Positions 1 to 64,000 of a DNA stretch of 64,000 bases are shown here, in pieces. Origin of the DNA: Candidatus Iainarchaeum sp. (GTDB lineage: Archaea > Iainarchaeota > Iainarchaeia > Iainarchaeales > VGJJ01); NCBI GenBank assembly GCA_043803765.1, contig JAZDJQ010000014.1, positions 1,382 through 65,381 of the forward strand, given 5' to 3'. A program made the translations under genes and the position numbers. How positions within the stretch are numbered: the first letter of the stretch is position 1; every line of letters starts with the position of its first letter. The notes beneath the pieces are model-generated. The model did not search any database. It was not told where the DNA came from and worked only from the letters and a program-made list of their open reading frames with translations.

Positions 1-349
1 ATCCCATTGGGGCTACTATCGTTAGGCGTGGGATTATTTTTGGTACGAGCCGGGGAAACGGTTATTGTGCTGATCGGTTTATACTGTCTTCTCTATGCCA
101 TAACCGCCTTCCAAACTTTTCGCATGCTGAGTCCTCCTTTCCGTTCAAAAAACGTTCCAACACGCCCCACCATTACAAAAAAAAAGAAATCAAAAAAGTA
201 ATTCTTTTTCCGACACTCTTTTGTTAGAGAAGAATACTATTTAGCACATGGAAGATTCTCTTTTGGATAAAGGTTTTTACGAAGCAAAAGGGCCGCCGCG
301 TAACAATATTTTTCCCGGAGTTTTTTTTCTGGTAAGAAAAAAGAGTTGA

Positions 350-1891
350 TTACCACCCTTCGATCCATTTCTTTTTTCCGTTTTTTCTTTTTTCGTGGTG
401 GAATGCGAAGAGCAATCCGAGGCATGCAATCAGAATGAGAATGAGTGCTTCCGATGGGTTGGACAAGAAGGAAGTATTGGATGGAAGAATGGGTGCTGTT
501 TCATTGGATGAAATAATCGGCATTTCTTCGCGGGATGGTTTTTCCGGTGCGGTTTCGTTTGGGGTGATTATTTTTTCTTCGGGCGGGAGTGGAATTATCC
601 CTATCGCAAATGGTGAAAATCCGTTTGTTTGGGCATCGTAATAATAGTCTTCCTCTGTTTCGAACACTTGAGCGGTTGGAAGTTCCTCCCATTTTCCTAT
701 GAAGTGGTATAGGCGGGCATCGTCAGGGTCGGCATTATTTTCAATTATGACTGTCTTGGGCACGCGAAACCGTATCATCGCAGTCATGTTGGTTGGAAGG
801 GCTTTTCCTTGAGTGGCAATAAAAAAATAGTCGCAGGGTTTCGCGCCGTCGAGTGCTGGAAAATTTCCTTCTGACTCAATCATCATTCCTACCATCGTAA
901 TGCTTTCTGGGGATGTAATGGTGATAGAGTCCACGGGGTGCAGATAGGGGTGGTGGAACTGCAATGTGATTGGGGTTCCAGGTTCTCCCTTGATGAAGGT
1001 TGCCGTCCGTTCGGAAGTGGGGGGATTTGATTTAGTAGATGATGGGGGAGTCGGTTTTCCCTGCAGGTTTCCACCCCCTGTAGTGGAGGCTGTTGTTTCG
1101 ACGGTGATGGTGATGCTTATACTGGCTATGATAGTATTTCCGGCTCCATCCGCGGCTTTCACGTAGAATGTCTGGGCTCCCTCGCTTAGTCCAGTGAACG
1201 TATAGCTCGTGTTGGTTCCATTGTCCGTGTAGGTGCTTCCGTTGGTTGATACGGAGTAGGAGGTGACTCCTGCGCCGGAGTCGGATGCCGAATAGGTTAG
1301 GGTGACACTCGTTTCAGTTGAGCTGCTCCCATTGGATGGAGATAAAATGGTAAGGGTGGGAGGCGTGTTGTCAATCATGAAGCTTGCATCGGATGCGCTG
1401 AATTCCGTATTCGTATTGTCGGATAGTGCGGCTAAAAGGTAATAGTTTCCATCGGTGATGGAGGCAATGTTGAAATCGATTGAACAGACTGTCGCGTTGG
1501 TAAAATTTGTGTCTTCACAGTGGTAGGCTCCGCTTGTGGGAAGCGTGGATAGATTCAAGTCGTTTACGATTATTGTTCCCGTTCCTTGTGAAGAAGTAGT
1601 GGAATAGTTCATGTCCAAAATAGCGTAATTAGAATCGTCACTCACGTTTACATCAATTGTAATATTTCCATCCCGCGTTGATGAGAAAACGGGCAGGGAT
1701 TGGTCATCCGGGTACCCGTCTATTTTCCATACGTTCACGTCCGGTATGGCATTGGTTCCTCCCATGTTGAATAACCAAATGGCGCCGGCTCCGCTTCTCC
1801 CAGGAGGATCGTATCCTGTTGCTCCGATGAATAAGTCATTCGTGTATCCATCATGGTCGGTGTCGGCAAAGATAGGTGGAACCAATCCCAA
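350..1891 (-). CDS. Cell-surface protein with an FG-GAP-like motif, Thr/Ser-rich low-complexity regions, and a C-terminal TM helix followed by a Lys/Arg tail (archaeosortase-type anchor architecture). The start is uncertain: the frame stays open upstream to about 2043 without an ATG.
   Basis: N-terminal motif DTDHDGY...GATGYDPPGRSGAG; long T/S-rich tracts; C-terminus ...SEALILILIACLGLLFAFHHEKRKNGKKK. The ORF tool start at 1891 is a TTG, and no signal peptide is visible there. Confidence 0.5.
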   Translation of the reverse strand: MGLVPPIFADTDHDGYTNDLFIGATGYDPPGRSGAGAIWLFNMGGTNAIPDVNVWKIDGYPDDQSLPVFSSTRDGNITIDVNVSDDSNYAILDMNYSTTSSQGTGTIIVNDLNLSTLPTSGAYHCEDTNFTNATVCSIDFNIASITDGNYYLLAALSDNTNTEFSASDASFMIDNTPPTLTILSPSNGSSSTETSVTLTYSASDSGAGVTSYSVSTNGSTYTDNGTNTSYTFTGLSEGAQTFYVKAADGAGNTIIASISITITVETTASTTGGGNLQGKPTPPSSTKSNPPTSERTATFIKGEPGTPITLQFHHPYLHPVDSITITSPESITMVGMMIESEGNFPALDGAKPCDYFFIATQGKALPTNMTAMIRFRVPKTVIIENNADPDDARLYHFIGKWEELPTAQVFETEEDYYYDAQTNGFSPFAIGIIPLPPEEKIITPNETAPEKPSREEMPIISSNETAPILPSNTSFLSNPSEALILILIACLGLLFAFHHEKRKNGKKKWIEGW

Positions 1892-2177
1892 ATTGTCTGA
1901 TGCGACCGAACCGATGAAATTGTGATCTACGTTTGTTCCCGGGGAGTTGATATCAATAATCCCGCTCTTGCTGGAAATGTCTCCAAACAGAGCCCTTAGC
2001 GTTATTGTTTTCGATTTGGACGGAATTTTGGCAGGAACAAATTACACGTAATTTTGATGGCATTAAGCAACAGGGACGGCAATTGCCCAGTGTATTGGAT
2101 TTAATGAGGACGGGAATTAGGCAATAGAATAGTCATAATGCGTGATTTTATAAACTTTTAGGCATTATGAATAGTCT

Positions 2178-3434
2178 ATGAATGGCGTTCGAGATGTTTT
2201 AACCCTTCAGAAGATGGAATTGGAAAAACGGTTCCAAGAGCAGTATGTGGAACGGGACACCACACTCACAAAAGCCAAGGATAATTTAGTTCGCGTGATA
2301 ATAGGCCCGCGCCGTGCGGGAAAATCTTTTTTTACCGCCCATTGGCTGAAAAAAAATGCCAAATTTGGATACATTAATTTTGATGATGAAAAACTGGTCA
2401 CGGTGAAAGATTTCAACGAATTGCTTGCCATCACCGATACCCTGTATGACATTCCAGAAGTTCTCATGCTGGATGAAATTCAAAATTTGGACAAGTGGTA
2501 ATTGATTGCCAATCGATTACAGCGGGAGGGAAGAAAAATATTCATCACCGGTAGCAATTCAAATCTCTTGAGCAAAGAACTAGCGACTCATCTTACCGGA
2601 AGACACTTGCAGATAAGCATTTTTCCTTTTTCATTCAGCGAATATATTCAATTTCAAAACGAATCATTTACGGAAGTAAAAACAAAAGAAAAATTGATTG
2701 AATATGCCACGAAGGGGGGATATCCTGAACCCATCGTCAAAAATATGGATTACAAAGAATATTTATCCACCCTGCTTAATTCAATAATATATAAAGACAT
2801 CGTAAAAAGGCACAAGATACGAAAACCAAACGCCATCGAGGACATGGTCTTGTTTCTTCTTTCAAATGTGGGAAACGAATATTCCTATCAGCGTTTGGCA
2901 GAGTTAACCCAATCGAAAAGTTCCCATACGGTCCAGAAATATCTTGGTTATTTGGAAGAAGCGTTCGTTCTCTTCTCCCTGAAACGTTTTTCGTACAAAA
3001 CAAGAGAACAGATTACCTCTAACAAAAAAATTTATTCCATCGACAATGGATTTATTGGAGCAAAATCAACCAAGACGACGCAAGATCTCGGCAAGCTGTA
3101 TGAAAACATTGTTGCCATACACTTGAAAAAAGAAGAGATTGATGGAAAGATAAATGTTTATTATTGGAAAAGCCAGCAGCATGAAGAAGTGGATTTTGTC
3201 ATAAAAGAAAGATTGAAAATAAGTAAACTCATCCAAGTTTGCTATGATGCCACAAACCCAGATGCCAAGAAAAGGGAAATTCGTGCGTTGATAAAAGCCA
3301 AACAAGAACTCAAATGCAATGAATTGATTATTCTTACCCACGACTACGAAAACGAAGAGGAAGTAGAATGGTATGGTGAAAAAGCGAAAATTCGGTTTAC
3401 CCCATTATGGAAATGGCTGCTGGGAAAGCAATAA
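2178..3434 (+). pseudogene. COG1373-type AAA+ ATPase (Walker A plus a C-terminal DUF4143-like domain) interrupted by a single in-frame TAA at 2499-2501. It is a paralog of the intact gene at 10495-11775.
   Basis: ORFs 2178-2501 and 2502-3434 are in the same frame. GPRRAGKS is a Walker A motif. ...LDEIQNLDKW*LIANRLQREG aligns with LDEPQGKNGWNQFVNRLYENG of the intact copy. Confidence 0.6.
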
Positions 3435-3442
3435 CACTTTTA

Positions 3443-3456
3443 TGCCTCGGGGGAGG
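3443..3456. repeat. The 14-nt core atgcctcgggggag, identical to the 3' end plus 1-nt flank of tRNA-Met at 32135-32148. Putative att-core remnant.
   Basis: Exact match read directly. Lies immediately downstream of the ATPase pseudogene stop. Confidence 0.6.
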
Positions 3457-3563
3457 TCTTAACCGTCCAGTGCAACATGCTTACTGGTTCAAGCCGGTTG
3501 GATAATACCAATAATACCTACTCGATATTTATTCACTGCATCAAAAAGTGTCACAAGCCGCCA

Positions 3564-5006
3564 TTATTTAATGGACACTCCAGCTGACCAGCCCATAGTC
3601 CCAATAATATTTCGATCCTTATCCGGGCTCATTTCTGCAAGCTTTTGGGCATATTCGGCGAGCATCTTTTCAGCGCCTGAGCCAAGCCGAGTAAAGGTAT
3701 CAAGCCAATACCGCTGGAGAACTTGGTAAGGGATGTAATCTGATTCCTCCAAAAAGGGAAATTTTTCGATTAGTTTCCGATAAGCAGGCGATCCTGGAAT
3801 AATAAATACAATACTCGCAATCACTCTTTCCATGATATCAAGGTTGGCTTTCACAAAATCGACGTTTTCCTTGAGGGATTCTTCAGTTTCTCCGGCCAAT
3901 CCCAGAACAAATCCTGCTTGGATCAAAATGCCATATTTTCTCGCCAAATCAATAGCCTTCTGATGAATTCCCTTTGTTGTCCCCTTCATGTTCAATTTTT
4001 GGACATTGTCATTGGCCGAATCAAAGCCAATGTAGATAATGCGCGTGTTCAGTTTCTTCAGCGCAGCAAAAGAGCGCTCGTTGGCAAAGAGGCTTTGGAC
4101 GTAGAAAATCCACCCAAGGTCATATTCATCATACAATTTTCTCAGCGGTTCATAAGTGACCAGACGCTCTAACATTTCAATCTCAGGCGCAGCGTTATCC
4201 CCATAACATTTCAAAGTTACTTTGGAGCCTTTTGGAACGCTCCACTTTTCAAGATAATGTTTGATTTCATTCGTCACGGCTTCCGGACTTCGAATGGACA
4301 CCACATCCTTCAATCCACAGAATGAACAATAAGCAAATTCATCAGTTGGAATATTTTTCCCCAACTTCAATCGGTTATCCCGATAGCGGCAACCGAAATG
4401 GGTGAAAACCTGGAACATGTACGGTGAAGTAGCATCGATCCTTTCCTGAAAATTCTTCCAATATTCTGAAATGGAAGGAATAAGAATGGACAAATCCAGC
4501 GGCACACTTTCCTCCCAGACATATGGGGCATCTTCCTCTTTCATGTGGACAACGTTTCCGTTTTGATGAAAAGATAAATTGGGAATGCCAGAATAGTTTT
4601 GAGAGCCAATAAGTTGTTCGTAAAGATCGAGGAAAACTTTCTCGCCCTTACCCCGGATCATGAAATCGAAGATATCACCACGAAATGTTCCAATTTGCCG
4701 GTACATTTCGGTAACATAAGGGCCACCCAAAACAATTGTTTTCCCTTGATGCTTGAACCGTGATGCCAAGACAATAGCTTGGTGGTAGACCAGCGAGCTG
4801 GAAATGGAAATGCATACAACATCACCAGTCACCAGATTGGGGGATGCTCCCGCACTGAGATCAATAACTCTGGCGATATTTGGATATTTTTTGTTGAGTC
4901 GTGTCGCCAATGCGAGCAATCCAGTAGGATAGTAGATGGCTACGTTTGCTCCCAGACTGCCTATTTCAACGGGCACGGTAATGAAGTCGACTGTCCGATG
5001 ACCCAT
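3564..5006 (-). CDS. B12-binding-domain / radical SAM family protein.
   Basis: N-terminal Rossmann-like B12-binding region (VVCISISSS...GKTIVLGGPY). Cys cluster GCRYRDN...x20...YCSFCG. C-terminal TIM-barrel-like region. Confidence 0.5.
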   Translation of the reverse strand: MGHRTVDFITVPVEIGSLGANVAIYYPTGLLALATRLNKKYPNIARVIDLSAGASPNLVTGDVVCISISSSLVYHQAIVLASRFKHQGKTIVLGGPYVTEMYRQIGTFRGDIFDFMIRGKGEKVFLDLYEQLIGSQNYSGIPNLSFHQNGNVVHMKEEDAPYVWEESVPLDLSILIPSISEYWKNFQERIDATSPYMFQVFTHFGCRYRDNRLKLGKNIPTDEFAYCSFCGLKDVVSIRSPEAVTNEIKHYLEKWSVPKGSKVTLKCYGDNAAPEIEMLERLVTYEPLRKLYDEYDLGWIFYVQSLFANERSFAALKKLNTRIIYIGFDSANDNVQKLNMKGTTKGIHQKAIDLARKYGILIQAGFVLGLAGETEESLKENVDFVKANLDIMERVIASIVFIIPGSPAYRKLIEKFPFLEESDYIPYQVLQRYWLDTFTRLGSGAEKMLAEYAQKLAEMSPDKDRNIIGTMGWSAGVSIK

Positions 5007-5063
5007 TCAAGTTATGTATCACAACGAGGGTATTATATTCTTGCTGTAAATTATTTACGACAT

Positions 5064-5825
5064 ATGGGCCAAATCGAGAATGCATTAACCAAATATGGAC
5101 TATCCCAAAAGGAGGCAAGCATCTATGCTGCCTGCATTTCGTTGGGAGAGGCAACTGCAAATGAAATCGCCCAAAAGAGTCAAGTTCCAAGAACGTTGAC
5201 ATACGACATTCTCGAACGACTAATGGAAATGGGACTGATTTCCCATCAACTCCAAAATGGAGTCAAATCGTTTGCTGCAGCAGACCCGGACGAATTACTA
5301 CACATTCTGAAAGAAAAAGAAACGGCCATCAGAAAAGCAATGCCTGAATTAAAAGCAATCCAAAAACAAACTGGTTCACGAAGACCCAAAATAAGTCTCT
5401 ATGTTGGGAAAGACGGGATGAAAACGGTCATGAATAACATCTTACGTTCGAATACGAAGGAATTCCTGGCATATGGCAGTTCAAGGTCATCCTACGAATT
5501 GATTCCGGCATTCATGGAACGGTGGCACCAAGAACGAATCGAAAAAGGGGTGTTGATGCGGGCCATTTACAACGATACGAAACAATCCAGGCAGCGCATC
5601 CAAAAATACCAAAAGTCCCTTCGATTATCAGAGTACAGAGTATCCCCTATTACACTCGAATCACCGACAGCCACCCTTATTTATGGGGAAAACGTCATCC
5701 TTCAATCATGGACCCCTGAACCATTCGCTGTTCTCATTCAATCCAAAGAAATGGCCGAAAACCAACGAGAATACTTCAATCAATTATGGAAGGTCATTGG
5801 GAGTAGCTCAGCCAGTTATCTATGA
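5064..5825 (+). CDS. TrmB-family transcriptional regulator (N-terminal HTH). Divergent from the radical SAM gene.
   Basis: LSQKEASIYAACISLGEATANEIAQKSQVPRTLTYDILERLMEMGLI matches the TrmB HTH. An ATG at 5064 avoids overlap with the upstream gene. Confidence 0.6.
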   Translation: MGQIENALTKYGLSQKEASIYAACISLGEATANEIAQKSQVPRTLTYDILERLMEMGLISHQLQNGVKSFAAADPDELLHILKEKETAIRKAMPELKAIQKQTGSRRPKISLYVGKDGMKTVMNNILRSNTKEFLAYGSSRSSYELIPAFMERWHQERIEKGVLMRAIYNDTKQSRQRIQKYQKSLRLSEYRVSPITLESPTATLIYGENVILQSWTPEPFAVLIQSKEMAENQREYFNQLWKVIGSSSASYL

Positions 5826-5852
5826 CAGATAGGGATATTGAACTGAACGATA

Positions 5853-5905
5853 CAATGCCTCGGGGGCGAATAGAAGATAGGGGTAAACTGCCTTTTGTAA
5901 TGAAC
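5853..5905. repeat. tRNA-Met 3'-end core (caatgcctcggggg) followed by a roughly 45-nt conserved extension. Paralogous copy at 14672-14722.
   Basis: Alignment of 5853-5905 against 14672-14722: gcctcggggg..gaagatag.ggtaaactgcc.tttgtaa.gaacaata. Confidence 0.6.
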
Positions 5906-6027
5906 AATATGCAAATGGAAATACCCATAAGATTTCATATCAACAATCCGTATGCCTGCTGTGGATTCTGCGGGGATTGGATCAAACAAAAAAAAACTCG
6001 TTGCATGGGTAAGTTAGAGCAAGGCAT

Positions 6028-7317
6028 TCACTCATAACGTAAAGCCTCAATAGGTCTTAACTTAGAGGCGGTTCGTGCCGGGATGAGTCCTGCAATGACC
6101 CCGATAATGGTGGATAAGATAATGGCCATTAGAATCAACTCAATGGAAACATAGGTAGATGCTCCTCTCGCACCGGGCGTAGGAATGAAGCCCATTCCGG
6201 AAATGGCAAACGAAACAATCGTTCCTAAAATGACCCCAATAATCCCTCCCACGAATCCAAATAACCCTGACTCCATGACAAAAAGCAACAAAACTTCATT
6301 ATTGGTTGAACCCAATGCCTTGAGTATTCCTATTTCCTTTGTCTTTTCCAATACGGAAGTGAACATACTGTTAGCAACCCCCAGCGCTCCTACTACTAAT
6401 GATACTGCTGCTATCGCACCCAAGAAAAGAGTCAATGTTTCGGTTACCGAACCCACTTGTTCTTGAACGGCCTGCGAGGAAGTAACCGAAAAATCTTGGG
6501 TACGTTCAGTCACTTTCCGCGAAATTTGTAGGGAAGCCGTCAAGTCCTGCGTCGTCTGTTCCACTAATTCAGGGGCGGAAACCTTTGCTTGAATACTTGT
6601 GTACGTATCGCGGTTTACATCTTCCACTGTGTTCCACGCACTATTCAGGGACATGTAAATCGTGTTATCGCTTCCGCTTCCTCCAAATCCAGATCCTGAA
6701 GCAGAAAGAATTCCTACCACAGTGAAGGGCTTATCCTCCAATGTAATAATTCGGCCCAAGGTAATAGGTTGTTTGAATGTTTCATTCGCAATTCGATCTC
6801 CAATCACCACCCCGATTGAATCACTTGCTGTCAATAAACGTCCCGAAGCGAGAGAAACATTCGATGTCTGTGGCCACGTCGTGGGGTTAACCCCCTGCAC
6901 GCTCACATTGGATTTTTCTCCAACAAAAACGAGTTCTCCTCGGCCTGAAACAATTTCCGTGACCAATGTCACGTTGGGATTTGCGTTGATAATGATAGAG
7001 TCCTTTTTCGTTAAGGTTGGTTCCTCATCTGTTGTGCTGGTTGAGTTCGTGATAGTAATGGCACCCGACTCACCTCCTCCGGCTCGAAATCCTCCTCCGA
7101 ACCCTTGGGCACGACTAAAACCGGGAGAAATAGTAATGATGTCTGCACCAAAACCGGATAATTGTTGTTGCACATTCGCCTGTGCTCCCTCTCCAATTGA
7201 AATGATTGAAACCACTGCCGCCACTCCAATGATAATTCCCAATAGGGTAAGCCATGACCGTAGGCGGCGATGAAGAATACTGTTCAGAGATAAGGAAAAT
7301 GAATCCTTCAGCTTCAT
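6028..7317 (-). CDS. ABC transporter permease, MacB/FtsX type (N-terminal TM, large periplasmic domain, C-terminal FtsX 3-TM domain).
   Basis: MKLKDSFSLSLNSILHRRLRSWLTLLGIIIGVAAVVSIIS is a MacB-like N-terminus. C-terminal TM bundle. Confidence 0.8.
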   Translation of the reverse strand: MKLKDSFSLSLNSILHRRLRSWLTLLGIIIGVAAVVSIISIGEGAQANVQQQLSGFGADIITISPGFSRAQGFGGGFRAGGGESGAITITNSTSTTDEEPTLTKKDSIIINANPNVTLVTEIVSGRGELVFVGEKSNVSVQGVNPTTWPQTSNVSLASGRLLTASDSIGVVIGDRIANETFKQPITLGRIITLEDKPFTVVGILSASGSGFGGSGSDNTIYMSLNSAWNTVEDVNRDTYTSIQAKVSAPELVEQTTQDLTASLQISRKVTERTQDFSVTSSQAVQEQVGSVTETLTLFLGAIAAVSLVVGALGVANSMFTSVLEKTKEIGILKALGSTNNEVLLLFVMESGLFGFVGGIIGVILGTIVSFAISGMGFIPTPGARGASTYVSIELILMAIILSTIIGVIAGLIPARTASKLRPIEALRYE

Positions 7318-7322
7318 TCCAT

Positions 7323-8879
7323 TTACCTCTTTTCCTTTTTACTACTGCGATTCAGCAATGTCTTTGCTTTTTCCCTCCAATCATTGCGAAAAAACAACAC
7401 CAATCCTATAAGAGAAAGGATGCAGGATACTCCGATGGCTATCTCGTTTCGATTCAAAAGCAAGATAGAAATGAGAAAAACGACAACGATACCTGCCAAC
7501 ACTTTGAGCAACGAAGTCCATTCTCTTTTCGCTTTGAAATGATTGTATCCAATTCCTCCAATTAACACAACGGCGAGTAACCCCCAGGCAAGAAGCGGCG
7601 AAAGACCTGTCGACATCGCCCGATTCGTTTGTCCTATTCCACTATTCAAAGAATTGGCACTCAAACTAATAGTCTTAGTAACGGTTTGCCGCTCTCCTGT
7701 TGTGTCCGTGTAGGCAATTTCCAATTCAAGTGTGCGTGGGATGGGCGGGGCAAACATATTGGTGTCACCTCTACCGGTCGGACGACCTTGAAATCCACTG
7801 CCAAAGCCGTCCGTCCCAGAACCTTGCGGCAAAGTAGAGGTGTCCATTGTTCCGGTTCCAGATAACCCGCTCGCTGTTCCAAGTTGGAATGTTGCAATCG
7901 TAAAGTCTCCTTTATTCAGATTTCCCAATATGGAGATATTGCTTCCGCTCGATGAAACATTCAGCAACTTGGCAACCACTGCGCCTGCATTATTGGAGCC
8001 GATGTTGGCGATACTCACGGACAACTGGTTGCTTACCATTTCTCCACTTACTTCAAAATCGGTTTTTCCGCCAATGATGACTCCTATTTCGGAGGCTTGT
8101 TCTTGGTCCCCGTTGCTATCCGTAAAACTCACATTAATGGACAGGGGATAGATTCCTGTTGTAATATTGGGATCGGCGGCAACAGTGTACTGTAGGGTTG
8201 CCTTTTCTCCTGCGGGGATAATGGGAATGTAGCGTTTGTTATCCGTGCCTACTGGTAAAATAAGCGAGCTTTCTTCTGTCCACGAGAATGAAATATTGGA
8301 TACCGCGGTTCCCCCTACATTCGTAAGAGTAAACGTCACATTCGTTTGGTTCCCGGGATTGATGATGCGGGGTTCGAGTGTCACATCAATGTTTTTCTCG
8401 GCTCCGGACACTGGAATAATTATTTCGTGATTTTCGGTGACGGGAACTCCGTTTCGAATATACGAAAGGGTTAAGAGAGTGGGATAATGACTTGGAGGAG
8501 TATCCGCCTTTATGCGGAAAGTAAAAACCAGTGTTTTGGTTGCATCCGGTAAAATGGAAGAAGCACCATCCTCGATATCCATGGGATCGAATTGTTCTCC
8601 AATATCCAATAATCCATTCAAATCCTGAATGGTGATCGAAGCACCTTTATTGTGAACATCTACTGCCAGACTCACGACGTCACCTGCGTAAATGGTATTC
8701 GGTAGAAAAGTGGTTCCTTGTATTTCAGCCAAATACGCAAATTCACCAGAATAATCCCCTAATTGAGCATGAACGAGTGGAATGGATAATCCAATTCCCA
8801 AGAAGACGAACGCGAAAAATAACAGCGGCCCCCTTCGCATAATATTCCATTCAGTATTTTCATTTTTCCATTCCATCAT
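7323..8879 (-). CDS. Large extracellular or surface protein of the ABC operon (signal peptide, beta-rich repeats, C-terminal TMs).
   Basis: N-terminal signal/TM FFAFVFLGIGLSIPLVHAQ. C-terminal TM helices plus a basic tail. Gene order ATPase - surface protein - permease. Confidence 0.5.
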   Translation of the reverse strand: MMEWKNENTEWNIMRRGPLLFFAFVFLGIGLSIPLVHAQLGDYSGEFAYLAEIQGTTFLPNTIYAGDVVSLAVDVHNKGASITIQDLNGLLDIGEQFDPMDIEDGASSILPDATKTLVFTFRIKADTPPSHYPTLLTLSYIRNGVPVTENHEIIIPVSGAEKNIDVTLEPRIINPGNQTNVTFTLTNVGGTAVSNISFSWTEESSLILPVGTDNKRYIPIIPAGEKATLQYTVAADPNITTGIYPLSINVSFTDSNGDQEQASEIGVIIGGKTDFEVSGEMVSNQLSVSIANIGSNNAGAVVAKLLNVSSSGSNISILGNLNKGDFTIATFQLGTASGLSGTGTMDTSTLPQGSGTDGFGSGFQGRPTGRGDTNMFAPPIPRTLELEIAYTDTTGERQTVTKTISLSANSLNSGIGQTNRAMSTGLSPLLAWGLLAVVLIGGIGYNHFKAKREWTSLLKVLAGIVVVFLISILLLNRNEIAIGVSCILSLIGLVLFFRNDWREKAKTLLNRSSKKEKR

Positions 8880-9608
8880 TTATCCTCTCCTGAGTCGATT
8901 TTTTCCATCGTAACTAATTTTGCCATCCTTCATCTCAATGACGCGGTCCGCATACTTGGCAATATTTGGTTCATGCGTCACCAATACAATCGTCTTTCCC
9001 TGCTTGGAATGCAAGTGGTCTAAGATATCCATGATTTCGTAACTCGTCTTCGTGTCCAAATTTCCAGTAGGTTCATCCGCTAACACCATCGAAGGATTGG
9101 CTGAAAGTGCGCGGGCCACTGCTACCCGTTGCCGTTCTCCTCCAGACAGTTGAGCGGGAAAGTGACTGACACGATGGGAGAGTCCCACTTGGGAGAGTAA
9201 GTCAAGGACCGTTTTCTCAATCGTTTCTTCTTCCAATTCATGAATGCGCATGGGCAGGGCTACATTGTCAAAAACTGTCAACGTGGGATGAAGATTGAAG
9301 GTCTGAAACACAAACCCAATCGTTTTTCCACGCAAACGTGAGACGTGGGATTCATCAAGCGTAGAAAGTGGCTGGCCATCCAAGAGGACTTCCCCTTTGG
9401 TTGGAATATCCAATGCTCCGACTAAATTGAGAAGAGTGGATTTACCCGAGCCGGACGCACCCATTATTGCCACAAACTCCCCTTTTTGGATGGTTAAATT
9501 AACTCCTTTTACGGCAGGGACTTCCACTTGGTCCATTTGGTAGATTTTCCACGCATCCTGGATTTGCAGTAACGGCACCGATCTCTGAATCATGATTTGA
9601 ACACCCAT
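8880..9608 (-). CDS. ABC transporter ATP-binding protein (MacB/LolD-like).
   Basis: Walker A GASGSGKST, signature LSGGERQRVAVARAL, Walker B LADEPTGNLD. Confidence 0.9.
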   Translation of the reverse strand: MGVQIMIQRSVPLLQIQDAWKIYQMDQVEVPAVKGVNLTIQKGEFVAIMGASGSGKSTLLNLVGALDIPTKGEVLLDGQPLSTLDESHVSRLRGKTIGFVFQTFNLHPTLTVFDNVALPMRIHELEEETIEKTVLDLLSQVGLSHRVSHFPAQLSGGERQRVAVARALSANPSMVLADEPTGNLDTKTSYEIMDILDHLHSKQGKTIVLVTHEPNIAKYADRVIEMKDGKISYDGKNRLRRG

Positions 9609-9819
9609 TCAATCATTCAAAAAGCATTCCACTAATTAGACCCAAATCTCACACGGATTAAGGATACTCATTCTATTCTCCAAAATGCCTGTTTCAGCGT
9701 TGGATAAATAAATACGCACGGCAGGGCATCGCAGTATGGGAAAAATTCCTTGGGGGATCCAAGCAGCAAGATGGGACACCTCATTAAAGGAGGAAATATA
9801 AAACCTGAACGATGTCCTG

Positions 9820-10299
9820 TTGAACATGCCTACTCGGCGTTCCCGCAGCCATCGAATAACCCGCCTGTACTACGCCATCAGCCCACGCATAATTCATTTA
9901 GTGGTGGAAAAGGTGGTTTCCAAAAAAAGATTAGGGGAGATACGCGAACACGTACTTGGAAAAAGTATTGTGGAAAGAGAAGGCCGCATCCGATCCACCC
10001 CTGAAGGGCATGTGTGGGCCCTCATCTATAATGGAACAAGCAAATCATGGAGTGAGCTATCGGATGCGCAAAAGGAAAGACATCTGCATCATGTTCTGCA
10101 ATTCATTGGAAAAAATGACGTATTGGTCTCCCTTAGAAGAATACAAAATCTTATGGGAACTAATGAAATAGATGAATTGGGTAGAACTTCTAGACGATCC
10201 GAGCAATACGAAACATTGGTAGAAAGAATACGGCGCAAACAAAACGCGCACTCCATCATTGAAGGCATTATCCGAAAAGTGCAAGAAAAACAAAAATAG
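9820..10299 (+). CDS. Hypothetical protein.
   Basis: ORF only; no recognisable motif. Confidence 0.3.
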   Translation: MNMPTRRSRSHRITRLYYAISPRIIHLVVEKVVSKKRLGEIREHVLGKSIVEREGRIRSTPEGHVWALIYNGTSKSWSELSDAQKERHLHHVLQFIGKNDVLVSLRRIQNLMGTNEIDELGRTSRRSEQYETLVERIRRKQNAHSIIEGIIRKVQEKQK

Positions 10300-10317
10300 A
10301 CGAATGGGAATGGTTTA

Positions 10318-10344
10318 GTGCCTCTGGAATCGACTTGAACTCCC
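10318..10344. repeat. Degenerate tRNA-Met 3'-fragment-like repeat. It shares 26 nt exactly (tgcctctggaatcgacttgaactccc) with 11815-11840.
   Basis: Direct repeat flanking the ATPase gene. T-loop-like gagttcaagtc on the minus strand. Confidence 0.6.
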
Positions 10345-10494
10345 AACCAACGGGTTACGAACGGGTGTCTGCTATTTTTATTTTATTAGAAATTTCGACA
10401 GGGGACGTACTTTCAATATCATTGAAAATAAAATGGATTCTCTTTTCATTACTATTGAAAAGGTTTATATATGGATTTGGAGTAAGTAGAATGG

Positions 10495-11775
10495 ATGGAA
10501 CGCGTTGCACTAGAGTTTGTGGTAAAGGACCAATTTGAAAATCTCCAAAAAAAGGAGCGAGGGTTGCCGCGTGAAACATTGGGTCGAATAACTCCGTTAA
10601 TGCGGCATAAAAGTGCGGTAGTTGTAACAGGAGTTCGTCGCTGCGGGAAATCAACCCTTTTGTTCCAGGTAATGGACCGGTTTTTCTCAAAGGGATTTTT
10701 TTACTTGAACTTTGCCGATGAACGATTGAACGATTTTGAAACAAGGGATTTTCAAGTATTGCATGAGATACTGATTAAGGAATTCGGGGACCAAAAAACA
10801 TTTTTTTTGGACGAACCTCAAGGGAAAAACGGCTGGAACCAATTTGTTAACCGGCTCTATGAAAACGGATACAAGTTCTTTATTACGGGATCAAATGCGG
10901 AGCTATTGAGCAAGGAAATTTCCACTTATTTGACCGGCAGGCACATGGATTTTCCGCTTTTTCCTTTTTCATTTAAGGAGATGTTATCCTTCAGGAATGC
11001 CGGGAAAACGATTAGGTCAACCCAAGACAAGGTACAAATTGAAAGCGCGTTTGAAAAATACATGGAAAAAGGCGGTTTTCCCGAGGTTTGGACGCAGGAA
11101 AACACCGATATTCTGGTTAAAGTATATGATGATATTATCAACAAGGATATTTTGGTTCGGCACCAAGTAAAAGACCAAAAGACATTCAAGGATTTGGCAC
11201 TCTTCCTCATATCCAATTGCGGGAAAGAATTTTCATATAACGCATTAAAAAAACAATTCAATCTTGGAAGCCCTAACACGGCCAAAACGTTTGTCGGATA
11301 TCTAACGGATGCGTTCCTGCTTATCGAGATAAATCAATTCGATTTTTCCTTAAAAAAGCAGGGCTTTTTGCCCAAAAAAATATACGGAATCGACACAGGA
11401 TTAGTCAATAAGATGGGGTTTCGCCTTTCTGACGACAACGGAAGGTTGTTGGAAAATATCGTTCTTCTCGAGCTGCTTAGACAGAACCAAAAAGTATTTT
11501 ATTGGAAAGATGACAAACAACGAGAGGTCGACTTCCTAATCATAGAAAAAAATAAGGTAAAGGAAGCTATCCAAGTTTCTTTTGAATTATCCGATGCTAA
11601 AACGAAAGATAGGGAAATAACCGGGCTAATCAGTGCGATGAAAAAATTCAATCTACAAACGGGAACGATTCTTACACGCCACACGGAAAAAAGCGAAAAG
11701 GCAGATAACAAAACCATCCATTTCATTCCGGTGTGGAAATGGCTAATCGAAAACGACCAATCCGCTGAACATTAA
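10495..11775 (+). CDS. COG1373-type AAA+ ATPase (DUF4143-like C-terminus), intact.
   Basis: Walker A GVRRCGKST; Walker B-like FFLDEPQ. Collinear with the pseudogene at 2178-3434. Confidence 0.75.
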   Translation: MERVALEFVVKDQFENLQKKERGLPRETLGRITPLMRHKSAVVVTGVRRCGKSTLLFQVMDRFFSKGFFYLNFADERLNDFETRDFQVLHEILIKEFGDQKTFFLDEPQGKNGWNQFVNRLYENGYKFFITGSNAELLSKEISTYLTGRHMDFPLFPFSFKEMLSFRNAGKTIRSTQDKVQIESAFEKYMEKGGFPEVWTQENTDILVKVYDDIINKDILVRHQVKDQKTFKDLALFLISNCGKEFSYNALKKQFNLGSPNTAKTFVGYLTDAFLLIEINQFDFSLKKQGFLPKKIYGIDTGLVNKMGFRLSDDNGRLLENIVLLELLRQNQKVFYWKDDKQREVDFLIIEKNKVKEAIQVSFELSDAKTKDREITGLISAMKKFNLQTGTILTRHTEKSEKADNKTIHFIPVWKWLIENDQSAEH

Positions 11776-11812
11776 TCAACTACAACAATGAATGTTGAAC
11801 TGGATGGGACAA

Positions 11813-11864
11813 TATGCCTCTGGAATCGACTTGAACTCCCTACCTCTTGGTTATGAATCCGGCG
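11813..11864 (-). repeat. Degenerate partial copy (pseudo-tRNA) of the 3' roughly 50 nt of tRNA-Met(CAU) on the same strand. Putative attL of the integrated element.
   Basis: Minus strand reads GCCGGATTCATAACC..GGGAGTTCAAGTC....CC.GAGGCA against the tRNA GCCGGATTCATAACCCGGAGGCCGGGAGTTCAAGTCTCCCCCGAGGCA, about 75% identical. The T-stem is no longer complementary. Confidence 0.55.
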
Positions 11865-11882
11865 TGATATTTGCCAGCCTCA

Positions 11883-12278
11883 TCACTTTGCTCCCATGTT
11901 GTTCCCAACGTGCGTGTTTTTCTTTCGGGTTAGACGCTTGAACTTTTTGTTCAATGCTTCGATATCCCTCAAAATCATGCGCTTTAGAACAGTCCATTCG
12001 TACACATTAAGCGTTTTCCCGGAGTATTTGTGGTAGTATTTCCGGGAAAGCGTTTCCGGCGCATCCTCCATCTGCATGAGCTTCCCTTTCCAGAAAACTA
12101 GGAGATATATGTTTCCATTGTGTAGTTCCATGGGCGCGCTCCACCCGCGATAGTGTTTTTCCTCGCAATAGGGAGAAAGATCATCCATCTTTTGGAGATC
12201 CTTTTTGGTCATAGAATTTAATCGCGCGCCAAAATCATTGTGTCTTAGAAAAATAGTTGTGGTTCCCATTCGTTTCAC
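11883..12278 (-). CDS. Hypothetical protein.
   Basis: ORF only. Confidence 0.3.
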   Translation of the reverse strand: MKRMGTTTIFLRHNDFGARLNSMTKKDLQKMDDLSPYCEEKHYRGWSAPMELHNGNIYLLVFWKGKLMQMEDAPETLSRKYYHKYSGKTLNVYEWTVLKRMILRDIEALNKKFKRLTRKKNTHVGNNMGAK

Positions 12279-12303
12279 CTCATTCTCTTTTTTTTTGAAT
12301 TTT

Positions 12304-13008
12304 TCATTGCACCTTTTTTATTTTTTCGACAAGCTCCTTTTTCTTTTTGGTCCATTCGTTGTAGTTTATTCCAAGATAGCGTTTGGAATCAATGGGGTTG
12401 AATTGGGTTATTTCCGTTAGTAGCTCGCGCGGGTAATTCTTTTTCCGGTATTTTTCAAGCAGCTCCTGATATTTTTTTAGGTCAATAGGGGCATATACCA
12501 GTAATGTCAAAATATCAATCGTATCTTTTTGCCCCTTGATAGATTCCCTTCGGTCTATTTCCGCTCCCTGTTTTAGGATTAACAACATTTCGCTGCGAAT
12601 GGTTTTTATCCCTTCGATTTGGATTGTTTCTTTCAAGAGGTCTTCGATGGGGATGGCCAGAGTCGAATAATATGGAGTATAAATGTCGATATCGAATTCC
12701 GATAGTTTTATTTCATATTTTTTTAGTCGATCGTTTTTTTCCAACGAGTATTTTTTCTTTAGAATGGAAAGCGTTTCAAAGTCAACAAGGATGTCGATGT
12801 CTTTACTCTTGTGTTGTTTTGTCCATAACCATACACTCCACCCACCAATAACAGTCAGATTTATCTCCTTGGAAAGCTCCTGTAGCTTCTTCCAACTTTT
12901 TTCCGTCAGGCTTTCGTGCCAGAATTCAGTGGTTCGCATTATTCCAACCCCATTCGGCGCCGCAATGCCTGAATAAATTCCTTGGCATACCATTCTTTCA
13001 GATTCCAC
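12304..13008 (-). CDS. Nucleotidyltransferase-fold protein (minimal pol-beta-like NTase motif).
   Basis: VIGGWSVWLWTKQHKSKDIDILV fits hG[GS]-x13-DxD. A further acidic motif EFDIDIY follows. Confidence 0.4.
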   Translation of the reverse strand: MESERMVCQGIYSGIAAPNGVGIMRTTEFWHESLTEKSWKKLQELSKEINLTVIGGWSVWLWTKQHKSKDIDILVDFETLSILKKKYSLEKNDRLKKYEIKLSEFDIDIYTPYYSTLAIPIEDLLKETIQIEGIKTIRSEMLLILKQGAEIDRRESIKGQKDTIDILTLLVYAPIDLKKYQELLEKYRKKNYPRELLTEITQFNPIDSKRYLGINYNEWTKKKKELVEKIKKVQ

Positions 13009-13502
13009 AAATCCACAAACAATAGCTCATTAGACACAATTTTAATGGATTCGAGAATAGGAGGTGTTGCCAGAACAATAAGATTGGTCGGTCCATCATG
13101 AGGCGGAAATCTTTTTTTGATTTCAGAAAGGGTCTCCACATCGGCATACACGTATATTTCACTATAATCAGCCGGCACATCATCGAATCGAAATTTATAT
13201 CCACTAAAAGCAGTGAAAACAGCTTTCGCCGGCATCATTTTTTCGATATTGCGGACGCTGCCAGTGTGGGTTCGATAAATGATATCCCTGTCCAGATTCC
13301 GCATGTTTGCCCAATAGATGAGAGCCTTTTCCCGGTCTATTATGCGAAAACCGAATTTCCTTTTTTCGATAGCTCCCAACCGAGCAAGGGGACCCAACGC
13401 ATGATTCACCGTACTTAATGAAATTCCCCATTTTTGGGCTATTTCCAATTGGGTTTTAGCTCCCTGAAATAGAGAATAGAACACCCATTCGGATTTCTTC
13501 AT
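12939..13502 (-). CDS. Winged-helix DNA-binding protein, overlapping or partnering the NTase gene.
   Basis: N-terminal wHTH (TQLEIAQKWGISLSTVNHALGPLARLGAIEKRK). 70-nt overlap with the downstream NTase ORF. Confidence 0.4.
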   Translation of the reverse strand: MKKSEWVFYSLFQGAKTQLEIAQKWGISLSTVNHALGPLARLGAIEKRKFGFRIIDREKALIYWANMRNLDRDIIYRTHTGSVRNIEKMMPAKAVFTAFSGYKFRFDDVPADYSEIYVYADVETLSEIKKRFPPHDGPTNLIVLATPPILESIKIVSNELLFVDLWNLKEWYAKEFIQALRRRMGLE

Positions 13503-13933
13503 AGTAATAATATCCCATAAGTGTTTATATTGCTTTCGAATATCGTCGAAATAACTCCACTATACACAATGGGGATAGGACCCCAATTAAGCAGCCGGTT
13601 GGTAGCCGTACTTGTCCATGTGTAGGTGTCGAGCATAGGACACCATAATTTGGATAGGACCAACTCGATGGATTTCTTTTTTCGGGAGTCGGTTTCATTA
13701 TCATGCAAATCTTGGAGGACAATATACAAATCCACGTACATGGAACCATCAAAACGACGACCCATCGGTCGCAGGTTTCCAAAAGTGTTTACCGCGGCAA
13801 ACCTCACTTTTCCGCTTTTGTCTACAATATTTTTGAAGAAAACATCCATGACTTCTCCGATTTTCTCGTCAAAAATGGCTGAAATGGAAATAAAGAAATA
13901 CGCGGATGAAAAATACGCAGCGGAGGGTAACAC
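13499..13933 (-). CDS. Hypothetical protein.
   Basis: ORF only. Confidence 0.25.
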   Translation of the reverse strand: MLPSAAYFSSAYFFISISAIFDEKIGEVMDVFFKNIVDKSGKVRFAAVNTFGNLRPMGRRFDGSMYVDLYIVLQDLHDNETDSRKKKSIELVLSKLWCPMLDTYTWTSTATNRLLNWGPIPIVYSGVISTIFESNINTYGILLL

Positions 13934-13960
13934 TTTATTCTAGGGTGATAGAATCCGGCG

Positions 13961-14390
13961 CTATGGCAGACTCTCGATTATTTCTTTTGTGGAATAGATT
14001 TTGATTTTTTCTTGCGTTCCCAAAAGTTTATCGTTTGTCCAAATGGGAGACTTTTCTTTTAAAGCGAGGGCTAGAAAATCAATGTCTTCCGACAGTTCCT
14101 TATGATGGGTTTTTTCGGTCGATTCGATTAAATTTTTCGCTGTTTTCAAAAAAGAAGAATATTCTTCCAGTGGAATGAACTCCACACACGGCCAAATCAA
14201 ATCGTGCTTTTTCAAACTCTTCAATGGTTATTTCCGTTTTGTGCAATATCTCTTTTTGATGATTGTTTATCTCCTCTAACGCATACTCAGGAGAAACGAA
14301 TTCAAAGTCCTGACTGGTTGACAGTGACTTGAAAACAGAATTAGACCAAAAACAGGTAATCAGAATATTGGTATCGACCACGAGCTTCAT
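13961..14390 (-). pseudogene. PIN-domain (VapC-like) toxin gene split by a frameshift.
   Basis: N-terminal MKLVVDTNILI (ORF 14100-14390). The C-terminal PIN motif DIDFLALALKEKSPIWTNDKLL lies in the overlapping ORF 13961-14224. Homopolymer runs occur in the overlap. Confidence 0.6.
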
Positions 14391-14432
14391 TCATATCAAG
14401 CCCTTTGCCTTCAAGGAATCTAATCGGCCCTT

Positions 14433-14597
14433 TCAGTCCATTCGTACCAATTTGACAGACCAGCCCGAAATCGCTTCTTCTTCATTCAGTTTTCCAATCA
14501 ACTGTTTCTTCCGCTCAAAAGAAAGAATAGTCAAAACCTTTTCTTCAATATCTGACAGTTTGGCTTGAATCTGCTTGAGAGTAACCGCTTCGCTCAT
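14433..14597 (-). CDS. Putative antitoxin (54 aa) immediately upstream of the PIN gene. Below the ORF-track cutoff.
   Basis: My own translation of the minus strand gives MSEAVTLKQIQAKLSDIEEKVLTILSFERKKQLIGKLNEEEAISGWSVKLVRMD. It ends 40 nt before the PIN start. Confidence 0.35.
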   Translation of the reverse strand: MSEAVTLKQIQAKLSDIEEKVLTILSFERKKQLIGKLNEEEAISGWSVKLVRMD

Positions 14598-14671
14598 ACA
14601 ACAAAATCATTCCTTAGACTATAAAAACACGCTTTAACCAAAACACCAAAATGCACTTTATTCCTGGACAA

Positions 14672-14722
14672 TATGCCTCGGGGGAGGGTGGAAGATAGCG
14701 GTAAACTGCCATTTGTAAGGAA
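14672..14722. repeat. tRNA-Met 3'-end core (atgcctcgggggag) plus a conserved extension. Paralog of 5853-5905.
   Basis: Exact 14-nt core, then roughly 45 nt that is about 85% identical to the 5.9-kb copy. Confidence 0.6.
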
Positions 14723-14822
14723 CAATACCGAACAGTATGTAGGAGTAAATAAAGGTTTCCGAGCCTGCGAGGGGGACATCACCATTTTGGAAAGCAAATC
14801 GATAGTTATTTTTTCAGATTGA

Positions 14823-15221
14823 TCATATTTTCTTTTTTGCTCCAACTTGCATCAACCGCTTTTGAATGTCCGTAAAAAGATTGTCTATTTTTTCGATTTC
14901 TTTGGCATCAAATGTGTATCCTACACCTTTGTAAACAAAAATTTGTGGATTTGTCCCAATAACAGGATTGCCGTGCTTTGTGATATTTGCCACATGGTTT
15001 AAGGAGCCAAGATCTTTATCCAATTGGACTAAATCGACTTCAGTTCCGATCTTTTCGGCCAATTTTAAAAATCGTTTAAAACGATTTAGTGTTGAACCAG
15101 TTTGTGATACCTGATGTTGATGTAAAACACTATTGATAATTATTTCCGAGCTGTTGATCATCGTGGTCACACGGCCAATAAACTGTTGTGCATCAAATAT
15201 TTGACGCTCAAATTCTTCCAT
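14823..15221 (-). CDS. Hypothetical protein.
   Basis: ORF only. Confidence 0.3.
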   Translation of the reverse strand: MEEFERQIFDAQQFIGRVTTMINSSEIIINSVLHQHQVSQTGSTLNRFKRFLKLAEKIGTEVDLVQLDKDLGSLNHVANITKHGNPVIGTNPQIFVYKGVGYTFDAKEIEKIDNLFTDIQKRLMQVGAKKKI

Positions 15222-15232
15222 TCAAACACCGC

Positions 15233-16525
15233 CTATCGCGAATCAGGATTTTCACGCAGATTAATTATCCAGTAAAACCCTGCTCCAATTATTAAAAATA
15301 AAAATAAAATCTGAAGATAGCCCCAGTCACTTGTTTGATCCCAATAAGAGTTGTAAAACACGGTTCCTTTGAAGGCCTTATCCTTGGCTGATGCATAATG
15401 TCCTGCTTTGTATTCAGATTCGCTTCCACTATTGTATAAAACGTAGCCGAGCCAGCTAACTATTTTCAGAGGATTTCCTTTGGACATGTTCTTTTCACGC
15501 AAATCGTTTTCTAAACGCATTTGGGTGTCGGCTGGTCGTTGCAAATCAGCCAAGGCCGAACGATACTTGTCATTTGCCAATTTGCTTTCCGATATTACAT
15601 TTTGAGTGGCGAGTACACTCGGCTCTATGTCCTTTTTGAAATTGTAACCGATGCAATACTGTTCACTGGTTCCAAGATTCCCAATCGCCTCTACCGGCTC
15701 GGAAAAATCAATCTCATCTGATTGAGTTAAAATCCAGAGCGCGAAGTTCGTTTGATCGATGCGTGAGACTGTTTCGCTCGAGTAGTTTCGATTTTTCGCG
15801 TCGTAAAACGGTTGCCGGATTTCATTTGACAGGTTGAACATCGACAAGTCAACCTTGTCCGTGAGGGTACATGAAAGATCGCGTGTTAGCTGTAGGAAAA
15901 TGAAATATTCTGATCCTTGAATGGCCACTACCTTTTTTGAAAAGCGAATCCATTCTCTGCCGGCACGCTCGACAATTTCCCATCCATTTTGTTGCGCCTT
16001 TTCAGCAAATACATCAAAAACTTCTTCGGGAACGGTGGCTGAAATATTCCAAACGTTCGAGTCCACGAAGCTTACGATTTTTCCCGTAAAATTACAAATG
16101 TCGTTGGCCCCAGAAGCCCATTTCTTACACTGAATAGTGTTATCATATGTGGAAAAGGGGAGCTGGTAAATGCTGTTGTAATGGTAGATTGCTTCGAAAA
16201 CCGTTTGCGACTCATTTTCGTTCGTCACGAAACGACATTGGCCACTTTCATTTTTTACGAGGGCTGTCCAATTGGAATCGAACGTCAAGAGGAAGTAACT
16301 TTTTTCATCAAATTCGAGATTCTGGTATTTGAAATCGGGGTTAAACGACCCGTATTCGGGGGCAAAATGATTTGCGTCACAGTATTGAATGTACGCGTAG
16401 TTCGTTTTCGGCTCAATGATATTTCTATCGCCAAGTCCCTTAGCGGCAAACATGAAAAGCCAGCTCCCAACAACCACTACAAGGATGATTGCCACGACCC
16501 ATGCATCCACTTTAGAACCAGACAT
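15233..16525 (-). CDS. Membrane-anchored extracellular protein (TM helices at both ends).
   Basis: N-terminal AWVVAIILVVVVGSWLFMF; C-terminal ILFLFLIIGAGFYWIINL. Confidence 0.4.
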   Translation of the reverse strand: MSGSKVDAWVVAIILVVVVGSWLFMFAAKGLGDRNIIEPKTNYAYIQYCDANHFAPEYGSFNPDFKYQNLEFDEKSYFLLTFDSNWTALVKNESGQCRFVTNENESQTVFEAIYHYNSIYQLPFSTYDNTIQCKKWASGANDICNFTGKIVSFVDSNVWNISATVPEEVFDVFAEKAQQNGWEIVERAGREWIRFSKKVVAIQGSEYFIFLQLTRDLSCTLTDKVDLSMFNLSNEIRQPFYDAKNRNYSSETVSRIDQTNFALWILTQSDEIDFSEPVEAIGNLGTSEQYCIGYNFKKDIEPSVLATQNVISESKLANDKYRSALADLQRPADTQMRLENDLREKNMSKGNPLKIVSWLGYVLYNSGSESEYKAGHYASAKDKAFKGTVFYNSYWDQTSDWGYLQILFLFLIIGAGFYWIINLRENPDSR

Positions 16526-16580
16526 TAAATAGCAAAATATTGATTAACACCTTTTCAACCTTTCGGAGTTTATCATTAGA

Positions 16581-17276
16581 ATGGACCCCCAAATCAAAGA
16601 TGTTCTCACGCTTCTCGACGAAGCGGCCCATAAACGATGGTCGATTCGAGAAGAGCAGTTCAAGATGTATAAAATTGATACAACCGCAGTCGCCCAAGCC
16701 CAACAAATGGGTTTTATTCATTGGACCGGCGCAAACTATATTCTCACCGCAACAGGTCACGAAAAATTGTTACAATACGAGTCAGTCGATTCTCTACGAG
16801 AGATCCGAAAACACCTCCGAGTGGATAAAAAAGGCGTCATTTTTGATAGCAACGCGTACGATAAAATTCTAGAAGGAGCTTTGACAAAGAGTGATATCGA
16901 ATTGAGCCGACACAAAGGATTCGATTATTATATCACACACATCCAGGCAGACGAGGTTGTGCGTTGCCCGGAAGTCGACAGACGCCAGCGATTAACCCTT
17001 GCAATGCTCACGCTAAAGCCAATTGTTATCCCTACCGATTCAACGGTAGCAGGAGTATCACGGGTGGGATTTTCACGGTTAAGTGATGGACAAGACATGG
17101 AAAGCATTCGTAATGGCAGTCAAAGGCATACGAATGACGCATTGATAGGAGAAACTGCAATAAAAAATAAATTAATTCTTGTAACAGAGGACGATAGGCT
17201 TCGAACCAAAGTAAAAGATGCGAAGGGTATCGCAATGACTATCGCTGAATTCAAAAATGAAATCGAAAAAGAATAA
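16581..17276 (+). CDS. PIN-domain protein with an N-terminal extension of about 80 aa.
   Basis: GVIFDSNAY (first Asp motif) and the C-terminal DALIGETAIKNKLILVTEDD (PIN C-terminal motifs). Confidence 0.55.
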   Translation: MDPQIKDVLTLLDEAAHKRWSIREEQFKMYKIDTTAVAQAQQMGFIHWTGANYILTATGHEKLLQYESVDSLREIRKHLRVDKKGVIFDSNAYDKILEGALTKSDIELSRHKGFDYYITHIQADEVVRCPEVDRRQRLTLAMLTLKPIVIPTDSTVAGVSRVGFSRLSDGQDMESIRNGSQRHTNDALIGETAIKNKLILVTEDDRLRTKVKDAKGIAMTIAEFKNEIEKE

Positions 17277-17809
17277 TGAGAGTTATATTCATGAATTTTC
17301 AACCTTCAAACCAGCACCAAAAGTTTTTCGTCGAACATATATTGGCGGCTGGCAAAAAGTATACGAAACCAAAACCAATGGCCACATTACGTCGAACAGA
17401 CTTTGGAAAGGATGGATTTCTGGATTGCTATAATTCCTTTAACCAATATCTAAGGTGGCACTACTCTGGAACAGATAGGGACATGATAAATAGTTTTGTA
17501 CAAAATTTTGGTGCTACCTACCAAACTACTTATGATGGAGGATATCCAGAAAAGTTATATCGGGATTTAACATTCCTACAGAAAAAACAGGTTCCAAATC
17601 TAAGTCAACCAGGAAAATCAATTATCGGGATAAACGATCCGAAAGACTTGTCCCAAGTTATTGATTATTTGTATGTTATCCGATGTAATTTTAATCATGG
17701 ATCATTTTCAGTTCATGACGAACTTTACCAATCTATTGCGATACCTTCTTTTGAGGTTTTTTACTTAATTCTGTTCAAGATTCTTCGCCACGAAATACCA
17801 AATCAGTAA
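17276..17809 (+). CDS. Hypothetical protein.
   Basis: ORF only; its start overlaps the stop of the PIN gene. Confidence 0.3.
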   Translation: MRVIFMNFQPSNQHQKFFVEHILAAGKKYTKPKPMATLRRTDFGKDGFLDCYNSFNQYLRWHYSGTDRDMINSFVQNFGATYQTTYDGGYPEKLYRDLTFLQKKQVPNLSQPGKSIIGINDPKDLSQVIDYLYVIRCNFNHGSFSVHDELYQSIAIPSFEVFYLILFKILRHEIPNQ

Positions 17810-17827
17810 TCATTCTATCTCTAAAAA

Positions 17828-18337
17828 TCACTCAAAATGTATTGTTCCGTTTTCGGCTATTCGTGCGATTTGCCAGTCGTATTTCTTTTCTTTGACTACT
17901 TGGTTTAGTTGTTCTCGTTGTGCGTTAAGCGGGGAGTTTTTCAGGTTTTTTGATAGGAGTAAAATTTCGTCTACTGTTCCATTTTTTGTCATGCCGTCGA
18001 AGACCACGAAGTCGATTGGATTCAATATAGGTTTCATGTCGTAGGGGTTTATTTTCAGTTCTTTAAGGATGGGCGAGATCGCTTTTCTTATTACTTTTTC
18101 TGCGCCTAATTGCCCTTTTTCGATTTGAATTTTTCGAATGTTGGCTTCTTTTTCCTCAAACGATTCGACATTCTGTTCCAATACATTCATCTGTTTCTCG
18201 TAGTCGTCCAGCCATGTTTTTGGTGTTGGGGTTTTGGTGAATATCCGAAGGTCGGATACCCTGACTATTTCGTCACAGCACGGACAAAGGCAGAGTATTT
18301 TTCTAAATTCTTGGTACTCTTCTCCGAATCCTTTCAT
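17828..18337 (-). CDS. Zinc-ribbon plus Hjc-like (PD-(D/E)xK-fold) domain protein, paralog A. The catalytic ExK is apparently degenerate.
   Basis: LCLCPCCDEI Cys cluster; GAEKVIRKAISPILKELK...PIDFVVFDG...VDEILLLSKN. The start is taken at MKGFGEE (ATG 18335-18337), overlapping the upstream paralog's TGA as ATGA. Confidence 0.45.
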   Translation of the reverse strand: MKGFGEEYQEFRKILCLCPCCDEIVRVSDLRIFTKTPTPKTWLDDYEKQMNVLEQNVESFEEKEANIRKIQIEKGQLGAEKVIRKAISPILKELKINPYDMKPILNPIDFVVFDGMTKNGTVDEILLLSKNLKNSPLNAQREQLNQVVKEKKYDWQIARIAENGTIHFE

Positions 18338-18831
18338 TTTACCACCTTGAAGGATACTTTTTTGTCGTTTACTGCGTCTTTGACGGCTTTTTGGTGGGAG
18401 TTCAATCGTGCATTTCCTGTTTTTACTTCGATGAAACTCATGGATTCTATTTTGTTGTTGCAACAACCGTTGAAGGTGATCATGTCAATGGGTTCGCCTA
18501 AAAACCGACAATCGGGCAACGCCCATTTGAAATCTTTTAAGATCGGAAAGAATACTTCCATTTCTTGCCCGAAGCCAACCGCTCTTGCCGTGATCTCTAT
18601 TTTTTTAGTGTCTTCCAATGATTTACTCCTTTTCTCGAAATCTTTCTTTTGTTGCTCAAAATCTTTAAGCAAACGTGCCCGCACAGCTAAGGCTTCGGGA
18701 GGAAAAGACTTCGTTCCATCAAATAAGAATGCTTCACCCAGCTTGAAACTTTCATTACATGAAGGACATTCCGCGTAAAGCTTCGAATCCTTCAACTCAA
18801 GAATCGTTTCTTTGGTGTCTTTACCATCCAT
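18334..18831 (-). CDS. Zinc-ribbon plus Hjc-like PD-(D/E)xK nuclease domain protein, paralog B. The catalytic motifs are intact.
   Basis: ECPSCNESF; GQEMEVFFPILKDFKW...PIDMITFNG...IEVKTGNARL (E..., PD, ExK). The start is taken at MDGKDTK (18831) to avoid overlapping the upstream gene. Confidence 0.45.
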   Translation of the reverse strand: MDGKDTKETILELKDSKLYAECPSCNESFKLGEAFLFDGTKSFPPEALAVRARLLKDFEQQKKDFEKRSKSLEDTKKIEITARAVGFGQEMEVFFPILKDFKWALPDCRFLGEPIDMITFNGCCNNKIESMSFIEVKTGNARLNSHQKAVKDAVNDKKVSFKVVK

Positions 18832-18847
18832 ATTTTCGCTCCATCGA

Positions 18848-19453
18848 TCACTTTTTCTTTTTCGGGGATAGGATAGTGAATTTCGCAACCAGTCCAAGGA
18901 CAATCAATCCGCCCACTATGAGAGCGATAGAAGAAAAATCGGATTCCGGTACTTTACTTTCAACAAAGTTCATTGTATTGGCATCTTCTCCCATATTTAG
19001 AGTAGAAGCCGATTTGAATGACACTGTATAATCGTCAACCAGTTCCCCGTTGTGAGTGGTAACCTTCGAAGGCATTGTAACTTTCGTAAGGATAGAAACT
19101 CCGGCAGGAGTCCTCTTATCCTCATAACGCAAATACTTTCCGTCCGTTTTTACAATAATTTTTACCGGATTTCCGCCTTCAGATGGAGATAAATCATATT
19201 CGATTATGAGTTCGGAATCAGTCTCTCTGCAAACGTTGTCGATTCGACTCAGGACAGATGGATCGGCTTCTGGACTATTTTGTGCCATATTTTTGAGCGA
19301 ATTACAACTAGCGTTCGCCAATATCCCCGTTTTATCCAAAGAAACAAGACGATGTACGCTACCGTCAGCATTCACTTTCTCAGTCTGGCTACCGGAAATA
19401 CAGCCAGAAAGTACGACCATTCCAACCAAAAAAATCAAAATCACCTGCTTCAT
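18848..19453 (-). CDS. Lipoprotein or membrane-anchored secreted protein.
   Basis: Signal peptide plus lipobox MKQVILIFLVGMVVLSGC. C-terminal TM plus KKKK. Confidence 0.5.
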   Translation of the reverse strand: MKQVILIFLVGMVVLSGCISGSQTEKVNADGSVHRLVSLDKTGILANASCNSLKNMAQNSPEADPSVLSRIDNVCRETDSELIIEYDLSPSEGGNPVKIIVKTDGKYLRYEDKRTPAGVSILTKVTMPSKVTTHNGELVDDYTVSFKSASTLNMGEDANTMNFVESKVPESDFSSIALIVGGLIVLGLVAKFTILSPKKKK

Positions 19454-19466
19454 TTTTTGCCTCGTT

Positions 19467-20192
19467 TTATTGCTCCGTATAATTTCTGAATCGTGCCCTT
19501 ATTTGGTCTCCACCTATTCTTGCTACTCCGTTTATTTCAACTTTGTTAAATTGGCTTACATCGAGGGTTCCGGTGTAAACCAATGTTCCATTGTAGTAGA
19601 CATTGTACCCCGTTAGTGTCTTTTGGATTTTGTAGGTGTCAAAAGTTGAAGAAGGTAAATCGGGAGAGACATATTTGAAACTGTCGCTACCGTTTACCCG
19701 TTCGATAATGAATACGTTTGAGTTGTATTGCGGGTCGGTAATGTCCCTATGCTTGTTTACAATGAGGGCATTTTGATTATCTTTAACAAACCAAATACCT
19801 GCTGAAGCCGCGCTCGAGGGCAAATTTTCCAACGCAACATCAACTTGCACAGTCGTTTTGGTTGTTGGCCTACTGATTCTTCCCTCACTAACCCATGCCC
19901 CTTGCCAAGAATTAGTTATCGACTGGCCTTCAACCGTTAGAATAGGCTGATTACTACCTGAAACGGTCACACCAAACAGAGGCATACTATTCCAATTCCA
20001 AGAGTATCCGCCCCAAGAAAATCCTGGTCGACAAATTTGAACGGCAGTAGTAACTGACTGTGCGGAAACATTTTGAAAAGAAACAAACAGGACGGAAGCG
20101 AACAAGAGCAATACCAAGAGAGTTGCTCTATTTCTCCCAAGTCCGAAAAGAGCTTGGGGTTTAGCGCTGTTGACAGTTTTTTTCGTTATCAT
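19467..20192 (-). CDS. Secreted beta-rich protein, possibly a lectin/LamG-like fold.
   Basis: Signal peptide ...LLVLLLFASVLFVSFQNVSAQ. Confidence 0.45.
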   Translation of the reverse strand: MITKKTVNSAKPQALFGLGRNRATLLVLLLFASVLFVSFQNVSAQSVTTAVQICRPGFSWGGYSWNWNSMPLFGVTVSGSNQPILTVEGQSITNSWQGAWVSEGRISRPTTKTTVQVDVALENLPSSAASAGIWFVKDNQNALIVNKHRDITDPQYNSNVFIIERVNGSDSFKYVSPDLPSSTFDTYKIQKTLTGYNVYYNGTLVYTGTLDVSQFNKVEINGVARIGGDQIRARFRNYTEQ

Positions 20193-20262
20193 AGGGTACT
20201 CATAGCGAGGATATTTAATAAGTCACATGATTACTCGAATTGTCAAACCACAAATAGTGCAC

Positions 20263-20409
20263 TCAAACACTTCTTTCTTCCATTCTTCCAGAATGACATT
20301 CACCGCAACTGCTCGAAGAGTTACAGGATGAGCACGCACTCAAACCGCACTTATTGCATATTTTTACCCTGGACGTTGTTCTCTCACAATTATGGCATTT
20401 TATTGACAT
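20263..20409 (-). CDS. Small Cys-rich protein (48 aa, four CxxC motifs). Below the ORF-track cutoff; speculative.
   Basis: My own translation gives MSIKCHNCERTTSRVKICNKCGLSACSSCNSSSSCGECHSGRMEERSV. Confidence 0.2.
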   Translation of the reverse strand: MSIKCHNCERTTSRVKICNKCGLSACSSCNSSSSCGECHSGRMEERSV

Positions 20410-20492
20410 CCAACCACCTCAAATAAGCATTATTCTCCAGGTTTAAAATATTACCCCAAAAATGGGGTTATTTACAAGAAGAATACGCAGGA

Positions 20493-20756
20493 TTAATCCA
20501 TTTTGACCTTGTCCAAATTTATGTTGGCTTTGACCAGCATTTCTCGGCCATCCCGCCGCTTCTCTACCAATCCCTCTTTCTCCAGCATAGTGACGTAATC
20601 TGCACACTTATTGTAGGCCAGATTGGTCTCTCTACTAAGTTCTGTCACCGTTTTGGACCCATTTTGGGTTAGCTCGAGCATCCTGAACCGAGTCTTATTG
20701 GCCATGACTCTGATTTTTCGATAAAGCTCCTCACGACGAATACCAGTCTTGAACAT
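20493..20756 (-). CDS. Winged-helix (ArsR/MarR-like) transcriptional regulator, divergent from mod. Possible controller of the R-M system.
   Basis: RFRMLELTQNGSKTVTELSRETNLAYNKCADYVTMLEKEGLVEKRRDGRE is an ArsR-like HTH. Confidence 0.55.
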   Translation of the reverse strand: MFKTGIRREELYRKIRVMANKTRFRMLELTQNGSKTVTELSRETNLAYNKCADYVTMLEKEGLVEKRRDGREMLVKANINLDKVKMD

Positions 20757-20825
20757 ACACCATTTTCAGGGTACCTTTTATAACTCAATAGAACACCACT
20801 TTTGGTGTAGTATTTGGGTTGTTGA

Positions 20826-22874
20826 TTGGAAATGCCGGACTCCTTGATTGAAGAACTTCCTCGCATAATGGCGTATGGAAAAAAGGAAGCTCAGCGCATC
20901 TTAGACGGACTCTCCAAGCAAAATCGGGTTAGTTTACAAACAAATGAAATGGTTTTGCCCACGAAGGCCAAGGCCGGAATTTTCTCCCATTTTGGCCAGG
21001 CTCTACACAGTTCTACTGATGTTGAATGGTTCAACCGAATGATTTACGGAGACAACATTCTAACGATGCAGGCTTTATTAGCCGGCGACTCCGAAACAGG
21101 GCTGCCTTCCATGCGAGGAAAAATAGACCTAATCTACATCGACCCACCATTTGACTCCAAAGCAGATTATCGGACAAAAATTCATTTACCGCATACAGAC
21201 ATTGAGCAGCGTCCAACTGTCATTGAACAATTTGCTTATTCAGACACATGGGAACATGGGACAACATCATACTTGAAAATGATGGTACCACGACTTATCC
21301 TCATGAGGGAACTACTAAGCGAGAAGGGAAGTATCTACATTCACATTGATTGGCACGTTGGACACTATGTAAAAGTAATGATGGATGAAATATTCGGAAA
21401 AGAGAATTTTATCAACGAGATTATTTGGCAAAAAGTAAGGTCTTCAAAAGGACAAGCAAAATCGTTTGGCAATGTTCATGATTCAATTTTTGTTTATGCG
21501 AAAACAAAATCTTATTTCTTCAATAAATTGTATACCGAACACGATCAAGAAAGACTTGATACTCATTATAATAATATCGAATTAGAAACTGGTAGGAAAT
21601 ATCAACTGGCAGATTTTACACAAAAAGGTCAAGGTGAACCAAAAAAATTTTCGAATATATTACTGACACCTCCTACTGGTAAACATTGGATTTGGTCACA
21701 GGAAAGAATTAATGAGGGAATGGTAAAGGGATTAATTGTTTTTACTAAATCAGGCAAGCCAAGAGTAAAAAGATTTTTAGATGAGTCGCAAGGATCTCCA
21801 ATTGAAGACATTTGGACTGATGTATTTCCAATTAACTCTCAAGCCATCGAATCTATCGGTTACCCAACACAAAAACCAGAAGGACTTCTAGAACGAATAA
21901 TCAAGGCATCTTCAAACGAAGGAGATTTAGTTTGCGACTTCTTTTGTGGTTCTGGCACAACAGCTACTATCGCAGAAAAACTTGGTAGAAAATGGATTGC
22001 TTCTGATTTAGGTAAGCCAGCTTGCATGATTATGCGGAAAAGATTGATTGACCAAGATGCGAAGCCTTTTTTGTATCAGTCTATTGGAGATTATCAGAAG
22101 GAGCAGTTCGAACATTCGCAACACAAGACAATCGGAGAGCTATCCCATGTCGTGATAAATTTGTATGGGGCATTACCTTTTCCTTACGGCCAGCATCCAC
22201 AAAATAATTTAGGGTATATCAAGCAGTCTAAAACCCTTGTTTTTGTCGATTCGCCTTCTAAAATGACGGGGGCTAATACTTTGAAAAGAGCGCGGGAGTT
22301 GCGTGCTTCTTTTGCAGGAGGGTGGGAGAAAGTAGTTGTTTTGGGTTGGAATTTTGTCTGGGATATTGGACAAATCGTTGAAACAATGAATGACCCAAAA
22401 TTAGAGGTTTTGGTCATTCCGCCCGACCTACTTGATCGCTTGAAAACCAAGGCCAGTTATGAGCAACTAATCAAATCAGGAAAAATCCGCTTTTCCTCCC
22501 TGCAGTATTTGACCGTGAAACCCATCATTAAGAACGATTCCGATAACGATCAGGACGAGTTGATTGTTTCCCTTGACAATTATATTCTGTTATCCCCAGA
22601 CGCGCTTCCACTGGACAAAGAGAACAAGGAAAAGCTAGAAAAAACAATCGAGAAAGACCCATTGAGCTTGGTAGAATATTGGAATATTGACCCCGATTAC
22701 GATGGAGAAATTTTTCGCAGCAAATGGCAGGAATATCGAGAAAACAACAAAGACCTCCGAATTAAACGAACCGCCAAAATTCTCGTACCCAAAATCAAAG
22801 GGAAGCGAAAAGTATGTGTGAAAGCAGTCGATGTTTTTGGTTTTGAAAGCGCTACTGTCCAGGAGATTGATTAA
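20826..22874 (+). CDS. mod: Type III restriction-modification DNA methyltransferase (Mod), N6-adenine/N4-cytosine beta class.
   Basis: Motif [11 protein letters not shown] precedes motif [10 protein letters not shown]. Directly followed by res, with the stop abutting the start. Confidence 0.8.
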
Positions 22875-25775
22875 ATGGTTAATATCAAATCTCTTGGAAC
22901 GGGAAGTATCCCGCTTCGGTTAGCCGATTTGATTTCTGAAATGGCCAATAAGGAATGGGAAGAAGGAACATTTATCGAGAAAACGACTCCTATCACGCGA
23001 GATCTAATGCGGTATTGGGACCCGAAAGGAACTTTTTCCGATTCAAGGAAAGTAAATTTCCACGAGGGACAATGGCAGGCTATTTTGAATGCTATTTATG
23101 TCCATGAAATATTGAAAGTGAAAAGCGTCCACGACTTGTATATGTCTATTCGCCCGGAGTTATTGGCTGAGATGGATATGATAGATTTGAAAAAAGAGAA
23201 ATACGACTACCCGAAATATTGTATCCGAATGGCAACCGGAACGGGAAAAACATGGATTTTATCGGCATTGTTGATTTGGCAATATCTTAATGCGAAATAT
23301 GAAGAAAAACCGTCGAATCGATTTTTCAAAAATTTTTTATTGGTCGCGCCGGGAATTATTGTATATGAGCGGTTACTGGATGCATACCTTGGTAAACGAA
23401 AGGAAGATAGCAAAAGGGAATTTGAGGAGTCCGATTTCAAAAAATTCGAATCGCTTTTAATTCCAACTGCCTATACTGAAGAGATCTTAGGTTTTATCCA
23501 ATCTAGCGTGTGCCAAAAAGACGAAATTGGAAGTAAAGTCACTGGAGACGGGCTGATTGCGATTACTAATTGGCACTTATTAATGGGGGACGAAGAAGAC
23601 GATGAAGAAGGGACCCCGCTTGACACACCATACAAGGCTATTCGAAAAATGCTTCCCATTACTCCCGGCAAAACGGGAAAGCATTCGTTGGAAACGTTGG
23701 ACAATCAATACCTGCGCGGGAAGGGGATGGATTTCCTGGTGAATCTTACGGACTTGGTTGTATTCAATGATGAAGCCCACCATTTGGGTGAATTCAAGAA
23801 AGAGGATGAAATACTGGAGAAGAAATGGCAACAAGCATTGGACATGATTGCAAAAAGTAAAAGGAACTCTTTTTTGCAAGTTGATTTTTCCGCCACCCCA
23901 TATATCATAACGGGATCGAAAAAGAGAACGAAACACTTTTTCCCGCATATTATTACTAATTTTGAAATTGTTCGAGCCATTAAACTTGGATTGGTTAAAA
24001 CGGTGGCCATTGATAAGCGAAAGGAAATTGCTTCACTACCATTGGAGTTCAAGGCTGAACGAGAGGGGAACACAATCAATTTGTCCGATGGTCAGCGGAT
24101 CATGCTCAGCGCAGGGTTGGAACGGTTAAAAATTTTGGAAGAGGGATTTGAAAAAGAAGACAAAAAAAAGCACCCGAAAATGTTGGTGACGTGCGAAGAC
24201 ACCTCTGTGGTGCCGTTAGTAACGGAATTTCTGAAACAAAAAGGATTATCCGAAGAAGAAATACTTGAAATCCATTCCAATAAAAAAGGAGAAATCGGCC
24301 AGGTAGAATGGGAAAAAATAAAGATGCGATTATTCAATGTGGACAAGAGCCAAAACCCAAAAATAATCATTTCTGTGCTGATGCTGCGCGAGGGCTTTGA
24401 TGTGAATAATATTTGCGTAATTGTCCCTCTACGCTCAAGCACATCCTATGTTTTATTGGAACAGACGATTGGCAGGGGTCTCCGACTCATGTGGCGTGAG
24501 CCAATATACGAGGACAGCAAACGCGAAAACAGGGAAAAATTATTGATTCGAAAGGAAGAACCAGATAACTATATGGATATTTTGTCCATTGTCGAGCATC
24601 CCGCATTTATCGAGTTTTATGAAAAGGAGTTAAGCGAAGCGATTGGACAGACCAAAGTGCTTCCAAAAAAGGATAAAGTGGTGGGGGATATCATTTCCAT
24701 CGGCCTGAAAGAAAATTATCAAAATTACGATTTCTTCTGGCCAGTTATAATCCATGATAAAGAAGAATACCTGAAATCCGAGGAACTTTCCATCGAAAAA
24801 CTGCAACCTTTTCCAATCAGTTTGGAAGAACTAAAACCATTCATCAATCGAGCAGGTGACACATTCTATGGGGAAGAATTGACCGTCAAGACAAAGTTTG
24901 GGGAATACACAGTAACTTCTGATATTTTTTCAGCCAAGAGCTATAATTCGTTTATTCAAAAAATTGTGAACGCTGTCAGCACTATCACAGTAAAAATTGG
25001 GAAAAAATCGCCTAAAAATTTTCCTACCATGCAAATCAATACTGCCATCGTGGCAAAATTAACTGATGAATACATTCGGACGAGGTTATTTGGGCAAAAG
25101 TTCGACCCTTTACTCGGAAATAACTGGAGAGTCTTGGTCATAACACAGGAACGAATCATTCAGCACATTATCAAAAATATTAGTCAATGCATTTATGACT
25201 TACAAAATAACCTAGACGTTCGCGATGCCCGAATTGAAAAGAGGTATTTTTCCAGTATTGGAGAGATGAAAATACGGGATACATATTCTATCAATGTAGC
25301 CAAAACAATCTACGATAAAATAGGGTTTCCATCGAATAAAGGGGGATTTGAAAAAGCATTTATCGAGTTCATTGATTCGGATTCAAAGGTAAAGGCTTTC
25401 ATGAAAATCAACGAGTATTACCATGATTTTGCCTGTATAATGTACCTTCGGGATGATGGAATGCTGCCTCGATATTATCCCGATTTCATTGTTCGTATAG
25501 CTGACCAAGTCTATTTAGTTGAAACAAAAGCCGACAGGGATCTGAATAATGTGAACGTCAAACAAAAACGATTGGCGACGTTGGATTGGATTGCTAAAGT
25601 GAATAAGTTAAAACTGGAAGATCGAATGAGTTGTATCTGGAATTATGTTCTACTCGGCGAAAATACATTCTATGGAATGAGTGAAAAAGGCGCCACTACC
25701 CAGGAAATACTCGAGTACGCCAAACTATCTAAGGCCAAAGTCGAAGGAACACTTGGAGACTATTTGACACAATGA
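22875..25775 (+). CDS. res: Type III restriction enzyme Res subunit (SF2 helicase plus C-terminal PD-(D/E)xK nuclease).
   Basis: Walker A MATGTGKTW, DEAH box VVFNDEAHHLG, helicase motif VI QTIGRGLR. C-terminal YPDF...VYLVETK. Confidence 0.8.
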   Translation: MVNIKSLGTGSIPLRLADLISEMANKEWEEGTFIEKTTPITRDLMRYWDPKGTFSDSRKVNFHEGQWQAILNAIYVHEILKVKSVHDLYMSIRPELLAEMDMIDLKKEKYDYPKYCIRMATGTGKTWILSALLIWQYLNAKYEEKPSNRFFKNFLLVAPGIIVYERLLDAYLGKRKEDSKREFEESDFKKFESLLIPTAYTEEILGFIQSSVCQKDEIGSKVTGDGLIAITNWHLLMGDEEDDEEGTPLDTPYKAIRKMLPITPGKTGKHSLETLDNQYLRGKGMDFLVNLTDLVVFNDEAHHLGEFKKEDEILEKKWQQALDMIAKSKRNSFLQVDFSATPYIITGSKKRTKHFFPHIITNFEIVRAIKLGLVKTVAIDKRKEIASLPLEFKAEREGNTINLSDGQRIMLSAGLERLKILEEGFEKEDKKKHPKMLVTCEDTSVVPLVTEFLKQKGLSEEEILEIHSNKKGEIGQVEWEKIKMRLFNVDKSQNPKIIISVLMLREGFDVNNICVIVPLRSSTSYVLLEQTIGRGLRLMWREPIYEDSKRENREKLLIRKEEPDNYMDILSIVEHPAFIEFYEKELSEAIGQTKVLPKKDKVVGDIISIGLKENYQNYDFFWPVIIHDKEEYLKSEELSIEKLQPFPISLEELKPFINRAGDTFYGEELTVKTKFGEYTVTSDIFSAKSYNSFIQKIVNAVSTITVKIGKKSPKNFPTMQINTAIVAKLTDEYIRTRLFGQKFDPLLGNNWRVLVITQERIIQHIIKNISQCIYDLQNNLDVRDARIEKRYFSSIGEMKIRDTYSINVAKTIYDKIGFPSNKGGFEKAFIEFIDSDSKVKAFMKINEYYHDFACIMYLRDDGMLPRYYPDFIVRIADQVYLVETKADRDLNNVNVKQKRLATLDWIAKVNKLKLEDRMSCIWNYVLLGENTFYGMSEKGATTQEILEYAKLSKAKVEGTLGDYLTQ

Positions 25776-25972
25776 CTGACTTTGAAGAAATGAGTGTAAT
25801 GTGCCCCAAATGCGGGGAAAAGAACACAATTATGTGGTTCCCTGCGAGACACCATTATGTTAGACAAAAAGGAACAACGGGCGGATCGGAATTAGCCTTT
25901 CGAGGCAAAAACGAAAAAGTACAGGGAAAATGTAAGTGTGGTTATACATTCAAGCCAAAGGATTTAGACTAA
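25772..25972 (+). CDS. Small zinc-ribbon protein, translationally coupled to res (ATGA overlap).
   Basis: CPKCGEK...CKCGYTF. Its ATG at 25772 overlaps the res TGA at 25773-25775. Confidence 0.45.
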   Translation: MTDFEEMSVMCPKCGEKNTIMWFPARHHYVRQKGTTGGSELAFRGKNEKVQGKCKCGYTFKPKDLD

Positions 25973-26095
25973 TATCGACGAACCGATTAGCTCAGTGGAG
26001 AGTGGCCGGAAGTTAGATGGGCGGGATGAATTTTCGTATGAGTACCCGTGCCGTCAAGTGCATCTTTTATAGGTTGAAGGCTGGATAGGTTTTCT

Positions 26096-26638
26096 ATGCC
26101 CACTTTTTATTTTGATATTGAGACTACGGGTTTGGATGAGAAATCGTGCAAAGTGATTACCATCCAGTATCAGGAGTTAGATCGGAATTCGGGTAAACCA
26201 ATTGGTGAACTCGTTATTTTGAAGGAGTGGGAGTCTTCCGAGCGCGATATTTTAGAAAAGTTTTTGATGGATACAGGGGCAGGAAACCCGCACCCTTTTT
26301 CGTTTGTTCCTGTGGGTTATAATTTAACGTTTGAGCATAATTTTTTGAAGGAGCGAACGACAGTGAATCGTTTTGCACCATTCGATATTCTGAATAAACC
26401 TTGTATTGATTTACGGCCCATTGGTGTGATTATGAATCGAGGAGAGTTCAAAGGATCAGGCCTCGATAAAATTACTGGAAAACCCATGAACGGAAGCCAA
26501 GTACCCTCTTGGTATGCCAACAAAGAATATCAAAGAATTGTGGAATACGTTCAAGCCGAGGCCAAAGCATTCAATGAACTAAACGTATGGCTATACCAAA
26601 AACTGCCCGAATTTCTAACAACATTCAAGCAAAAATAG
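26096..26638 (+). CDS. DEDD-family 3'-5' exonuclease (DnaQ/RNase T-like).
   Basis: Exo I FYFDIETTGLD; Exo II-like VGYNLTFEHNFL. Confidence 0.6.
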   Translation: MPTFYFDIETTGLDEKSCKVITIQYQELDRNSGKPIGELVILKEWESSERDILEKFLMDTGAGNPHPFSFVPVGYNLTFEHNFLKERTTVNRFAPFDILNKPCIDLRPIGVIMNRGEFKGSGLDKITGKPMNGSQVPSWYANKEYQRIVEYVQAEAKAFNELNVWLYQKLPEFLTTFKQK

Positions 26639-26656
26639 TGTCTGGAATCCATTTTT

Positions 26657-27049
26657 TTAGTTCTCTTCCGGTACTCGCAATCGCTTGACAATATCCTCGA
26701 CGGTAATCCGATTTTCATCGTCCGCAGGAGGTACTTTTTCCATGGCTTTTACCGTAATCCCGCAAAGGAATCCAATACAGTTCGCATGATTGATAGTAAC
26801 GCGATTTTGGCGGACATCGTTGACCGTTTGTTCCAATAACGCTACCACATCCTTAACACTCTTGATGGCTACCGAATCTTCGGCTGGTTCCAACACCACT
26901 TTGCGTCCATTACGACCGCCTTCTACCTTAGCCAAGTGGCGCTTCTCCACCATCTCAGGCAGTTGTGAGTGTGCAAAACAATACACATCACTCAAGATTG
27001 CCTGTGCTTGGCACATGTTCCCGTCTTCCTTGATATACGTGCATTCCAT
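26657..27049 (-). CDS. Hypothetical protein.
   Basis: ORF only. Confidence 0.3.
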   Translation of the reverse strand: MECTYIKEDGNMCQAQAILSDVYCFAHSQLPEMVEKRHLAKVEGGRNGRKVVLEPAEDSVAIKSVKDVVALLEQTVNDVRQNRVTINHANCIGFLCGITVKAMEKVPPADDENRITVEDIVKRLRVPEEN

Positions 27050-27064
27050 GCCTGATCCTCCGGT

Positions 27065-27496
27065 CTACTTCGTGGTACTGATTAGAAAGGCATAATCACT
27101 ACGGACAAATGGATTGTTTTTTCGCCACAACTTGATAGAAAAGCAGTCCGAATAGCAATCGGATTCACCCGTGAAAATTACTTCGTAATCCATTTTCTTG
27201 ACTACGTCTAAAACGGTTTGAATTTCCATCCCAGTAACTAAGCACGGTTGCAAAGTGATTACGTGTGTTTTTGGATTATACCTCGCTTCGTGGGTGACAC
27301 GGCTATGGCCTTTTGGGGCGAGCTTATTCAGAATCGATAACTCTGGATTCGTGTAAGCTAGACATTGTGGGTCACCACATAAATAATCCTCGATAGCCCC
27401 GTGGTTCATGTATTCCTTGGTACGATAAACTGTTTTACCGCACTCTGGACAGGGAAAGTCGTTTGCTTGTATCTCTATTCTTTCAGTTTCATTCAT
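27065..27496 (-). CDS. Hypothetical zinc-ribbon protein.
   Basis: CPECGKT...CGDPQC. Confidence 0.35.
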   Translation of the reverse strand: MNETERIEIQANDFPCPECGKTVYRTKEYMNHGAIEDYLCGDPQCLAYTNPELSILNKLAPKGHSRVTHEARYNPKTHVITLQPCLVTGMEIQTVLDVVKKMDYEVIFTGESDCYSDCFSIKLWRKNNPFVRSDYAFLISTTK

Positions 27497-27544
27497 ATTT
27501 TCACCTCGTTTTTAGAGAGAGCGAGCACGCGCCCACCCCACATG

Positions 27545-29065
27545 TTATAGTTGTTCAGTTGCCCCTCCCGTATTTGCTGTGCTACCCGTTTCTGCTGTGG
27601 AGAGATCTATTCCGCCTAATTCGTCTCCACTCAACGAAGCACGGGTGTCACGGGCCGCACGGGAGTTACGGGAGAGCCACCGTTTCGCATTATATTTTGC
27701 GAACAGGCTGTTCATTGAGGCATCCTCCCATTGAATCGCGCGGATACTATTCCCCTCTGAATTTTTCTCGTAATCGACACGGATTCCAAGTGCTTTCAGA
27801 CGCTTCCCAATAATCCCCCCTCTGTCAGTCCTATTCAGAACTGTAGTCGCAACGTCGCTGGGGGTGATTTCTTTTGTTAGGTTCGCCTCACTCCGCTCGA
27901 TAAGATAGTGAACGATTTGCCCATCCAAAGTGGATTCACGTTCCTTTACCACACGAAGGTTGTACCCGTATACAAAATTGGTGAACTTGTCCCATAGAAC
28001 AGGGTCGTTTCCAAAAAGAACGGAAAAAGCAAGCATGGCCTGCTTAATACGTGAGTCCGCCCCGCCCAGTTGCATTTCCTGGATGATGTCAACGTTAAGC
28101 TTGTTCCGGTTACGCAACCGATACATCAAGAGCTTCCCGCGCAGTTCCTCCTGTTCGAGATAAAACCATGATGGAAGTATATTTGGAATATCATCACGCT
28201 TCGTTTCCTTCATTTCCTCCGTAATACATCGACTTTCGAGTGCTGAATCGGAAAAAGTCGACCGCGAACTAATTACCTTAGGGCCAAAAACGTCATGAGT
28301 TTCAATGTCATTTGGATCGTTTACATCACATCGCAAAACAGGCTTATTTCGCTCATATCCACAGTTAAGAATTTTCACGACCTCATCGGCATGGTCACTT
28401 TTTCTACGATCCGCTTCTTCGATAATGACGGTACCTTTCCAAACGCTCTGCATCCGATACAAAGGCGCCGCTGTTACTGCACCATTTGAAAGGATTGGAC
28501 GATAACACAAATGCCCAACCGCATCCAAACCGCGTGTCTTTCCAGTCGAAAAGTCTCCAATGAAACGGAGATATGGAACGGTGTGCAGAATATCAAATAC
28601 CCATGAAAGGAGAACGTAATACGCTGAAAAAAGTTCAAAATCGCTGGAAACATCTACGTACTTGTGAACAAACGCGCGAACATCTTCAACCAGTTTTTCC
28701 TCGCTTTCGTATTCTATGGCTTTCTTTGGCAAAATGACCGCGCGCTTTTTTACAGTTTCATTAACGAGCGGACAATACCTTTTCCCTAAGTAGTCCACGA
28801 AGTCAGAGTATTCTATTTTTCCTTCTTCCGTCAAGTGTACGAATTGTGCAGTATTACCATCAAACACAAGTTCGTAAATGGTGTTCCCAACTTCCACCAT
28901 AGGTGTCTCCTCTTCTTCAAGGCCCATGAACGAAAACTTTTCGCCACTACATCCAGAACATTTTTCAGGAGGATTCTGGGAGGCCATTATTACGGTGCAG
29001 TTATTGCACGCCCACGCTTGCGGGGTTAGATATAGTTTTCCTCGTGCCATTTTATTCACCCCCAT
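27545..29065 (-). CDS. P-loop NTPase with an N-terminal zinc ribbon. Putative SF3-like helicase or replication protein of the integrated element.
   Basis: Zn ribbon CNNCTV...CSGCSG. Walker A IGDFSTGKTRG. Walker B GTVIIEEAD. Confidence 0.5.
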   Translation of the reverse strand: MGVNKMARGKLYLTPQAWACNNCTVIMASQNPPEKCSGCSGEKFSFMGLEEEETPMVEVGNTIYELVFDGNTAQFVHLTEEGKIEYSDFVDYLGKRYCPLVNETVKKRAVILPKKAIEYESEEKLVEDVRAFVHKYVDVSSDFELFSAYYVLLSWVFDILHTVPYLRFIGDFSTGKTRGLDAVGHLCYRPILSNGAVTAAPLYRMQSVWKGTVIIEEADRRKSDHADEVVKILNCGYERNKPVLRCDVNDPNDIETHDVFGPKVISSRSTFSDSALESRCITEEMKETKRDDIPNILPSWFYLEQEELRGKLLMYRLRNRNKLNVDIIQEMQLGGADSRIKQAMLAFSVLFGNDPVLWDKFTNFVYGYNLRVVKERESTLDGQIVHYLIERSEANLTKEITPSDVATTVLNRTDRGGIIGKRLKALGIRVDYEKNSEGNSIRAIQWEDASMNSLFAKYNAKRWLSRNSRAARDTRASLSGDELGGIDLSTAETGSTANTGGATEQL

Positions 29066-29324
29066 TACGTCGAACAGAGTCTGTTAGCCCAACGATTAGA
29101 AAAGCCTCGCCGTTCGAAACTGCCGGACTAATTGACACGGTACTGCACGAGCCATAACCATTTACCATAGAGCTCGGGATGCGCAGCATGTAACATCTTC
29201 GTTCTTTTGCCCACAGACTGCGTTCAATTCGCAATCCGCGAAAAACGTCAAATTGCTGAGAGGTTGTTCCGGGAATTGTAGTTACCTGCACTCCCGCCTC
29301 ATTTTTAACTATCGTTCGATCCAT
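29052..29324 (-). CDS. Hypothetical protein. A shorter start at MDRTIVK is preferred.
   Basis: ORF only. Confidence 0.25.
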   Translation of the reverse strand: MDRTIVKNEAGVQVTTIPGTTSQQFDVFRGLRIERSLWAKERRCYMLRIPSSMVNGYGSCSTVSISPAVSNGEAFLIVGLTDSVRRNGGE

Positions 29325-29713
29325 ATTGTGTGTCCTGTGGCTTTCCGTTCTCGGCGAGCCACTTTTTTTGGGCTTCCGTCGGCAAAAACCCCCCTTCAAC
29401 GGCTTTACGAAGAAGCGTGATATATGCCGGCGGGGGCGAAAACTCCAATTTAGGGAGATTGGGTTGCATCCGTTTCTCCCTTTTCCATTTCCTTTTGCAG
29501 ACAATACCGGATAAGTCCGCTTAGGGTTCGACCACTATTTTGGCCGTATTCCTTCGCGGCCTCCGCAACGTTGGGTGGCAAGGAAATGGTGATTTTTCGG
29601 TATTTTTCGTGTTTATCGCCCATAACCAGTATGGTCGAGCGCTTATTTTTAAGTATTACGGTAAACTATTCTGTCATATACCAATAATACTTCAGTCATC
29701 GGAGGCTGGTGTC

Positions 29714-30784
29714 ATGGCTCGAAAGAAGGCGACAATAGACCCATATTTCAGGGAGTTGGATAACGAATCAGTTGCAAGTGTTGTCGTGTTCATCTATAAA
29801 ACCCAAAAGGAGACAAACCTACCGGTTCGCTATTTAACAATTAAAAACGAGATTTGTATCGTCAGAAAAATAATGTCCGAAAAGCACCTAACCACTATTT
29901 TGGGGATGTTATTTGAAAAAGAGTTATTGGAAAGGAGAGAAGAAAATCGAAAAAAGGTTTTTTACAGCATTAATCCAAATCTTCGGAATCAAATCCCGCC
30001 CTTTTTTGTTCGTTCATCCGATAGGCAAATCCTTTCATCATATTCTCAAAAAGAAATTGTGGTAGACCAAAAAGTTCGTGCGTATGGACTGGATCATGAA
30101 ACTTTTGATAAACCAGCCAGCCAGCTCTTTTTCCACGGAGTAGGTGTTTCAGATATTTTCCCGATTAAAGAAGATGAGGTAATAGTTATTCTTCCAGACA
30201 GCATGACAAATTCTAAACTGATTATTGGGAAAATATACAAACAGGTACATGAAATAAGCAATAGGAAAGTTTCAATAATGTCGAGATCGCAGCCGCTTTC
30301 TGGGATTCTTCCGGTTTTGAGAAATCTATTGTATAGAACGGCAGAAATATCAAAAGAAAACCGAGCAGGCGAATTAAAAAAATACTATGAAACATATACA
30401 TCACAAGAAAAAGTGATTTCGTCTTTTTTAGGGAGAAACGAAGAAATCCTCCTGCACTTTTTGAGTAAAAAGAATTGGGACAGGGAATCAATTTTGGAAA
30501 ATTTGAAACGTCCCATAATAGGAACCCGAATTGATGATTCCAATTACACCCCAACATGGCATGGAAAAGACATTACTGAACCTTTTTTGAAGGAACTACA
30601 AGAACTGAATATAGAGGAACGAGAAAAGATAGCCAATTTCTTCGTGAGTGTAACACAAAAATGTAAACCTCTCCCTCAAAAAATAAGTCTCGTTGCCCAT
30701 TCGTTAGATCCAATTTTTGAAAAATCGGACTACATCGACAAACATGCAAAAACGTTTATGGATAATATAGATAAACAATTGTAA
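29714..30784 (+). CDS. Hypothetical protein with an N-terminal winged-helix-like region.
   Basis: Start at MARKKATIDPYF, with a GGAGG sequence 8 nt upstream. The longer ORF-track start at 29540 is rejected. Confidence 0.4.
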   Translation: MARKKATIDPYFRELDNESVASVVVFIYKTQKETNLPVRYLTIKNEICIVRKIMSEKHLTTILGMLFEKELLERREENRKKVFYSINPNLRNQIPPFFVRSSDRQILSSYSQKEIVVDQKVRAYGLDHETFDKPASQLFFHGVGVSDIFPIKEDEVIVILPDSMTNSKLIIGKIYKQVHEISNRKVSIMSRSQPLSGILPVLRNLLYRTAEISKENRAGELKKYYETYTSQEKVISSFLGRNEEILLHFLSKKNWDRESILENLKRPIIGTRIDDSNYTPTWHGKDITEPFLKELQELNIEEREKIANFFVSVTQKCKPLPQKISLVAHSLDPIFEKSDYIDKHAKTFMDNIDKQL

Positions 30785-30785
30785 A

Positions 30786-32075
30786 CTATCTGGGTCGCAT
30801 GACTTCGAGTGCTTGCTCAGGAGTCAGTTGATCTACTTTTACGTTGAGTTTGTTCATCGCTTCAACCATCGCATTCAGCACGCTTCGTATTTGCCCATTC
30901 TCCTCCTGCATTTGTGTTAATTTATCTTTGTATTCCAGTCGCGCTTCCAATGTGAGGGGATTGTTGCATTTTTTGCAAAGAAGATTCGTGAACTCATTTA
31001 GTTCACCGCAGATATTGCACAATCGTGGTTTTAGAATACTTTCCTCGTCCTTTTCTTTTTTCCCTAATCCATAGATTTTTCGAACGGCGTCGTGAACATC
31101 GCGCCCAGAAAGATGAATATAGGTAGCGGGCATTTCACTACCAATTTGCCAGCCCATGACCTTGCACAATTGGGCCTCCGTTAATCGTCCAGCCAAATAA
31201 GTTGCGCGGGAGTGCCTCCAGTGATGCGGATTATAGGGTTTGTTGATACCTGCCCTCGTTGTTGTTTCGTCCAGAATTTTTCGGATTGAAGCATAGGAGA
31301 GTCTTTTTCCGCGATGTACGGGAGAAACAATCACAAACAAAGGCGCATTCTTGTCATCGCGTAGGGGGTGAATGTCTAACCATCCGCGAAGAAACGGAAC
31401 ACTGGACACCAAAAGGACTTGCCTCATTCCGGTTTTTCCATCAAGCATGGCTGTGGCTTCGGTTCCATCAAATTGAATTGATTTAATTTTAGCATTACCA
31501 ATCTCACCGATGCGCGCACCCGTTTCCCACAAAATAGAAATGAGCGCTTTTTTCATGGGATGATCGGCCACTTGAATGATTTTGATGATTTCGTCCTCTG
31601 ATAGCATCTCTTCTGGCAGTTTGTGCGAGTTTCCGCTTCGGATGCATTTAATCCATCGGACTTGGGACGGAAAAAAGTCGTTGTCGCCCAACAACCATTT
31701 GTAAAAGGCCTTGAGCATGCGTTTGTGCATAGTTCTTGTAGTCTCCCCCCACCCATTTCGATTCACGATTTGAGAAACAAGGTGTTCAATATCTTCTCGT
31801 GTAGCGGACTCGAAATCCTTCCCGATCATTTCAGCCAAATTAGCCATCGTGAATAATACGCGGATTCGGCGGGCAAGACTGATGCCTCCTTCATTTTCCA
31901 AATGAATTCGATAGCGTTCAATCGTGCGTTTGTTTGTCTCGCTGATAATGTACGGTTTACCCTGCTTTCCGTGCTTCTTCTCAAAATCGCGTGGATATTT
32001 TTCTGGGAAAATTCGACTTAACAATAGCTCGTAGCGTCTTTCGTAGTTATGAAAACTCGTGGCTTCTGGCGGCAT
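30786..32075 (-). CDS. int: Tyrosine recombinase/integrase (XerC/D-phage integrase family) with a C-terminal zinc ribbon.
   Basis: Catalytic residues: WETGARIGE (Arg), HHWRHSRATY (HxxR), YIHL (Tyr). C-terminal CNICG...CKKC. Immediately adjacent to the tRNA-Met 3' end. Confidence 0.85.
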   Translation of the reverse strand: MPPEATSFHNYERRYELLLSRIFPEKYPRDFEKKHGKQGKPYIISETNKRTIERYRIHLENEGGISLARRIRVLFTMANLAEMIGKDFESATREDIEHLVSQIVNRNGWGETTRTMHKRMLKAFYKWLLGDNDFFPSQVRWIKCIRSGNSHKLPEEMLSEDEIIKIIQVADHPMKKALISILWETGARIGEIGNAKIKSIQFDGTEATAMLDGKTGMRQVLLVSSVPFLRGWLDIHPLRDDKNAPLFVIVSPVHRGKRLSYASIRKILDETTTRAGINKPYNPHHWRHSRATYLAGRLTEAQLCKVMGWQIGSEMPATYIHLSGRDVHDAVRKIYGLGKKEKDEESILKPRLCNICGELNEFTNLLCKKCNNPLTLEARLEYKDKLTQMQEENGQIRSVLNAMVEAMNKLNVKVDQLTPEQALEVMRPR

Positions 32076-32135
32076 ATAGGCACTCCCCGTTCGGTTGGTT
32101 TTATTCTTTACGGGGGCACTTTACTGCCATCTTCA

Positions 32136-32209
32136 ATGCCTCGGGGGAGACTTGAACTCCCGGCCTCCGGGTTATGAATCCGGCGCTCTAACCAACTGAG
32201 CTACCAAGG
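32136..32209 (-). tRNA. tRNA-Met/Ile2 (anticodon CAU), elongator type (G1:C72). No encoded CCA.
   Basis: Manual fold: GCCTTGG-TA-GCTC-AGTTGGTTA-GAGC-G-CCGGA-TTCATAA-CCCGG-AGGCC-GGGAG-TTCAAGT-CTCCC-CCGAGGC-A. Confidence 0.8.
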
Positions 32210-32295
32210 CGGTGGATGAGAAGAATCGCCAAAGAAACCCTTTAAAATGAGCGGAGGTGAAGACTGGAAATAACCTCTTGTTAGTGTCTTATTCC

Positions 32296-32970
32296 TCACT
32301 CGTCGAATTCCAGCCGGCTTTTTACGGTGATTTTTTCTTCTCCCGCGAGTAATAATCGGTCGGCCATTCCTAGGAAGAGTCCTGTTTCTAATACTCCGGG
32401 GATGAGCCGTGCTTGCGTGTCTATTTCTTCGGGGGTTAATCCTTCGTCTATTTCTACTTCGACTAAATAATGGCCTGATTCTGTTTTTTCCGGCTCCTGA
32501 GTGTATTGGGCGTGCCCTACTCTTCCTATTTGTTCTAATAATAGTAGTGTTCTTTTCCATCCGAATGCGCTTATTTCGAATGGGACTTTTCCATGTAGTT
32601 TTTCAACGTACTCGTTTTCGGGGAGTATGGCAATGAGTTCGGCTGCGGATTGGGCAATCATTTTGTCTCGTATAAGTGAGAGAGAATAGCGTTTGATGAA
32701 CGAGTAATCGTGATCGGCTTGTCCTACAAATTCGATGGCTAAATCTACTTCTCTTTCATTGAGCGTGGTTAAGGGTAGATGAAATGTTTGGGCGGTCTGT
32801 ACTTGGCTGGTGGATGTGGGGATAATGGTTATTTCCCATTTTTCCTTTTCGCATAATAATCCTATTTTTTTGAGTAATAATTCCCCTAATTGGTTTGTTC
32901 CTACGGCAAGTACTTGGTCTTTTTTCACATATTTGGATATGAATGCGTCAATCGTGTCTTCGGATAGCAT
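32296..32970 (-). CDS. rpiA: Ribose-5-phosphate isomerase A (RpiA-like).
   Basis: The C-terminal GVLETGLF motif and overall length. Start taken at MLSEDTID. Confidence 0.55.
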   Translation of the reverse strand: MLSEDTIDAFISKYVKKDQVLAVGTNQLGELLLKKIGLLCEKEKWEITIIPTSTSQVQTAQTFHLPLTTLNEREVDLAIEFVGQADHDYSFIKRYSLSLIRDKMIAQSAAELIAILPENEYVEKLHGKVPFEISAFGWKRTLLLLEQIGRVGHAQYTQEPEKTESGHYLVEVEIDEGLTPEEIDTQARLIPGVLETGLFLGMADRLLLAGEEKITVKSRLEFDE

Positions 32971-33555
32971 ACTGGTTGAGCGTAGCGTAGTGGGGAATTT
33001 AAGGGAATTGGGAAAAAAAGGGAGACCCGGCATATGAGCGGCCGGGTGCAAAAGGAATGGTTGGGCTTTGTCCGCGGCGTTATGCTCGGCGGGCTCGGCG
33101 TCTTGTACTGGAGCGGCGAGCGCTGGATTCGCGTGATGCGCTGGCTCTTGCTCTTCGTGCTGCCATGATGTTTCATCCTCCTTTTGTTTTTTTTTGTTGG
33201 TTCCGGTCGTGCCGGAAAAAAGGGTCCATTCCGCGTCTTTTTTCTTATCGCTTCTTGGACTTTCTTGCTTTATGAGCTGCCTTATGGGCTGCTTTCTTTT
33301 TTGGCATTGTGTGTCTTCACCTTTTCTTCGAGACCGAAAATTTCGAAAAATTTTCGTTATTTGGTATGATGCGTTGTGCTATTTAAAGGTGTGTCTAAAA
33401 CAAGCGTTTTGTTTCTGAGAAAAAAAATAATCGAACGAGATGAATGTCATGGAGCCGCGTATTCGCTTGACAAAAAAAGTTCCATGATGAACGAATTTCG
33501 TGCAGGTGGGAATAAGGAAGATGAGCAGTAAATAGAACGAAGACTTTCTGCTGGT

Positions 33556-34405
33556 ATGGTTACTCGAGCGAACATGACCCGGGGGAAAGGGTGGAAGGGT
33601 ATCGTGAGCGGGGACATTCGGATTCACTCCATTGGACCCTTGGGGAGACCCACCAAGTCGAGACATGTATTGAAACCCGGTGCCTCGGCGCATGCGATGG
33701 TGAAAGAGCACCCCTTGGGTCATCGGGGGATGATTCCACAGATCTCGGCTAGGAGTATTTTGGCCCGGCTGGGGGTCCAGGTCCATTTTTCTCAAGAACA
33801 GATCAGGGAATTGGTCTCAGGGGATCTTCCTCGGCAAGTCACTCTATCTCATTCGGGGCATATTCCCATCCAGATCCGCCGGGGTAATCGCACCCATCGA
33901 GTGTATTATCCCAATCATTCATTATCCGTGGGAAAAAAGGAGGCAAGGATATTGCTGAAACGGGGGGACTTGGTTCTCGGCAATGATTTCAAGTGGCTTC
34001 CTTCCGGGATGCTCGAATTGACCCCGCATGCTGTAGTATATGAGATTCCTAGGAGTGATATTGCGACTCTTTCCAAAATCAATTGGGCTACTGGAAGCAA
34101 GCGAAAAGTGTTGATGCAGTACCTCCAGAGGAAAAAAAAACCTCTTCGGACGGATTTAGGTAGGATTGTCTTGACCGAGTGTAAGTATGTCAAGCTCCCC
34201 AACGGTGGGAATGCTCCTCTTAGGGTCTACGGATGGGACTTCACAGCACATCCATTCCTGCTTCATTGATCCGGGGTATGAGGGTTCTATTGTTCTGGAG
34301 CTTTTGGGATTCAAGGAAAATGTGAAGCCGGAGAAGATTCTCGTCCGGCTTATTCGTCCGGTAGATGGGAACCTAATACCAAGGTCTGCCCAGAGGAAAA
34401 AATGA
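33556..34405 (+). pseudogene. dcd: Degraded dCTP deaminase/dUTPase-family gene (frameshift plus internal deletion) within a GC-elevated segment.
   Basis: FIDPGYEGSIVLEL (IDPGWxG.IVLE motif) is in frame +2 at 34187-34405. The upstream VKLPNGG...GWD is in another frame, and the GRSS motif is missing. Confidence 0.45.
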
Positions 34406-34707
34406 GCAGAGTCTCTGGCCTGCCTATTTTTTTACAGAATTTTTTTTATTCAAAAAAAACATTTGATGGAGCAAAGTTTTGGCAGGCTTTTTCCTAAAAC
34501 CGGTGTTTGAAACGCGCGGCCCATTTGCCACCCGCTCCAACATATGTCCACCTCTCCGTGCGAGAAAAAAATATCAAGAAATAGTCAACCGCTGCACGCG
34601 CATCGTGCGCAGAAAGTGATAAACTAGTTTTCACGCCAATTTTTTGTGGGTTTCACAACCTGAAAAATTTTCCCTTAGTTTAAAGGATTTTAGTCCAAAT
34701 CTCAGGC

Positions 34708-35055
34708 ATGGAACTCGTAAAATACACGCGCCGCATTACGTTGAGCGAGGAAGAGGCCGATTTCTTCTATTCGGAGATTCTACTCGAGAAGAAGACTAAA
34801 AAAGTGGTGAATTTCTCCGTCATACAAACATATCAGCCGCATGAAACCGAGTTTTTAGTGAAAAAGCACGATTGCTCGCACGGAAACTATCACATCCACC
34901 ATTTTTATCGGGGCAAAGGAACTATTATTGAGGAAACGAATGAACCCCTAACCAACGAGTTGTTTGATCAAGCCAAACAGGACATTCTGCAGAATTGGTT
35001 TGTTTATCGTACGCAATTCTGCAACCGGGGGTTAGATCAAGAAAATAAACGATAG
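34708..35055 (+). CDS. Hypothetical protein.
   Basis: ORF only. Confidence 0.3.
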   Translation: MELVKYTRRITLSEEEADFFYSEILLEKKTKKVVNFSVIQTYQPHETEFLVKKHDCSHGNYHIHHFYRGKGTIIEETNEPLTNELFDQAKQDILQNWFVYRTQFCNRGLDQENKR

Positions 35056-35086
35056 AGTTATAATCTTCATGTTATACATGTGATGT

Positions 35087-35455
35087 ATGAAAGAACTTTT
35101 GACGGTCATCATCGGCGGGGGCATGGATGCGGATGACCGAGAATTGTTTACCAACCCCGAAAAAGGAATGAAACAGCCGCGAAACGTGCTGTATGTCAAA
35201 TCATTCACCCAGATGGAACGCCTTCTTTCGGCCAAAAAACTGGACTTGCTCCAATATCTTATTAAAATCAAGAAATCCAAAAAGAAAAAATCGGTTAGCA
35301 TCATTGCGAACGAACTTGAACGCAAACAAGAGGCCATTTCACTCGATTTGCACAAACTCGCCGCCTTGCATGTAATTGAACTCAAACGCGAAGGGCAAAG
35401 TGTTTACGCTACCACCCAATTCGATGGGATTGAGATACAGACAGCGAAGACGTAG
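35087..35455 (+). CDS. Hypothetical protein, possibly an HTH regulator.
   Basis: ORF with weak HTH-like features. Confidence 0.3.
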   Translation: MKELLTVIIGGGMDADDRELFTNPEKGMKQPRNVLYVKSFTQMERLLSAKKLDLLQYLIKIKKSKKKKSVSIIANELERKQEAISLDLHKLAALHVIELKREGQSVYATTQFDGIEIQTAKT

Positions 35456-35526
35456 CAAAAAAAATAGCCTCTGGGAGATTGAAAATCTTCCAATTCTTTC
35501 CGCACGATTGGAGGTTACCGATTCGG

Positions 35527-35600
35527 GAAAAACCTCTGGCTTGCCCACTTTTTCAATGGTTTTTGCAAAGCAAAAAGCCTCTGGCTTGCCCACTTTTTGC
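35527..35600. repeat. Two extra copies of the tRNA-Thr 3'-end motif (gcctctggc) embedded in A-run/T-run hairpins (gcaaaaag..ctttttgc). With the tRNA end itself this makes a triplicated acceptor-end plus T-run unit.
   Basis: aaaaacctctggcttgcccactttttc at about 35527, caaaaagcctctggcttgcccactttttgc at about 35570, and taaaaagcctctggcgagag at the tRNA 3' end. Confidence 0.6.
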
Positions 35601-35621
35601 AGGCTTTTTACGTGAGTAAAA

Positions 35622-35694
35622 AGCCTCTGGCGAGAGTTGAACTCGCGACCTCCACATTACCAATGTGGCGCTCTAACCACTGAGCTACAGAGGC
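35622..35694 (-). tRNA. tRNA-Thr (anticodon GGU).
   Basis: Manual fold: GCCTCTG-TA-GCTC-AGTGGTTA-GAGC-G-CCACA-TTGGTAA-TGTGG-AGGTC-GCGAG-TTCAACT-CTCGC-CAGAGGC-T. Confidence 0.85.
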
Positions 35695-35904
35695 GTTCCT
35701 TAGTGAAAGACATCGAAAAAAGCATTTAAATGGGCGGTTGGCCGGTGTGGGGATTAATATGGGCTAAGATAGTTGGTAGGGGGGTGATAGGATGGATGAT
35801 AAAGGAATGAGTCGTTTGACTACTCGTAAGCGGTTGGGAAGGATGCCCAATCGGGGGCATGGGGTTAATTATGGGAAGCCGAAGCGGGTTGGTTGATAGG
35901 GTAG

Positions 35905-37194
35905 TCATTTTTTGGGATTAGGGAGAGAGTGAGAGGTTAGTTCTTTGATGAGCGAGTCGAGTGGGGTTGTTTTCACCATTTTTTCCTCCCCGCTTTCCAT
36001 GTTTCGTATTTTTACGCTGTTTTGTTTGAGTTCGTCTTCTCCTAGGAATACTACGTAGGGGAATTTTTTAGTGTTGGCATAATTCATGTTTTTTCCTATG
36101 CTTCTTCCCATGAGGTCGAGCTCGATGCGTAGTCCTTTCTCTCTTAGTTTTCCGGCTAATTGTTGTGCGTCGGGATATACTTTTCCAATGGGCAGGATGT
36201 AGGCATTCATTCTTTCTTCATCCCATTTTTCAATGAGTATGTCCATGAGTCGGTCGACTCCAAATGATATTCCTACTGCGGGCATTTCCAATCCCCCAAG
36301 CGATTGAATGAGTTCGTCGAATCGTCCTCCTCCTCCTACGCTCACGCGGGCACCGGCGAATACTTCAAACACGGTTCCGGTGTAGTATTCGAGTCCCCGC
36401 ATGAGAGAGGGGTCGAACTTTAGGTAGGATTGTTTTTTTTGTGTGGCAATCGTGTCAAATAGTTGTTCGAGTGCAGTAACTCCCGTCAAATCCAGTTTGG
36501 CTTGGGTGAGTTCTTTCTTTATTTTGGATAATGGGCTTTCCATGTAGGCTAGGATGCTCGTTGATAGGAATTGTTTTTCTAATTCTTCTTTTACTCCTTC
36601 TAATCCTATTTTGTCTAGTTTGTCTAATATGCGCATTGCATCTTTTGATTTCGCGGGGGGAATATCGCATAATGTGAGTAGTTCGTTGATGATGCGTCGG
36701 TCATTGATTCGGATAAAGAATTGGGTGAAACCCAGCTCTTTCATCACATCGATGGCGAATGAAATGCATTCAGCATCCGCGGCAGGATGGGTTGTTCCAA
36801 TAATGTCGCAGTCCGCTTGGGTGAATTCCCTGTACCGCATGGCTTGCGGATTATCATACCGGTATACGGTTCCCATGTTGAATGTTTTCACGGGTTTGGG
36901 TAAATCGGGGTTTCCTGCTAGTACGCGGGCGAGGCTTGTTGTGTGTTCAAACCGTAATCCTAGTTTCCTACCGGATTGGTCATCTAATAGGTATAGTTCT
37001 TTTGCTGCTTCTTCCCCTCCTCCCCCTTTGATTGTTAATGTTTCCAAGTGTTCTAATATGGGGAATTGGACGGGTTCGAACGCATAACGGTATGCGCATT
37101 CTTGGATTGTTTTTTCAATCCATTTTTTGAGGCGTGCTTGTTTTCCAATGATATCGCGCATTCCTTTCACAGGACTCGTTGAGCGTGGAGGCAT
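35905..37194 (-). CDS. hisS: Histidyl-tRNA synthetase (class II). The true start is probably MRDIIGK at 37161.
   Basis: RYREFTQADCDIIG (motif 2) and the GGGGRFDELI HisRS signature. Confidence 0.9.
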   Translation of the reverse strand: MPPRSTSPVKGMRDIIGKQARLKKWIEKTIQECAYRYAFEPVQFPILEHLETLTIKGGGGEEAAKELYLLDDQSGRKLGLRFEHTTSLARVLAGNPDLPKPVKTFNMGTVYRYDNPQAMRYREFTQADCDIIGTTHPAADAECISFAIDVMKELGFTQFFIRINDRRIINELLTLCDIPPAKSKDAMRILDKLDKIGLEGVKEELEKQFLSTSILAYMESPLSKIKKELTQAKLDLTGVTALEQLFDTIATQKKQSYLKFDPSLMRGLEYYTGTVFEVFAGARVSVGGGGRFDELIQSLGGLEMPAVGISFGVDRLMDILIEKWDEERMNAYILPIGKVYPDAQQLAGKLREKGLRIELDLMGRSIGKNMNYANTKKFPYVVFLGEDELKQNSVKIRNMESGEEKMVKTTPLDSLIKELTSHSLPNPKK

Positions 37195-37349
37195 ACCTCC
37201 AAGTGGAGTGATAAAAGGAATTTAAACCCGGTTCTGTGTTGGAAAAAAGCGGGGTGCTGAAACGATAGATTAGAATGGTATTGCTTTCGTGGGGGGGGCT
37301 GGCACAACCTCCTTTAAAAGTATTCATTGAACCTTTTTCCATAGTGAAT

Positions 37350-37421
37350 GGCCCGCGCAGTGTGGTGGTCGCATACAAGCCTGTGGAGCTTGTGGTACGG
37401 GTTCGAATCCCGTCGTGGGCA
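37350..37421 (+). tRNA. tRNA-His (anticodon GUG) with an encoded G-1. Divergent from hisS.
   Basis: G-1 plus GCCCGCG...; anticodon stem-loop CAAGC-CTGTGGA-GCTTG; T-arm ACGGG-TTCGAAT-CCCGT; 3' acceptor CGTGGGC-A. The D-stem has wobble pairs. Confidence 0.7.
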
Positions 37422-37480
37422 TAAGTTGCTGGAGATGTAGCCCCCATATCTATAAACGCCACTTCAATAAGCAATAGTTT

Positions 37481-38146
37481 ATGGGGAGAGTTGGTAGAGT
37501 AGCTCGACAAAAAAAGTCTTACATTCATCAAAAGTATCTTCCCTTTACCAAAAAATTCGCAAAAGAAATAGAGTGGAAAGGAAGAGTGACAGAAATTTTT
37601 CAACAAAACGATATTCACTTACGAGGAGTAAAACTAAAGCCAAAAAGTATATTGGTCGAATTAGGCTCTTGGAAGGAAAAACCGGGTGGACTAATGCTTG
37701 ACTATTCAAATGTAATGAAAATATCGTCTCATTTTGGATTGAAAGTTAAAGCCGAATATTCTGATCGGAATGGAAGAGCAGAGCACGGAAACTATTTTTA
37801 TCGAGAAGTAGGAGATGGAATGATTGAAACCCTGAACCTCAAAGAATCGGGCGAGTTACAGGCTTTCAAGAATCCACGCGAGTATCTTGAGTTACCATCA
37901 AAAGTTCAAAAACGAAGACTGGGACGAATCCACTCAGTCGTTTTCACCGATAATAAAGGAAATCATGTTTTCACCTATCATCATTATGTAGGCCGTGAAC
38001 ATATGCCGCAACAATTTCTAACTCATCGCGGGTATGTTGAATTCTTTGCTCATAAGTTAGCTCCTGTTTTGGCAAAAATGCTCACTGAAAGAAAAGCACG
38101 AAAAACAGGGCCAAAATATTTGAAGTGGCTCAGCATGCAAAAATAA
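37481..38146 (+). CDS. Hypothetical protein.
   Basis: ORF only. Confidence 0.3.
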   Translation: MGRVGRVARQKKSYIHQKYLPFTKKFAKEIEWKGRVTEIFQQNDIHLRGVKLKPKSILVELGSWKEKPGGLMLDYSNVMKISSHFGLKVKAEYSDRNGRAEHGNYFYREVGDGMIETLNLKESGELQAFKNPREYLELPSKVQKRRLGRIHSVVFTDNKGNHVFTYHHYVGREHMPQQFLTHRGYVEFFAHKLAPVLAKMLTERKARKTGPKYLKWLSMQK

Positions 38147-38168
38147 ACGCAAAAAAAATTGAAAGTAA

Positions 38169-38414
38169 CTACTGATATTTCGCAAAATCCTCTTCATTTA
38201 TTTTTGCTAATTCCAATGCGCTTTTCAGTGTGGACATTTTCAATTCTTTATGAACAGGCACTACCGTTCCAACCGTTCCCTCCGGAGTCACTTTCTTCAA
38301 CACGACGTGGCTTCCACGTTGACGTGCAATGGAGAAACCAAACTTGTTGCACAGTATTTTGATGCATTCCTTTCCAGAAATGCGCTTAAGCTCGGGCATT
38401 TCCCGCCACCTCAA
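38169..38414 (-). CDS. hicA: HicA-family toxin (mRNA interferase).
   Basis: KECIKILCNKFGFSIARQRGSHVVLKK is the HicA/YcfA signature. Confidence 0.7.
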   Translation of the reverse strand: MRWREMPELKRISGKECIKILCNKFGFSIARQRGSHVVLKKVTPEGTVGTVVPVHKELKMSTLKSALELAKINEEDFAKYQ

Positions 38415-38598
38415 AAGTAGTAAAGACGGGTCTGGAAACGCTTTCTAATGGAAATTCCTCCAAATACAATTCGGTGGCTTCTTTCAGATTGGCTACGGCT
38501 TCTTCAATGGTGTTGCCTTGACTGGCTGTGCCGACTTCGGGGCACTTAGCCACATACATATCTTCTTCTTTGTGAACCACGGCAGTTAGAGTGTACAT
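38386..38598 (-). CDS. hicB: HicB-family antitoxin (UPF0150).
   Basis: MYTLTAVVHKEEDMYVAKCPEVGTASQGNTIEEAVANLKEATELYLEE. GGAGG lies about 15 nt upstream of the ATG at 38598. Overlaps hicA. Confidence 0.6.
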   Translation of the reverse strand: MYTLTAVVHKEEDMYVAKCPEVGTASQGNTIEEAVANLKEATELYLEEFPLESVSRPVFTTFEVAGNARA

Positions 38599-38717
38599 AT
38601 ACACCAATAAGCAACCTCCTTTTTTTAACCTTAAGTTATACCCCTTTTCTGATAGTGGGCGTATTGCCTCACTAACTCCTGCCCCTCGTGGGCACTTGGA
38701 AACGCTACGGATGATAG

Positions 38718-39725
38718 TCACAGGAAAATATTCCAATAGTTTTCAGTAAACTCTTTGGTAAGGAATGCGACGAGTTTTTCATAGGATTTGGGTGCTGATT
38801 TGAATAACTCGGCTTTATCGGCTTCCTGCAAGGTATCAATGTATATTGACCGGTTTTTTTGGCGAATAATGGTGGGGGGATACTTGTTTTTCAAAAGAAT
38901 GTAGTTGAATAGCATTCTCCCCGTTCTTCCATTCCCGTCCATGAACGGATGAATTTTTTCAAATTTGTGGTGGAGGAGGGTAGCTAAAACGAACGGGTGA
39001 AGTTTATTTTTGTTTTCCTGATACCACTCCAACAAGAGATTCATGTCAGTCTTAACAAAGGGTGCGGGGGTTGATTTGAAATTAGCTCTTGTTACACGCA
39101 CATCGTGTGCTCGATACCCTGTACGCGAATCAATATTTTTTAAGAGCCCTGAGTGAATCCTCACGATAAGATCGTGATTTAGCTCTTCAGTAGAATCCTT
39201 CATTTTTAGAAAAACTTTTTCGGTATTCTGCAGGTCGTAAATCTCTCGCAGACTCTTGTTTTTGGGAGTCAACCCTTCTTCCAATAGGTTTCGTGCCTCC
39301 GCCAGCGTGATCGTGTTACCTTCTATAGCCGCGGTGTTGAACGAGAACTCCACAATAAAGTTCTTCCAAACTTCTTCTTTGGTCAACGAATCCAGTTTTT
39401 CAAAATCGGAATGAAAATGAAGACGGCATGCTTCAATATCCTCCAGTTTTTCCTTCAAGTAGGGGTCGTGCTTTAATTTGAGGGACTTAGCCTTCTCCGT
39501 GAATCGGTTGGACTCCAAGAAGTTTTGGATGGTACGATGGGATTTGCGAATTTTCGCCTGTTGAGCAGGCAAATGTTCGAGTGCCTCTTTCGCTTCCGTA
39601 AGCGAAGTCCCTAAGTACGCGACATCCTTGACCATCAGCTTAGAGCCTTTTCTCTCTGAAACACGCAAGTAATAGTAAAACTTCCCGCCCACCTTTTTCT
39701 TGTAGAGATAAACCATACCAATCAA
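38718..39725 (-). CDS. Fic-family (AMPylation/filamentation) protein.
   Basis: Fic motif HPFMDGNGRTGR. Confidence 0.85.
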   Translation of the reverse strand: MIGMVYLYKKKVGGKFYYYLRVSERKGSKLMVKDVAYLGTSLTEAKEALEHLPAQQAKIRKSHRTIQNFLESNRFTEKAKSLKLKHDPYLKEKLEDIEACRLHFHSDFEKLDSLTKEEVWKNFIVEFSFNTAAIEGNTITLAEARNLLEEGLTPKNKSLREIYDLQNTEKVFLKMKDSTEELNHDLIVRIHSGLLKNIDSRTGYRAHDVRVTRANFKSTPAPFVKTDMNLLLEWYQENKNKLHPFVLATLLHHKFEKIHPFMDGNGRTGRMLFNYILLKNKYPPTIIRQKNRSIYIDTLQEADKAELFKSAPKSYEKLVAFLTKEFTENYWNIFL

Positions 39726-40042
39726 AGAGCATTAGCCAATATAAACATACCCTTTACAACATTAATTTTATAATGTAAAGGGTAAGTTATTTGAGTTAGA
39801 AGAAGATATTAACCCCTCGGCGTCATTTCTGTCATAAAGGGTTTGCGGGCTTCGCCCCCAGCGCTTTTAGTCCCTCGTGGGCACTTTCCTTAGGTGATTG
39901 GTTCAAAATCCCTTCGAGGAGAAAAATAGGATTAGAATGGTTTTTGCCCCTAGAGGGTAGTCTGGACAGAAAAAGCACTTTGTAAATCTTCACGGCGGAA
40001 CAGTTGGGTTGACCTTTTATTTAAAATAAAAGGGACTCATGC

Positions 40043-41092
40043 ATGTCGAGGCTATTATTGGATAAAGAAAATCGCAAGCTCCTTTTTGACATTCTAAAAA
40101 GGCATTACCGGATTTTGACAGTAAGACAATTAGCCGAAAAAATGGGTTTTAGTTATCAAACACTTAAAACGTGGCAAATGGGAAAATACCTTGTTCCGGC
40201 GAGAGCGATACCAAAGCATATTTTGAAAGCAATAAAAATAGATGAAATCAAAGCGGCAGATTGGGGAAAATTAAAGATACAAGAGATGCAAAAAAAAGAC
40301 CTGTTGTTTCTCCGGCGAGCAAAGATGCAGAAGAAAATAAAATTACTGCAGAATCACGCATATTCGTTCATGAACAGAAAGATAAAATTAGATAATGAAA
40401 CTGTTTTGTTCAGTCATCATGATCTTCGAAAGGGAGTCACGCTTCCTGTAGAAATGACTCCTGAACTAGCCGAAGAGATAGGAATGCATATTGGAGACGG
40501 CACGCTACCAGTCAAGAAATATAGTTATTCTCTTCGAGGGGATATCTTGGAGGAGGAGTATTATACAAATCATGTTCAACCGTTATATAAGAAAGTATTT
40601 GGGATCAAAACGCGATTATTGAAACGACCTCCTATTTGTGGGATAGAATTTGATTCCAAGGCCATTTACACATTCAAGAGTAGGGTGCTGGGATTGACAA
40701 TTGGGGAGAAAAAAGAATGTGTTTCTGTTCCGCGGGCGATTATGGATTCGGATAATCCAGATGTATACAAAGCATTTCTCCGTGGAATCGTTGATACGGA
40801 TGGTTGTTTCTATATGCCATCCACTAAACAGTATCCGCGCGTGGATATCTGTATCCTCTCAAGGCCATTAATCAGGGATATGGATTTGATTCTCAAACGA
40901 TTGGGATTTATGCCTTCCACCAGTTTCAAGTTTTGTACCATACGACTAAATGGGACGGTGCAGTTTCATAAGTGGATGAATGAAATCGGGTCAAAGAACC
41001 CAAAGCACTTAAAAAGGATTCACCAGATAAAATCTCTCATCCCATGGAAGGAAATCGTCAAAACAATTGAGAATTCTGCCCGTGTAGTGTAA
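40043..41092 (+). CDS. LAGLIDADG-type endonuclease-like protein with an N-terminal HTH domain. Its last 5 codons overlap the tRNA-Arg 5' end.
   Basis: LAEEIGMHIGDGTL (motif 1) and FLRGIVDTDGCF (motif 2). Confidence 0.55.
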   Translation: MSRLLLDKENRKLLFDILKRHYRILTVRQLAEKMGFSYQTLKTWQMGKYLVPARAIPKHILKAIKIDEIKAADWGKLKIQEMQKKDLLFLRRAKMQKKIKLLQNHAYSFMNRKIKLDNETVLFSHHDLRKGVTLPVEMTPELAEEIGMHIGDGTLPVKKYSYSLRGDILEEEYYTNHVQPLYKKVFGIKTRLLKRPPICGIEFDSKAIYTFKSRVLGLTIGEKKECVSVPRAIMDSDNPDVYKAFLRGIVDTDGCFYMPSTKQYPRVDICILSRPLIRDMDLILKRLGFMPSTSFKFCTIRLNGTVQFHKWMNEIGSKNPKHLKRIHQIKSLIPWKEIVKTIENSARVV

Positions 41093-41151
41093 TCTGGATA
41101 TCACACGGGTTTGCGGAACCCGTAATCTGGGTTCAAATCCCAGCACGGGTG
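41078..41151 (+). tRNA. tRNA-Arg (anticodon GCG).
   Basis: Manual fold: GCCCGTG-TA-GTGT-AATCTGGATA-TCAC-A-CGGGT-TTGCGGA-ACCCG-TAAT-CTGGG-TTCAAAT-CCCAG-CACGGGT-G. Confidence 0.6.
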
Positions 41152-41285
41152 CTTAGGGGGCTTCGGCCCCCATTTTTCTTTTGACTGGGCGTCTACTTTT
41201 CTTTTTCTCAAAAAGAAAAGGAGTGCGTTCCCGAATCCAAGCAGGGGTGCTTTTGACAAAAAAACGGTTGGATTTGCGCGTTCGT

Positions 41286-42386
41286 TTAGGTGGGTGTTTC
41301 TTCCGTGTGGGTGTAGGTTGGTTGCTGGGGTACGGTTGGTGGAGCACTCGATGGTAGCGTTTCGTATCCTCCTGTGTTGTCTTCTTTTTCATTCGTTGAG
41401 TCGGTGTTTTCGTTTTCGTATGTTTCGGATGGGATGAACAAATACAGGAGTGTTCCAAATACTGCGGATAATGGTTGTAGGATGAATGTTGCGATGAGAA
41501 TGAATAGCATTGTTCCCATGAATGCTGCGATTGCCCAGTAGAAGTCGTGCAGTGCTTTGTATCCTGGAACGCTTTTTTGTATTTGGCTGATTAATACATC
41601 GGTGTTTATTTTCTTTTGCTGTTCTTCTACTTGTGCGTCTATTTTGTCTTTGTAGTTTGGAGAATTCACGTTTTGTAGTGTTTGGTCCATGAGCGTGACA
41701 AATTGTATCACGTCCGGGTCGGTGCTATCGCGTAGTTGTGAAAAGGATTGGGTTTCCATCACTTGAACAAGGGTGTTTCGTTGGGTGGTGATGAGGAAAT
41801 CGGATGTGATGGTTTGTAGGTTTAGTTGTTGAACTATTTTCCCTTGGAATAACGCATCCTCGAATTGGGAGTAGAGGTTTTGGCTTTGGGGGATGGCAAC
41901 AATCGATAGTGTGACAAGTACTCCTATTCCGAGTATTTGCATTCCTCGTTGTGCTCCGGCGAAACTGGAGCGGAACACGACGAAATTTTTTAGTTCTAAT
42001 CGTTTCATTCGGCTGGTTTCAATCATGAGTGGAATCGCTCCAAAATAGAATAGGGCGAGCGGGTACCATTGTGCGAATTTTGAAAAGAGTATTGCCCCGA
42101 TCGCACATGCGATAATAGATGGAATGATAGTTCCTACGTACACGCGTCCTCTTTCGTCTTTGTCTGCGGTAGCGGTAATGAGTGAAATGGTGAGGGAGAA
42201 AAACAGTACGAATAATGCGAAGGGTAATGAGAGGATGAATCCAACCGATTGGATGTTTCCCACGCTTATGAGCAGCGTGTCAGGGGTTATTCCAAGTTGG
42301 TCGAGGAAGAATGCCCATGCAAGAGTGAATACGAGTATTCCTCCTGCTATGACTATTGTTTTGCGCGAGGCCCATTCTCCATTCAT
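41286..42386 (-). CDS. Polytopic integral membrane protein, function unknown.
   Basis: Multiple hydrophobic helices. C-terminal acidic, T/P-rich tail. Confidence 0.45.
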   Translation of the reverse strand: MNGEWASRKTIVIAGGILVFTLAWAFFLDQLGITPDTLLISVGNIQSVGFILSLPFALFVLFFSLTISLITATADKDERGRVYVGTIIPSIIACAIGAILFSKFAQWYPLALFYFGAIPLMIETSRMKRLELKNFVVFRSSFAGAQRGMQILGIGVLVTLSIVAIPQSQNLYSQFEDALFQGKIVQQLNLQTITSDFLITTQRNTLVQVMETQSFSQLRDSTDPDVIQFVTLMDQTLQNVNSPNYKDKIDAQVEEQQKKINTDVLISQIQKSVPGYKALHDFYWAIAAFMGTMLFILIATFILQPLSAVFGTLLYLFIPSETYENENTDSTNEKEDNTGGYETLPSSAPPTVPQQPTYTHTEETPT

Positions 42387-43291
42387 ACTAGACGGAGGAC
42401 TTTTTTATCGTTTATTAAGATGGTAGTCTCGAACTGGGAAACGATGGCTCCTTTCTTTTCTTGTAACACCGGATGGGGAGTTAGTGCTCCGAATTTTACG
42501 AGTTCTCGCAGGGCGATTTTTCGTTGAAAGGAAGTTATTTTCATGTCTCGTGCAATCCATCGTTCAGCGAATGGTAATCCATCGTATGTTTCGGCGCAGA
42601 AATCATATAGTTTTCGTGCGATGGGATTCCGCACCGTGTTTGTTTTTTCGTTTACTTCGAAAATGTCCACTCGGCTTCCTTCGCTGATACGGCCGGTCCC
42701 TTGGATGGAAGCAAATGGTTCGAGTGCGTAGGCGTGATTATCTTCTAATACGGTGGATTCTCCTGTTTCGATATTGGGAATGGTGGGAGAGCAGTGTGCA
42801 TGGTATTGGTCGACTCCATGCCCGGATAGATTGTGAATGGGGTCTACTTTTCGTTCTTTGAGTTTTTTTTGGATTGCTTTTCCAATATCTGAAACGAATG
42901 CTCCTTCTTTGACTTGTGTGAATCCTTCTTCGAGTGCTTCTTTTGTTGCCTCGAGAAGGTTTTTCACTTCGTTTTTTTTGGAAAAATCGAGTGTGATGGC
43001 CGCGTCAACGATGTATCCTTTTTGGTGCACTCCGATGTCTACTTTTAATACGTCTCCTTTTTCGACTCGTGTGTCATCTTCTTCGCTTGGCGTGTAGTGC
43101 GCAGCTAATTCGTTAAGTGAAAGATTGAGCGGGAATGCTATTCCGCACCCGTTTTTTTTCATGAGGGGTTCTATTTCTTCTGCGATATCCAATAATTTCA
43201 TTCCGGGTTGGATGAATTCTTCTGCTCGTTTTCGGCATAGTGCGTGTACTTTTGCTGCCGTTTGGTAGTGTTCGACAATGGAATGTTCCAT
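42383..43291 (-). CDS. map: Methionine aminopeptidase, type 2 (archaeal).
   Basis: DVLKVDIGVHQKGYIVDAAIT, NLSGHGVDQYHAH, and metal-ligand motifs. Confidence 0.85.
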   Translation of the reverse strand: MEHSIVEHYQTAAKVHALCRKRAEEFIQPGMKLLDIAEEIEPLMKKNGCGIAFPLNLSLNELAAHYTPSEEDDTRVEKGDVLKVDIGVHQKGYIVDAAITLDFSKKNEVKNLLEATKEALEEGFTQVKEGAFVSDIGKAIQKKLKERKVDPIHNLSGHGVDQYHAHCSPTIPNIETGESTVLEDNHAYALEPFASIQGTGRISEGSRVDIFEVNEKTNTVRNPIARKLYDFCAETYDGLPFAERWIARDMKITSFQRKIALRELVKFGALTPHPVLQEKKGAIVSQFETTILINDKKVLRLV

Positions 43292-43347
43292 ACGTATGAA
43301 AAAGTGTCCAAAAGGTTAATTAATCCGCAAGGCGAGTCAAGGATACG

Positions 43348-43755
43348 ATGAAACCTCGTAGGTCTAATCCTTCTCCAAGGAAGAGAACTCTTCTGCCCAA
43401 GCGAAAGCAGGAATATATTCGGTCGTTTAAACGAGCGTTAGAATCTCACATGAAATCCGTTGAGGAAATGGAAGAATACAATCGTATTCCTTCCCAGAAA
43501 CGAAAAAGCCCGGGGCGGTATACTCGGAGTCGTTCGCAATGGGCGGAATGGAAAAAATCCGCTCATATTGCTAATGCTATTAGACGGGAGTTAACATCAA
43601 AGTATGGGAAAGAATTGTTTTCAATGTGGGAGAAATCCCATAAAAGCCCTGCGCGTGCATTCCTTCAATCGGTTGATAACGAGTTGAGAGTATTGAAAAA
43701 GGAAATTCCTGAAGCAAAAACAATGATTCCAAAATGGATAAGCGTGGTTGAGTAA
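43348..43755 (+). CDS. Hypothetical basic protein.
   Basis: ORF only. Confidence 0.3.
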   Translation: MKPRRSNPSPRKRTLLPKRKQEYIRSFKRALESHMKSVEEMEEYNRIPSQKRKSPGRYTRSRSQWAEWKKSAHIANAIRRELTSKYGKELFSMWEKSHKSPARAFLQSVDNELRVLKKEIPEAKTMIPKWISVVE

Positions 43756-43893
43756 AAAAAATAGTATTCTAGAACCCCAGCGCCCTCTTACAGTGATGGA
43801 GCAGGCAGCTGATTTGCTTTATTTGGCTCGTTGCCGGAGGCGGATGGAACAGGAGGATAGAGAAATGGTATTAGCGAATATTCCGCATTGATT

Positions 43894-46332
43894 TTAGGCA
43901 AATGCCCCTAATCCTGTTTGTTTTCCCCCTCGTTCCAAATCCGTGGTATCATATCCTAGTTCTAGGAATATTTTTTTGATAGCAGGAAGTATTTGGTTGT
44001 GGACATAGTATTCCGCGTCATAGTCTCCTTCTTTTACGAATTCTTCTAATTCTGCTTTGTCGGAGATGCTTTTTCCTGTTTGGGTGATAATGTATCCGAG
44101 GAGTTGGCCTACTTTTATTTCTTTTCCTCTTTTTTGTGCTTTTAGTGCTGCGGCTACGTGCGGTCCGATTGAAGTATAGGATTCGGGTTTTCGTTGCAAT
44201 TGTGTTAGCACCACCAGTTCTTTTTTTGGAACTTTTCCTGCACGGAGTTGAATAATAACATCGAATACAATGCGATGGGCGTTCTCGGGTTTTCCATTTA
44301 TGAGTATTTCGTATAATACTTTTTTTTGTGTTTCTCTTGCAATGAGTGAATGGTCTCGTCGTACATACTCAAATCCTACTATCGTGAGGTGGTGGTCATA
44401 ATCTGCCAGCGCGTATCTTTTTTTGGCGGCGCGTCCTTCTTTTTTGGTAACAAAGAGTCCTCGTTTATAGAGTCCTTCGAATTCTAATTCCATTCTTCCG
44501 GGTAGTTTTTTGTTCACGTTCTCGACGAATTTTTTGATGTCGGTTTCTTTTTGGGCTGGGTTTAGTAATAGGAATGCTGAATCCGAGTCAGCGTAAAGTG
44601 GAGAATATCCTTCTTTCTCTGCCCATTGTAGTGTTTGGTGGATGTAGTGCCGTGCCCATGCGGTGATGGCTCGGGCGCTTTCTCTTGAATACCATCGGAA
44701 TCGGGGATAGGCGAGTGTTCCAAAAAACGAGTTGAGTAGTATTTTCAGTGCTTGTTTTCTTCCTTTAAGAAAGGGGAGTTGTGGGTCATTTTGGGGTGTT
44801 TCGTCTATTTTTTTTTGTACGGCGATTCGTGCGTCGAGTATTCGTTCTAATACGATGGTGAATAATCCTTTTTGTTTTGTGCAAAACCAGTGTTCGGTAG
44901 GAGAAAGGTTGGCTCCTTTTTTGCATGCAGGATGCTTGCAATCCAGTGTTTCGGGTGAAATGTTGTGGGATATCATGATGCTGGGGTACATGGAGCGGAA
45001 ATCGAGTACGGCTAAATGCGTGTGTAATCCTGCCACGGGTTCTTTGACGTATCCTCCTTCGATTGGGTTTTGTAATCGTCCTTGTACTTGGGAATCGGTT
45101 GGGGGTTGCGGGAAAATCTGTTGGAGGCGTGCGCTTTCGTTCATGAGAATGGTTTCGACTAGTTGGGAGGCGGTGCTTCGCGAAACATCGTATAAGGGCA
45201 AATGTACTAGTCGGCTGAGTTCCAGTAATAGGGGTAGAAATTCGTCCCCTAAACGTTGAGTGTATTCGGCATCGGTGAGATTGTATTTGGCCAGTTTGTC
45301 TAATCCTTTTTGCGTGTTCCATGTTTCCCATATTTGGGAATGATTGAGTGTTTTTTCTCCTTCTCCAAATACGGTTCGCATGACGCTTTCCAAGTCAAGT
45401 TTGGGTGATTTTAGTACTTGAAAGCGTGTTAATAGTTTCATGAGCTGTAACACGTCGATATGTTGTATTCCTTGGAGTCGTGCATATTTGTTTGCTCCTC
45501 GTGTAATAAGTTGAACGTTTCCAAAACCAAATAGTGGGGTTATTCCTGCATGTTTGGCGCGTTCATGAATGAAAGGGAAGTCGAATCCATCTCCATAATA
45601 CGTGTAGAGAATGTCCACGTCTCCTAGTGAAAGGAATGTAAAAAATTGGTTGAGTATTGCTGATTCGTTTCCGCATCCAACCGTGTAGGCGTTGTGGTAG
45701 TCGTTTGCCATGAATACTTTTTTTCCTGCGGGAGTTGTTGCTGCAATGGAAATGATTTCGTTTTTTTCGGGTGTGGGGATTTTTCCCGTGCCATATGTTT
45801 CGATGTCGAATGCTCCTGTGCGAAAAACGTAGGGAGAAGCGTCTGTTTGTGTAATCGTGTTAATCGTTCCTTCTTGGGTGAGGGTGATGGTTACTCCTTC
45901 CGTAGGAGTGAGTTGTTTGTCGAGGAGATACCGTTTAGTATAGGGGATGTTGGCTTCGCACACGTTGTGTGTGAAAGGATAATGGAGGATTTCTTCCCTT
46001 GCACGCAGGAGGTCTTCAATTGTGGAAAAGGAAAAGCGCAGATAGGAGTGCATTTCTCGCTCCACGAATTCTATCTGAATAGGCTTGGTTCCGCCGATGT
46101 GGGTTTCTTCTTTGAGCTGTTTGACGAGTGTTTTTCCATTCGTTGAGGGGACTAATTCCACATAGAAATAAGGTGAAAATCCTTCATCGGTGAGGCAAAT
46201 GACATTGGATTCTTCATTGGAAGAGGAGGGGATTTGTCGCCGTACATATACGTCAATAACACTCTTTCCTTTGCTTTCACGCGTCTGAACGTCAAGGAGT
46301 ACCCCTTTGAGGCATGTTGGAGTGGGGGGCAT
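43894..46332 (-). CDS. polB: DNA polymerase, family B.
   Basis: Exo I FDIETYG; Exo II YNLTD.EY/FDFPF; Pol motif A DFRSMYPSIM; motif C LYADSDS. Confidence 0.9.
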   Translation of the reverse strand: MPPTPTCLKGVLLDVQTRESKGKSVIDVYVRRQIPSSSNEESNVICLTDEGFSPYFYVELVPSTNGKTLVKQLKEETHIGGTKPIQIEFVEREMHSYLRFSFSTIEDLLRAREEILHYPFTHNVCEANIPYTKRYLLDKQLTPTEGVTITLTQEGTINTITQTDASPYVFRTGAFDIETYGTGKIPTPEKNEIISIAATTPAGKKVFMANDYHNAYTVGCGNESAILNQFFTFLSLGDVDILYTYYGDGFDFPFIHERAKHAGITPLFGFGNVQLITRGANKYARLQGIQHIDVLQLMKLLTRFQVLKSPKLDLESVMRTVFGEGEKTLNHSQIWETWNTQKGLDKLAKYNLTDAEYTQRLGDEFLPLLLELSRLVHLPLYDVSRSTASQLVETILMNESARLQQIFPQPPTDSQVQGRLQNPIEGGYVKEPVAGLHTHLAVLDFRSMYPSIMISHNISPETLDCKHPACKKGANLSPTEHWFCTKQKGLFTIVLERILDARIAVQKKIDETPQNDPQLPFLKGRKQALKILLNSFFGTLAYPRFRWYSRESARAITAWARHYIHQTLQWAEKEGYSPLYADSDSAFLLLNPAQKETDIKKFVENVNKKLPGRMELEFEGLYKRGLFVTKKEGRAAKKRYALADYDHHLTIVGFEYVRRDHSLIARETQKKVLYEILINGKPENAHRIVFDVIIQLRAGKVPKKELVVLTQLQRKPESYTSIGPHVAAALKAQKRGKEIKVGQLLGYIITQTGKSISDKAELEEFVKEGDYDAEYYVHNQILPAIKKIFLELGYDTTDLERGGKQTGLGAFA

Positions 46333-46367
46333 AGCCTTTTTTTAAGGGCCAAAGCCTCTTTTAATCC

Positions 46368-46817
46368 ATGCCCGTACCCTCTCCTAATTCATCATCTGCT
46401 CCTTCTCAAAAGGGTGGCGAATATGTCTTTACACTTAATCGGGATGTGAAGGCGTTGAATGCGGCCGTCATGGTGATGATGCAGAAGATTAAACTCCTTG
46501 TTCGGAATGAGAAAATATTGGGGCGTAATCTTATTGTTCTAAATAAGAGGGTTCGTGACATTCAGATGCAGGCGGGGGCAAATGGCAATCAGGAAATGTC
46601 CGATTCGGTAAGGGAAACAATAGATGAATTGGCAACCGGCATGCGTGCGGTTTCTCAGCGGTTAGTTGAATTAGAATCTAAGTTGGATGAGTTGTCTCGT
46701 CAGTCGGCTAAAGCGGAGGATGTGAAAGAAATAAAGTATGTGGTGGACACAATGAATCCATTGCATTTTGTTACGATTGAACAGGCCAATGAAATGATTG
46801 GAAAAAACAGGAAGTAG
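46368..46817 (+). CDS. Hypothetical coiled-coil protein.
   Basis: ORF only. Confidence 0.3.
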   Translation: MPVPSPNSSSAPSQKGGEYVFTLNRDVKALNAAVMVMMQKIKLLVRNEKILGRNLIVLNKRVRDIQMQAGANGNQEMSDSVRETIDELATGMRAVSQRLVELESKLDELSRQSAKAEDVKEIKYVVDTMNPLHFVTIEQANEMIGKNRK

Positions 46818-46824
46818 TAGGAGC

Positions 46825-47430
46825 ATGGTCCTAAAAATAACCGCTATTATTTTTGATTGGGGCGGGGTACTATCGAGTAAGTCTGCGTTGAGGGATTTTT
46901 TGAAAGAGTATGCCAAGCAACATGGAGTGAATCCTATTGAGTTAGAAGAAAAGATTATGAATGCTTTTCAGGAAGCAAAGGTGGGCAAAATGACCTCTGA
47001 GGATTTTTATGGTGTTATTGCCAAAATGACAAAGACGAAACCGGCCGACATCCATGATTCGTTTCAATCGTTTTTTAGAAGCAATTATGATAGCATTGAA
47101 TTGGCTCGCATTCTCAAGAAGAGGTACAAGGTAGCCTTGTTAACGAACAATATTGGGATTTGGATAGAATCCGCGCTTCATAAAAACAAACTAACCGACT
47201 TTTTTGATGTGGTCATTTCCTCTCATTCGGTTAAGATGGCTAAACCAAATCCTGAAATTTACCATGAGATCCTTCGCGCACTCGGAGTCTCTAGTGCGGA
47301 ATGCGTATTCATTGATGATAAACAAAAAAATGTGGATACGGCTAATAGCATGGGAATGCACGGCATCACATTCACGTCAACGGCTCAACTCAAGCGGGAC
47401 TTAGAAAAGTTGGGTGTGACTACGACATAA
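46825..47430 (+). CDS. HAD-superfamily hydrolase.
   Basis: Motif I IIFDWGGVL. C-terminal FIDDKQKNVDTANSMGM (motif IV). Confidence 0.7.
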   Translation: MVLKITAIIFDWGGVLSSKSALRDFLKEYAKQHGVNPIELEEKIMNAFQEAKVGKMTSEDFYGVIAKMTKTKPADIHDSFQSFFRSNYDSIELARILKKRYKVALLTNNIGIWIESALHKNKLTDFFDVVISSHSVKMAKPNPEIYHEILRALGVSSAECVFIDDKQKNVDTANSMGMHGITFTSTAQLKRDLEKLGVTTT

Positions 47431-48970
47431 AAAAGTCCTTAATTACCGGTTGAGAGTACGTGTCTCGGATGTTCACGCGGTAATTTTTTCTTCCTGCTAG
47501 TGTTACGGCGGCTTCCCTTCCGGCTACTACACTTAGTTTGGCGTCTAATATCCCTAATAGTCCTTTTGGAATATCGGCTTCTTGTGCGGAGGATACTAGG
47601 AATCCGACATCTTGATTTACGCTTAATGTGAGAAGCCGTTCAATTTCTTTTCCTATAATGGTTGCGTGTAGGTCATTGAATAGTTTTCCTGCTTCTGGAA
47701 TGAGGATGAATGTTTTTACTCTGCCGGATACTCCTTTGCGGGAGTACATTTCGTATATTCCTTTTAGTACGGCATGAATGAGTATTTTTTGCAGTTTGGG
47801 TGCGACGTTTTTCAATCGTAATACTCCTACTCGTCCAATGGATTGGAACCATGATTTGCTTATTTCTTCCGTTGGATTGATTCCATTGAACAATCCGGGG
47901 TAGATTTGGTTGAGTAGGGTGAATATTCTTCCTATGCTTCCCATTTGGAATGCATTGAATGTTTGGGATGGGGGTAGTTGTCTTAGAATCCCGTGTATTT
48001 CGTCTACTGAACTTACGTGATGTTCTCGTAAGAATTCGATTAGCCGGTTTCCTAATTCCGTGTGAGATAGTCCGAGTGCTTCGGTTAATCCTTCTGGGTG
48101 GACTTGGGATAAGTCTATTTTTAGGTTTTCGGGTGGAACAAACTCTTTGAGTGGAAATCCGATTGGGTCTCCTTCGATTTTTTGTTCTCGTAATCGTTGA
48201 GTATTGGGATTGGGGCTTCGCATGACCGAATATTCGTTTTCCCAATCCACGATGACGAGGGGGATGTTTGAAAATAGGGCTCCTTCTCCTATGATTTGGA
48301 GGATGTGTTTTCGATGTTCTGCACGTGCGTTGAATATTCCTGTTTTTTTGAAGAATGATATGGGTTCTTTTACAACAAGGTTGTTTCCCGTTATTCCCAG
48401 TACGAATTCTCCGGGCATTGCCCCCATGTGTCCGGATGCGGTAGCAGCAGCCAGCACTCCTTGGTCGGCATTCTCCACGAAATGGGCATTTGTGGTAATA
48501 CTCGTATAGAGTAATGGCATGGAGAAGAATGCTTCGGCGATAGAGGGGGGATTTTCATTCATGGGTTTAAGTGTAATATCGTATGCTTTTCCTACTTCTT
48601 GGAGTAATCCTGCTCCCATGTCCAGTTTTTTGAGAAGAATATCCGTCTGTTCAAGTACAATTCCTTCTTCCCATACTACGGAAATAGGGGTGCTGCCTAA
48701 TAGCAGGAATGAAGATGTTTCTCCGGGCGAGTGTTTCGTTAGTAGAAGTATCTCTCTTGGTAGTGTTTGAATGAATCCGTTTACATCCCCCGTAGCATAG
48801 TAGGGGTGGTAGAATTCGCACGTTGCATGGGTATAGTTTCCATTTTCCTTTTGTAAAAGTTGTACAAATAGTGTTTTCTGGGGATTGAGGTATATTTCCA
48901 TCTCCCTCTCTTTGACGGTTCCTTTTAGGAGTAATGTCCATGGTCCTTGCGCGATTTTGAATAATGGCAT
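47420..48970 (-). CDS. Conserved hypothetical protein (516 aa).
   Basis: Long ORF with no confident motif. Confidence 0.35.
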   Translation of the reverse strand: MPLFKIAQGPWTLLLKGTVKEREMEIYLNPQKTLFVQLLQKENGNYTHATCEFYHPYYATGDVNGFIQTLPREILLLTKHSPGETSSFLLLGSTPISVVWEEGIVLEQTDILLKKLDMGAGLLQEVGKAYDITLKPMNENPPSIAEAFFSMPLLYTSITTNAHFVENADQGVLAAATASGHMGAMPGEFVLGITGNNLVVKEPISFFKKTGIFNARAEHRKHILQIIGEGALFSNIPLVIVDWENEYSVMRSPNPNTQRLREQKIEGDPIGFPLKEFVPPENLKIDLSQVHPEGLTEALGLSHTELGNRLIEFLREHHVSSVDEIHGILRQLPPSQTFNAFQMGSIGRIFTLLNQIYPGLFNGINPTEEISKSWFQSIGRVGVLRLKNVAPKLQKILIHAVLKGIYEMYSRKGVSGRVKTFILIPEAGKLFNDLHATIIGKEIERLLTLSVNQDVGFLVSSAQEADIPKGLLGILDAKLSVVAGREAAVTLAGRKNYRVNIRDTYSQPVIKDFFMS

Positions 48971-49626
48971 GCCAATTCCACCCAGGGTATTTTTATAGCA
49001 GGCGACTCTCGTATATAAATATCAGTAAGGGAGCGCGTATGAACGAGGAAGTAGTGCATAATACCATCCAGAAAATGAGGGATGCCGGCCTTTCCGAGAG
49101 TGTGATTTCTTCCACGCTCACCGATTTGGGTCTTTCTCCAGCACAGACGCAGGCTTATTTGGCTGGGAGAAGCAGTCCTGTTCCTTCTCCTGTTTCTAAT
49201 TCTGTTTCGCAAGGCCAAAATGATTCGTCGCGTGGGGAAGAGTATTCTCCTTCTCTTTCGGATGCTGATCATGAAGTGATTTCGTCTCGTACGAGTGATA
49301 AGGTAGTGCAGCGTTTGGATGAGCGGAATTCTTTTCGTGAGGAAGAAAATTCTCTTAAGGATAATATTACGCATCTTGCATTGGAACAGCATGGGGTACA
49401 GTTGCGGGATACTCATCAGGCGGTTATTGAGTTGCATGATAAATTGGATGGAACGAATCTTGATACGATGTCCAGTCGTCTTAGTTCCCTTGTTACGCGT
49501 ATGGAACAGTTGCAGCAAAGTCAATCGGATACTAGGGCGTTGGCGGGGGCATTGCAATTATTATTACAGAAGGTGTTGGAGACAAATCAGCAAATTTTGT
49601 TTGAATTGAAGAAGGAAAAAAAATGA
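48964..49626 (+). CDS. Hypothetical coiled-coil protein.
   Basis: ORF only. Confidence 0.3.
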   Translation: MACQFHPGYFYSRRLSYINISKGARMNEEVVHNTIQKMRDAGLSESVISSTLTDLGLSPAQTQAYLAGRSSPVPSPVSNSVSQGQNDSSRGEEYSPSLSDADHEVISSRTSDKVVQRLDERNSFREEENSLKDNITHLALEQHGVQLRDTHQAVIELHDKLDGTNLDTMSSRLSSLVTRMEQLQQSQSDTRALAGALQLLLQKVLETNQQILFELKKEKK

Positions 49627-50132
49627 GGAAACCTTCAGCGCATAAGGGAATTATGGCGTTCCGCCGCAAAATAGCCAGGGGAGTGAAAGTGGATAGAGTA
49701 GTGTATACCGGTCGTGAGAGGAGGGCTTCTCCTAATCCTTGGTCAGGTCGCCGCGGAAAGAATGGTTGGAGGGTAGTGGGGGAGAATAGTTTCTTGAAAT
49801 CTTTTCCGGAAGAACACCGTGGAGAAGTGCAGAAGCAGATTCAGGCATTGCGGAATGTTTTCACAATAATGAAAAAAGAAGCAGGGGGGAACGAACGGGC
49901 GGCGAAGGCCCGTTTGATTAGATCACTAAATAGAATGGGGTTAGCCATCACCTATCGAGGGGAATTCCTAGGGGCGATACTGATTGAGGAGGTAGCGGTC
50001 GGGGAATCGAAAAGGTTTTCCAAAATCGCGTTTGATCCCATCCGGAACAAGTTCTACTATGTGAATACGCGCCGTCATCCTAATACGCTTACTGAAAGGG
50101 AGCCGGATTGGGATAAGATGGGTCGTGGATGA
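49623..50132 (+). CDS. Hypothetical protein.
   Basis: ORF only. Confidence 0.3.
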   Translation: MRKPSAHKGIMAFRRKIARGVKVDRVVYTGRERRASPNPWSGRRGKNGWRVVGENSFLKSFPEEHRGEVQKQIQALRNVFTIMKKEAGGNERAAKARLIRSLNRMGLAITYRGEFLGAILIEEVAVGESKRFSKIAFDPIRNKFYYVNTRRHPNTLTEREPDWDKMGRG

Positions 50133-50164
50133 TAGTGAAGGGGGGGAAATAGTTGGACTGGAAC

Positions 50165-50857
50165 CTATTTTCGTGCATAGAAAATGCTGAATGCTCCGTG
50201 CATCCATTTGATTTGAATGTTTTGAAAACCGGCTTCTTTTAGCAACTCGATTGATTCCATTGGTGTTAATGGATAATCGTGTTTTGTCTCCTTATCAAAA
50301 TTTTCTCGTGCGAATTCTTGGGTCGCTCCTTTTTCTAGGGCAAATCGAAGTCTTTGATTCAAGACGTGTTGTTGGATTTTCTCGTCGGAATATTTTATCA
50401 GGTCCGACCAGACCAATACTCCACCATCGGCGAGCCACCCGTTTATTCTTTCGAATAGTGCCGGCTTTCTTTTGTATGGCACATTATGCAGCACAATGTT
50501 GGATACTACCGCATCGTAGGATTCGTTTGGTAGAAAATCTAAAATGTCTTGGTTAATTACTTGCACTTTCCTAGCATATTGTTCCAGATTTATTCTTGAT
50601 GTCCTTGCCATGTCCGGTGAGGTTTCTACGCAGGCGATGGTTGAATTGGGTAGCTTTTGGAAAATCAGTCTCTCGATATTTCCTATGCCTGAACCGATGT
50701 CCAATATGCGAGTAGGAGAGAATAGTGTGAGTATGTCAGTCACTTCTTCTGCCATTTCATCGTATTTTGGTATAAATCGCCTTGCTTCTAGGAGATATTT
50801 TTCTCCTGTTCCTTGTGCAAGACTGCCATAGAATCCTTGAGCGACTCTATTGTCCAT
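50165..50857 (-). CDS. Class I SAM-dependent methyltransferase.
   Basis: Motif I ILDIGSGIGN. A start at MDNRVAQG (50857) avoids overlap with the next gene; the ORF track extends it to 50983. Confidence 0.7.
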   Translation of the reverse strand: MDNRVAQGFYGSLAQGTGEKYLLEARRFIPKYDEMAEEVTDILTLFSPTRILDIGSGIGNIERLIFQKLPNSTIACVETSPDMARTSRINLEQYARKVQVINQDILDFLPNESYDAVVSNIVLHNVPYKRKPALFERINGWLADGGVLVWSDLIKYSDEKIQQHVLNQRLRFALEKGATQEFARENFDKETKHDYPLTPMESIELLKEAGFQNIQIKWMHGAFSIFYARK

Positions 50858-50898
50858 ACAATGGAATGATACGAAGTTCTTATGAATCTTTAGATGGA

Positions 50899-51306
50899 TT
50901 ACTTGGAGAATAGTTTTCCTAAACTGTCGAGTATTTTTTGAGCGCTGTCCGCTGTTTTTTCTACTGGTTTTTTGATTGTCCATTTTGAGTTTTGGGCATC
51001 TCGATAACTTTTGGCGTGGCTTGGTGCCTGTTGTTCGTTTATTTTTTCCACTATTCCTTTTCCTACTGAGTCAAAAAAGTTTTTTGGATACTTTCCGTTT
51101 GTTGCTTCTAATTCCTTCATTTCTTCTTCATACACTTTTTTTGTTTTTTTTCCCATTCGGCGGATAGTGGAATTCGTTCCTTCTCCTGCACGTGCTAGGA
51201 AGTAGGCTAGAATAAGCAGTCCTGCAACGGCTATCCAAAATATTTGGTTGGTTTGAAATAGTATCCAGAGAAATACAGTAAGTGTGAGTAGGGAGAATGC
51301 ATTCAT
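50899..51306 (-). CDS. Small membrane protein.
   Basis: Two TM helices. Confidence 0.3.
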   Translation of the reverse strand: MNAFSLLTLTVFLWILFQTNQIFWIAVAGLLILAYFLARAGEGTNSTIRRMGKKTKKVYEEEMKELEATNGKYPKNFFDSVGKGIVEKINEQQAPSHAKSYRDAQNSKWTIKKPVEKTADSAQKILDSLGKLFSK

Positions 51307-51313
51307 AGGAGCA

Positions 51314-51676
51314 TCACCGATACTCCCCCATCCCGCCCATTCCACCCATTCCTCCATATTGGTCTCCTTGTCCTCCCATTCCTTGGAGCATGGCCATCAT
51401 GTCGGGGCTCATTCCTTCTGGAGTGTCTTCGGATGGTTTTACTCCTATGAGGTATGCGAGGATGACGAGTCCTACTATAATATAGAATAGTTCTCCTTGC
51501 AGTTCTCCCCCTAGGAAGAAGAAAGTAATCCCGGTTACGAGTGTGAGGAGTATTCCGGAGATGGAATGAAGGGATAGGAGTAGAAAGAGGAGAATGATTA
51601 ATCCTAACCATGTAATAGGATATTGCATGGCGATGGCAAGTAGAAAAACGGCCACGGCATATGTTAAAGTGTCCAC
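51314..51676 (-). CDS. Small membrane protein with a Gly/Met-rich C-terminus.
   Basis: TM helices; GMGGMGGMGEYR tail. Confidence 0.3.
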   Translation of the reverse strand: MDTLTYAVAVFLLAIAMQYPITWLGLIILLFLLLSLHSISGILLTLVTGITFFFLGGELQGELFYIIVGLVILAYLIGVKPSEDTPEGMSPDMMAMLQGMGGQGDQYGGMGGMGGMGEYR

Positions 51677-51691
51677 GTCATTCGTTCCTCC

Positions 51692-51937
51692 TTATTTGTC
51701 AAATATTCCTACTTTGGTGAATACGTCTTTTCCAAATGTGGCGAATGCCCACAATCCTACTAATAACCATACGAGTTCTGGGAACTGATAAAAAGTGAGG
51801 AATACAATCACGATTGCGGTTACAATAGCGAGGCGTGAACTTCCTACGTTTCCTTTTGCCCAGTTGTATATCCAGATGAATAGGAAAATGGTAATGGCCA
51901 AATGGACGTTGTCGAGCAAGGCGTCGTACCAGAGCAT
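51692..51937 (-). CDS. Small membrane protein.
   Basis: Two TM helices. Confidence 0.3.
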   Translation of the reverse strand: MLWYDALLDNVHLAITIFLFIWIYNWAKGNVGSSRLAIVTAIVIVFLTFYQFPELVWLLVGLWAFATFGKDVFTKVGIFDK

Positions 51938-51981
51938 ACGTACTATTGCGGCTGGATTGTCCTATTTAAGGGGTGCTCTTT

Positions 51982-53568
51982 TCACCCGTCATAGGAGCGG
52001 GATTCATCCGCATGATGCAGGTATTTTTCCCATGTTATGCGTCGTAGTTCTTCTCCTGTTTGGGTGGGGTATTTTCCGGTGAGGCAGGCGGTGCAGAGAT
52101 GTTCTTCGTCCAGTTGCAGTGCGGTAAATAATCCTTTTAGTGTTTGATAGTGCAGTGTTTCGACTCCTATTTCGTGTGCGAGTTTTTTTTCAATCGTGTG
52201 AATAATTTCTTCTTTTTCTTGGGTTATTGTTTGAGCGTAGGGTACGGCTGCCAGTTCTTTGTAGGTTGTCATGTCGATTCCATAGAAACAGGGGTGGAGA
52301 ATAGGAGGGCAGGAGATTCGGGCGTGGACTTCAAGCGCTTTTCCTTCTTTTCGAATGCGTTCAGCTAGTATTCGTAGCGTATTTCCTCGTACGAGGGAGT
52401 CCTCTACGAGTATGACTTTTTTTCCTTTTAGTACCGATGCATTGATCGTGAATTTTTCTTTTATTTTGTCTTGCCATTCTCCTCCTTCAATGAATGTTCT
52501 TCCTATGTATCGGTTTCGTAGTAATCCTTCTTTTGCTGGCAGGTTAAGTGTGTAGGCATATCCGTCTGCTGCGGGTTTGCTTGTATCCGGTACATTGACT
52601 ACAATATAGTCTGTTCGATTTGTTTTGATTTTTTCATTTTGTGCGAGTTGTACTCCTAATTGGTAGCGTGTTTCATAAACTGGCCTAGTTGAGAGTGTGC
52701 TTCCTGCTGATGCAAAATAGACCCATTCGAACATGCAGTGTGCGGACTGTTCGTGTGTTCCCATATATCTCGTATGAGTAAGTTTGTTGTGATGCACGCG
52801 CAGTATTTCTCCTGGTTTGATGTCGTGTATTCCATTGGGTACGAAGGGTAGGATGGCACAGTTTTCACTTGCTGCGAGGAAAAAATCGGGCGTGTCTACG
52901 TAGCATAGTGGTTTGAATCCTTTTGGGTCGCGTGCAAGAACGAGTTCTCCCATTGCGTTGATAAAAGCAAGTGAGTAGGCTCCTTCTGCTTGTTCAAATA
53001 AATCGTGGAATGCGTTTTCGATTGGTCGTGGTTCATCGCTTCCGAGTTGATGGGCAATAAGGTGCATGAGTGTTTCGGTGTCTGATTTTCCATGAAAATA
53101 ATAGGATTCTTTAACTAAGTGTTCTCGTATGTGCGGTGCATTAGTAATCGTTCCATTGAATGCGTAGGCGAACCATTTCCACATTCGTGCGTGTGTTCGT
53201 TCAAAGGGTTGGGCGTCATCGCATGTGTTGCTTCCGCTTGTAGAATAGCGTGTGTGGCCGATTCCTATTGTTCCTTCGTTTTGTGTAAGGGTGTTTTTTC
53301 CTTTTTCAGTATCACCTAGGGAGAATACCTCATGTACGAGTCCGTTTCCTTTGTGCGTGCGGATGAGTGGGACTCGTTTTTCGTGGTAGGTTGAAATGCC
53401 GGCGGATAATTGTCCGCGATGTTGGAGTTGTTGGAGCATTTTTTGGAGGAAGAATGCCGCTCCTCCTGGTGGATAATGCGATAATTCCTTTTTGAGGTAG
53501 ACGGCGGCAATACCGCAGGCTTCATGCGGGTGTGTATTAAAAGTAATGGGGGTGGATTTCATTCTCAT
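51982..53568 (-). CDS. purF: Amidophosphoribosyltransferase.
   Basis: Ntn Cys in ACGIAAV; PRTase motif VILVEDSLVRGNT. Confidence 0.85.
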   Translation of the reverse strand: MRMKSTPITFNTHPHEACGIAAVYLKKELSHYPPGGAAFFLQKMLQQLQHRGQLSAGISTYHEKRVPLIRTHKGNGLVHEVFSLGDTEKGKNTLTQNEGTIGIGHTRYSTSGSNTCDDAQPFERTHARMWKWFAYAFNGTITNAPHIREHLVKESYYFHGKSDTETLMHLIAHQLGSDEPRPIENAFHDLFEQAEGAYSLAFINAMGELVLARDPKGFKPLCYVDTPDFFLAASENCAILPFVPNGIHDIKPGEILRVHHNKLTHTRYMGTHEQSAHCMFEWVYFASAGSTLSTRPVYETRYQLGVQLAQNEKIKTNRTDYIVVNVPDTSKPAADGYAYTLNLPAKEGLLRNRYIGRTFIEGGEWQDKIKEKFTINASVLKGKKVILVEDSLVRGNTLRILAERIRKEGKALEVHARISCPPILHPCFYGIDMTTYKELAAVPYAQTITQEKEEIIHTIEKKLAHEIGVETLHYQTLKGLFTALQLDEEHLCTACLTGKYPTQTGEELRRITWEKYLHHADESRSYDG

Positions 53569-53611
53569 TAGTTGGTTTTCAATCTACTTAAACGTAAGGA
53601 GGGAAAACGAA

Positions 53612-54337
53612 TTAGGAATCCCCGCCTAATCCGGCTGCTGCTTCATAGCGATTAGTAAATTTTCTTTCTCGTCTCTTTCGTTTGGGTCCGCGGTCTTCTC
53701 CTTCTCCATCTTTTATGGGGTATTCGAAATCCTCTACTTTTTTTGGAAACGCTTCTTCGTTTGGAATGTCTCCTTTTTGAAGCATTATTTCTTTGGCTAA
53801 TAGCCAGTACACGAGTGCAAGGGATTTTCTTCCTTTGTTGTTGATGGGGATAACCACGTCCACGTTTGCGAGGACATTGTTTGTGGAGGCGAGTGCTACT
53901 ACTACTGCGCGTACTTTGCTTGCTTCGGCGATCGCTTGTGCGTCGGATTCGGGTTCGGTAATAATAACAAGTTGGGGTTGGATGAATTCTTTTCCTTCTG
54001 GATTGGTGAATGTTCCGGGTACGAATCTCCCGGTAATCGCATACGCTCCTATGCTTTTGGCGAATTCCTCTGCGGGTGTTTTTCCATAGAGTTTTCGTGA
54101 GACGATTACTATTTTCTTTGAGTCGAACTTTGAAAGGAATTGTCCTACTTGTTTTACTCGTTCGTCGATTACTTGTACGTCTAATACTTTCAATCCGTCT
54201 TTGCGTTGTTTGTAGATATAGCGCAACATGTCCCCGCTCTTGAATCGGGTTCCGATGTGTGCCCCGGTGGTGAGGTATTTTTCGATTGCCGGATTGGCAA
54301 CCGGAACATTTTGGTTGTCTTCTTGGATATCAGTCAT
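53612..54337 (-). CDS. rps2: 30S ribosomal protein S2 (uS2).
   Basis: YLTTGAHIGTRF...; archaeal uS2 with a C-terminal acidic/basic tail. Confidence 0.85.
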   Translation of the reverse strand: MTDIQEDNQNVPVANPAIEKYLTTGAHIGTRFKSGDMLRYIYKQRKDGLKVLDVQVIDERVKQVGQFLSKFDSKKIVIVSRKLYGKTPAEEFAKSIGAYAITGRFVPGTFTNPEGKEFIQPQLVIITEPESDAQAIAEASKVRAVVVALASTNNVLANVDVVIPINNKGRKSLALVYWLLAKEIMLQKGDIPNEEAFPKKVEDFEYPIKDGEGEDRGPKRKRRERKFTNRYEAAAGLGGDS

Positions 54338-54360
54338 ATATTTTCGTTCCTCTTAATCAT

Positions 54361-54555
54361 TTAGGTATTGTATCTCATTACATCGTCAATGAGCTCAACG
54401 TGTGCCATGAGCATGCGGCGGCAACAATAGCGTGTTATGCCAAGTTCTTTGAATACTTCTTCGGGTGTTTCTCCTTTTAGCGTTCGCTGTTTGTATTCTT
54501 CGAATTGTCCGGCGAGGGGTTTTCCGCAGGAAAAGCATCGGATGGGTGTGATCAT
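54361..54555 (-). CDS. rpoN: DNA-directed RNA polymerase subunit N (Rpo10).
   Basis: MITPIRCFSCGK...RYCCRRM. Confidence 0.8.
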   Translation of the reverse strand: MITPIRCFSCGKPLAGQFEEYKQRTLKGETPEEVFKELGITRYCCRRMLMAHVELIDDVMRYNT

Positions 54556-54575
54556 GGTTTTTCGTTCCTCCTGTT

Positions 54576-54983
54576 TCATCGTTTTGAGTGTTGTTTCTTA
54601 GTACGTGCTTTTGGTCCTAATGGCTTTTTGGGTTCTGTTCGGCGGGAATCGTCGACTAATAGCATTCGGTCGTATGCTAAATATTTCTTTTTGAGTTTTT
54701 CGTCTCGTGTGTAGCCCATAATTGCTTTTGCGATACTGGTTCGGGCGGCGACGGCTTGGCTCATGGCTCCTGACCCTGTTACGTTGACGGAAATGTTGAT
54801 TCCTTGTATTGCGTCTCCTGCAAGAATGATAGGTTCTCGTATGAGGGCTTGGACAATGGCCGGTTCTACTAGTTCTAGTCTTCGTGAGTTAATACGTATA
54901 ATTCCTTTTCCTTCTGATACGGTTGCTTTGGCGACGGCTTCTTTTTTGGTTGCTTTGAATTGTGTTTCTTTTTTCTTTGCCAT
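54576..54983 (-). CDS. rps9: 30S ribosomal protein S9 (uS9).
   Basis: GGGAMSQAVAARTSIAKA; C-terminal ...KARTKKQHSKR. Confidence 0.85.
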   Translation of the reverse strand: MAKKKETQFKATKKEAVAKATVSEGKGIIRINSRRLELVEPAIVQALIREPIILAGDAIQGINISVNVTGSGAMSQAVAARTSIAKAIMGYTRDEKLKKKYLAYDRMLLVDDSRRTEPKKPLGPKARTKKQHSKR

Positions 54984-54987
54984 ACTG

Positions 54988-55476
54988 TTATCCCTTCACC
55001 GGTTGATGATATCCTAGTGCGCGTGCTAATTCCAATACGCTTGTAATGTTTTTTGTTTTGGTGTTGCGTGCTTTCTCGAATATTTCGATTCCTTCTTTTT
55101 TGACGTTCGACGGAATGCCAATGTATGTTTTGAGTCGTCTCATGGCATCGCGTCCCCGTTCTTGTTTAGAGGGAACCATTCCTTCTACTATTTCGCGTAC
55201 AATACGGTCGGGTGTTTTGTGGAATATTGGTCCGTATTCGGGGTTTCCTCTTGGTCGTAAATCCAATCGTGTCTGCCATCGCTTTACTAGTAATCGGTCA
55301 TTTCCTGTGAATACGGCTTTTTCCGTGTTAATGATAATAATCGTGTCTCCTTTTAGTAGTTTTTCTGCCACGAGGCTGGCCATTCTTCCTACGATGAGGT
55401 TGGTAGCATCAATCGTGTGCGTTCGCTGCATTTTTACCGTAATGGTCTTTTTTGTTGTTTGGTTTGGAGTAGTCAT
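54988..55476 (-). CDS. rpl13: 50S ribosomal protein L13 (uL13).
   Basis: Conserved uL13 core. Gene order L18e-L13-S9-RpoN-S2. Confidence 0.85.
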   Translation of the reverse strand: MTTPNQTTKKTITVKMQRTHTIDATNLIVGRMASLVAEKLLKGDTIIIINTEKAVFTGNDRLLVKRWQTRLDLRPRGNPEYGPIFHKTPDRIVREIVEGMVPSKQERGRDAMRRLKTYIGIPSNVKKEGIEIFEKARNTKTKNITSVLELARALGYHQPVKG

Positions 55477-55483
55477 AGGAGTA

Positions 55484-55852
55484 TTATTTCACCAATACTA
55501 GTTTTTTGGATGGGATTTTTTCCTTTACTAATTCTTCTAATAGGTGTGCTTTTCCTTTTGCTTCTTCTATTTTTCTCTTGGCGCTTCCCGTATAACGTAA
55601 TGCGGCTACGTGGATTGGCTGGTTAAGTGTTCCATTTCCTAATACGATTCCCGGTACCAAAAGTATTTTGTCGGGGTGGGTTGTTCCCATTTTGTTGAGA
55701 TGCGTTAAGTTTACCTCTGTTCGTCTTCGTGTGGAAGTGGTGAGTAAAGTAGAGAGTACAGTATAGGCTCCTTCTTTGGTTGCCTTTCCATGTTTCTCAA
55801 TGGCAACTACCAGGGCTCTGGTTCTAATGTGGGTTGGTCCGGTGCGTTTCAT
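55484..55852 (-). CDS. rpl18e: 50S ribosomal protein L18e.
   Basis: MKRTGPTHIRTRALV... Confidence 0.8.
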   Translation of the reverse strand: MKRTGPTHIRTRALVVAIEKHGKATKEGAYTVLSTLLTTSTRRRTEVNLTHLNKMGTTHPDKILLVPGIVLGNGTLNQPIHVAALRYTGSAKRKIEEAKGKAHLLEELVKEKIPSKKLVLVK

Positions 55853-55887
55853 AGTAAATCATGGATTGTTTTTTTCTTGTTTGAAAT

Positions 55888-55971
55888 GCAGGAGACAGGA
55901 TTCGAACCTGCGAAGGCACTAAGCCACGGGATCTTAAGTCCCGCCCCTTTGACCGCTCGGGAACTCCTGCG
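55888..55971 (-). tRNA. tRNA-Leu (anticodon UAA), long variable arm.
   Basis: Manual fold: GCAGGAG...CGGGA-CTTAAGA-TCCCG; long variable arm; GCAGG-TTCGAAT-CCTGT-CTCCTGC-A. Confidence 0.8.
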
Positions 55972-56038
55972 GGTAGCAAGAAATGGACCCCGATAGCGTT
56001 AATAAGGTGGGCTTTTTCTCCCTTTTTTTCACGTGGTG

Positions 56039-56806
56039 TTACAACCCCTCCTCGATTTGGTGATGGAAATCTTTTGTTTTTTCGATTAATACGTTGCAGG
56101 CTGAATGGAGGATGTCCTTGTTGCTCATTCCCCCGTGCGTTTCCATCATGAGAATAAACCCTGAGTCATCGGCATCTACTTGGATGTGTTGGCTTCCCCC
56201 TACTTCCTCGCAACGTCCGCAGAGGGTACAGTCTCCTGCTTCGGTGATGCTGAGTTTTTTTCCTTTTGTTTCGATAATGTTGACGGGGCAGCTTTTGATT
56301 ATTTTTTCCATTATTGCGGGAGAAATAGTATCGGCGATGGTGAAAATGGGGAGGGCGCGGTATCCTATTACGGCGGGTTGGAACTTGACATGGTCTTTTC
56401 CTTGTCCCATGATGGCTTCTCCTTCTAGTCGGATGCGTTGGTCTGCTTTAAGTTTTGTGAGTGGTATTTTTTCATCGACTATTTTGATTCCGGGGTCGGC
56501 TATTTTGATGTCTTTGCTGTATACCGTTCCGGGCCCTGCTATGTCAAGGGAGATTTTTATTTTGTCTCCTAATTTGTATGATTTAACATCCGTTGTGAGT
56601 GGGATAAGTCCGAGTCGGTGGCCTAAAAACTCGTCAAATAATACCCCGTTATTTTCGTAGATGGATAATTCTTCGATTGCGAGAGTGGGAACTTCGCTCA
56701 TTACTACTCGGCGAAGCGCGTTGATTGTAGATGTACTTGTTCCTTTGATTAAAATGTGGGAAGTATTTCCCTTATCCGTTAATACTTTGATTGCGTTTCG
56801 TGCCAT
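56039..56806 (-). CDS. rpoD: DNA-directed RNA polymerase subunit D (Rpo3).
   Basis: Archaeal RpoD fold with Cys cluster CTLCGRC. Confidence 0.85.
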   Translation of the reverse strand: MARNAIKVLTDKGNTSHILIKGTSTSTINALRRVVMSEVPTLAIEELSIYENNGVLFDEFLGHRLGLIPLTTDVKSYKLGDKIKISLDIAGPGTVYSKDIKIADPGIKIVDEKIPLTKLKADQRIRLEGEAIMGQGKDHVKFQPAVIGYRALPIFTIADTISPAIMEKIIKSCPVNIIETKGKKLSITEAGDCTLCGRCEEVGGSQHIQVDADDSGFILMMETHGGMSNKDILHSACNVLIEKTKDFHHQIEEGL

Positions 56807-56824
56807 ATGTTGTAGTCCTCCATC

Positions 56825-57229
56825 CTAGACTTTCTTGCTCCGGTGTTTCTTTTTCTTTCGTGTTCCATCGTGCGGGGTAGGAGTTACATTCTCAATGGAG
56901 AGGATGCGTATCCCATTTCGTGTTAAGCTTCGAATGCCTGCTTCTGCTCCCTGCCCCGGGTTGCGTGGTCGTATTCCTCCTTTGGCGCGCACACGCACAT
57001 GTACGGTGAAAATTCCTTTTTCTCTTGCTTTTTGGGCGATGATTTCGGCTATTTTCATTGCGGCGTACGGGCTTCCTTCTTTATGCTGTGTTTTGATAAC
57101 GACTCCGCCTGAGCACTTGGCCAGTGTCTCGGACCCTGTGGCGTCGGTTAGGAGCATGATGGTGTTGTTGTGCGTTGCGAAAATGTGCACTAATCCTATT
57201 TTGTCTTCGCGTCCGGTCATGGTATTCAC
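56825..57229 (-). CDS. rps11: 30S ribosomal protein S11 (uS11).
   Basis: Conserved uS11 core. Confidence 0.85.
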   Translation of the reverse strand: MNTMTGREDKIGLVHIFATHNNTIMLLTDATGSETLAKCSGGVVIKTQHKEGSPYAAMKIAEIIAQKAREKGIFTVHVRVRAKGGIRPRNPGQGAEAGIRSLTRNGIRILSIENVTPTPHDGTRKKKKHRSKKV

Positions 57230-57882
57230 TTCCCTTCCTTTGTTTCGGCTTCATTCAATGCATCGGTTGCATCGGGCGATACGGGTTTTTCTGTTTCTTC
57301 TCCTGCTAATACTGTTTCTACTCCTGTTGGTTCGCCCCGCATTTCGGCGAAGTCTTTTTCGATTTGTTTTTTATCCTTTTTTGCTGTTTCTGGACTTTCG
57401 AGTATCATGGGTTTTCCAAAATAGGCGATGGTTGCTTCTTCTTCTTTTGTTACCATGTAGGATGGAATGGTTACTTTTTTGTTATTGATTCCAATATGAC
57501 CGTGCGTAATGAATTGTCGTGCCTGTTTGGTGGTGTTGGCTAAGTGTTTTCTCCATACAATTGTTTGAAGCCTTCTTTCCATTAGGCTTTCGAGTGTTAA
57601 TCCTAATACTTCGCTCACGGTTGGTTTTCCTCTCATTATCCCTGCGTGTACAAGTGAATTGAGTAGTTCTTTTTCTTTTTCTACTCTTTTTTCCAGTGGG
57701 AGCGCTAATACTTTTTTGGCGTTCGCTCTTTTGTTTCGCAGTAATTCATTCACTCGCCGTAACTCGCGTTTATTGTGAAGGCCGTATAATTCAAGTGTTT
57801 CTTTTTCTTGGTCTAACAGCTTTTTATCCCACGGCTTCTTGGGGTTGCTGTATTTTTTTCGTGCGAATCTTGGGTCTCCCAT
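57226..57882 (-). CDS. rps4: 30S ribosomal protein S4 (uS4).
   Basis: MGDPRFARKKYSNPKKPW... Confidence 0.85.
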   Translation of the reverse strand: MGDPRFARKKYSNPKKPWDKKLLDQEKETLELYGLHNKRELRRVNELLRNKRANAKKVLALPLEKRVEKEKELLNSLVHAGIMRGKPTVSEVLGLTLESLMERRLQTIVWRKHLANTTKQARQFITHGHIGINNKKVTIPSYMVTKEEEATIAYFGKPMILESPETAKKDKKQIEKDFAEMRGEPTGVETVLAGEETEKPVSPDATDALNEAETKEGK

Positions 57883-57894
57883 GTGTGTTCACCT

Positions 57895-58410
57895 TTATTT
57901 TTTCTTTGCTCCGGTTTCCGGTGCCGCTGGTTTTCCTGCAGTAGCGGGCTTTTCTTCTTTCTTCTTTTCTACTCCTACTGCTGCTCCTTTGTTTCGTCCG
58001 CTTGTTTTGGTGCGTTGTCCTCGTACGGTTAGGCCGAGTGAGTGGCGTATTCCTTTGTAGGATCGGAGTTTCTTCATTGTTTGCAAATCGTTTCGGATGG
58101 CAAAGTCGAGTTCATTTGTTACAAGGTGGGCCGTGTTTCCGTTTATTGCGCGTCGGCGGTTCAGCATCCATTCGGGGATGCGATGCTGGTCAGGGTGCAT
58201 GACAATATCCTCTAGTTTGGCATCCTGTTCTTCAGTAATGCTTCCTAATGGAGCGGTATGGGCTACTCCAAATTCTTTTTCGAATTGGTAGGCTATTGCG
58301 CGTGCCATTCGGGTTCCAATTCCTTTGATTCCGGTTAGTGCCCTGAAAATGGGCTTGTTTCCGTTTAGGTCGCGGTTGGCAATTCGTACAAAGTAGCGGT
58401 GTTCGGCCAT
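57895..58410 (-). CDS. rps13: 30S ribosomal protein S13 (uS13).
   Basis: ...GIGTRMARAI...; Lys-rich C-terminal tail. Confidence 0.85.
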   Translation of the reverse strand: MAEHRYFVRIANRDLNGNKPIFRALTGIKGIGTRMARAIAYQFEKEFGVAHTAPLGSITEEQDAKLEDIVMHPDQHRIPEWMLNRRRAINGNTAHLVTNELDFAIRNDLQTMKKLRSYKGIRHSLGLTVRGQRTKTSGRNKGAAVGVEKKKEEKPATAGKPAAPETGAKKK

Positions 58411-58423
58411 ACTGTTTTCTCCT

Positions 58424-58651
58424 TTATCCTTTCAGCGCCTCGCTGAGTTGTTTTCGAGTGTAATTTTCTGGAAGGCTGATGATTTGACTTGTTGGGAGTA
58501 AGTGTTGGATGTTTGCTTTTGATTTTTTGGTTTGCGGTCCTTCAATTACTACCATTCCTTTTTTTGTTTTTTCTAAAACAATTACTTTTTGTCCTGCATC
58601 TCGTCCGTGTGTTTTGTAGCACACTCTTCCCTGCGTGAATATTTCAATCAT
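58424..58651 (-). CDS. rpl14e: 50S ribosomal protein L14e (KOW domain).
   Basis: GRVCYKTHGRDAGQKVIV. Confidence 0.75.
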   Translation of the reverse strand: MIEIFTQGRVCYKTHGRDAGQKVIVLEKTKKGMVVIEGPQTKKSKANIQHLLPTSQIISLPENYTRKQLSEALKG

Positions 58652-58989
58652 GCGCTCACCTTTTTGTCAAGCTGTTGTACGTAGGGTTTGATTCGTAAAT
58701 CTAAATCGTTTGTTTTTTTGGTTCCTGTTTTTACTCGAATTGTTTCAATAATCACTTTGCTTCGGCATTCTGAGCACAAAATGCCTGCGAACACTCCAGT
58801 GGGGCGTCGTTGTGTTTTTGTTTTTCCTTTTCGTTGTGCGTTATTTAGTCCGTTGGGAACTCCGTGAAGATTTTTTTGGCATAATGCGCACGTAAGTTTA
58901 GCGTGCTTTTTTCCTTTAACCACCATCTTGGTTCCTTTAGCGGTGCGGCGGAAGACGCGGTGTTTTCTTCTATCGGATTTAGTTGGCAT
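58648..58989 (-). CDS. rpl34e: 50S ribosomal protein L34e.
   Basis: MPTKSDRRKHRV...CALC...CSEC zinc-ribbon form. Confidence 0.75.
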   Translation of the reverse strand: MPTKSDRRKHRVFRRTAKGTKMVVKGKKHAKLTCALCQKNLHGVPNGLNNAQRKGKTKTQRRPTGVFAGILCSECRSKVIIETIRVKTGTKKTNDLDLRIKPYVQQLDKKVSA

Positions 58990-59509
58990 GATTTTTTCCT
59001 TCGGATGGTAGTAGTTGTGCGTGGATGGGTTGTTTTTCTTCCTGTTTTTTGAAATACCAGTTAATGACATGGTTCACGAAGAGCGAGATGATGAAGCTGC
59101 ATAGGACATAGTACCAGAACCAATCGGTTGTTTTCCATATCCAATTGAATGGTGGAAATAATGGTACGGTGATTCCTTGATATACTTGGCTTATCATCGC
59201 ATAGAGGGGGATGAACACAATCATGTTGCCAATCATCAGCTTGGGCATTGTTTTCATGCTCATGGTTGTGAGTGACATCATTTCTTGTTGTACTCTCTCC
59301 AATTCCTGCGGATTCGCTTCTTTTCCTTTCGCCATCAACTCCTTGTATTCCTTGTTTTTTTCCTGCATTTTTTTTTGGTTTTTTCTCATTTCTTTTCTGT
59401 CCGTGAGCACCGTTTGGATGGTTTGGGTGATGACCGCGAATAGGGCGGCGACGAGTACCAAATCCACTTGGGGGCTGACGAACATAGTTTTTTTGCTGGA
59501 AAATGCCAA
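58979..59509 (-). CDS. DUF106-family membrane protein (archaeal YidC/Oxa1/EMC3-like insertase).
   Basis: Three-TM topology with a coiled-coil cytoplasmic loop. Conserved position between secY and L34e. Confidence 0.7.
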   Translation of the reverse strand: MAFSSKKTMFVSPQVDLVLVAALFAVITQTIQTVLTDRKEMRKNQKKMQEKNKEYKELMAKGKEANPQELERVQQEMMSLTTMSMKTMPKLMIGNMIVFIPLYAMISQVYQGITVPLFPPFNWIWKTTDWFWYYVLCSFIISLFVNHVINWYFKKQEEKQPIHAQLLPSEGKNHAN

Positions 59510-59595
59510 AATCCCTCAGGATAAGGGGTTTTTCCTACCCAATCCCCTTGAGGAATGTTTTAAAACAGTGGTTGGTCGTTTCCTGCATTTTCCTC

Positions 59596-60981
59596 CTATT
59601 TTTCTCCAAAGAAGGCCTTGAGGGCAGGATGCATGTCCATCAGCTGGGCTTTGGCCAATTCTTCGTATAATCGGTATACGATTCCTACGGCGAGTAATAC
59701 CCCTGTTCCGGATACGAGAGAGGCGACTGTAATATCGGATAGGCCGGCGAGTAACCCTACAAAAATGGACCCTAGAATCGTGACTTGGGGGATGTAGCGG
59801 TCAAGCACTTTTTGCATAATCCTCGGGTCTCGTCTAAATCCCGGAATGCTCATCCCGCTTCGGTCGAGTTGCTCCGATACGGCTTTGCTTCCTTGCCCGC
59901 CTAACTCGATCCAGAATTTTCCAAATACGACACAGGCAAGTACGAGTAATACCAAATAGACGATGGCCTGCACCACTTCCATAGCGGTTGTGGATGTAAT
60001 TCCCAATGTTAATAGTCCTTCAATAAGTGAAAATCCTCCTCCTACTCGTGGGGGTTGTGTTGCCCAAGAGAGGCCTGAGAAGAGCGTGTTGAGGTAAGGT
60101 ATTCCTGCGGTGAGGGCGGCCCATAATTGTACGTTGGCGAATAAAGCGGCGGCGAGAATCACGGGCATGTTGCTCACGTAGAGGAATTTTACTGGAAATC
60201 GTCCTCCTGCTCCTGTTTGTCCCATGGCAATGGGAATGTTTACATGCATTCCTTCGGCAAATACCACTCCGAGGAAAATGAGGATAACAAATAGAATAGG
60301 AACAAGTCCTACGAATGCACTGTATGCGTTTCCTTCGATTAGGGATTGTGCAATGGTAAATATTCGTCCTGCGCTTCCAAATGCGTCAGCAGGTCGGAAG
60401 ACTTGCCAGAAAAACCCTTGGGCGACTCCTCCTGCAATGAATAATCCTATTCCGCTTCCAATTCCCCATTTTGAAACCATTTCGTCTAAGTATAACAGGA
60501 CAATACTTCCTATGGCAATTTGAAGCATGACAAATGGAAACATTCCTTCTCCTGCTTGTAGGAATCCTACTCCGGGTATGCCAAACCCAAGAAATGCGGC
60601 TCCTTCAAAGAAAGAAAGAATAATGGCGAGTAATTTTTGGGTGCTGGTAAAACGTGCTTTGTTTTCTGGGATGGATAAATCTATCTTTAGAAATCCTCCT
60701 CCTACAAGTAATTGCAGAATAATGGATGCTAACACAATGGGTCCAATTCCTACTGTGATGAGCGACCCGATATCGGATGCTAAAATGGTTTGGAGCGCTT
60801 CCACTTGTTGAATGGACTGTCCCGTGAGTCCGATTAGTTCAATTTGACTCATGGAAAAGAATAGAATGAGTGCTGCTGCTGAATAGAATATGCGGCGCAT
60901 GAGCGGGGGGCTTGTTTCCGGTCGGCGAACCTCGGGTAACATTTTGAGAATGGGGTCCAGCTTCGCGAAGACATCCACCAT
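59596..60981 (-). CDS. secY: Preprotein translocase subunit SecY.
   Basis: Ten-TM SecY architecture. Plug and hinge motifs. Confidence 0.9.
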   Translation of the reverse strand: MVDVFAKLDPILKMLPEVRRPETSPPLMRRIFYSAAALILFFSMSQIELIGLTGQSIQQVEALQTILASDIGSLITVGIGPIVLASIILQLLVGGGFLKIDLSIPENKARFTSTQKLLAIILSFFEGAAFLGFGIPGVGFLQAGEGMFPFVMLQIAIGSIVLLYLDEMVSKWGIGSGIGLFIAGGVAQGFFWQVFRPADAFGSAGRIFTIAQSLIEGNAYSAFVGLVPILFVILIFLGVVFAEGMHVNIPIAMGQTGAGGRFPVKFLYVSNMPVILAAALFANVQLWAALTAGIPYLNTLFSGLSWATQPPRVGGGFSLIEGLLTLGITSTTAMEVVQAIVYLVLLVLACVVFGKFWIELGGQGSKAVSEQLDRSGMSIPGFRRDPRIMQKVLDRYIPQVTILGSIFVGLLAGLSDITVASLVSGTGVLLAVGIVYRLYEELAKAQLMDMHPALKAFFGEK

Positions 60982-61466
60982 TATGCATCGCCGTCCCGCA
61001 GTGAAGGGTCGTTGACTTTCGTCTCGCCCGCATCTGCATTGAATGTGTCTTCAATTTCTCCCTCGGCTTCTTCTATTTTTTGCCGGGCTTTTTCACTTAC
61101 TTTAATATGGCGAATATACAAGTTTTCGGGAACAATTCCCGATCCTAATAGTTTGGATACTCCTACTTTTCTTCCATCAATAATCCATAATCCGTCTTCT
61201 TGTACTATTTTTCCTTGGTCTGCCCATTTGGGCAGGTAGGAAGCAAGTTGGGAAACATTAATAGCGATCCCTTTCGTTGTGCGTGGGTTTTGTCTTACTT
61301 TGACACCGAATGTTGCATGGTATTTAGAGAACTTGTGTTTGTGGCTTCCTGCTTTTCCTCTTCCTCCGCGGTTCCCTGCTCCACGTCTGTTCTTGGTGTC
61401 GCCGTGTCCGTGCGTCCGCTCTCCTCGTTGCTTGTTTCGGGTTGTTTTTTTGCTTCGAACGACCAT
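60981..61466 (-). CDS. rpl15: 50S ribosomal protein L15 (uL15).
   Basis: G/R-rich N-terminus. Confidence 0.85.
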   Translation of the reverse strand: MVVRSKKTTRNKQRGERTHGHGDTKNRRGAGNRGGRGKAGSHKHKFSKYHATFGVKVRQNPRTTKGIAINVSQLASYLPKWADQGKIVQEDGLWIIDGRKVGVSKLLGSGIVPENLYIRHIKVSEKARQKIEEAEGEIEDTFNADAGETKVNDPSLRDGDA

Positions 61467-61478
61467 TTTTTCACCTTT

Positions 61479-61937
61479 TTACATCATGCTTGCGAGGAGT
61501 GCATCCATTCCTTCTGGATGAAAACCGAGCGGTCCTTTTAATGTGACTGGTTTCTTTGTCCCTTTTCTTCCGAATCCCTTTCGCGGTGCATTGAGCCGGA
61601 AAACGGGTTTGATTCCTATTTTAGATAGTGTTGTTTTCTTTTCACTCATATCGTTTGCGAGCGCGTCAAATGAACTAATCTTTTTTTCTTTCAAATAGTC
61701 AAGAGTAAGCGCCTTGTCTCCTTCAATGTGTCCTCTTTTTTGTAGAAGCTTGGTTAGTGTTTCTTTTTTCACGTTTCCGTACGCCACATAGTCTTTTACT
61801 TTTGTAAGGATTCCTTCCATTCCTTTTTCTTGGATAATCACGCAATGGTTTTTCCTATCCAAGTTGAGTGTGGCGAGCGCGGCTTGAATATCTGCTCGCA
61901 CATGCTTGAGTCCACGAATACGTATAATGGCGAACAT
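61479..61937 (-). CDS. rpl30: 50S ribosomal protein L30 (uL30).
   Basis: MFAIIRIRG... Confidence 0.85.
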   Translation of the reverse strand: MFAIIRIRGLKHVRADIQAALATLNLDRKNHCVIIQEKGMEGILTKVKDYVAYGNVKKETLTKLLQKRGHIEGDKALTLDYLKEKKISSFDALANDMSEKKTTLSKIGIKPVFRLNAPRKGFGRKGTKKPVTLKGPLGFHPEGMDALLASMM

Positions 61938-62779
61938 TATGCGTGTCCTCCTTTGGTTAGTTTAGTATGAATATCGGGGGATGCGCGCATTTGGTTTAAT
62001 CGTTCTAATGCATTATAGGCTGCACGTATATAGTTGAGACGGGTATCGCTGCTTCCAGTAGTGCGTCCCCATACGTCCGTGATTCCTGCAAACCTGAAAA
62101 CGTCTTGGATTTGTTTTCCTACTACTAATCCTGTTCCTTGAGGGGCAGGAGATAATGTTACTCGTACGGAACCGCATTTTCCAGTAATTTTGAATGGCAC
62201 GCTTCGTGTCGTATCGGAATAGTCTTCCCATGAGCCTGACCCTACTCGTACGGGTATGAGATTAAGTCGTGCTACTCGTGAGGCTTTGCGTATTGCCCCG
62301 TATCGTTCCTTATCCGACCCTAGTCCTAGTCCTAAATATTTTTTTCCATCTCCTACTAATACGTAGGCGGAGAAGTTGAAGCTTCTTCCGGCGGCACGAA
62401 CATACGTTGTCTTTCGCGTATCGAGTACTTTTTCGGTTAGGTCGGGTACAAGCGTGTCAATAATCTCTGATTCTAAAATGGGGACGTTTCGTGCCCATAA
62501 TTCTTCCATAGTTGAAATCTCTCCTTTTTGAACTAGTTTTCCTGCTTCGGTTTTGGGATTCCATGCTTGTAATGCGGATTGTCGATCGCGCTGTTCGCTT
62601 GTGAGTGGAGCGGAAGCTTCCATTTCTTTTAGTTGTTCATCCGTTAAGAGTTCTTTTCTTGGTAGTTCTCCTGATCGTCCGCGTCGCATTGGGCCGCGTG
62701 AACTATTGCGTGTGTTTCCTCTTCCGAATGGTTTTCGAGGACCTCTTCCTCTAGTACTAGGTGATCGTGATCCCATCAT
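61937..62779 (-). CDS. rps5: 30S ribosomal protein S5 (uS5) with an RG-rich N-terminal extension.
   Basis: Conserved uS5 core. Confidence 0.85.
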   Translation of the reverse strand: MMGSRSPSTRGRGPRKPFGRGNTRNSSRGPMRRGRSGELPRKELLTDEQLKEMEASAPLTSEQRDRQSALQAWNPKTEAGKLVQKGEISTMEELWARNVPILESEIIDTLVPDLTEKVLDTRKTTYVRAAGRSFNFSAYVLVGDGKKYLGLGLGSDKERYGAIRKASRVARLNLIPVRVGSGSWEDYSDTTRSVPFKITGKCGSVRVTLSPAPQGTGLVVGKQIQDVFRFAGITDVWGRTTGSSDTRLNYIRAAYNALERLNQMRASPDIHTKLTKGGHA

Positions 62780-63357
62780 GCGTTTCCGCCCTCCATTATT
62801 TCTTTTTTGGCCAATTCAACCGTTTTGGTGAATGCGCGGGTATCTATTTTTTTTCCTGCGTATGTGGAGAATTGGTTCGTATTGGTTTTTGAGGATGCGT
62901 GCTGGGCAAACTCTTCTATGTGTTTTCCTGTTAATCGTCCTTCTTTTGGGAATGAGGTGGTATCGGCGTGTACGGTGACACCGGCGTCTTGTATTCCTTT
63001 TACTGCGGCAAACAATCGTGTTCCTAGAACGGGTGGCTGTACTCCTAAATCAACAATGATTTCTTTTACATCCTTTTTGAGCATTCGTTTTCCTGCAAGT
63101 AACCCGGTAAGGTAGGCGGCAGGAATATTTCCCCCGTGTCCGTTGTACGAAAACTTTCCTAATTCTTTTGTGTGGGCCGCTGCGATTATTTTGTCTTTTC
63201 CTTCGGTAGATTTGACGCATTGAATGTTCATGTGATTCGTTGATTTTCGTATCACTGCGCGTGAAAATCCGCTTTTTAGGAAAGCCAATCGTTTAGTGTA
63301 ATTGGTTCTTCCTTCCGCTCGGCGTCGGAATGGTTTCAGATAGGTGCTGGTACTCAT
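62776..63357 (-). CDS. rpl18: 50S ribosomal protein L18 (uL18).
   Basis: Conserved uL18 core. Confidence 0.85.
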   Translation of the reverse strand: MSTSTYLKPFRRRAEGRTNYTKRLAFLKSGFSRAVIRKSTNHMNIQCVKSTEGKDKIIAAAHTKELGKFSYNGHGGNIPAAYLTGLLAGKRMLKKDVKEIIVDLGVQPPVLGTRLFAAVKGIQDAGVTVHADTTSFPKEGRLTGKHIEEFAQHASSKTNTNQFSTYAGKKIDTRAFTKTVELAKKEIMEGGNA

Positions 63358-63800
63358 TTCGCTTCCCCCTGAACGGTTTGCTCTAAATGTTTCTTTCCTC
63401 TAAAGTGGTTTCCTTTTACTTGGCGATAAAGCGTGCGATACGTTTGGGTGACTTTTCCTTCTTTTCTTAGCTGGCGCAGTGTTTTTCGTAGTGCGCGTAC
63501 TCGTGTAATCCATTGTTTTCTTGGTTTGGAGCGTGCTTTTTTTGTCCCGGTGCGTTTTCCTTTTCCTGTTTTTCTTCCCAGTCTTTTTTTTGCGTGCAGG
63601 ATGCGTGCTCCTCCGCGTGAGTGGTGTTGGTCCTTTCTTTTTCGTACAATGCGTTGACTGATAAGATTGCGCACATCATCTCGTGTCATGGCTTCCGCTG
63701 CTTTGGTCATTTGGTCGGGGTCCACCCAGATTTTGGACTCTCCTACTTGCATGATTTCGGCAGCCATTCTTTTTAGTTTTCTTGGATTCATATCATTCAT
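63354..63800 (-). CDS. rpl19e: 50S ribosomal protein L19e.
   Basis: MNDMNPRKLKRMAAEIMQVGESKIWVDPD. Confidence 0.85.
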   Translation of the reverse strand: MNDMNPRKLKRMAAEIMQVGESKIWVDPDQMTKAAEAMTRDDVRNLISQRIVRKRKDQHHSRGGARILHAKKRLGRKTGKGKRTGTKKARSKPRKQWITRVRALRKTLRQLRKEGKVTQTYRTLYRQVKGNHFRGKKHLEQTVQGEAK

Positions 63801-63803
63801 TCC

Positions 63804-64000
63804 TTTAGTTCAGTACATGGATTTTCTTCTCGTTTGCTAGTTGGATGAGTTCGATTCTCTTTTTTCTCCCAATAGTAGATGAAATTCGTGCTGCGTGAGT
63901 GGGTTGAATCATTTCGAGGTCTTTTTTTGTGTAGACCATTATTTCACGGTAACCGGATGGGTGTATTCCTCGTGTTGCTTTGGGTGTGCGATAACCCGTG
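63804..64000 (-). CDS. rpl32e: 50S ribosomal protein L32e, partial (N-terminus lies beyond the window end).
   Basis: My own translation of the minus strand gives ...HPSGYREIMVYTKKDLEMIQPTHAARISSTIGRKKRIELIQLANEKKIHVLN*. Confidence 0.7.

Follow-up and report, generated by a model that had tools for sequence, protein, structure and literature searches.

The tRNA-Met locus and its integrase

The DNA analysed in the current work (the window) is a stretch of 64 kb from a Candidatus Diapherotrites (DPANN) MAG, which carries a tRNA-Met gene, an integrase gene directly beside it, and further copies of the tRNA 3' end dispersed between cargo genes. The features are listed below in the order of their coordinates.

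2178-3434, plus strand: COG1373 pseudogene with an in-frame TAA at 2499-2501, flanking the outermost core
3442-3455 (core) and 3456-3533 (arm), plus strand: outermost core with a second-type right-hand arm that matches contig L002
3564-5825, both strands: segment cargo, with a B12-binding radical SAM enzyme on the minus strand (3564-5006) and the ORF of a TrmB-family regulator on the plus strand (4779-5825)
5855-5868 (core) and 5869-5909 (shared arm), plus strand: core with one mismatch and right-hand arm
6028-9608, minus strand: ABC transporter cassette (MacB/FtsX permease, 518-aa CARDB protein, ABC ATPase)
10319-10365, plus strand: second degenerate tRNA-like 3' half, with the exact 26-mer of the 11815 copy (repeat family D2)
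10495-11775, plus strand: COG1373-type ATPase (AAA_14 + DUF4143), between the two variant tRNA halves
11815-11864, plus strand: degenerate tRNA-Met 3' half of about 50 nt, reaching through the anticodon loop, with a variant 26-nt core (families D1 and D2)
14673-14686 (core) and 14687-14727 (shared arm), plus strand: exact core with right-hand arm (family D4), at the distal end of the integrase-bearing 17.4-kb unit
20826-25775, plus strand: type III restriction-modification cargo (Mod 20826-22874, Res 22875-25775; PF01555, PF04851, PF00271)
27545-30784, both strands: conserved element core module (ORF506, 27545-29065, minus; ORF150, 29052-29504, minus; ORF414, 29540-30784, plus)
30786-32075, minus strand: tyrosine integrase of 429 aa, XerA-like, with a C-terminal Cys4 ribbon (PF00589, E 8.7e-17)
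32076-32135, minus strand: integrase-side att arm (P_L), separating the core from the integrase start codon
32136-32149, plus strand: attL core, made up of the final 13 nt of the tRNA and 1 further nt
32137-32210, minus strand: tRNA-Met(CAT), the integration target (ARAGORN; Rfam tRNA model, 69 bits), with its 3' end at 32137

The tRNA-Met gene is identical to that of a distant relative (L001). [quoted passage not shown] Its catalytic set (R188, K214, H284, R287, W309 and Y319) is invariant in an alignment with 12 homologues, and the protein matches XerA in the PDB (4.6e-11). A split integrase of the SSV type was rejected, as the ORF is intact and the core lies outside it. The P_L arm, which contains a CCCCG..CGGGG hairpin and a GCAGTAAAGTGC box, is 97% identical to its counterpart in L002, and its conserved blocks recur in three loci (L003, L004 and L014) that display the same tRNA-then-integrase layout, with tRNA-Gly(CCC) as target; this layout and a conserved arm, again at tRNA-Gly(CCC), accompany integrase relatives of 70-72% identity. 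The search yielded 531 integrase homologues, a tRNA being located directly upstream in 26 of 80 metagenome loci; the closest named matches are the integrases of Archaeoglobi pleomorphic viruses (34-38% identity).

Neither a second copy nor fragments of the integrase were retrieved by tblastn, which matched 30786-32075 only within the window, and Pfam scans of the ORFs detected no integrase in 3456-14672. Units that are flanked by att sites are therefore present without an integrase.

Copies of the tRNA-Met 3' end

Within the 64-kb window the 14-mer ATGCCTCGGGGGAG has three exact matches, at 3442-3455, 14673-14686 and 32136-32149; a fourth, at 5855-5868, differs at one position (GGGGGCG; 13/14). 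These copies had been reported in the earlier note, with three positions (3443, 14672 and 32135) each off by one, and the string had correctly been recognized as the tRNA-Met 3' end (last 13 nt plus 1), the strand of the tRNA having been misassigned. Because the gene lies on the minus strand, the 13 nt that end the tRNA (CTCCCCCGAGGCA) appear on the plus strand in reverse complement, and together with one base of the flank they give ATGCCTCGGGGGAG. All four copies are on the plus strand, on the 3' side of the tRNA, so that two or more internal att copies, all directly oriented, split the island between 3442 and 32136; neither core (14-mer or 26-nt variant) was found in 32150-64000. That the recurrence exceeds chance, as previously claimed, was borne out against dinucleotide-preserving shuffles (n = 100, up to 2 mismatches allowed), for which a mean of 0.23 copies is expected and none of which reaches 4.

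The left flank ACAAT precedes the copies at 5855, 11815 and 14673 and none of the others, and a position directly 3' of a plus-strand gene, said to apply to every copy, was confirmed for four of the six (3442, 5855, 10319 and 11815), whereas minus-strand genes start to the left of 14673 and 32136. The right-hand arms of the internal cores are clear: the copies at 5855 and 14673 have a further 42-nt arm in common (z = 21.6, arm versus arm), although their neighbouring genes are unrelated. An Rfam scan of 1-38 kb returned tRNAs only, and the shared arm is therefore not a known RNA. The left-hand arms have short common boxes only, with TAAAGTGC in the left flank of 14673 at the same 13-nt offset as at attL, and CAGTTCAA shared by the left flanks of 5855 and 11815. 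In local alignment these boxes are not significant. Beyond short boxes the left flanks of the copies have no significant similarity to one another, and those of the internal cores have none to the integrase-side arm beyond boxes of 7-11 nt, which counts against an array of integrated elements.

The copies at 10319 and 11815 (the former placed at 10318 by the earlier note) are real, but they are not diverged 14-mers as had been supposed: they are longer, tRNA-Met-like 3' halves of 45-50 nt with another core, the exact 26-mer TGCCTCTGGAATCGACTTGAACTCCC being common to both. The 11815 half compares with the tRNA at z = 18, and its stems, as judged from sequence, no longer pair. These copies represent a different, longer att type which brackets a single COG1373 gene. 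That COG1373 genes generally travel with tRNA fragments was rejected, since the homologues in L005 and L006 are without flanking tRNA fragments. In the genome collection the 49-nt tRNA half was found in L001 only, on a contig ending at the tRNA; a metagenome scan with the 49-mer gave no matches, and neither did searches of the viral collection with the 42-nt arm, the 26-mer, the tRNA half, the integrase and ORF506.

Units and their cargo

Read as boundaries, the 14-mer copies would define three units (14687-32135, 5869-14672 and 3456-5854), and every island segment is a tetranucleotide outlier relative to 32.2-64 kb (z 3.3-7.6). The tRNA-proximal unit of 17.4 kb appears to be an element that is still intact, in which the integrase is accompanied by a replication-type ATPase and by type III restriction-modification genes; the earlier description of the whole interval as element remnants would not apply to this part of it. 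Its core module is 85% identical at the nucleotide level to that of the L003 element at tRNA-Gly. ORF506 specifies a P-loop protein of the replication-helicase type with Walker A (GDFSTGKT) and Walker B (VIIEEAD) motifs, and some of its 6417 homologues are fused to AEP, Prim-Pol, PriL or Gins51_C domains. For ORF414, ORF150, ORF430 and the small ORFs, no function was obtained from PHROGs, NCBIfam and PDB sequence searches.

The middle unit (8.8 kb), which is without an integrase, contains the ABC transporter, the COG1373 gene, small ORFs and a decayed PIN toxin gene, while the outer unit (2.4 kb) carries the radical SAM enzyme and the TrmB-family regulator, whose true start is probably near 5080. 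Pseudogenes occur in or next to these distal units, and the COG1373 pseudogene at 2178-3434 possibly belongs to the chromosomal flank. An integron-like cassette array was rejected, as the segments are multi-gene, of mixed orientation and equipped with their own regulators. A search of the genome collection for RpiA returned nothing.

The interval as a probable array of integrated elements

Taken together, it is probable that 3456-32135 is an array of integrated mobile-element units behind the tRNA-Met 3' end, stacked by the XerA-like integrase. In the proposed mechanism the integrase would act on a circular element and recombine its 14-nt core with the identical tRNA end (last 13 nt, plus 1), which would rebuild the tRNA and leave a direct core copy at the far end of the insert; later arrivals would reuse either the tRNA core or the resident scar, so that units become stacked head to tail. 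The 1.5-kb COG1373 cassette in the middle unit may be the trace of an older or foreign event, in which an integrase would have crossed over nearer to the anticodon loop.

Accretion at the tRNA-Met att site was the central idea of the earlier note, and it is retained here on account of the abutting integrase, the attP-type junction of L002, the 42-nt arm, the 11-14-nt cores of the same family and the L010 insertion (see below); its composition of the array is revised, with 10319 and 11815 assigned to the other att type around one gene. The same-family cores are those of L020 and L064, where tRNA-Thr 3'-end repeats of 14 and 11 nt, respectively, bound elements of approximately 6 kb with conserved arms on both sides, a geometry equal to that of the window array. 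Among the 80 related loci, most of which are too short to show a multi-core array, none was seen. Shown directly are the repeats, the integrase, the conserved arms, the attP-type junction of L002 and a hotspot at tRNA-Met in relatives. Any succession of events is inferred; the distal units would have lost their integrases, and the remaining integrase might still excise units as circles of 17.4, 26.3 or 28.7 kb. With one integrase and no fragments, the array requires the assumption of precise integrase loss beside retained cores, which speaks against it.

The principal alternative is a single integration event by one composite element of 28.7 kb (3456-32135), the internal cores and tRNA halves of which would be relics of accretion or nested insertion in other hosts or in an episomal state, so that the array was not built in this chromosome. 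The 3.2-kb linear contig L002, for which no terminal overlap (circularity) was found, bears directly on this, as here the integrase-side arm is joined through the 14-mer to the arm found to the right of 3442 (3442-3533 versus L002 734-824; 87% identical overall and 98% over the first 51 nt). Such an attP-type junction would make the outermost ends a matched attP, and it also fits a composite element that arm types are mixed between units and that the window has a single integrase. The junction can equally be read as one between two tandem elements, which would look like attP, and L002 shares only about 95 nt of the 3442 arm before continuing into different genes (NUDIX); the arm is thus modular, and this sharing is no proof of a 28.7-kb unit. 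Since the units moreover differ in composition, the composite element is regarded as possible but unlikely.

It may also be asked whether only 14687-32135 is mobile, in which case the DNA to its left would be the old tRNA-Met neighbourhood and the distal cores would be products of rearrangement, or of integrase recombination that was abortive or secondary. The copy at 14673 would by itself suffice as attR for the integrase-bearing unit, and the relatives provide a further argument, given that an ABC cluster adjoins tRNA-Met in L010. The cassette of the window is 68-70% identical at the nucleotide level to this cluster, a divergence equal to that of core genes, and it is inverted relative to the tRNA; the cluster could therefore be old local DNA and not a recent arrival. 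Against this, the L010 cluster lies inside an insertion of 5.8 kb, defined by comparison with L009 (95-97% identical), that starts exactly where tRNA-Met ends, and both L009 and L007, the latter representing the empty state of the site, are without the cluster. It is for the ABC cluster alone, the one segment with informative relatives, that presence and absence could be traced in this way, and the L010 insertion has neither an integrase nor a distal core repeat, which counts against the array; no genome of the same species was found in which the site is empty or filled in part, the relatives being only 66-71% identical at the nucleotide level. In addition, L002 has the 3442 arm as an element arm, homology links the arm at 5855 to the element arm at 14673, and the distal segments are compositional outliers, making mobility of the 17.4 kb alone highly unlikely. 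In L012 the tRNA-Met site is occupied by a hydrogenase cluster. A correspondence between the HTH gene beside the L010 ABC cluster and ORF159 of the window was rejected, as the two do not match.

That the 14-mer recurs by chance, or belongs to a dispersed short repeat (MITE-like or regulatory) that has nothing to do with integration, is scarcely credible: inspection covers 64 kb of the genome only and a tRNA-Thr 3' end is likewise repeated as a short string nearby, but the shuffles never reach the observed count, the copies are all on one strand and one side of the tRNA with none in the other 32 kb, and the core is the exact tRNA 3' end abutting an integrase.

Comparison with known integrative systems

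Retaining the array as the preferred reading, the structure is a known kind of genomic island in a little-studied lineage and involves no new mechanism. Archaeal arrays of tyrosine-recombinase elements that reuse one site have been described (PMC6563490, PMC8371274), and tandem arrays or accretion have precedents in the ssrA genomic islands of Dehalococcoides (PMC3146451) and in streptococcal ICE/CIME accretion, which includes integrase-less cis-mobilizable elements (PMC5704250). As in tandem tRNA/tmRNA arrays, the 3' end of one small-RNA gene is directly repeated several times over approximately 30 kb downstream, and the repeats divide DNA that is variable and rich in cargo; an integration module lies beside the repeat in some units and not in others, and the site appears to vary among relatives. 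In contrast, the Dehalococcoides islands employ a serine recombinase, whereas the enzyme here is a XerA-like tyrosine recombinase in a DPANN archaeon, and the array predicted here differs by a core of just 14 nt and two nested att types.

For SNJ2, one of the haloarchaeal pleolipoviruses, a 14-bp core at the tRNA-Met 3' end was shown experimentally (PMC5861418). The likeness comprises a core equal to the 3'-distal part of tRNA-Met and conserved P/P' arms; the SNJ2 tyrosine integrase excises a circular form, the counterpart of which is predicted here. The att site of SNJ2 lies about 48 bp downstream of the int 3' end, unlike the present one, 61 nt upstream of the int start, and in site layout, which the comparison covers, the locus thus departs from the SNJ2 type (core just 3' of int). 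The short-att elements of Thaumarchaeota (PMC6563490) likewise have tRNA-targeting tyrosine integrases and include cryptic elements with defence and other cargo, with att repeats of 8-26 bp (median 17), but they belong to another phylum, and at least three units occur here at one tRNA.

It is quite unlikely, though worth stating, that the integrase-less units are not dead and that the tRNA-adjacent integrase still excises and reshuffles them in trans, which would be why each of them keeps the 14-nt core and a conserved arm of about 42 nt. If true, a DPANN archaeon with a reduced genome would possess a modular, combinatorially exchangeable cargo platform, in which ICE/CIME accretion-mobilisation would find its archaeal equivalent, with att types that are nested.

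Gene gain and loss in DPANN, with their small, host-dependent genomes, are very sparsely documented, and the locus represents a tRNA-Met hotspot in Diapherotrites at which defence, transport and regulatory cargo is stacked. The XerA-like integrase family is widespread, and its core very short (14 nt). The att sequences and arms could guide searches for such islands in fragmented MAGs, where two relatives (L001 and L094) have contigs that break 41 and 21 nt, respectively, after this tRNA-Met.

Core repeats derived from tRNA-Met

The locus is best read as an array of three or more units with a 14-nt core at their boundaries, a string that recurs at the following positions together with the tRNA gene, the integrase gene and the units concerned:

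3442-3455, + strand: exact copy of ATGCCTCGGGGGAG
5855-5868, + strand: one-mismatch copy of ATGCCTCGGGGGAG
14673-14686, + strand: exact copy of ATGCCTCGGGGGAG
32136-32149, + strand: exact copy of ATGCCTCGGGGGAG
32137-32210, minus strand: tRNA-Met(CAT), identified by ARAGORN and Rfam
30786-32075, minus strand: tyrosine integrase of 429 aa (Phage_integrase match)
14687-32135: proximal unit, apparently intact
5869-14672: middle unit, without integrase, with a nested COG1373 cassette of a different, longer att type
3456-5854: distal unit, without integrase

The three exact copies are those of the 64-kb window. Since tRNA-Met is located on the minus strand, the + strand 14-mer represents the reverse complement of the final 13 nt of the tRNA plus one flanking base, these 13 nt being the T-stem 3' strand, the acceptor 3' strand and the discriminator A. 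The number of copies was compared with that in 100 dinucleotide-preserving shuffles, where 0.23 matches are expected by chance at up to two mismatches, and four or more were obtained in 0/100. The four copies reported in an earlier note are all present, three of them one position away from where they had been placed. Relaxing the pattern to TGCCTCKGGRR recovered only two extra matches in the 64 kb, at 10319 and 11815, and zero core copies to the right of tRNA-Met in this window.

Reading and aligning the flanks distinguished three kinds of copy. To the right of the 13-14-nt core, copies 5855 and 14673 carry a common 42-nt arm (GAAGATAGnGGTAAACTGCCnTTTGTAAnGAACAATA; local alignment z-score of 21.6) that has two matches only in the window and adjoins genes unrelated to each other. 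The 3442 core is followed by a different type of arm (3456-3533). The copies at 10319 and 11815, which the earlier note had listed as diverged cores, are indeed there, in the form of 45-50-nt tRNA-Met-like 3' halves with a 26-mer of their own. This exact common 26-mer has TGGAATC where the real tRNA has the six bases GGGGGA, and the 11815 copy extends to the anticodon stem-loop (89% identity with the real tRNA-Met over 37 nt). Because pairing is lost in their T and anticodon stems, these halves are not functional tRNAs; they enclose a single COG1373 ATPase gene (10495-11775).

Local alignment found no significant likeness among the left flanks of the copies. In the tRNA direction, the 14673 flank contains TAAAGTGC at a 13-nt offset from the core, the same as at the real tRNA, and CAGTTCAAyAT is common to the 5855 and 11815 flanks at a similar offset; these boxes are suggestive only.

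The integrase and its probable att sites

The integrase starts 61 nt from the tRNA-Met 3' end and has the same direction as the tRNA. Its catalytic residues are kept in an alignment with 12 homologues, and it matches XerA structures. The window contains no other integrase, nor any fragments of one. The family has hundreds of archaeal members, the closest relative being 91% identical (metagenome contig L002). Three others (L003, L004 and L014; 70-72% identical) keep both the tRNA-then-integrase order and the conserved tRNA-to-integrase arm, with tRNA-Gly(CCC) as the target. A tRNA is located directly upstream of the integrase in 26 of 80 metagenome loci; of the remaining loci, many begin no more than ~250 nt from the integrase, pointing to contig breaks at the tRNA. 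Both element ends are present in two loci, each with a repeat of its tRNA 3' end: L020 (6.3 kb at a tRNA-Thr, repeat of 14 nt) and L064 (repeat of 11 nt). Conserved arms on each side of the core are common to both. Because of these repeats and common arms, the usual att geometry of the family is a ~14-nt core at the extreme tRNA 3' end plus a conserved arm of ~40 nt.

In the L002 contig, positions 811-2116 align with window 32149-30844 at 86% identity and positions 734-824 with window 3533-3442 at 87% (98% within the first 51 nt), so that the right arm of the 3442 copy and the integrase-side arm meet through the same 14-mer. This junction looks like an attP site or a tandem junction of two elements and, because it joins the two arms, the 3442 copy is in all likelihood a genuine att site of the integrase's element family. 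Past ~95 nt of arm L002 carries other genes (NUDIX), and the 3442-type arm is therefore modular.

Formation and decay of the proposed array

The array would have arisen through successive rounds of site-specific recombination, with the tRNA-Met core or resident scars as the sites. The L002 junction is compatible both with a composite element that arrived whole and with stacking in this chromosome. As for the nested cassette, tRNA-targeting integrases have sublocation preferences, and the longer tRNA halves would fit integrases crossing over nearer the anticodon loop. The accretion island of element remnants proposed in the earlier note is retained as regards units delimited by att cores, and is to be amended for the proximal unit, which appears intact.

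With window 32.2-64 kb as reference, every segment within 3456-32136 is a tetranucleotide outlier (z 3.3-7.6), the left flank (1-3441) being borderline (z 2.5). The COG1373 gene (AAA_14 + DUF4143) adjoining the outermost core (2178-3434) has an in-frame TAA at 2499-2501, and the PIN_2 toxin of the middle unit is frameshifted. The latter belongs to a toxin-antitoxin remnant (13961-14598), in which a 54-aa antitoxin-like ORF precedes the split toxin. The 2178-3434 gene is 36% identical to its intact paralogue at 10495-11775, and each of the two terminates immediately before a repeat derived from tRNA-Met. At 350-1891, a 513-aa Ig/fn3-domain surface-protein ORF opens with TTG, without signal peptide or plausible N-terminus, possibly through truncation at the border of the COG1373 pseudogene.

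Arrays of tyrosine-recombinase elements reusing one site have been described in archaea (PMC6563490, PMC8371274), and thaumarchaeotal att sites are short (median 17 bp; PMC6563490). Pleolipovirus SNJ2 was shown experimentally to use a 14-bp core at the tRNA-Met 3' end, its att site being downstream of int, unlike the present locus (PMC5861418). In structure, the nearest parallel is found in the ssrA region of Dehalococcoides, where many islands lie in tandem between 20-bp repeats matching the ssrA 3' end; some of these islands lack integration modules and have been regarded as possibly cis-mobilizable (PMC3146451). Such a tandem-island structure is already known, the present locus adding a case from a DPANN lineage.

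The tRNA-Met locus in host relatives

Host relatives, collected via RpiA, are only 66-71% identical to the window in nucleotide sequence and keep the order PolB...HisRS, tRNA-Thr, RpiA, one gene, tRNA-Met. Gene content after tRNA-Met varies:

L007, L009: PPIase and MFS genes
L012: hydrogenase cluster
L010: 5.8-kb insertion with a MacB / 514-aa / ABC-ATPase cluster

Between L009 and L010, identity is 95-97% as far as the final base of tRNA-Met, after which ~5.8 kb absent from L009 follows in L010, homology resuming at the PPIase start codon. Because the site is empty in L007, the most distant of these three relatives, insertion in L010 is the parsimonious reading. The inserted cluster is 68-70% identical in nucleotide sequence to window 6044-9557, and the ABC-transporter segment of the window therefore appears to be a variable block linked to tRNA-Met in another lineage as well. 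The L010 block has the opposite orientation to its counterpart in the window, diverges from the window as much as core genes do, and contains neither integrase nor distal core repeat; it may have originated by homologous exchange of an entire island allele. The block (L010 12268-18079 versus L009 12268-12300) fits exactly between the tRNA-Met last base and the PPIase start codon, and holds the ABC transporter, an HTH protein and a Na+/H+ exchanger. Two further contigs, L001 and L094, stop 41 and 21 nt past tRNA-Met, as is typical of strain-variable sites.

Cargo of the proximal unit

Window 27856-29503, spanning ORF506 and ORF150, is 85% identical to L003 DNA. ORF506 (27545-29065) is a P-loop protein of a family with >6000 members, some of them fused to AEP, Prim-Pol, PriL or Gins51_C; judged from sequence, it is most likely the replication helicase of the element, and the family probably represents uncurated replication helicases of archaeal mobile elements. 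ORF506 has an N-terminal zinc ribbon and matches no Pfam family. Other genes specify a type III restriction-modification pair, Hjc-like nucleases, a wHTH protein and an RNase H-like exonuclease. Two overlapping ORFs at 17828-18903 each match PF10107, a family of Hjc-related endonucleases; they represent either neighbouring paralogues or a single gene broken by a frameshift. The cargo of the L020 element includes a TIR-SduA (Shedu-type) defence gene, and both this element and the proximal unit are small cargo and defence islands. L020 (1-6621) is inserted at tRNA-Thr(TGT), has an integrase of the same family and also carries an SPL-like radical SAM gene.

Repeats near tRNA-Thr

A further set of repeats is located beside the neighbouring tRNA-Thr:

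35622-35694: tRNA-Thr(GGT)
34407-34443, 35528-35564 and 35573-35609: 37-nt hairpin-like units holding copies of AAAAAGCCTCTGGC

AAAAAGCCTCTGGC consists of the last 10 nt of tRNA-Thr(GGT) and four A's; an exact copy is found 46 nt downstream, and copies with one mismatch at 35531 and 34410. These repeats could represent another small island of att scars or, alternatively, a terminator-like repeat. The hairpin-like units enclose a DUF7718 / 122-aa gene pair, which in L094 follows tRNA-Thr without the repeats.

Follow-up and report, generated by a model that had tools for sequence, protein, structure and literature searches.

The spread of single-gene defence systems that carry no mobility genes of their own is, to our knowledge, poorly understood. 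A 64,000-nt stretch of a Candidatus Iainarchaeum sp. contig (JAZDJQ010000014.1; hereafter, the window) poses the problem in a compact form: a single ATPase gene stands between two short direct repeats that resemble the end of a tRNA gene, downstream of an integrase-bearing element, and the question is how the gene came to lie there. We conclude that the locus most likely belongs to a known type of genomic island, of which it is an unusually minimal example. Within it, we think it somewhat probable that the ATPase unit is an integrase-less, att-flanked mini-element, similar to a cis-mobilizable element (CIME) or to the remnant of a tycheposon, which was added to an accretion array.

The direct repeats consist of a perfect core and diverged arms

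A search of the window for TGCCTCTGGAATCGACTTGAACTCCC, with up to 3 mismatches allowed, returned exactly two matches, both on the plus strand and both perfect (DR1 and DR2, Table 1), and none was returned from 100 shuffled sequences (chance expectation, 0). The perfect repeats that the sequence-only reading had described around the ATPase gene are therefore real. Read on the minus strand, DR1 corresponds to a degenerate T-arm followed by the acceptor 3' end of tRNA-Met, GGGAGTTCAAGTCGATTCCAGAGGCA. The two copies are identical at 26 of 26 positions, and both depart from the intact tRNA-Met in the same way, by a 1-nt insertion and by substitutions in the 3' strand of the T-stem and in the acceptor strand, in agreement with the claim that they were copied from each other. 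The likeness to the 3' end of tRNA-Met was also borne out, but the 26-mer is not the whole repeat; it is the perfectly conserved core within a repeat of about 58–60 nt, which as a whole is imperfect (80% identity; 10319–10377 versus 11815–11872), and the 26-mers with their extensions align to tRNA-Met positions ~27–73. Repeats lying within a longer duplicated block had been named in advance as an outcome that would count against the sequence-only reading, and the repeat does extend in this manner, to a somewhat longer 58-nt repeat. When the longer repeats were aligned over 60 columns, 48 columns matched, and all 12 differences fell on one side of the 26-mer (p = 4e-4).

ARAGORN predicted five tRNAs in the window, none of them at DR1 or DR2, and a search with Rfam gave no tRNA match at either copy even at E ≤ 10. 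In addition, the 59-nt repeats folded no better than shuffled sequences on either strand (z 0.5–0.7). Neither copy is thus a tRNA gene.

The unit between the repeats carries one candidate defence gene

Between 10319 and 11840 there is one real gene, the ATPase gene, as had been claimed; the two antisense ORFs within it look spurious, and the unit contains no gene for integration or transfer. The start codon lies 150 nt from the end of DR1, and the stop codon lies 39 nt from the start of DR2. The encoded protein has an N-terminal AAA_14 domain (PF13173, 1.5e-34) and a C-terminal DUF4143 domain (PF13635, 1.2e-22), and it matches the PDC-S01 model PDLC04787 at 8.2e-114. Genes of the COG1373/PDC-S01 type are among the commonest candidate defence genes in prokaryotes, and the ATPase is a candidate anti-virus defence protein. 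The canonical PD-(D/E)XK motif (D ... E-x-K) is missing from its DUF4143 domain; instead, E-x-D-F ... Q-V-[CSTVA] is present in all 29 aligned sequences of the subfamily. No solved structure matched the ATPase profile. The closest relative of the protein, 70% identical, is encoded in an unrelated context and without repeats.

A second COG1373 gene in the window is 36% identical to the first (tblastn, 2223–3422), so the pair does not stem from a recent duplication. The sequence-only reading had described this paralog as interrupted by an in-frame stop and followed by an att core, and both features were found: the gene is a pseudogene with an in-frame TAA at 2499–2501, and the core TGCCTCGGGGGAG begins at 3443, 8 nt past the stop codon, in the same gene-to-core geometry as in the main cassette.

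Table 1. Features of the tRNA-Met array and of the ATPase cassette (positions in the window)
Feature	Position	Strand	Remarks
Second COG1373 paralog and att core	2178–3455	+	gene 2178–3434, core 3443–3455
att core and arm	5856–5909	-	arm 87% identical to left end of element A (14673–14727)
ORFs either side of cassette	9820–10299; 11883–12278		o159; o131
DR1	10319–10344	-	perfect 26-nt core
Arm A1	10345–10377	-	diverged, anticodon-arm/variable-loop-like; cassette side of DR1, in register with the tRNA
Putative ATPase operator	10412–10459	+	palindromes TTCAnT-N3-AnTGAA at 10412–10426 and 10445–10459, 33 nt apart
TATA-box-like TTTATATA	10464–10471	+	~25 nt before ATG; putative promoter
COG1373 ATPase	10495–11775	+	intact, 426 aa; AAA_14 P-loop and DUF4143 (PD-(D/E)XK-like); PADLOC PDC-S01
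Cassette right end (P' arm)	11776–11814	.	terminates in GGACAATA (11807–11814)
DR2	11815–11840	-	second perfect copy of 26-nt core
Arm A2	11841–11873	-	anticodon-arm-like, part of module Y; CGCCGGATTCATAACC identical to tRNA-Met
Module Y	11883–13551	-	o131 (11883–12278), 234-aa ORF (12304–13008), HTH protein (12939–13502)
tRNA-Met-like fragment ATAGCGCCGGATTC	13951–13964	-	junction of module Y and frameshifted PIN_2 unit (13965–14673)
Canonical att core	14674–14686	-	CTCCCCCGAGGCA on minus strand; distal end of element A
Tyrosine recombinase	30786–32075	-	Phage_integrase family, XerA-like; 61 nt from tRNA 3' end
tRNA-Met (CAT)	32137–32210	-	intact; primary attachment site of the array

The cassette is part of an array downstream of tRNA-Met

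The integrase-bearing element next to the tRNA, element A, extends over 17.4 kb (14688–32136). Its tyrosine recombinase is the only integrase in the window, and when this protein was used in a tblastn search, no integrase remnant came to light in the rest of the window. The core that belongs to the recombinase is TGCCTCGGGGGAG and not the 26-mer. Downstream of the tRNA and on the same strand as the tRNA there are six tRNA-Met-derived junctions, which begin at 3443, 5856, 10319, 11815, 13951 and 14674, and all six fragments end at one base, the 3' end of the tRNA. The junction at 5856 is the distal junction of an integrase-less segment (5869–10318). This segment and a further one without an integrase (3456–5855) carry ordinary-looking genes, including those for a radical SAM protein, a TrmB regulator and an ABC transporter, so the array could be largely old debris. 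Searches of the neighbouring small ORFs against PHROGs and NCBIfam gave nothing useful.

The sequences that flank the cores tie the cassette to the other junctions. The octamer GGACAATA at the right end of the cassette is also the arm to the left of the core at 14674 (11807–11823 versus 14666–14682, 16 of 17 nt, 94%), and the same cassette end resembles the arm to the left of the core at 5856 over a 43-nt match (5813–5855), with a score reached in none of 300 shuffles. Around the two 26-mers themselves, all four arms are different: A1 and A2 are 65% alike, and GGACAATA and GGTTTAG are unrelated.

A model for insertion of the ATPase cassette

In the model that we favour, site-specific recombination at the tRNA-Met 3' end would have inserted the modules of the array one by one, leaving co-oriented tRNA-Met-derived junctions between them. 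The ATPase element would comprise 10345–11814 plus one 26-mer, 1.5 kb in all, with the candidate defence ATPase as its sole cargo, together with the gene's own operator and promoter. The two 26-mers would represent the common core of attL and attR, with the crossover inside the 26-mer or at its edge. The attP of the circular cassette would have been composed of arm A1 (read from 10377 to 10345), the 26-mer and TATTGTCC... (complement of 11814–11807), and the resident att of arm A2 (the end of module Y), the 26-mer and CTAAACC.... A tyrosine integrase, such as the one adjacent to the tRNA, would have supplied the recombinase in trans. The order of events may also have been the opposite, with the cassette entering the tRNA first and module Y being added beside it later, which would give the same end product. 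The predicted empty site would be ACGAATGGGAATGGTTTAG + TGCCTCTGGAATCGACTTGAACTCCC + TACCTCTTGGTTATGAATCCGGCG, and the predicted circle junction GTTGAACTGGATGGGACAATA + 26-mer + AACCAACGGGTTACGAACGGGTGTC.

Several observations are consistent with this model. Arm A1, which lies inside the cassette, continues the similarity to the tRNA in register, so the incoming DNA appears to have carried its own pseudo-tRNA, and A1 can be read as the putative cassette-borne half of the cassette's attP. The restriction of the 12 differences to one side of a perfect core is what an attP × attB product would show, and not what duplication followed by drift would leave; thus, of the two histories proposed in the sequence-only reading, plain duplication of an att scar around the gene fits poorly. 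The other, insertion of a mini-cassette at an existing att, is favoured by the four different arms, the tRNA register of A1, the recurrence of GGACAATA and the boundary of module Y described below, but neither an empty site nor a circular form was found. Relatives with a single 26-mer and no ATPase gene had been suggested as a check, and none of 185,579 reference genomes and none of the JGI metagenome contigs contained an exact match to a 22-mer of the repeat; this search yielded no empty site and no circle junction. We infer a circular intermediate, an acting recombinase and movement as a 1.5-kb unit, as opposed to a leftover of something larger.

Relatives of the neighbouring module place a boundary at the 26-mer

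The module next to the cassette (11841–13551) recurs as a block in three metagenome contigs, L088, L089 and L090, with 83–89% DNA identity, and the homology of these contigs to the window ends at 11839–11850, the inner edge of the 26-mer. Arm A2 is contiguous with module Y in all three relatives. Beyond the boundary, the T-arm-like piece differs from contig to contig or is absent; the T-arm-like part thus varies among the copies of module Y, and any placement of the crossover is tentative.

One of these contigs, L088, contains another COG1373 ATPase, which is 25% identical to that of the window, retains EVDF...IEIK and is encoded in an ATPase-only unit of the same geometry, in which 25 nt separate the core from the 3' end of the gene and 64 nt lie between the 5' end of the gene and an anticodon-arm fragment. 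The order of the modules differs from that in the window: the ATPase unit of L088 lies on the other side of module Y, which indicates that the modules were assembled independently.

ATPase homologs are bracketed by repeats more often than other genes

The sequence-only reading had proposed that ATPases of this family are repeatedly associated with att cores. This holds for both paralogs in the window and for the distant COG1373 gene of L088, but it does not extend to a family-wide association with tRNA genes, as a tRNA lies no more than 600 bp away in only 3 of 98 homologs, against an expectation of ~2. Orphan T-arm hairpins, sought near the homolog genes under strict criteria, likewise numbered 0, against 0.4 expected.

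We then looked at flanking repeats of any kind. Exact repeats of at least 20 nt bracket 11 of 92 homologs (12%), compared with 4 of 608 random segments and 1 of 125 other genes (~1%; Fisher p = 4e-4). There are about ten independent single-gene brackets of ~1.4–1.9 kb, and near-identical units of gene plus operator occur in flanks that are unrelated to each other. The operator motif pair, counted with the 3-nt spacer pattern (a 4-nt spacer pattern was discarded), is present upstream of 21 of 98 homologs, against an expectation of 0.0076 per gene. Many related ATPase cassettes, for example L006 and L008, have no flanking repeats.

The bracketed homologs have various targets. In L045 the target is an HMA gene and in L030 a phosphatase gene, in each case at the 3' end; in both, the second copy of the repeat is a homeologous, in-frame copy of the 3' end of the target gene, and the differences between the copies in L030 are mostly synonymous. 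This is the same design of a core plus a captured target as in the window. The targets of L059 and L016 are terminator-like hairpins. For L045, a bacterial locus with a clean bracket, the nearest relative, L083, was rejected as an empty site, since it is a decayed insertion with 59 C-terminal codons of the ATPase and one repeat copy, and a search of the JGI metagenome collection for an empty site of L059 gave no match.

Alternative origins of the bracket

The bracket could also have arisen by decay, in which case a larger element integrated at tRNA-Met, with an integrase and further genes of its own, would have lost everything except the ATPase and both att junctions, and the 1.5-kb unit would never have moved as such. 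Serial integration commonly ends in arrays of decayed elements among which partial tRNAs are scattered (PMC5704250; bioRxiv 10.1101/2020.12.28.424599). In line with this, the neighbouring segments of the array are also without integrases, one unit has a frameshifted PIN gene, the other ATPase paralog is a pseudogene, and L083 exemplifies an ATPase insertion eroded by deletion. However, the deletions would have had to spare both junctions, a core identical at 26 of 26 positions, an intact gene and its operator; the second, unrelated ATPase-only unit with this geometry in L088 is a further point against decay, and the independent single-gene brackets and the near-identical gene-operator units in unrelated flanks argue that the gene travels alone. 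We regard decay as rather improbable, though deserving of some weight.

A dedicated recombinase may not have been needed if the gene was inserted with a long target duplication, or if a looped-out circle with a short homeologous copy of the target recombined with the resident pseudo-tRNA in a single, Campbell-type crossover of the RadA/RecA kind. The repeats are enriched around the ATPase family in many phyla, at targets other than tRNAs and with no integrase nearby, and the closely related cassettes L039 and L059 differ in their repeat sequences. Other defence genes show the same behaviour, some of them at tRNAs (Furuta et al. 2010, PMC2853133), and a single crossover in the longest identical stretch would also leave a perfect core with diverged arms. 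In contrast, target duplication predicts near-identical copies (44–47 of 46–47 nt in the published cases), and those in the window match at 48 of 60 columns with clustered differences; an identity of 26 nt is, moreover, short for homologous recombination. The left edge of the repeat is exactly the tRNA 3' end that the other junctions of the array use, and the arm motifs at the cassette ends are common to other junctions, which points to the array's own site-specific system and makes an origin without such a recombinase unlikely.

Local rearrangement, either gene conversion that homogenised two att scars or a tandem duplication in which the content of one copy was replaced, would make the bracket uninformative about the ATPase, and related scars close by could have served as conversion substrates, but we consider it very improbable, as conversion would have had to stop exactly at the edges of the 26-mer between flanks without other similarity, and the enrichment of brackets across the family would be left unexplained.

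The integrase-less mini-element that we favour for this locus could have a counterpart across the family. PDC-S01 genes would then form widespread, recombinase-less, single-gene mobile cassettes, each consisting of an operator pair, a promoter and an ORF, which use a short copy captured from the target to integrate in Campbell style at the 3' end of a tRNA gene or of a protein gene, and which accumulate in arrays alongside toxin-antitoxin modules; we put this generalisation forward as a doubtful one. In its boldest version, the AAA+/wHTH/nuclease-like protein itself may help to move its own gene. Modules of the pdif/Xer type were considered and rejected: distant homologs are present on 170 Acinetobacter plasmids, and one example has neither pdif sites nor flanking repeats.

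Relation to known mobile elements

The locus and the family survey together give a concrete picture in which a very common candidate defence ATPase moves as a compact unit of gene plus operator, with about one ATPase in eight lying between short direct repeats in which a perfect core is joined to a diverged copy captured from the target. They also show that, small as their genomes are, DPANN archaea maintain mini-modules in an array linked to a tRNA, here an ATPase, a PIN toxin, an HTH module and a type III restriction-modification system, and that this array functions much as a platform for cassettes would. Should the 1.5-kb unit prove able to excise and reinsert, it would be among the smallest integrative elements known in archaea.

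The array resembles those in which CIMEs occur, the tandem accretion arrays of ICEs and IMEs such as the ICESt1/ICESt3-related islands of Streptococcus thermophilus (PMC5704250). There, too, repeated site-specific integration at the 3' end of a tRNA gene has built up an array, in which an integrase-less segment with attL and attR stands in tandem with an element that carries an integrase. Unlike CIMEs, the unit described here has an archaeal (DPANN) host, no conjugation genes, a single gene in 1.5 kb and an att that is a degenerate pseudo-tRNA, whereas the att of a CIME is an exact copy of the tRNA end; its mobilisation is putative. The tycheposons of Prochlorococcus (bioRxiv 10.1101/2020.12.28.424599) are likewise tRNA-linked islands in a streamlined genome, with older elements pushed outward, partial tRNA copies, degenerate elements and a cargo of defence and niche genes. 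They differ in recombinase lineage and host domain; the units in the window are much smaller, and the 26-nt core of two of them, the ATPase cassette and module Y, is identical.

The long target duplications of restriction-modification units (Furuta, Abe and Kobayashi 2010, PMC2853133) also involve a defence unit without mobility genes between direct repeats some tens of bases long, which in some cases lie at tRNA sequences, and the repeats are significantly enriched for the gene class. The published repeats, however, are almost identical over their whole length and are present as a single copy in genomes with an empty site, whereas those in the window have a perfect core and diverged arms and, with 48 of 60 columns matching, fall short of a near-identical repeat of >30 bp.

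Integron cassettes are similar in having one gene and one recombination site per unit, in being stacked co-oriented beside a primary site, close to a tyrosine recombinase, and in their frequent toxin-antitoxin or defence cargo. In contrast to them, the ATPase unit brings a promoter and an operator of its own, a tRNA gene serves as the primary site, and the integrase lies inside a 17-kb integrated element; an integron reading was rejected, as there is no attC-like folding and the integron-integrase model TIGR02249 scored 45.7 bits against a cut-off of 265.

IMEX elements lack a recombinase of their own, use the Xer recombinases of the host and carry the recombination site as a short direct repeat at either end. 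The ATPase cassette, similarly recombinase-less, apparently integrative and bounded by short direct repeats, differs from them in that its repeats are derived from a tRNA and are not dif-like, and in that the repeat sequence varies among loci in homologous cassettes.

Repeats that bracket a single ATPase gene

The 26-nt sequence TGCCTCTGGAATCGACTTGAACTCCC occurs twice on the forward strand of the 64-kb window (DR1 and DR2); no third copy with three or fewer mismatches was found there, and none arose in 100 shuffles. Read on the minus strand, both copies correspond to the T-arm and acceptor 3′ end of tRNA-Met, from which they differ by the same 1-nt insertion and by identical substitutions in the T-stem 3′ strand and the acceptor strand. 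Neither copy is a tRNA gene, because ARAGORN and Rfam (E ≤ 10) were silent at both; on either strand, the sequences fold no better than shuffled sequence. The sequence-only reading, which had described perfect direct repeats around one ATPase gene, both tRNA-Met-3′-like with shared derived substitutions, thus holds, and the repeat is real and non-random. The same reading had considered that the repeats might belong to a longer duplicated block. The likeness does reach about 58–60 nt (10319–10377 versus 11815–11872), into a stretch resembling the variable loop and anticodon arm, but at only 80% identity. None of the 12 differences touches the perfect block; they are confined to the 34 columns on its right (p = 3.9e-4 under uniform divergence).

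Coordinates of the cassette and associated features (window positions unless a contig is named)
Feature	Position	Strand	Remark
DR1	10319-10344	+	ends 150 nt upstream of the ATPase ATG
Arm A1	10345-10377		right of DR1; tRNA-like, in register, ~65% like A2
Palindromes TTCAnT-N3-AnTGAA	10412-10426 and 10445-10459
ATPase ORF	10495-11775		sole credible gene between DR1 and DR2
DR2	11815-11840	+	starts 39 nt past the ATPase stop
Arm A2	11841-11873		right of DR2; shares a 16-nt identical stretch with the tRNA anticodon arm
Second COG1373 paralog	2178-3434		36% identical by tblastn over 2223-3422
Tyrosine recombinase	30786-32075		Phage_integrase 8.7e-17, XerA-like; adjoins tRNA-Met
Intact tRNA-Met	32137-32210	minus
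11-nt repeat CCTCTGGAGCT	L091 3919-3929 and 5564-5574; L093 116-126 and 1761-1771

The encoded protein has the AAA_14 (Pfam 1.5e-34) and DUF4143 (Pfam 1.2e-22) domains of COG1373; against PDC-S01, a candidate defence model of PADLOC, it scores 8e-114. No solved structure matched its profile. Among defence candidates, PDC-S01, an ATPase fused to a PD-(D/E)XK domain, ranks fourth in frequency across prokaryotes; it shows enrichment in Archaea and awaits experimental validation (PMC12988326). DUF4143 appears in a published list of PD-(D/E)XK families, with its function given as unknown (PMC3424549). In the subfamily of the window ATPase, 29 of 29 aligned sequences have Q-V-[CSTVA] in place of the canonical E-x-K, so the nuclease site is non-canonical and any nuclease activity is doubtful. 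At residues ~344–362, these 29 sequences read E-x-D-F ... Q-V-[CSTVA], compared with EVDF ... IEIK in DUF4143 proteins like the ATPase of contig L088, and their motif III has neither an acidic residue nor a lysine. A 100% protein-database match is annotated in the NCBI MAG "Candidatus Diapherotrites archaeon". The public annotation (P0001) begins at Met36 (391 aa) and the window ORF has 426 aa; the longer form is probably correct, since homologs align from its first residue.

Four arms around two cores

The two 26-mer cores have four different neighbour sequences. To their right lie the arms A1 and A2. The sequence left of DR2 ends in ...GGACAATA; the same eight bases precede the att core (a short tRNA-Met 3′-end-derived junction sequence) at 14674, with 16 of 17 positions identical across the junction, and the 43 nt before DR2 resemble those before the 5856 core with a score reached in 0 of 300 shuffles. 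Left of DR1 is unrelated sequence. If a circular cassette with an attP of A1, the 26-mer and TATTGTCC... recombined with a resident site of A2, the 26-mer and CTAAACC..., exactly this four-arm arrangement would result. The ATPase unit therefore looks like an inserted element and not like a duplicated scar.

Our best explanation, which we hold somewhat more readily than its rivals combined, is an integrase-less, att-flanked single-gene cassette within a tRNA-Met accretion array of a DPANN archaeon. The architecture is already known in kind; its form here is unusually minimal. The cassette may instead be the last survivor of a larger element. No further integrase or integrase remnant was found elsewhere in the window, and the core of the window integrase differs slightly from the 26-mer. 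Entry independent of a recombinase, by long target duplication or by a short-homology single crossover, is possible, the former being documented for restriction-modification genes (PMC2853133). Of the two origins proposed in the sequence-only reading, insertion of a mini-cassette by site-specific recombination fits the four arms, and duplication of the scar around the gene fits poorly; a target duplication cannot explain A1, the inserted DNA's own in-register pseudo-tRNA start.

A 22-mer of the repeat was absent from the reference-genome and metagenome contig collections, and neither an empty site nor a circle was found for the window cassette. The sole relative found of a bacterial bracket (L083) has a truncated ATPase gene and one repeat copy; it was rejected as an empty site, being an eroded insertion, and shows that such insertions are eroded by deletions removing one repeat. 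Compared with L045 (2923–4611), this related strain keeps the last 59 ATPase codons and one repeat copy beside the HMA gene.

The tRNA-Met array

Next to the tRNA-Met comes the recombinase gene. The 17.4-kb element A (14688–32136), which includes it, also has a type III restriction-modification pair (N6_N4_Mtase, ResIII) and a gene resembling primases, and it ends at a second copy of the last 13 nt of tRNA-Met (14674–14686). Further tRNA-Met-derived pieces in the same orientation lie at 13951–13964, 11815, 10319, 5856 and 3443, and 6 of 6 pieces end at one base, the tRNA 3′ end. Outward from the tRNA, element A is followed by a frameshifted PIN_2 gene, module Y (an HTH protein, a 234-aa ORF and the 131-aa ORF o131), the ATPase, an ABC transporter segment, and finally a stretch encoding a TrmB regulator and a radical SAM protein. 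Serial site-specific integration at one tRNA is expected to give this layout. The ICE/IME literature calls such integration accretion (PMC5704250), and it has been described for tycheposon islands too, in which newcomers displace the older elements outward and partial tRNAs stay behind (preprint 10.1101/2020.12.28.424599).

As the sequence-only reading had it, the second paralog is interrupted (in-frame TAA at 2499–2501) and has an att core just downstream, beginning 8 nt past its stop codon. The PIN_2 unit (13951–14673), closed on the minus strand by the tRNA-Met-like fragment, holds the frameshift-split gene (14100–14390 and 13961–14224) and a small upstream ORF, and looks like a decayed toxin-antitoxin module; L088 (~1379–1464) likewise retains the 3′ end of this PIN gene as a remnant, together with the fragment. 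Element A has 20-nt inverted repeats at its ends (14691–14710 and 32115–32134; GGCAGTTTACCGCTATCTTC and a near-complement, 17/20), which would flank the att core on circularisation and are possible integrase binding sites; a third copy (5873–5892) adjoins the 5856 core. The restriction-modification pair lies within 20826–25775 (N6_N4_Mtase, 682 aa; ResIII helicase/endonuclease, 966 aa), and two adjoining Holliday-junction-resolvase-like endonuclease genes at 17828–18466 and 18334–18903; everything downstream of tRNA-Met thus forms one defence island. Separately, a 37-nt repeat (AAAAGCCTCTGGCTTGCCCACTTTTT...) occurs at 34407–34443, 35528–35564 and 35573–35609 near tRNA-Thr (35622–35694), two copies in tandem just downstream of it.

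Recombination boundaries in relatives

Homologs of o131, which lies beside DR2, are 82–87% identical. Contigs L088, L089 and L090 match the window at 83–89% DNA identity from 13551 or later down to 11839–11850, a span that covers module Y and arm A2 and ends at the inner edge of the 26-mer. Beyond it, L090 has a different degenerate T-arm-like piece and then a stretch that resembles what lies downstream of tRNA-Met in the window, and L088 and L089 have directly GGCA and then a different arm. A2 thus belongs to module Y, and the 26-mer sits at a recombination boundary. In L088, tRNA-Met-like fragments and another COG1373 ATPase (25% identical to the window protein, domains confirmed) precede module Y. 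That ATPase-only unit (25 nt between the core and the gene 3′ end, 64 nt between the gene 5′ end and an anticodon-arm fragment) has the geometry of the window cassette but lies on the opposite side of module Y; the two genomes therefore assembled their modules independently. It also bears out the recurrent association of these ATPases with att cores noted from the sequence.

Two further contigs, L091 and L093, encode P0013, a homolog 54% identical to the window ATPase. The two contigs show no difference along 1,771 nt and diverge fully from there on, directly past the downstream copy of the 11-nt repeat CCTCTGGAGCT, a polymorphism at strain level. A T-loop/acceptor-like motif, GAGGTTCAAATCCCCTCTGGAGCT, closes with the upstream copy, 71 nt ahead of the ATG, and akin motifs precede the ATPase genes of L086 and L095. 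By our own estimate the 11-mer repeat alone is weak evidence (~0.1 expected); the fact that the breakpoint falls just there suggests that recombination is live at this junction beside the cassette.

Bracketing repeats across the ATPase family

Across 80 loci with ATPase homologs from GTDB reference genomes, the att association did not extend to tRNA proximity (3 of 98 genes with a tRNA within 600 bp, ~2 expected). Exact bracketing repeats of at least 20 nt, and up to 47 nt, flank 11 of 92 ATPase genes; among random 1.25-kb segments this holds for 4 of 608, and among the loci's other genes for 1 of 125 (Fisher p = 4e-4 against the latter; p = 0.005 without three doubtful cases). By local alignment, 21 of 94 ATPase genes exceed a score reached by 8 of 453 controls. 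The upstream copy ends 60–370 nt before the ATG, and the downstream copy is usually within ~60 nt of the stop codon (~170–215 nt past it in two loci).

Repeat sequences are unrelated between loci, even for the 82% identical cassettes of L039 and L059, and are therefore target-derived. In L045, a convergent gene with an HMA domain supplies the repeat with its 3′ end, and a diverged C-terminus can still be read in frame from the second copy; the second copy in L030 differs from the upstream gene's 3′ end by mostly synonymous changes. These second copies are homeologous, from another lineage, and not decayed duplicates; both loci share the window's core-plus-captured-target design.

Near-identical cassettes (82–91% DNA identity) occur in unrelated flanks, their homology beginning at a palindromic motif ~35–90 nt before the ATG and ending a few bases from the stop codon. 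The palindrome, TTCAnT-N3-AnTGAA, usually present as a pair spaced 32–33 nt, precedes 21 of 98 COG1373 genes by no more than 200 nt in bacteria and archaea (loci including L002, L004, L006, L008, L021, L035, L038, L048, L055, L060 and L067), and 29 of its 31 occurrences in 813 kb are such sites. It marks the 5′ edge of the unit common to near-identical cassettes, and the pair is probably the ATPase protein's own operator. Evidence from across the family thus indicates that COG1373/PDC-S01 genes move together with their operator as one unit, often with target-derived repeats on both sides; in our view this by-product is more interesting than the window cassette and deserves a systematic survey.

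Several loci hold clusters of very divergent paralogs, or arrays whose junction repeat recurs between small modules such as PIN and AbrB-like ones. Such paralogs, 25–40% identical to the query, lie side by side in L074 (4525–12603; six in tandem on an Aenigmatarchaeota contig), L033 (five), L036, L068 and L080, separated by short repeated junction sequences, which suggests insertion hot spots or cassette arrays. A distant homolog (~29% identical) is carried by 170 Acinetobacter plasmids in PLSDB; in one example, pXH901, neither pdif sites nor flanking repeats were found at the homolog. In L087, a Candidatus Iainarchaeum genome of the window's phylum, the homolog P0037 is bracketed by a 55-nt repeat (91% identity; 9545–9599 and 10902–10956) that contains the palindrome TCCCTTTGCCAAAAGGA. 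Its upstream copy reaches to 35 nt from the ATG, so that in this locus the regulatory region of the gene itself seems to be part of the repeat.

Follow-up and report, generated by a model that had tools for sequence, protein, structure and literature searches.

Tyrosine-recombinase elements of archaea are documented to form tandem arrays and to use short att sites (PMC6563490, PMC8371274), and in Thaumarchaeota the median length of att sites is 17 bp, with some of only 8 bp (PMC6563490, PMC8371274). In the 'suicidal' integrases of SSV, pTN3 and pT26-2, integration splits the integrase gene, in which attP is situated, and the att sites span 40-50 bp; the pNOB8-type integrases bear the signature R...YxxR...Y (PMC8371274). 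Herein, we describe an island at tRNA-Met in a 64,000-nt stretch of DNA (the window) from a Diapherotrites (DPANN) archaeal MAG. The whole island occupies 3442-32149, and the element that carries the intact integrase, E1, occupies 14673-32149 (17,477 bp). We propose, with a probability of about 0.8, that tRNA-Met is a hotspot of stacked insertions, in which E1 is the youngest and decayed remains lie outside it.

E1 is a further example of an already known type, an archaeal element with a classical, non-split integrase, placed in a tandem array. As in the classical elements (class II, the lambda/pNOB8 paradigm), its integrase gene is intact once integrated, and its att site, a short direct repeat, is located outside that gene, within the 3' end of the gene for a tRNA. 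E1 also resembles the 'cryptic integrated elements' of Thaumarchaeota in the reuse of the site to form tandem arrays (PMC6563490, PMC8371274) and in a cargo with helicase/primase-type replication genes, restriction-modification (R-M) and Holliday-junction-resolvase-like genes, although its host is a DPANN archaeon. With the pTN3, pT26-2 and SSV-type elements of Thermococcales and Sulfolobales it has in common that they are archaeal, tRNA-targeting, plasmid- or virus-derived and often in arrays. However, the affinity to pT26-2/pTN3 that had been suggested in the preliminary description could not be maintained, since those integrase genes are split on integration (PMC8371274), whereas that of E1 is intact, with the att site 61 nt upstream of the gene and a core of 14 bp.

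The closest relative of the locus was found in another archaeal MAG, L001, with the order tRNA-Met, E_a, core, E_b, core with one mismatch. Its E_b, 9.9 kb long, encodes an integrase 91% identical to that of E1, is bounded by the core and arms found in E1 and has several genes in common with it. The target, integrase and ends of E1 are as follows.

32137-32210, minus strand: tRNA-Met(CAT), integration target (attB side); ARAGORN; 94.7% identity to the tRNA-Met of L001
32136-32149, minus strand: core copy 1, tRNA-proximal junction of E1; ATGCCTCGGGGGAG on the plus strand
32116-32135, minus strand: proximal arm of the E1 inverted repeat, between core and start of the integrase gene; reads GAAGATGGCAGTAAAGTGCC in tRNA orientation
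30786-32075, minus strand: intact tyrosine integrase, 429 aa, with C-terminal zinc ribbon; Pfam PF00589
14687-14763, minus strand: E1 distal end, 88% identity to the E_b distal end of L001; holds the arm GGCAGTTTACCGCTATCTTC
14673-14686, minus strand: core copy 2, distal junction and true left boundary of E1; exact 14/14

The integrase matched Pfam Phage_integrase (PF00589) with an E-value of 8.7e-17 and 61.9 bits, the curated cut-off being 27.1 bits. Sequence inspection and alignment with XerA located R188, K214, H284-x-x-R287, W309 and Y319, which correspond to the R...K...HxxR...[H/W]...Y pattern of tyrosine recombinases, and a CxxC...CxxC zinc ribbon was found at C353/C356/C367/C370; the R, HxxR and Y residues and the zinc ribbon had already been recognized in the preliminary description, as had the anchoring of an integrative element with replication and defence cargo on tRNA-Met(CAU). 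The protein is full-length (429 aa vs 431-432 aa in homologues), and 531 homologues were found across archaea. Elsewhere in the island, tblastn detected no integrase fragment. The start codon is 61 nt downstream of the tRNA 3' end and core, and the att site is thus outside the ORF; integrases with 72%, 71% and 47% identity likewise sit about 60 nt past tRNA-Gly(CCC) or tRNA-Leu(GAG). Unlike the integrases of classical archaeal elements, that of E1 has a C-terminal zinc ribbon, and two integrase lineages that are just 33% identical use one 14-bp core.

Two assignments of the integrase were rejected. The pNOB8-type subfamily was ruled out because the protein has H284-H-W-R287 (HxxR, XerA/XerC-like) and not YxxR. 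The chromosomal dif resolvase XerA provided the best solved-structure matches to the catalytic domain (5hxy and 4a8e, about 1e-10) and has the catalytic residues in common with it, but it was also ruled out, given a score of 77.2 bits vs the cut-off of 220 for the NCBIfam equivalog NF040815; moreover, the E1 integrase is about 130 aa longer than XerA, has a zinc ribbon and is encoded in a mobile element beside its own att site.

The core, ATGCCTCGGGGGAG on the plus strand, consists of the last 13 nt of tRNA-Met and 1 nt more. Exact copies were located at 3442-3455, 14673-14686 and 32136-32149 and a one-mismatch copy at 5855-5868, all in the same orientation, with 0.23 copies expected at ≤2 mismatches after shuffling. 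E1 therefore has at each end a direct repeat of part of the target tRNA gene (exact 14 bp at 14673 and 32136), and the same holds in L001. Beside these repeats, the proximal arm pairs with the distal arm (GGCAGTTTACCGCTATCTTC, 14691-14710) at 17/20 positions in inverted orientation. Sites of the 18-nt arm occur in the window only at 5875 and 14693 (minus) and, inverted, at 32115 (plus), where 0.03 are expected, and the proximal arm is partly kept in the tRNA-Gly-targeting relatives. In the reconstructed attP, the core CTCCCCCGAGGCAT thus lies between the arms of a 20-nt inverted repeat (17/20). The inner arm bases covary on both arms, being ATCTTC/GAAGAT in E1 and ATCTCT/AGAGAT in the L001 element; this change is compensatory, indicating that arm symmetry has been kept. 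The core repeat is short (14 bp), and the case is made by its recurrence, the arms and the conservation across genomes rather than by its length. Base composition sets E1 (14673-32149) apart from the host: its GC content is 41.5% vs 43.3-44.3% in host chunks of the same size, and its tetranucleotide correlation to the host is 0.897, the host minimum being 0.941. Neither an empty site nor a circular attP junction was found by DNA scans of metagenomes and DNA-pattern scans of viral contigs.

The interior of E1 carries the following genes.

29540-30784, plus strand: ORF of about 356 aa (start probably near 29714), convergent with the integrase gene; positional match in relatives
29052-29504, minus strand: small conserved ORF upstream of the helicase; 55% identity to L003, 39% to L001
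27545-29065, minus strand: predicted replication protein, zinc ribbon at the N-terminus and, after it, an AAA+ helicase of MCM/SF3 kind with Walker A GDFSTGKT
26096-26638, plus strand: RNase H-fold/DEDD-like 3'-5' exonuclease; Pfam RNase_H_2 6.6e-7; weak DNA_pol_B_exo2 match
20826-25775, plus strand: Type III R-M system, Mod 20826-22874 and Res 22875-25775; Pfam and PADLOC
17828-18903, minus strand: two paralogous Hjc-like (Endonuc_Holl) nuclease genes; Pfam PF10107 1.3e-15
15233-16525, minus strand: 430-aa protein with hydrophobic segments at both termini; translation

An ORF in the position of 29540-30784 is present in L001, L003, L004 and L005, with clear homology only in L003 (28%). The neighbouring helicase is 96% identical to that of L003, in which the integrase and the target tRNA are different. 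In the family alignment, its Walker residues (G169...G174-K175 and E216/D218) vary little or not at all, and its structure model (pLDDT 85.7) matches the AAA+ fold; it is accordingly predicted to be an MCM/SF3-like replicative helicase. Among replicative helicases known from integrated elements and viruses, no sequence similarity was detectable to SCCmec Cch, the SaPI Rep/primase-helicase, the NrS-1 primase-helicase or MCM. The E1 protein is without a primase domain, and its N-terminal zinc ribbon leads into a small beta domain. The helicase fold and primase fusions were counted among the protein support for the hotspot model. The Mod and Res genes matched N6_N4_Mtase (3e-46) and ResIII with Helicase_C in Pfam, and MTase_III (9e-80) and REase_III (1e-28) in PADLOC; the endonuclease domain match of Res falls below the cut-off (E 0.0022). 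E_b of L001 holds no counterpart of this system. The Hjc-like pair is 87-90% identical to that of L001, in a block inverted relative to L001. Most of the cargo listed in the preliminary description was recovered, namely the Type III R-M system, the Hjc-like pair, the DEDD-like exonuclease and the P-loop NTPase with a zinc ribbon; of its PIN toxins, there was just a weak match (E 4e-4, below the Pfam cut-off).

Considering its MCM/SF3-like helicase, E1 most likely belongs to the plasmid-like 'cryptic integrated elements' and would be able to replicate once excised. Could it instead be a provirus, for example of a pleomorphic membrane virus? The closest annotated integrases are those of the archaeal pleomorphic viruses GacPV1 (38%) and ThalV2 (34%), and the 430-aa protein with terminal hydrophobic segments, which gave no match in family searches, would suit such an origin. 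However, when every ORF of the island was compared by tblastn with GacPV1 and ThalV2, the integrase alone matched, and no homologue of the VP3-like or VP4-like structural proteins of Pleolipoviridae emerged; the PHROG search of the E1 proteins gave no match; the scan of a viral contig collection with the E1 integrase found no relative; and GacPV1 and ThalV2 are annotated with a rolling-circle Rep and not with a helicase of the MCM/SF3 kind. A viral origin is thus unlikely.

Outside E1, the island contains older remains.

11821-14665, minus strand: older relic without integrase, wHTH and small ORFs, 2.85 kb; exact 14-mer GGACAATATGCCTC at both ends
11815-11864, minus strand: fragment f118, degenerate tRNA-Met 3' half; 41/50 identity (82%) to the tRNA 3' 49 nt
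11790-11803, minus strand: E_a-type proximal inverted-repeat arm CCAGTTCAACATTC; inverted partner at 3467-3480 (12/14)
10319-11840, plus strand: repeat-flanked AAA_14/DUF4143 (PADLOC PDC-S01) unit, gene 10495-11775; tRNA-derived direct repeats
5855-5909, minus strand: one-mismatch core (5855-5868) and second E_b-type distal arm (5869-5909); 93% identity to the L001 distal junction
3442-3533, minus strand: core copy 3 (exact, 3442-3455) and E_a-type distal end; 87% identity to the L001 E_a distal end and core
2178-3434, plus strand: flanking AAA_14/DUF4143 gene, convergent with the island; nonsense GAA-to-TAA at 2499-2501

The 14-mer GGACAATATGCCTC occurs in the window only at 11807-11820 and 14666-14679. 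Since it is common to f118 and to the junction left of E1, f118 bounds the older 2.85-kb relic, in which no integrase remnant was found. The tRNA origin of f118 is evident from an exact 16-mer, GGTTATGAATCCGGCG, present only there and in tRNA-Met (0.02 expected), and the 3' strand of its T-stem is unable to pair. Together with its flank, f118 is 83% identical over 75 nt to the L001 tRNA and E_a proximal end, and the motif CCAGTTCAACATTC also follows the tRNA in L001. Hence the relic to the right of f118 has its distal att in this fragment, and an E_a-type arm adjoins f118 on the left. A second degenerate 50-nt tRNA fragment lies at 10319-10368, and an exact 26-nt tRNA-derived direct repeat (10319-10344 and 11815-11840) brackets the AAA_14 gene. 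The T-stem/acceptor block in which f118 differs from the tRNA is identical in the 10319 fragment, which argues against simple decay.

Farther out, 5855-5909 is the junction of an older E_b-type insertion, and 3442-3533 is the outermost recognisable junction of the island. The partition of 3442-14672 is ambiguous, as the junction of E_b type at 5855 falls between the two E_a-type arms (3467 and 11790). The segment 5869-10318, with an ABC transporter, has a host-like GC content (45.0%) and a low tetranucleotide correlation to the host (0.836). The flanking AAA_14 gene (2178-3434) may itself be part of the island; L001 has a fragment like the 11.8-14.7 kb relic beyond its orthologue.

In the proposed history, successive elements would have inserted at tRNA-Met, each recombining with its last ~14 bp, and every new insertion would have pushed the earlier ones outward. 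E1, which is intact, would be the youngest and may still be active. Its integrase, of the classical non-split kind, would recombine the attP with the tRNA 3' end, regenerating the tRNA and leaving the second core copy at 14673. Outward of E1 would then follow the 2.85-kb relic, the AAA_14 defence candidate between tRNA-derived repeats, and the pieces at 5855 and 3442. Whereas the repeats and arms, the homologous elements of other genomes and the protein folds were observed, the insertion order, the activity of E1 today and its mode of replication are inferences.

It is quite improbable that the mobile unit is larger, comprising E1 and relics as a composite that uses an outer core (5855-32149, 26.3 kb, or the whole 3442-32149). 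The junction at 5855 does have a 13/14 core and an E_b-type arm whose inner bases, ATCTTC, are those of E1; mosaic elements have been described to arise when composites excise from tandem arrays (PMC8371274), and tRNA-derived fragments unable to form a T stem lie within the array. Against this, the outer core has a mismatch, the inner core pair has none and is the one that corresponds to the intact element of L001, and there is no sign of any excision occurring.

The reading of the preliminary description, a single element of about 20 kb (11813-32209) whose left att is the degenerate 50-nt tRNA copy, with degeneracy reflecting age, is very improbable. The copy does exist, is correctly oriented and could hardly have arisen by chance; its unpaired T-stem was as described, and its identity is 82% rather than about 75%. 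Between 11.8 and 14.7 kb there is, moreover, no gene that is obviously host housekeeping. Nevertheless, an exact core with its cognate inverted arm lies inside the supposed element (14673-14710), the L001 homologue terminates at the matching arm and core, the shared divergent block is not the product of simple decay, and the outer flank of f118 bears the arm of the other element type. The earlier left boundary was thus about 2.9 kb too far out. Three further copies of the tRNA 3' end (14673, 5855 and 3442) and the fragment at 10319-10368 led us to place the element end elsewhere; the data bear out the alternative, also raised in that description, of several accreted elements.

That the repeats are chance or conserved host motifs in ordinary chromosome is scarcely credible: the core is just 14 bp and no empty site was recovered, but the repeat counts far exceed shuffle expectations, L001 and L006 have the same junction architecture although what adjoins the core differs on either side, modules with the integrase and the helicase are found again at other tRNAs, and the composition of E1 is offset from that of the host.

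In L006, homology to the left flank of the window extends no further than the flanking gene's stop codon; 20 nt on comes an exact core, and the DNA beyond this core is unrelated to that of the window; this site is also occupied. Orthologues of the flanking gene adjoin a core copy in L006 (92% aa identity) and L001 (50%), the AAA_14 copies of the window (2178-3434), L001 and L006 all ending 8-20 nt from a core copy. Comparison of the window with L006 shows conservation of just the AAA_14 gene and its promoter, the outer flanks differing on both sides. One doubtful interpretation, with which the copy at 10495-11775 between its exact 26-nt tRNA-Met-derived repeats also agrees, is that the AAA_14/DUF4143 (PDC-S01) genes of this hotspot are single-gene cassettes moved in trans by resident integrases. 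If so, AAA_14 cassettes would represent a mini integrative system by which a defence candidate spreads among DPANN archaea.

E1, the integrase-bearing element at tRNA-Met (14673-32149), is probably the most recent insertion in a tandem array reaching at least to position 3442. In what follows, the core is a 14-bp repeat made of the last 13 nt of tRNA-Met plus one base, the arms are the inverted repeats flanking it, and E_a and E_b are the two element types of a related locus, L001, each with its own arm type (E_b is E1-like).

Features of the tRNA-Met region, in order away from the tRNA (E1, the 2.85-kb relic, then the AAA_14 cassette)
32137-32210, minus strand: tRNA-Met(CAT), called by ARAGORN
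30786-32075, minus strand: tyrosine integrase ORF, 429 aa (Pfam Phage_integrase, E = 8.7e-17)
27545-29065: predicted replication protein, 506 aa, with zinc ribbon, Walker A (GDFSTGKT) and Walker B
11821-14665: integrase-less relic, 2.85 kb, with wHTH and small ORFs
10319-11840: AAA_14 cassette
ending at 5855-5909: ABC-transporter segment, with E_b-type arm and one-mismatch core
ending at 3442-3533: radical-SAM and TrmB segment, with E_a-type distal end and exact core
2178-3434: AAA_14/DUF4143 gene beyond the island, with a GAA-to-TAA nonsense change

The tRNA-Met gene and the intact tyrosine integrase that the preliminary description placed beside it were recovered by the tRNA call and the domain match, respectively. 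Its start codon lies 61 nt from the tRNA 3' end, and the protein carries the catalytic residues R188, K214, H284-x-x-R287, W309 and Y319; residues 353-370 hold a CxxC...CxxC zinc ribbon. Alignment with archaeal XerA (structures 5hxy and 4a8e) gave about 1e-10, and the protein scored far under the NCBIfam cut-off for the XerA equivalog. Homologues at E below 1e-10 (n = 531) place it in a large archaeal clade, whose proteins measure about 400 aa, in many cases with a zinc ribbon at the C terminus, and which spans Thermoplasmatota, Bathyarchaeota, Nanoarchaeota, Micrarchaeota, Hadarchaeota and Archaeoglobales; no relatives were found in the integrase scan of viral contigs. According to the published classes, the window integrase behaves as a classical (class II) enzyme, whereas the SSV, pTN3 and pT26-2 integrases are of the split type; it has HxxR, in contrast to the YxxR signature of pNOB8 (PMC8371274). 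The pT26-2/pTN3-like affinity suggested earlier therefore does not apply.

The core reads ATGCCTCGGGGGAG on the plus strand. Beyond the tRNA, exact copies were found at 14673-14686 and 3442-3455 and a one-mismatch copy at 5855-5868, all in one orientation and on the tRNA 3' side (0.23 expected with up to 2 mismatches). The cores at 14673 and 5855 adjoin a conserved arm, GGCAGTTTACC(G/C)CTATCTTC in tRNA orientation, which is an inverted copy (17/20) of GAAGATGGCAGTAAAGTGCC, located in the gap that separates the tRNA from the integrase start; the 18-nt arm is present at three places only (0.03 expected). When the ends of 14673-32149 were joined, the resulting attP had a 20-nt inverted repeat around the 14-bp core, and this reconstructed site is, judged by its sequence, typical. 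The predicted junction of the attP circle, in which 14687 onwards is joined via one core to the end at 32135, is GGCAGTTTACCGCTATCTTCCACC-CTCCCCCGAGGCAT-TGAAGATGGCAGTAAAGTGCC.

L001, in an uncultured archaeon MAG (CAYIIU010000009.1), is the sole close relative within the genome collection. Its order is tRNA-Met, 9.2-kb E_a, exact core, 9.9-kb E_b, one-mismatch core and an AAA_14/DUF4143 gene, and its E_a and E_b integrases are 33% and 91% identical, respectively, to the window integrase. E_b resembles E1 in both arms, in its integrase and, at 88% identity, over about 90 nt of the distal end; three small ORFs are also common to the two elements, as are the two Hjc-like genes, which lie in an inverted block. 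The inner two arm bases differ jointly (ATCTTC/GAAGAT in the window versus ATCTCT/AGAGAT in L001) with symmetry retained, the pattern expected of two arms in one recombination site. The shared boundary and the matched arm changes place E1 at 14673-32149, 17,477 bp including both cores, and L001 thus provides an independent, sequence-level confirmation of the boundary. Accordingly, the earlier claim that tRNA-Met hosts an integrated element whose integrase is intact stands, while its extent of 11813-32209 is replaced by limits resting on the core, the cognate arms and E_b. The composition check called for earlier found E1 offset from the host in both GC content (41.5% versus 43.3-44.3% in same-size host chunks) and tetranucleotide correlation (0.897, the lowest host chunk being 0.941). 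Metagenome scans for the empty-site pattern (core plus window left flank) and for the core plus the E_b proximal arm, and a viral-contig scan for the E_b distal-arm pattern, gave no match. E1 is probably still functional.

The Hjc-like pair and two further ORFs form a block at 17821-20138 that is inverted relative to L001 E_b (14928-17282), and the Type III R-M system and exonuclease (20.8-26.6 kb) are missing from L001. E_a (L001 767-9926) may carry further defence cargo, in the form of an 853-aa HATPase_c_3 protein and a DNA methylase.

Within E1, the calls of a Type III R-M system (Mod and Res), paired Hjc-like nucleases, an RNase H-fold/DEDD-like exonuclease and a helicase-like P-loop NTPase with a zinc ribbon all held; for the PIN toxins proposed in the 11813-32209 interval a match was present, although weak and under the cut-off (E = 4e-4). 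The NTPase, the 506-aa protein, belongs to a family of 6,417 representatives, in which the longer proteins have primase domains (AEP, RepB, PriL-like or DnaG-type) at the N terminus. By sequence it had no match in the PDB, and only the fold search succeeded: the AlphaFold model (40 sequences, pLDDT 85.7) had the NrS-1 primase-helicase, SV40 LTag, ASFV PrimPol and MPXV E5 as Foldseek neighbours. The family fusions and these neighbours identify it as a predicted replicative AAA+ helicase of a kind known from plasmids, viruses and islands. E1 ORFs without an assigned family were blank in PHROGs, PADLOC and NCBIfam, and conservation of the ORF beside the integrase across loci was too poor for a useful alignment. 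The description that fits E1 best is that of a plasmid-like cryptic integrated element. That it is a provirus of unknown type seems unlikely: the annotated integrases nearest to that of E1 (38% and 34% identical) do sit in archaeal pleomorphic viruses, but these viruses have no gene in common with E1 except the integrase, and no structural-protein homologue was found in E1, for which PHROGs gave no matches.

The degenerate tRNA-Met copy at 11813-11864, previously taken as the left att site of the integrase-bearing element, instead bounds the 2.85-kb relic, as the exact 14-mer GGACAATATGCCTC occurs only at 11807, on the inner side of the fragment, and at 14666, at the junction left of E1. The copy itself is real: positions 11815-11864 reproduce the last 49 nt of tRNA-Met in the same orientation (identity 41/50), the exact 16-mer GGTTATGAATCCGGCG occurs in the window in tRNA-Met and the fragment only (0.02 expected), and the 3' strand of the T-stem is indeed non-pairing. 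The relic would have adjoined tRNA-Met until E1 inserted. Positions 11790-11864 are 83% identical over 75 nt to L001 sequence comprising the 3' part of the tRNA and the initial 22 nt of E_a, and the outer flank of the fragment holds CCAGTTCAACATTC, which matches, inverted and at 12/14 positions, CCAGTGCAACATGC at 3467-3480, the E_a-type distal arm adjoining the core at 3442. A second degenerate fragment (10319-10368; 72.5% identical to tRNA-Met) shares with the first an exact 26-nt stretch including the non-pairing T-stem/acceptor block, so that this block is not the product of random decay. No integrase remnants were found in the older relics.

The stretch 3442-14672 can be divided into elements in more than one way, because an E_b-type junction lies within the E_a-type arm pair. 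The ORF at 6028-7317, of integrase length (429 aa) and considered as a second integrase, is a MacB/FtsX permease. Beyond the island, the gene at 2178-3434 has a single in-frame TAA (2499-2501) where its 92% orthologue, P0121, has Glu (GAA); either the gene became a pseudogene recently or the stop is a sequencing error. In L006, a JGI metagenome locus, a 92% orthologue of this gene is followed 20 nt later by an exact core and then by unrelated DNA, with nucleotide homology to the window limited to 2025-3433; this break marks the core at 3442 as a real synteny breakpoint and the hotspot as variably occupied. That core lies at L006 4641-4654, and the contig stops 130 nt past it. Upstream of the orthologue, L006 3064-3171 contains a tRNA-Met-like sequence split by about 70 nt, for which neither ARAGORN nor Rfam gave a tRNA call. 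The island may extend left past the AAA_14 gene, since in L001 a fragment similar to 13517-13607 lies on the far side of that locus's AAA_14 gene.

The AAA_14/DUF4143 gene inside 10319-11840 is intact (PADLOC PDC-S01, E = 8e-114) and sits between the two degenerate fragments, flanked on either side by their exact 26-nt direct repeat, TGCCTCTGGAATCGACTTGAACTCCC. This repeat comes from the T-arm/acceptor region of tRNA-Met, is unable to form the T stem and had no match in viral contigs. Such genes repeatedly sit between tRNA-Met-derived repeats, an oddity of this hotspot. That they are single-gene cassettes mobilised in trans is very doubtful, because AAA_14 loci elsewhere are without tRNA pieces; a constant association was untrue in the loci L007-L013, L016 and L017. 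L016 (914-5400) has a tandem run of three AAA_14 genes, of which the first and the third encode a DUF4143 domain; a conserved motif, CTAATTCTCAAAA...GCCTCACGGCTAACAAAAAAATTAAAAAAAA, comes after every one of the three, in a cassette-array-like arrangement without tRNA pieces.

Integrases 72% and 71% identical to that of the window lie about 60 nt past tRNA-Gly(CCC) in two related loci, L003 and L004, and a 47% identical one lies past tRNA-Leu(GAG) in a third, L005; the spacer between tRNA end and integrase is partially conserved across them. The L003 helicase is 96% identical to that of the window, with a different integrase and target tRNA, which argues against conserved chromosomal synteny and shows module exchange. 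Tandem integration is a published cause of such exchange (PMC8371274), and short att sites, 3' tRNA targets and the reuse of one site to form arrays are all documented for archaeal elements (PMC6563490).

The right flank of tRNA-Met is core chromosome (RpiA, HisRS, PolB and SecY). Look-ups by exact protein sequence for the integrase, PolB, the N-terminal part of the AAA_14 protein and SecY gave no record. SecY (59596-60981) has a 100% identical counterpart in a 'Candidatus Diapherotrites archaeon' MAG, and its 84-88% relatives are also from Diapherotrites. The 3' end of tRNA-Thr(GGT), AGCCTCTGGC, is repeated just downstream in a pair of neighbouring 37-nt units that form hairpins, and a looser match lies 1.1 kb away (34407-34443, 35528-35609 and 35622-35631); these repeats may represent terminators or, alternatively, remnants of att sites from a further hotspot. 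In the host region, a Fic/DOC-domain protein gene (38718-39725) lies between tRNA-His and tRNA-Arg, and a LAGLIDADG_3-domain ORF (40043-41152) ends inside or beside tRNA-Arg(GCG); L003 has a LAGLIDADG_3 gene (2460-3413) overlapping tRNA-Gly(GCC).

For annotation, the island limits are corrected to 3442-32149 and the intact element is set apart from the relics. E1 is a known kind of element in a poorly studied host group and reveals no new mechanism. The same 14-bp tRNA-Met core is used by two distant integrases (33% identical), and the pairing of one helicase module with integrases for different tRNAs clearly illustrates how modules are exchanged within tandem arrays. With its attP and attB putatively defined, E1 is a precisely bounded integrative element from Diapherotrites (DPANN), a group with few described mobile elements.
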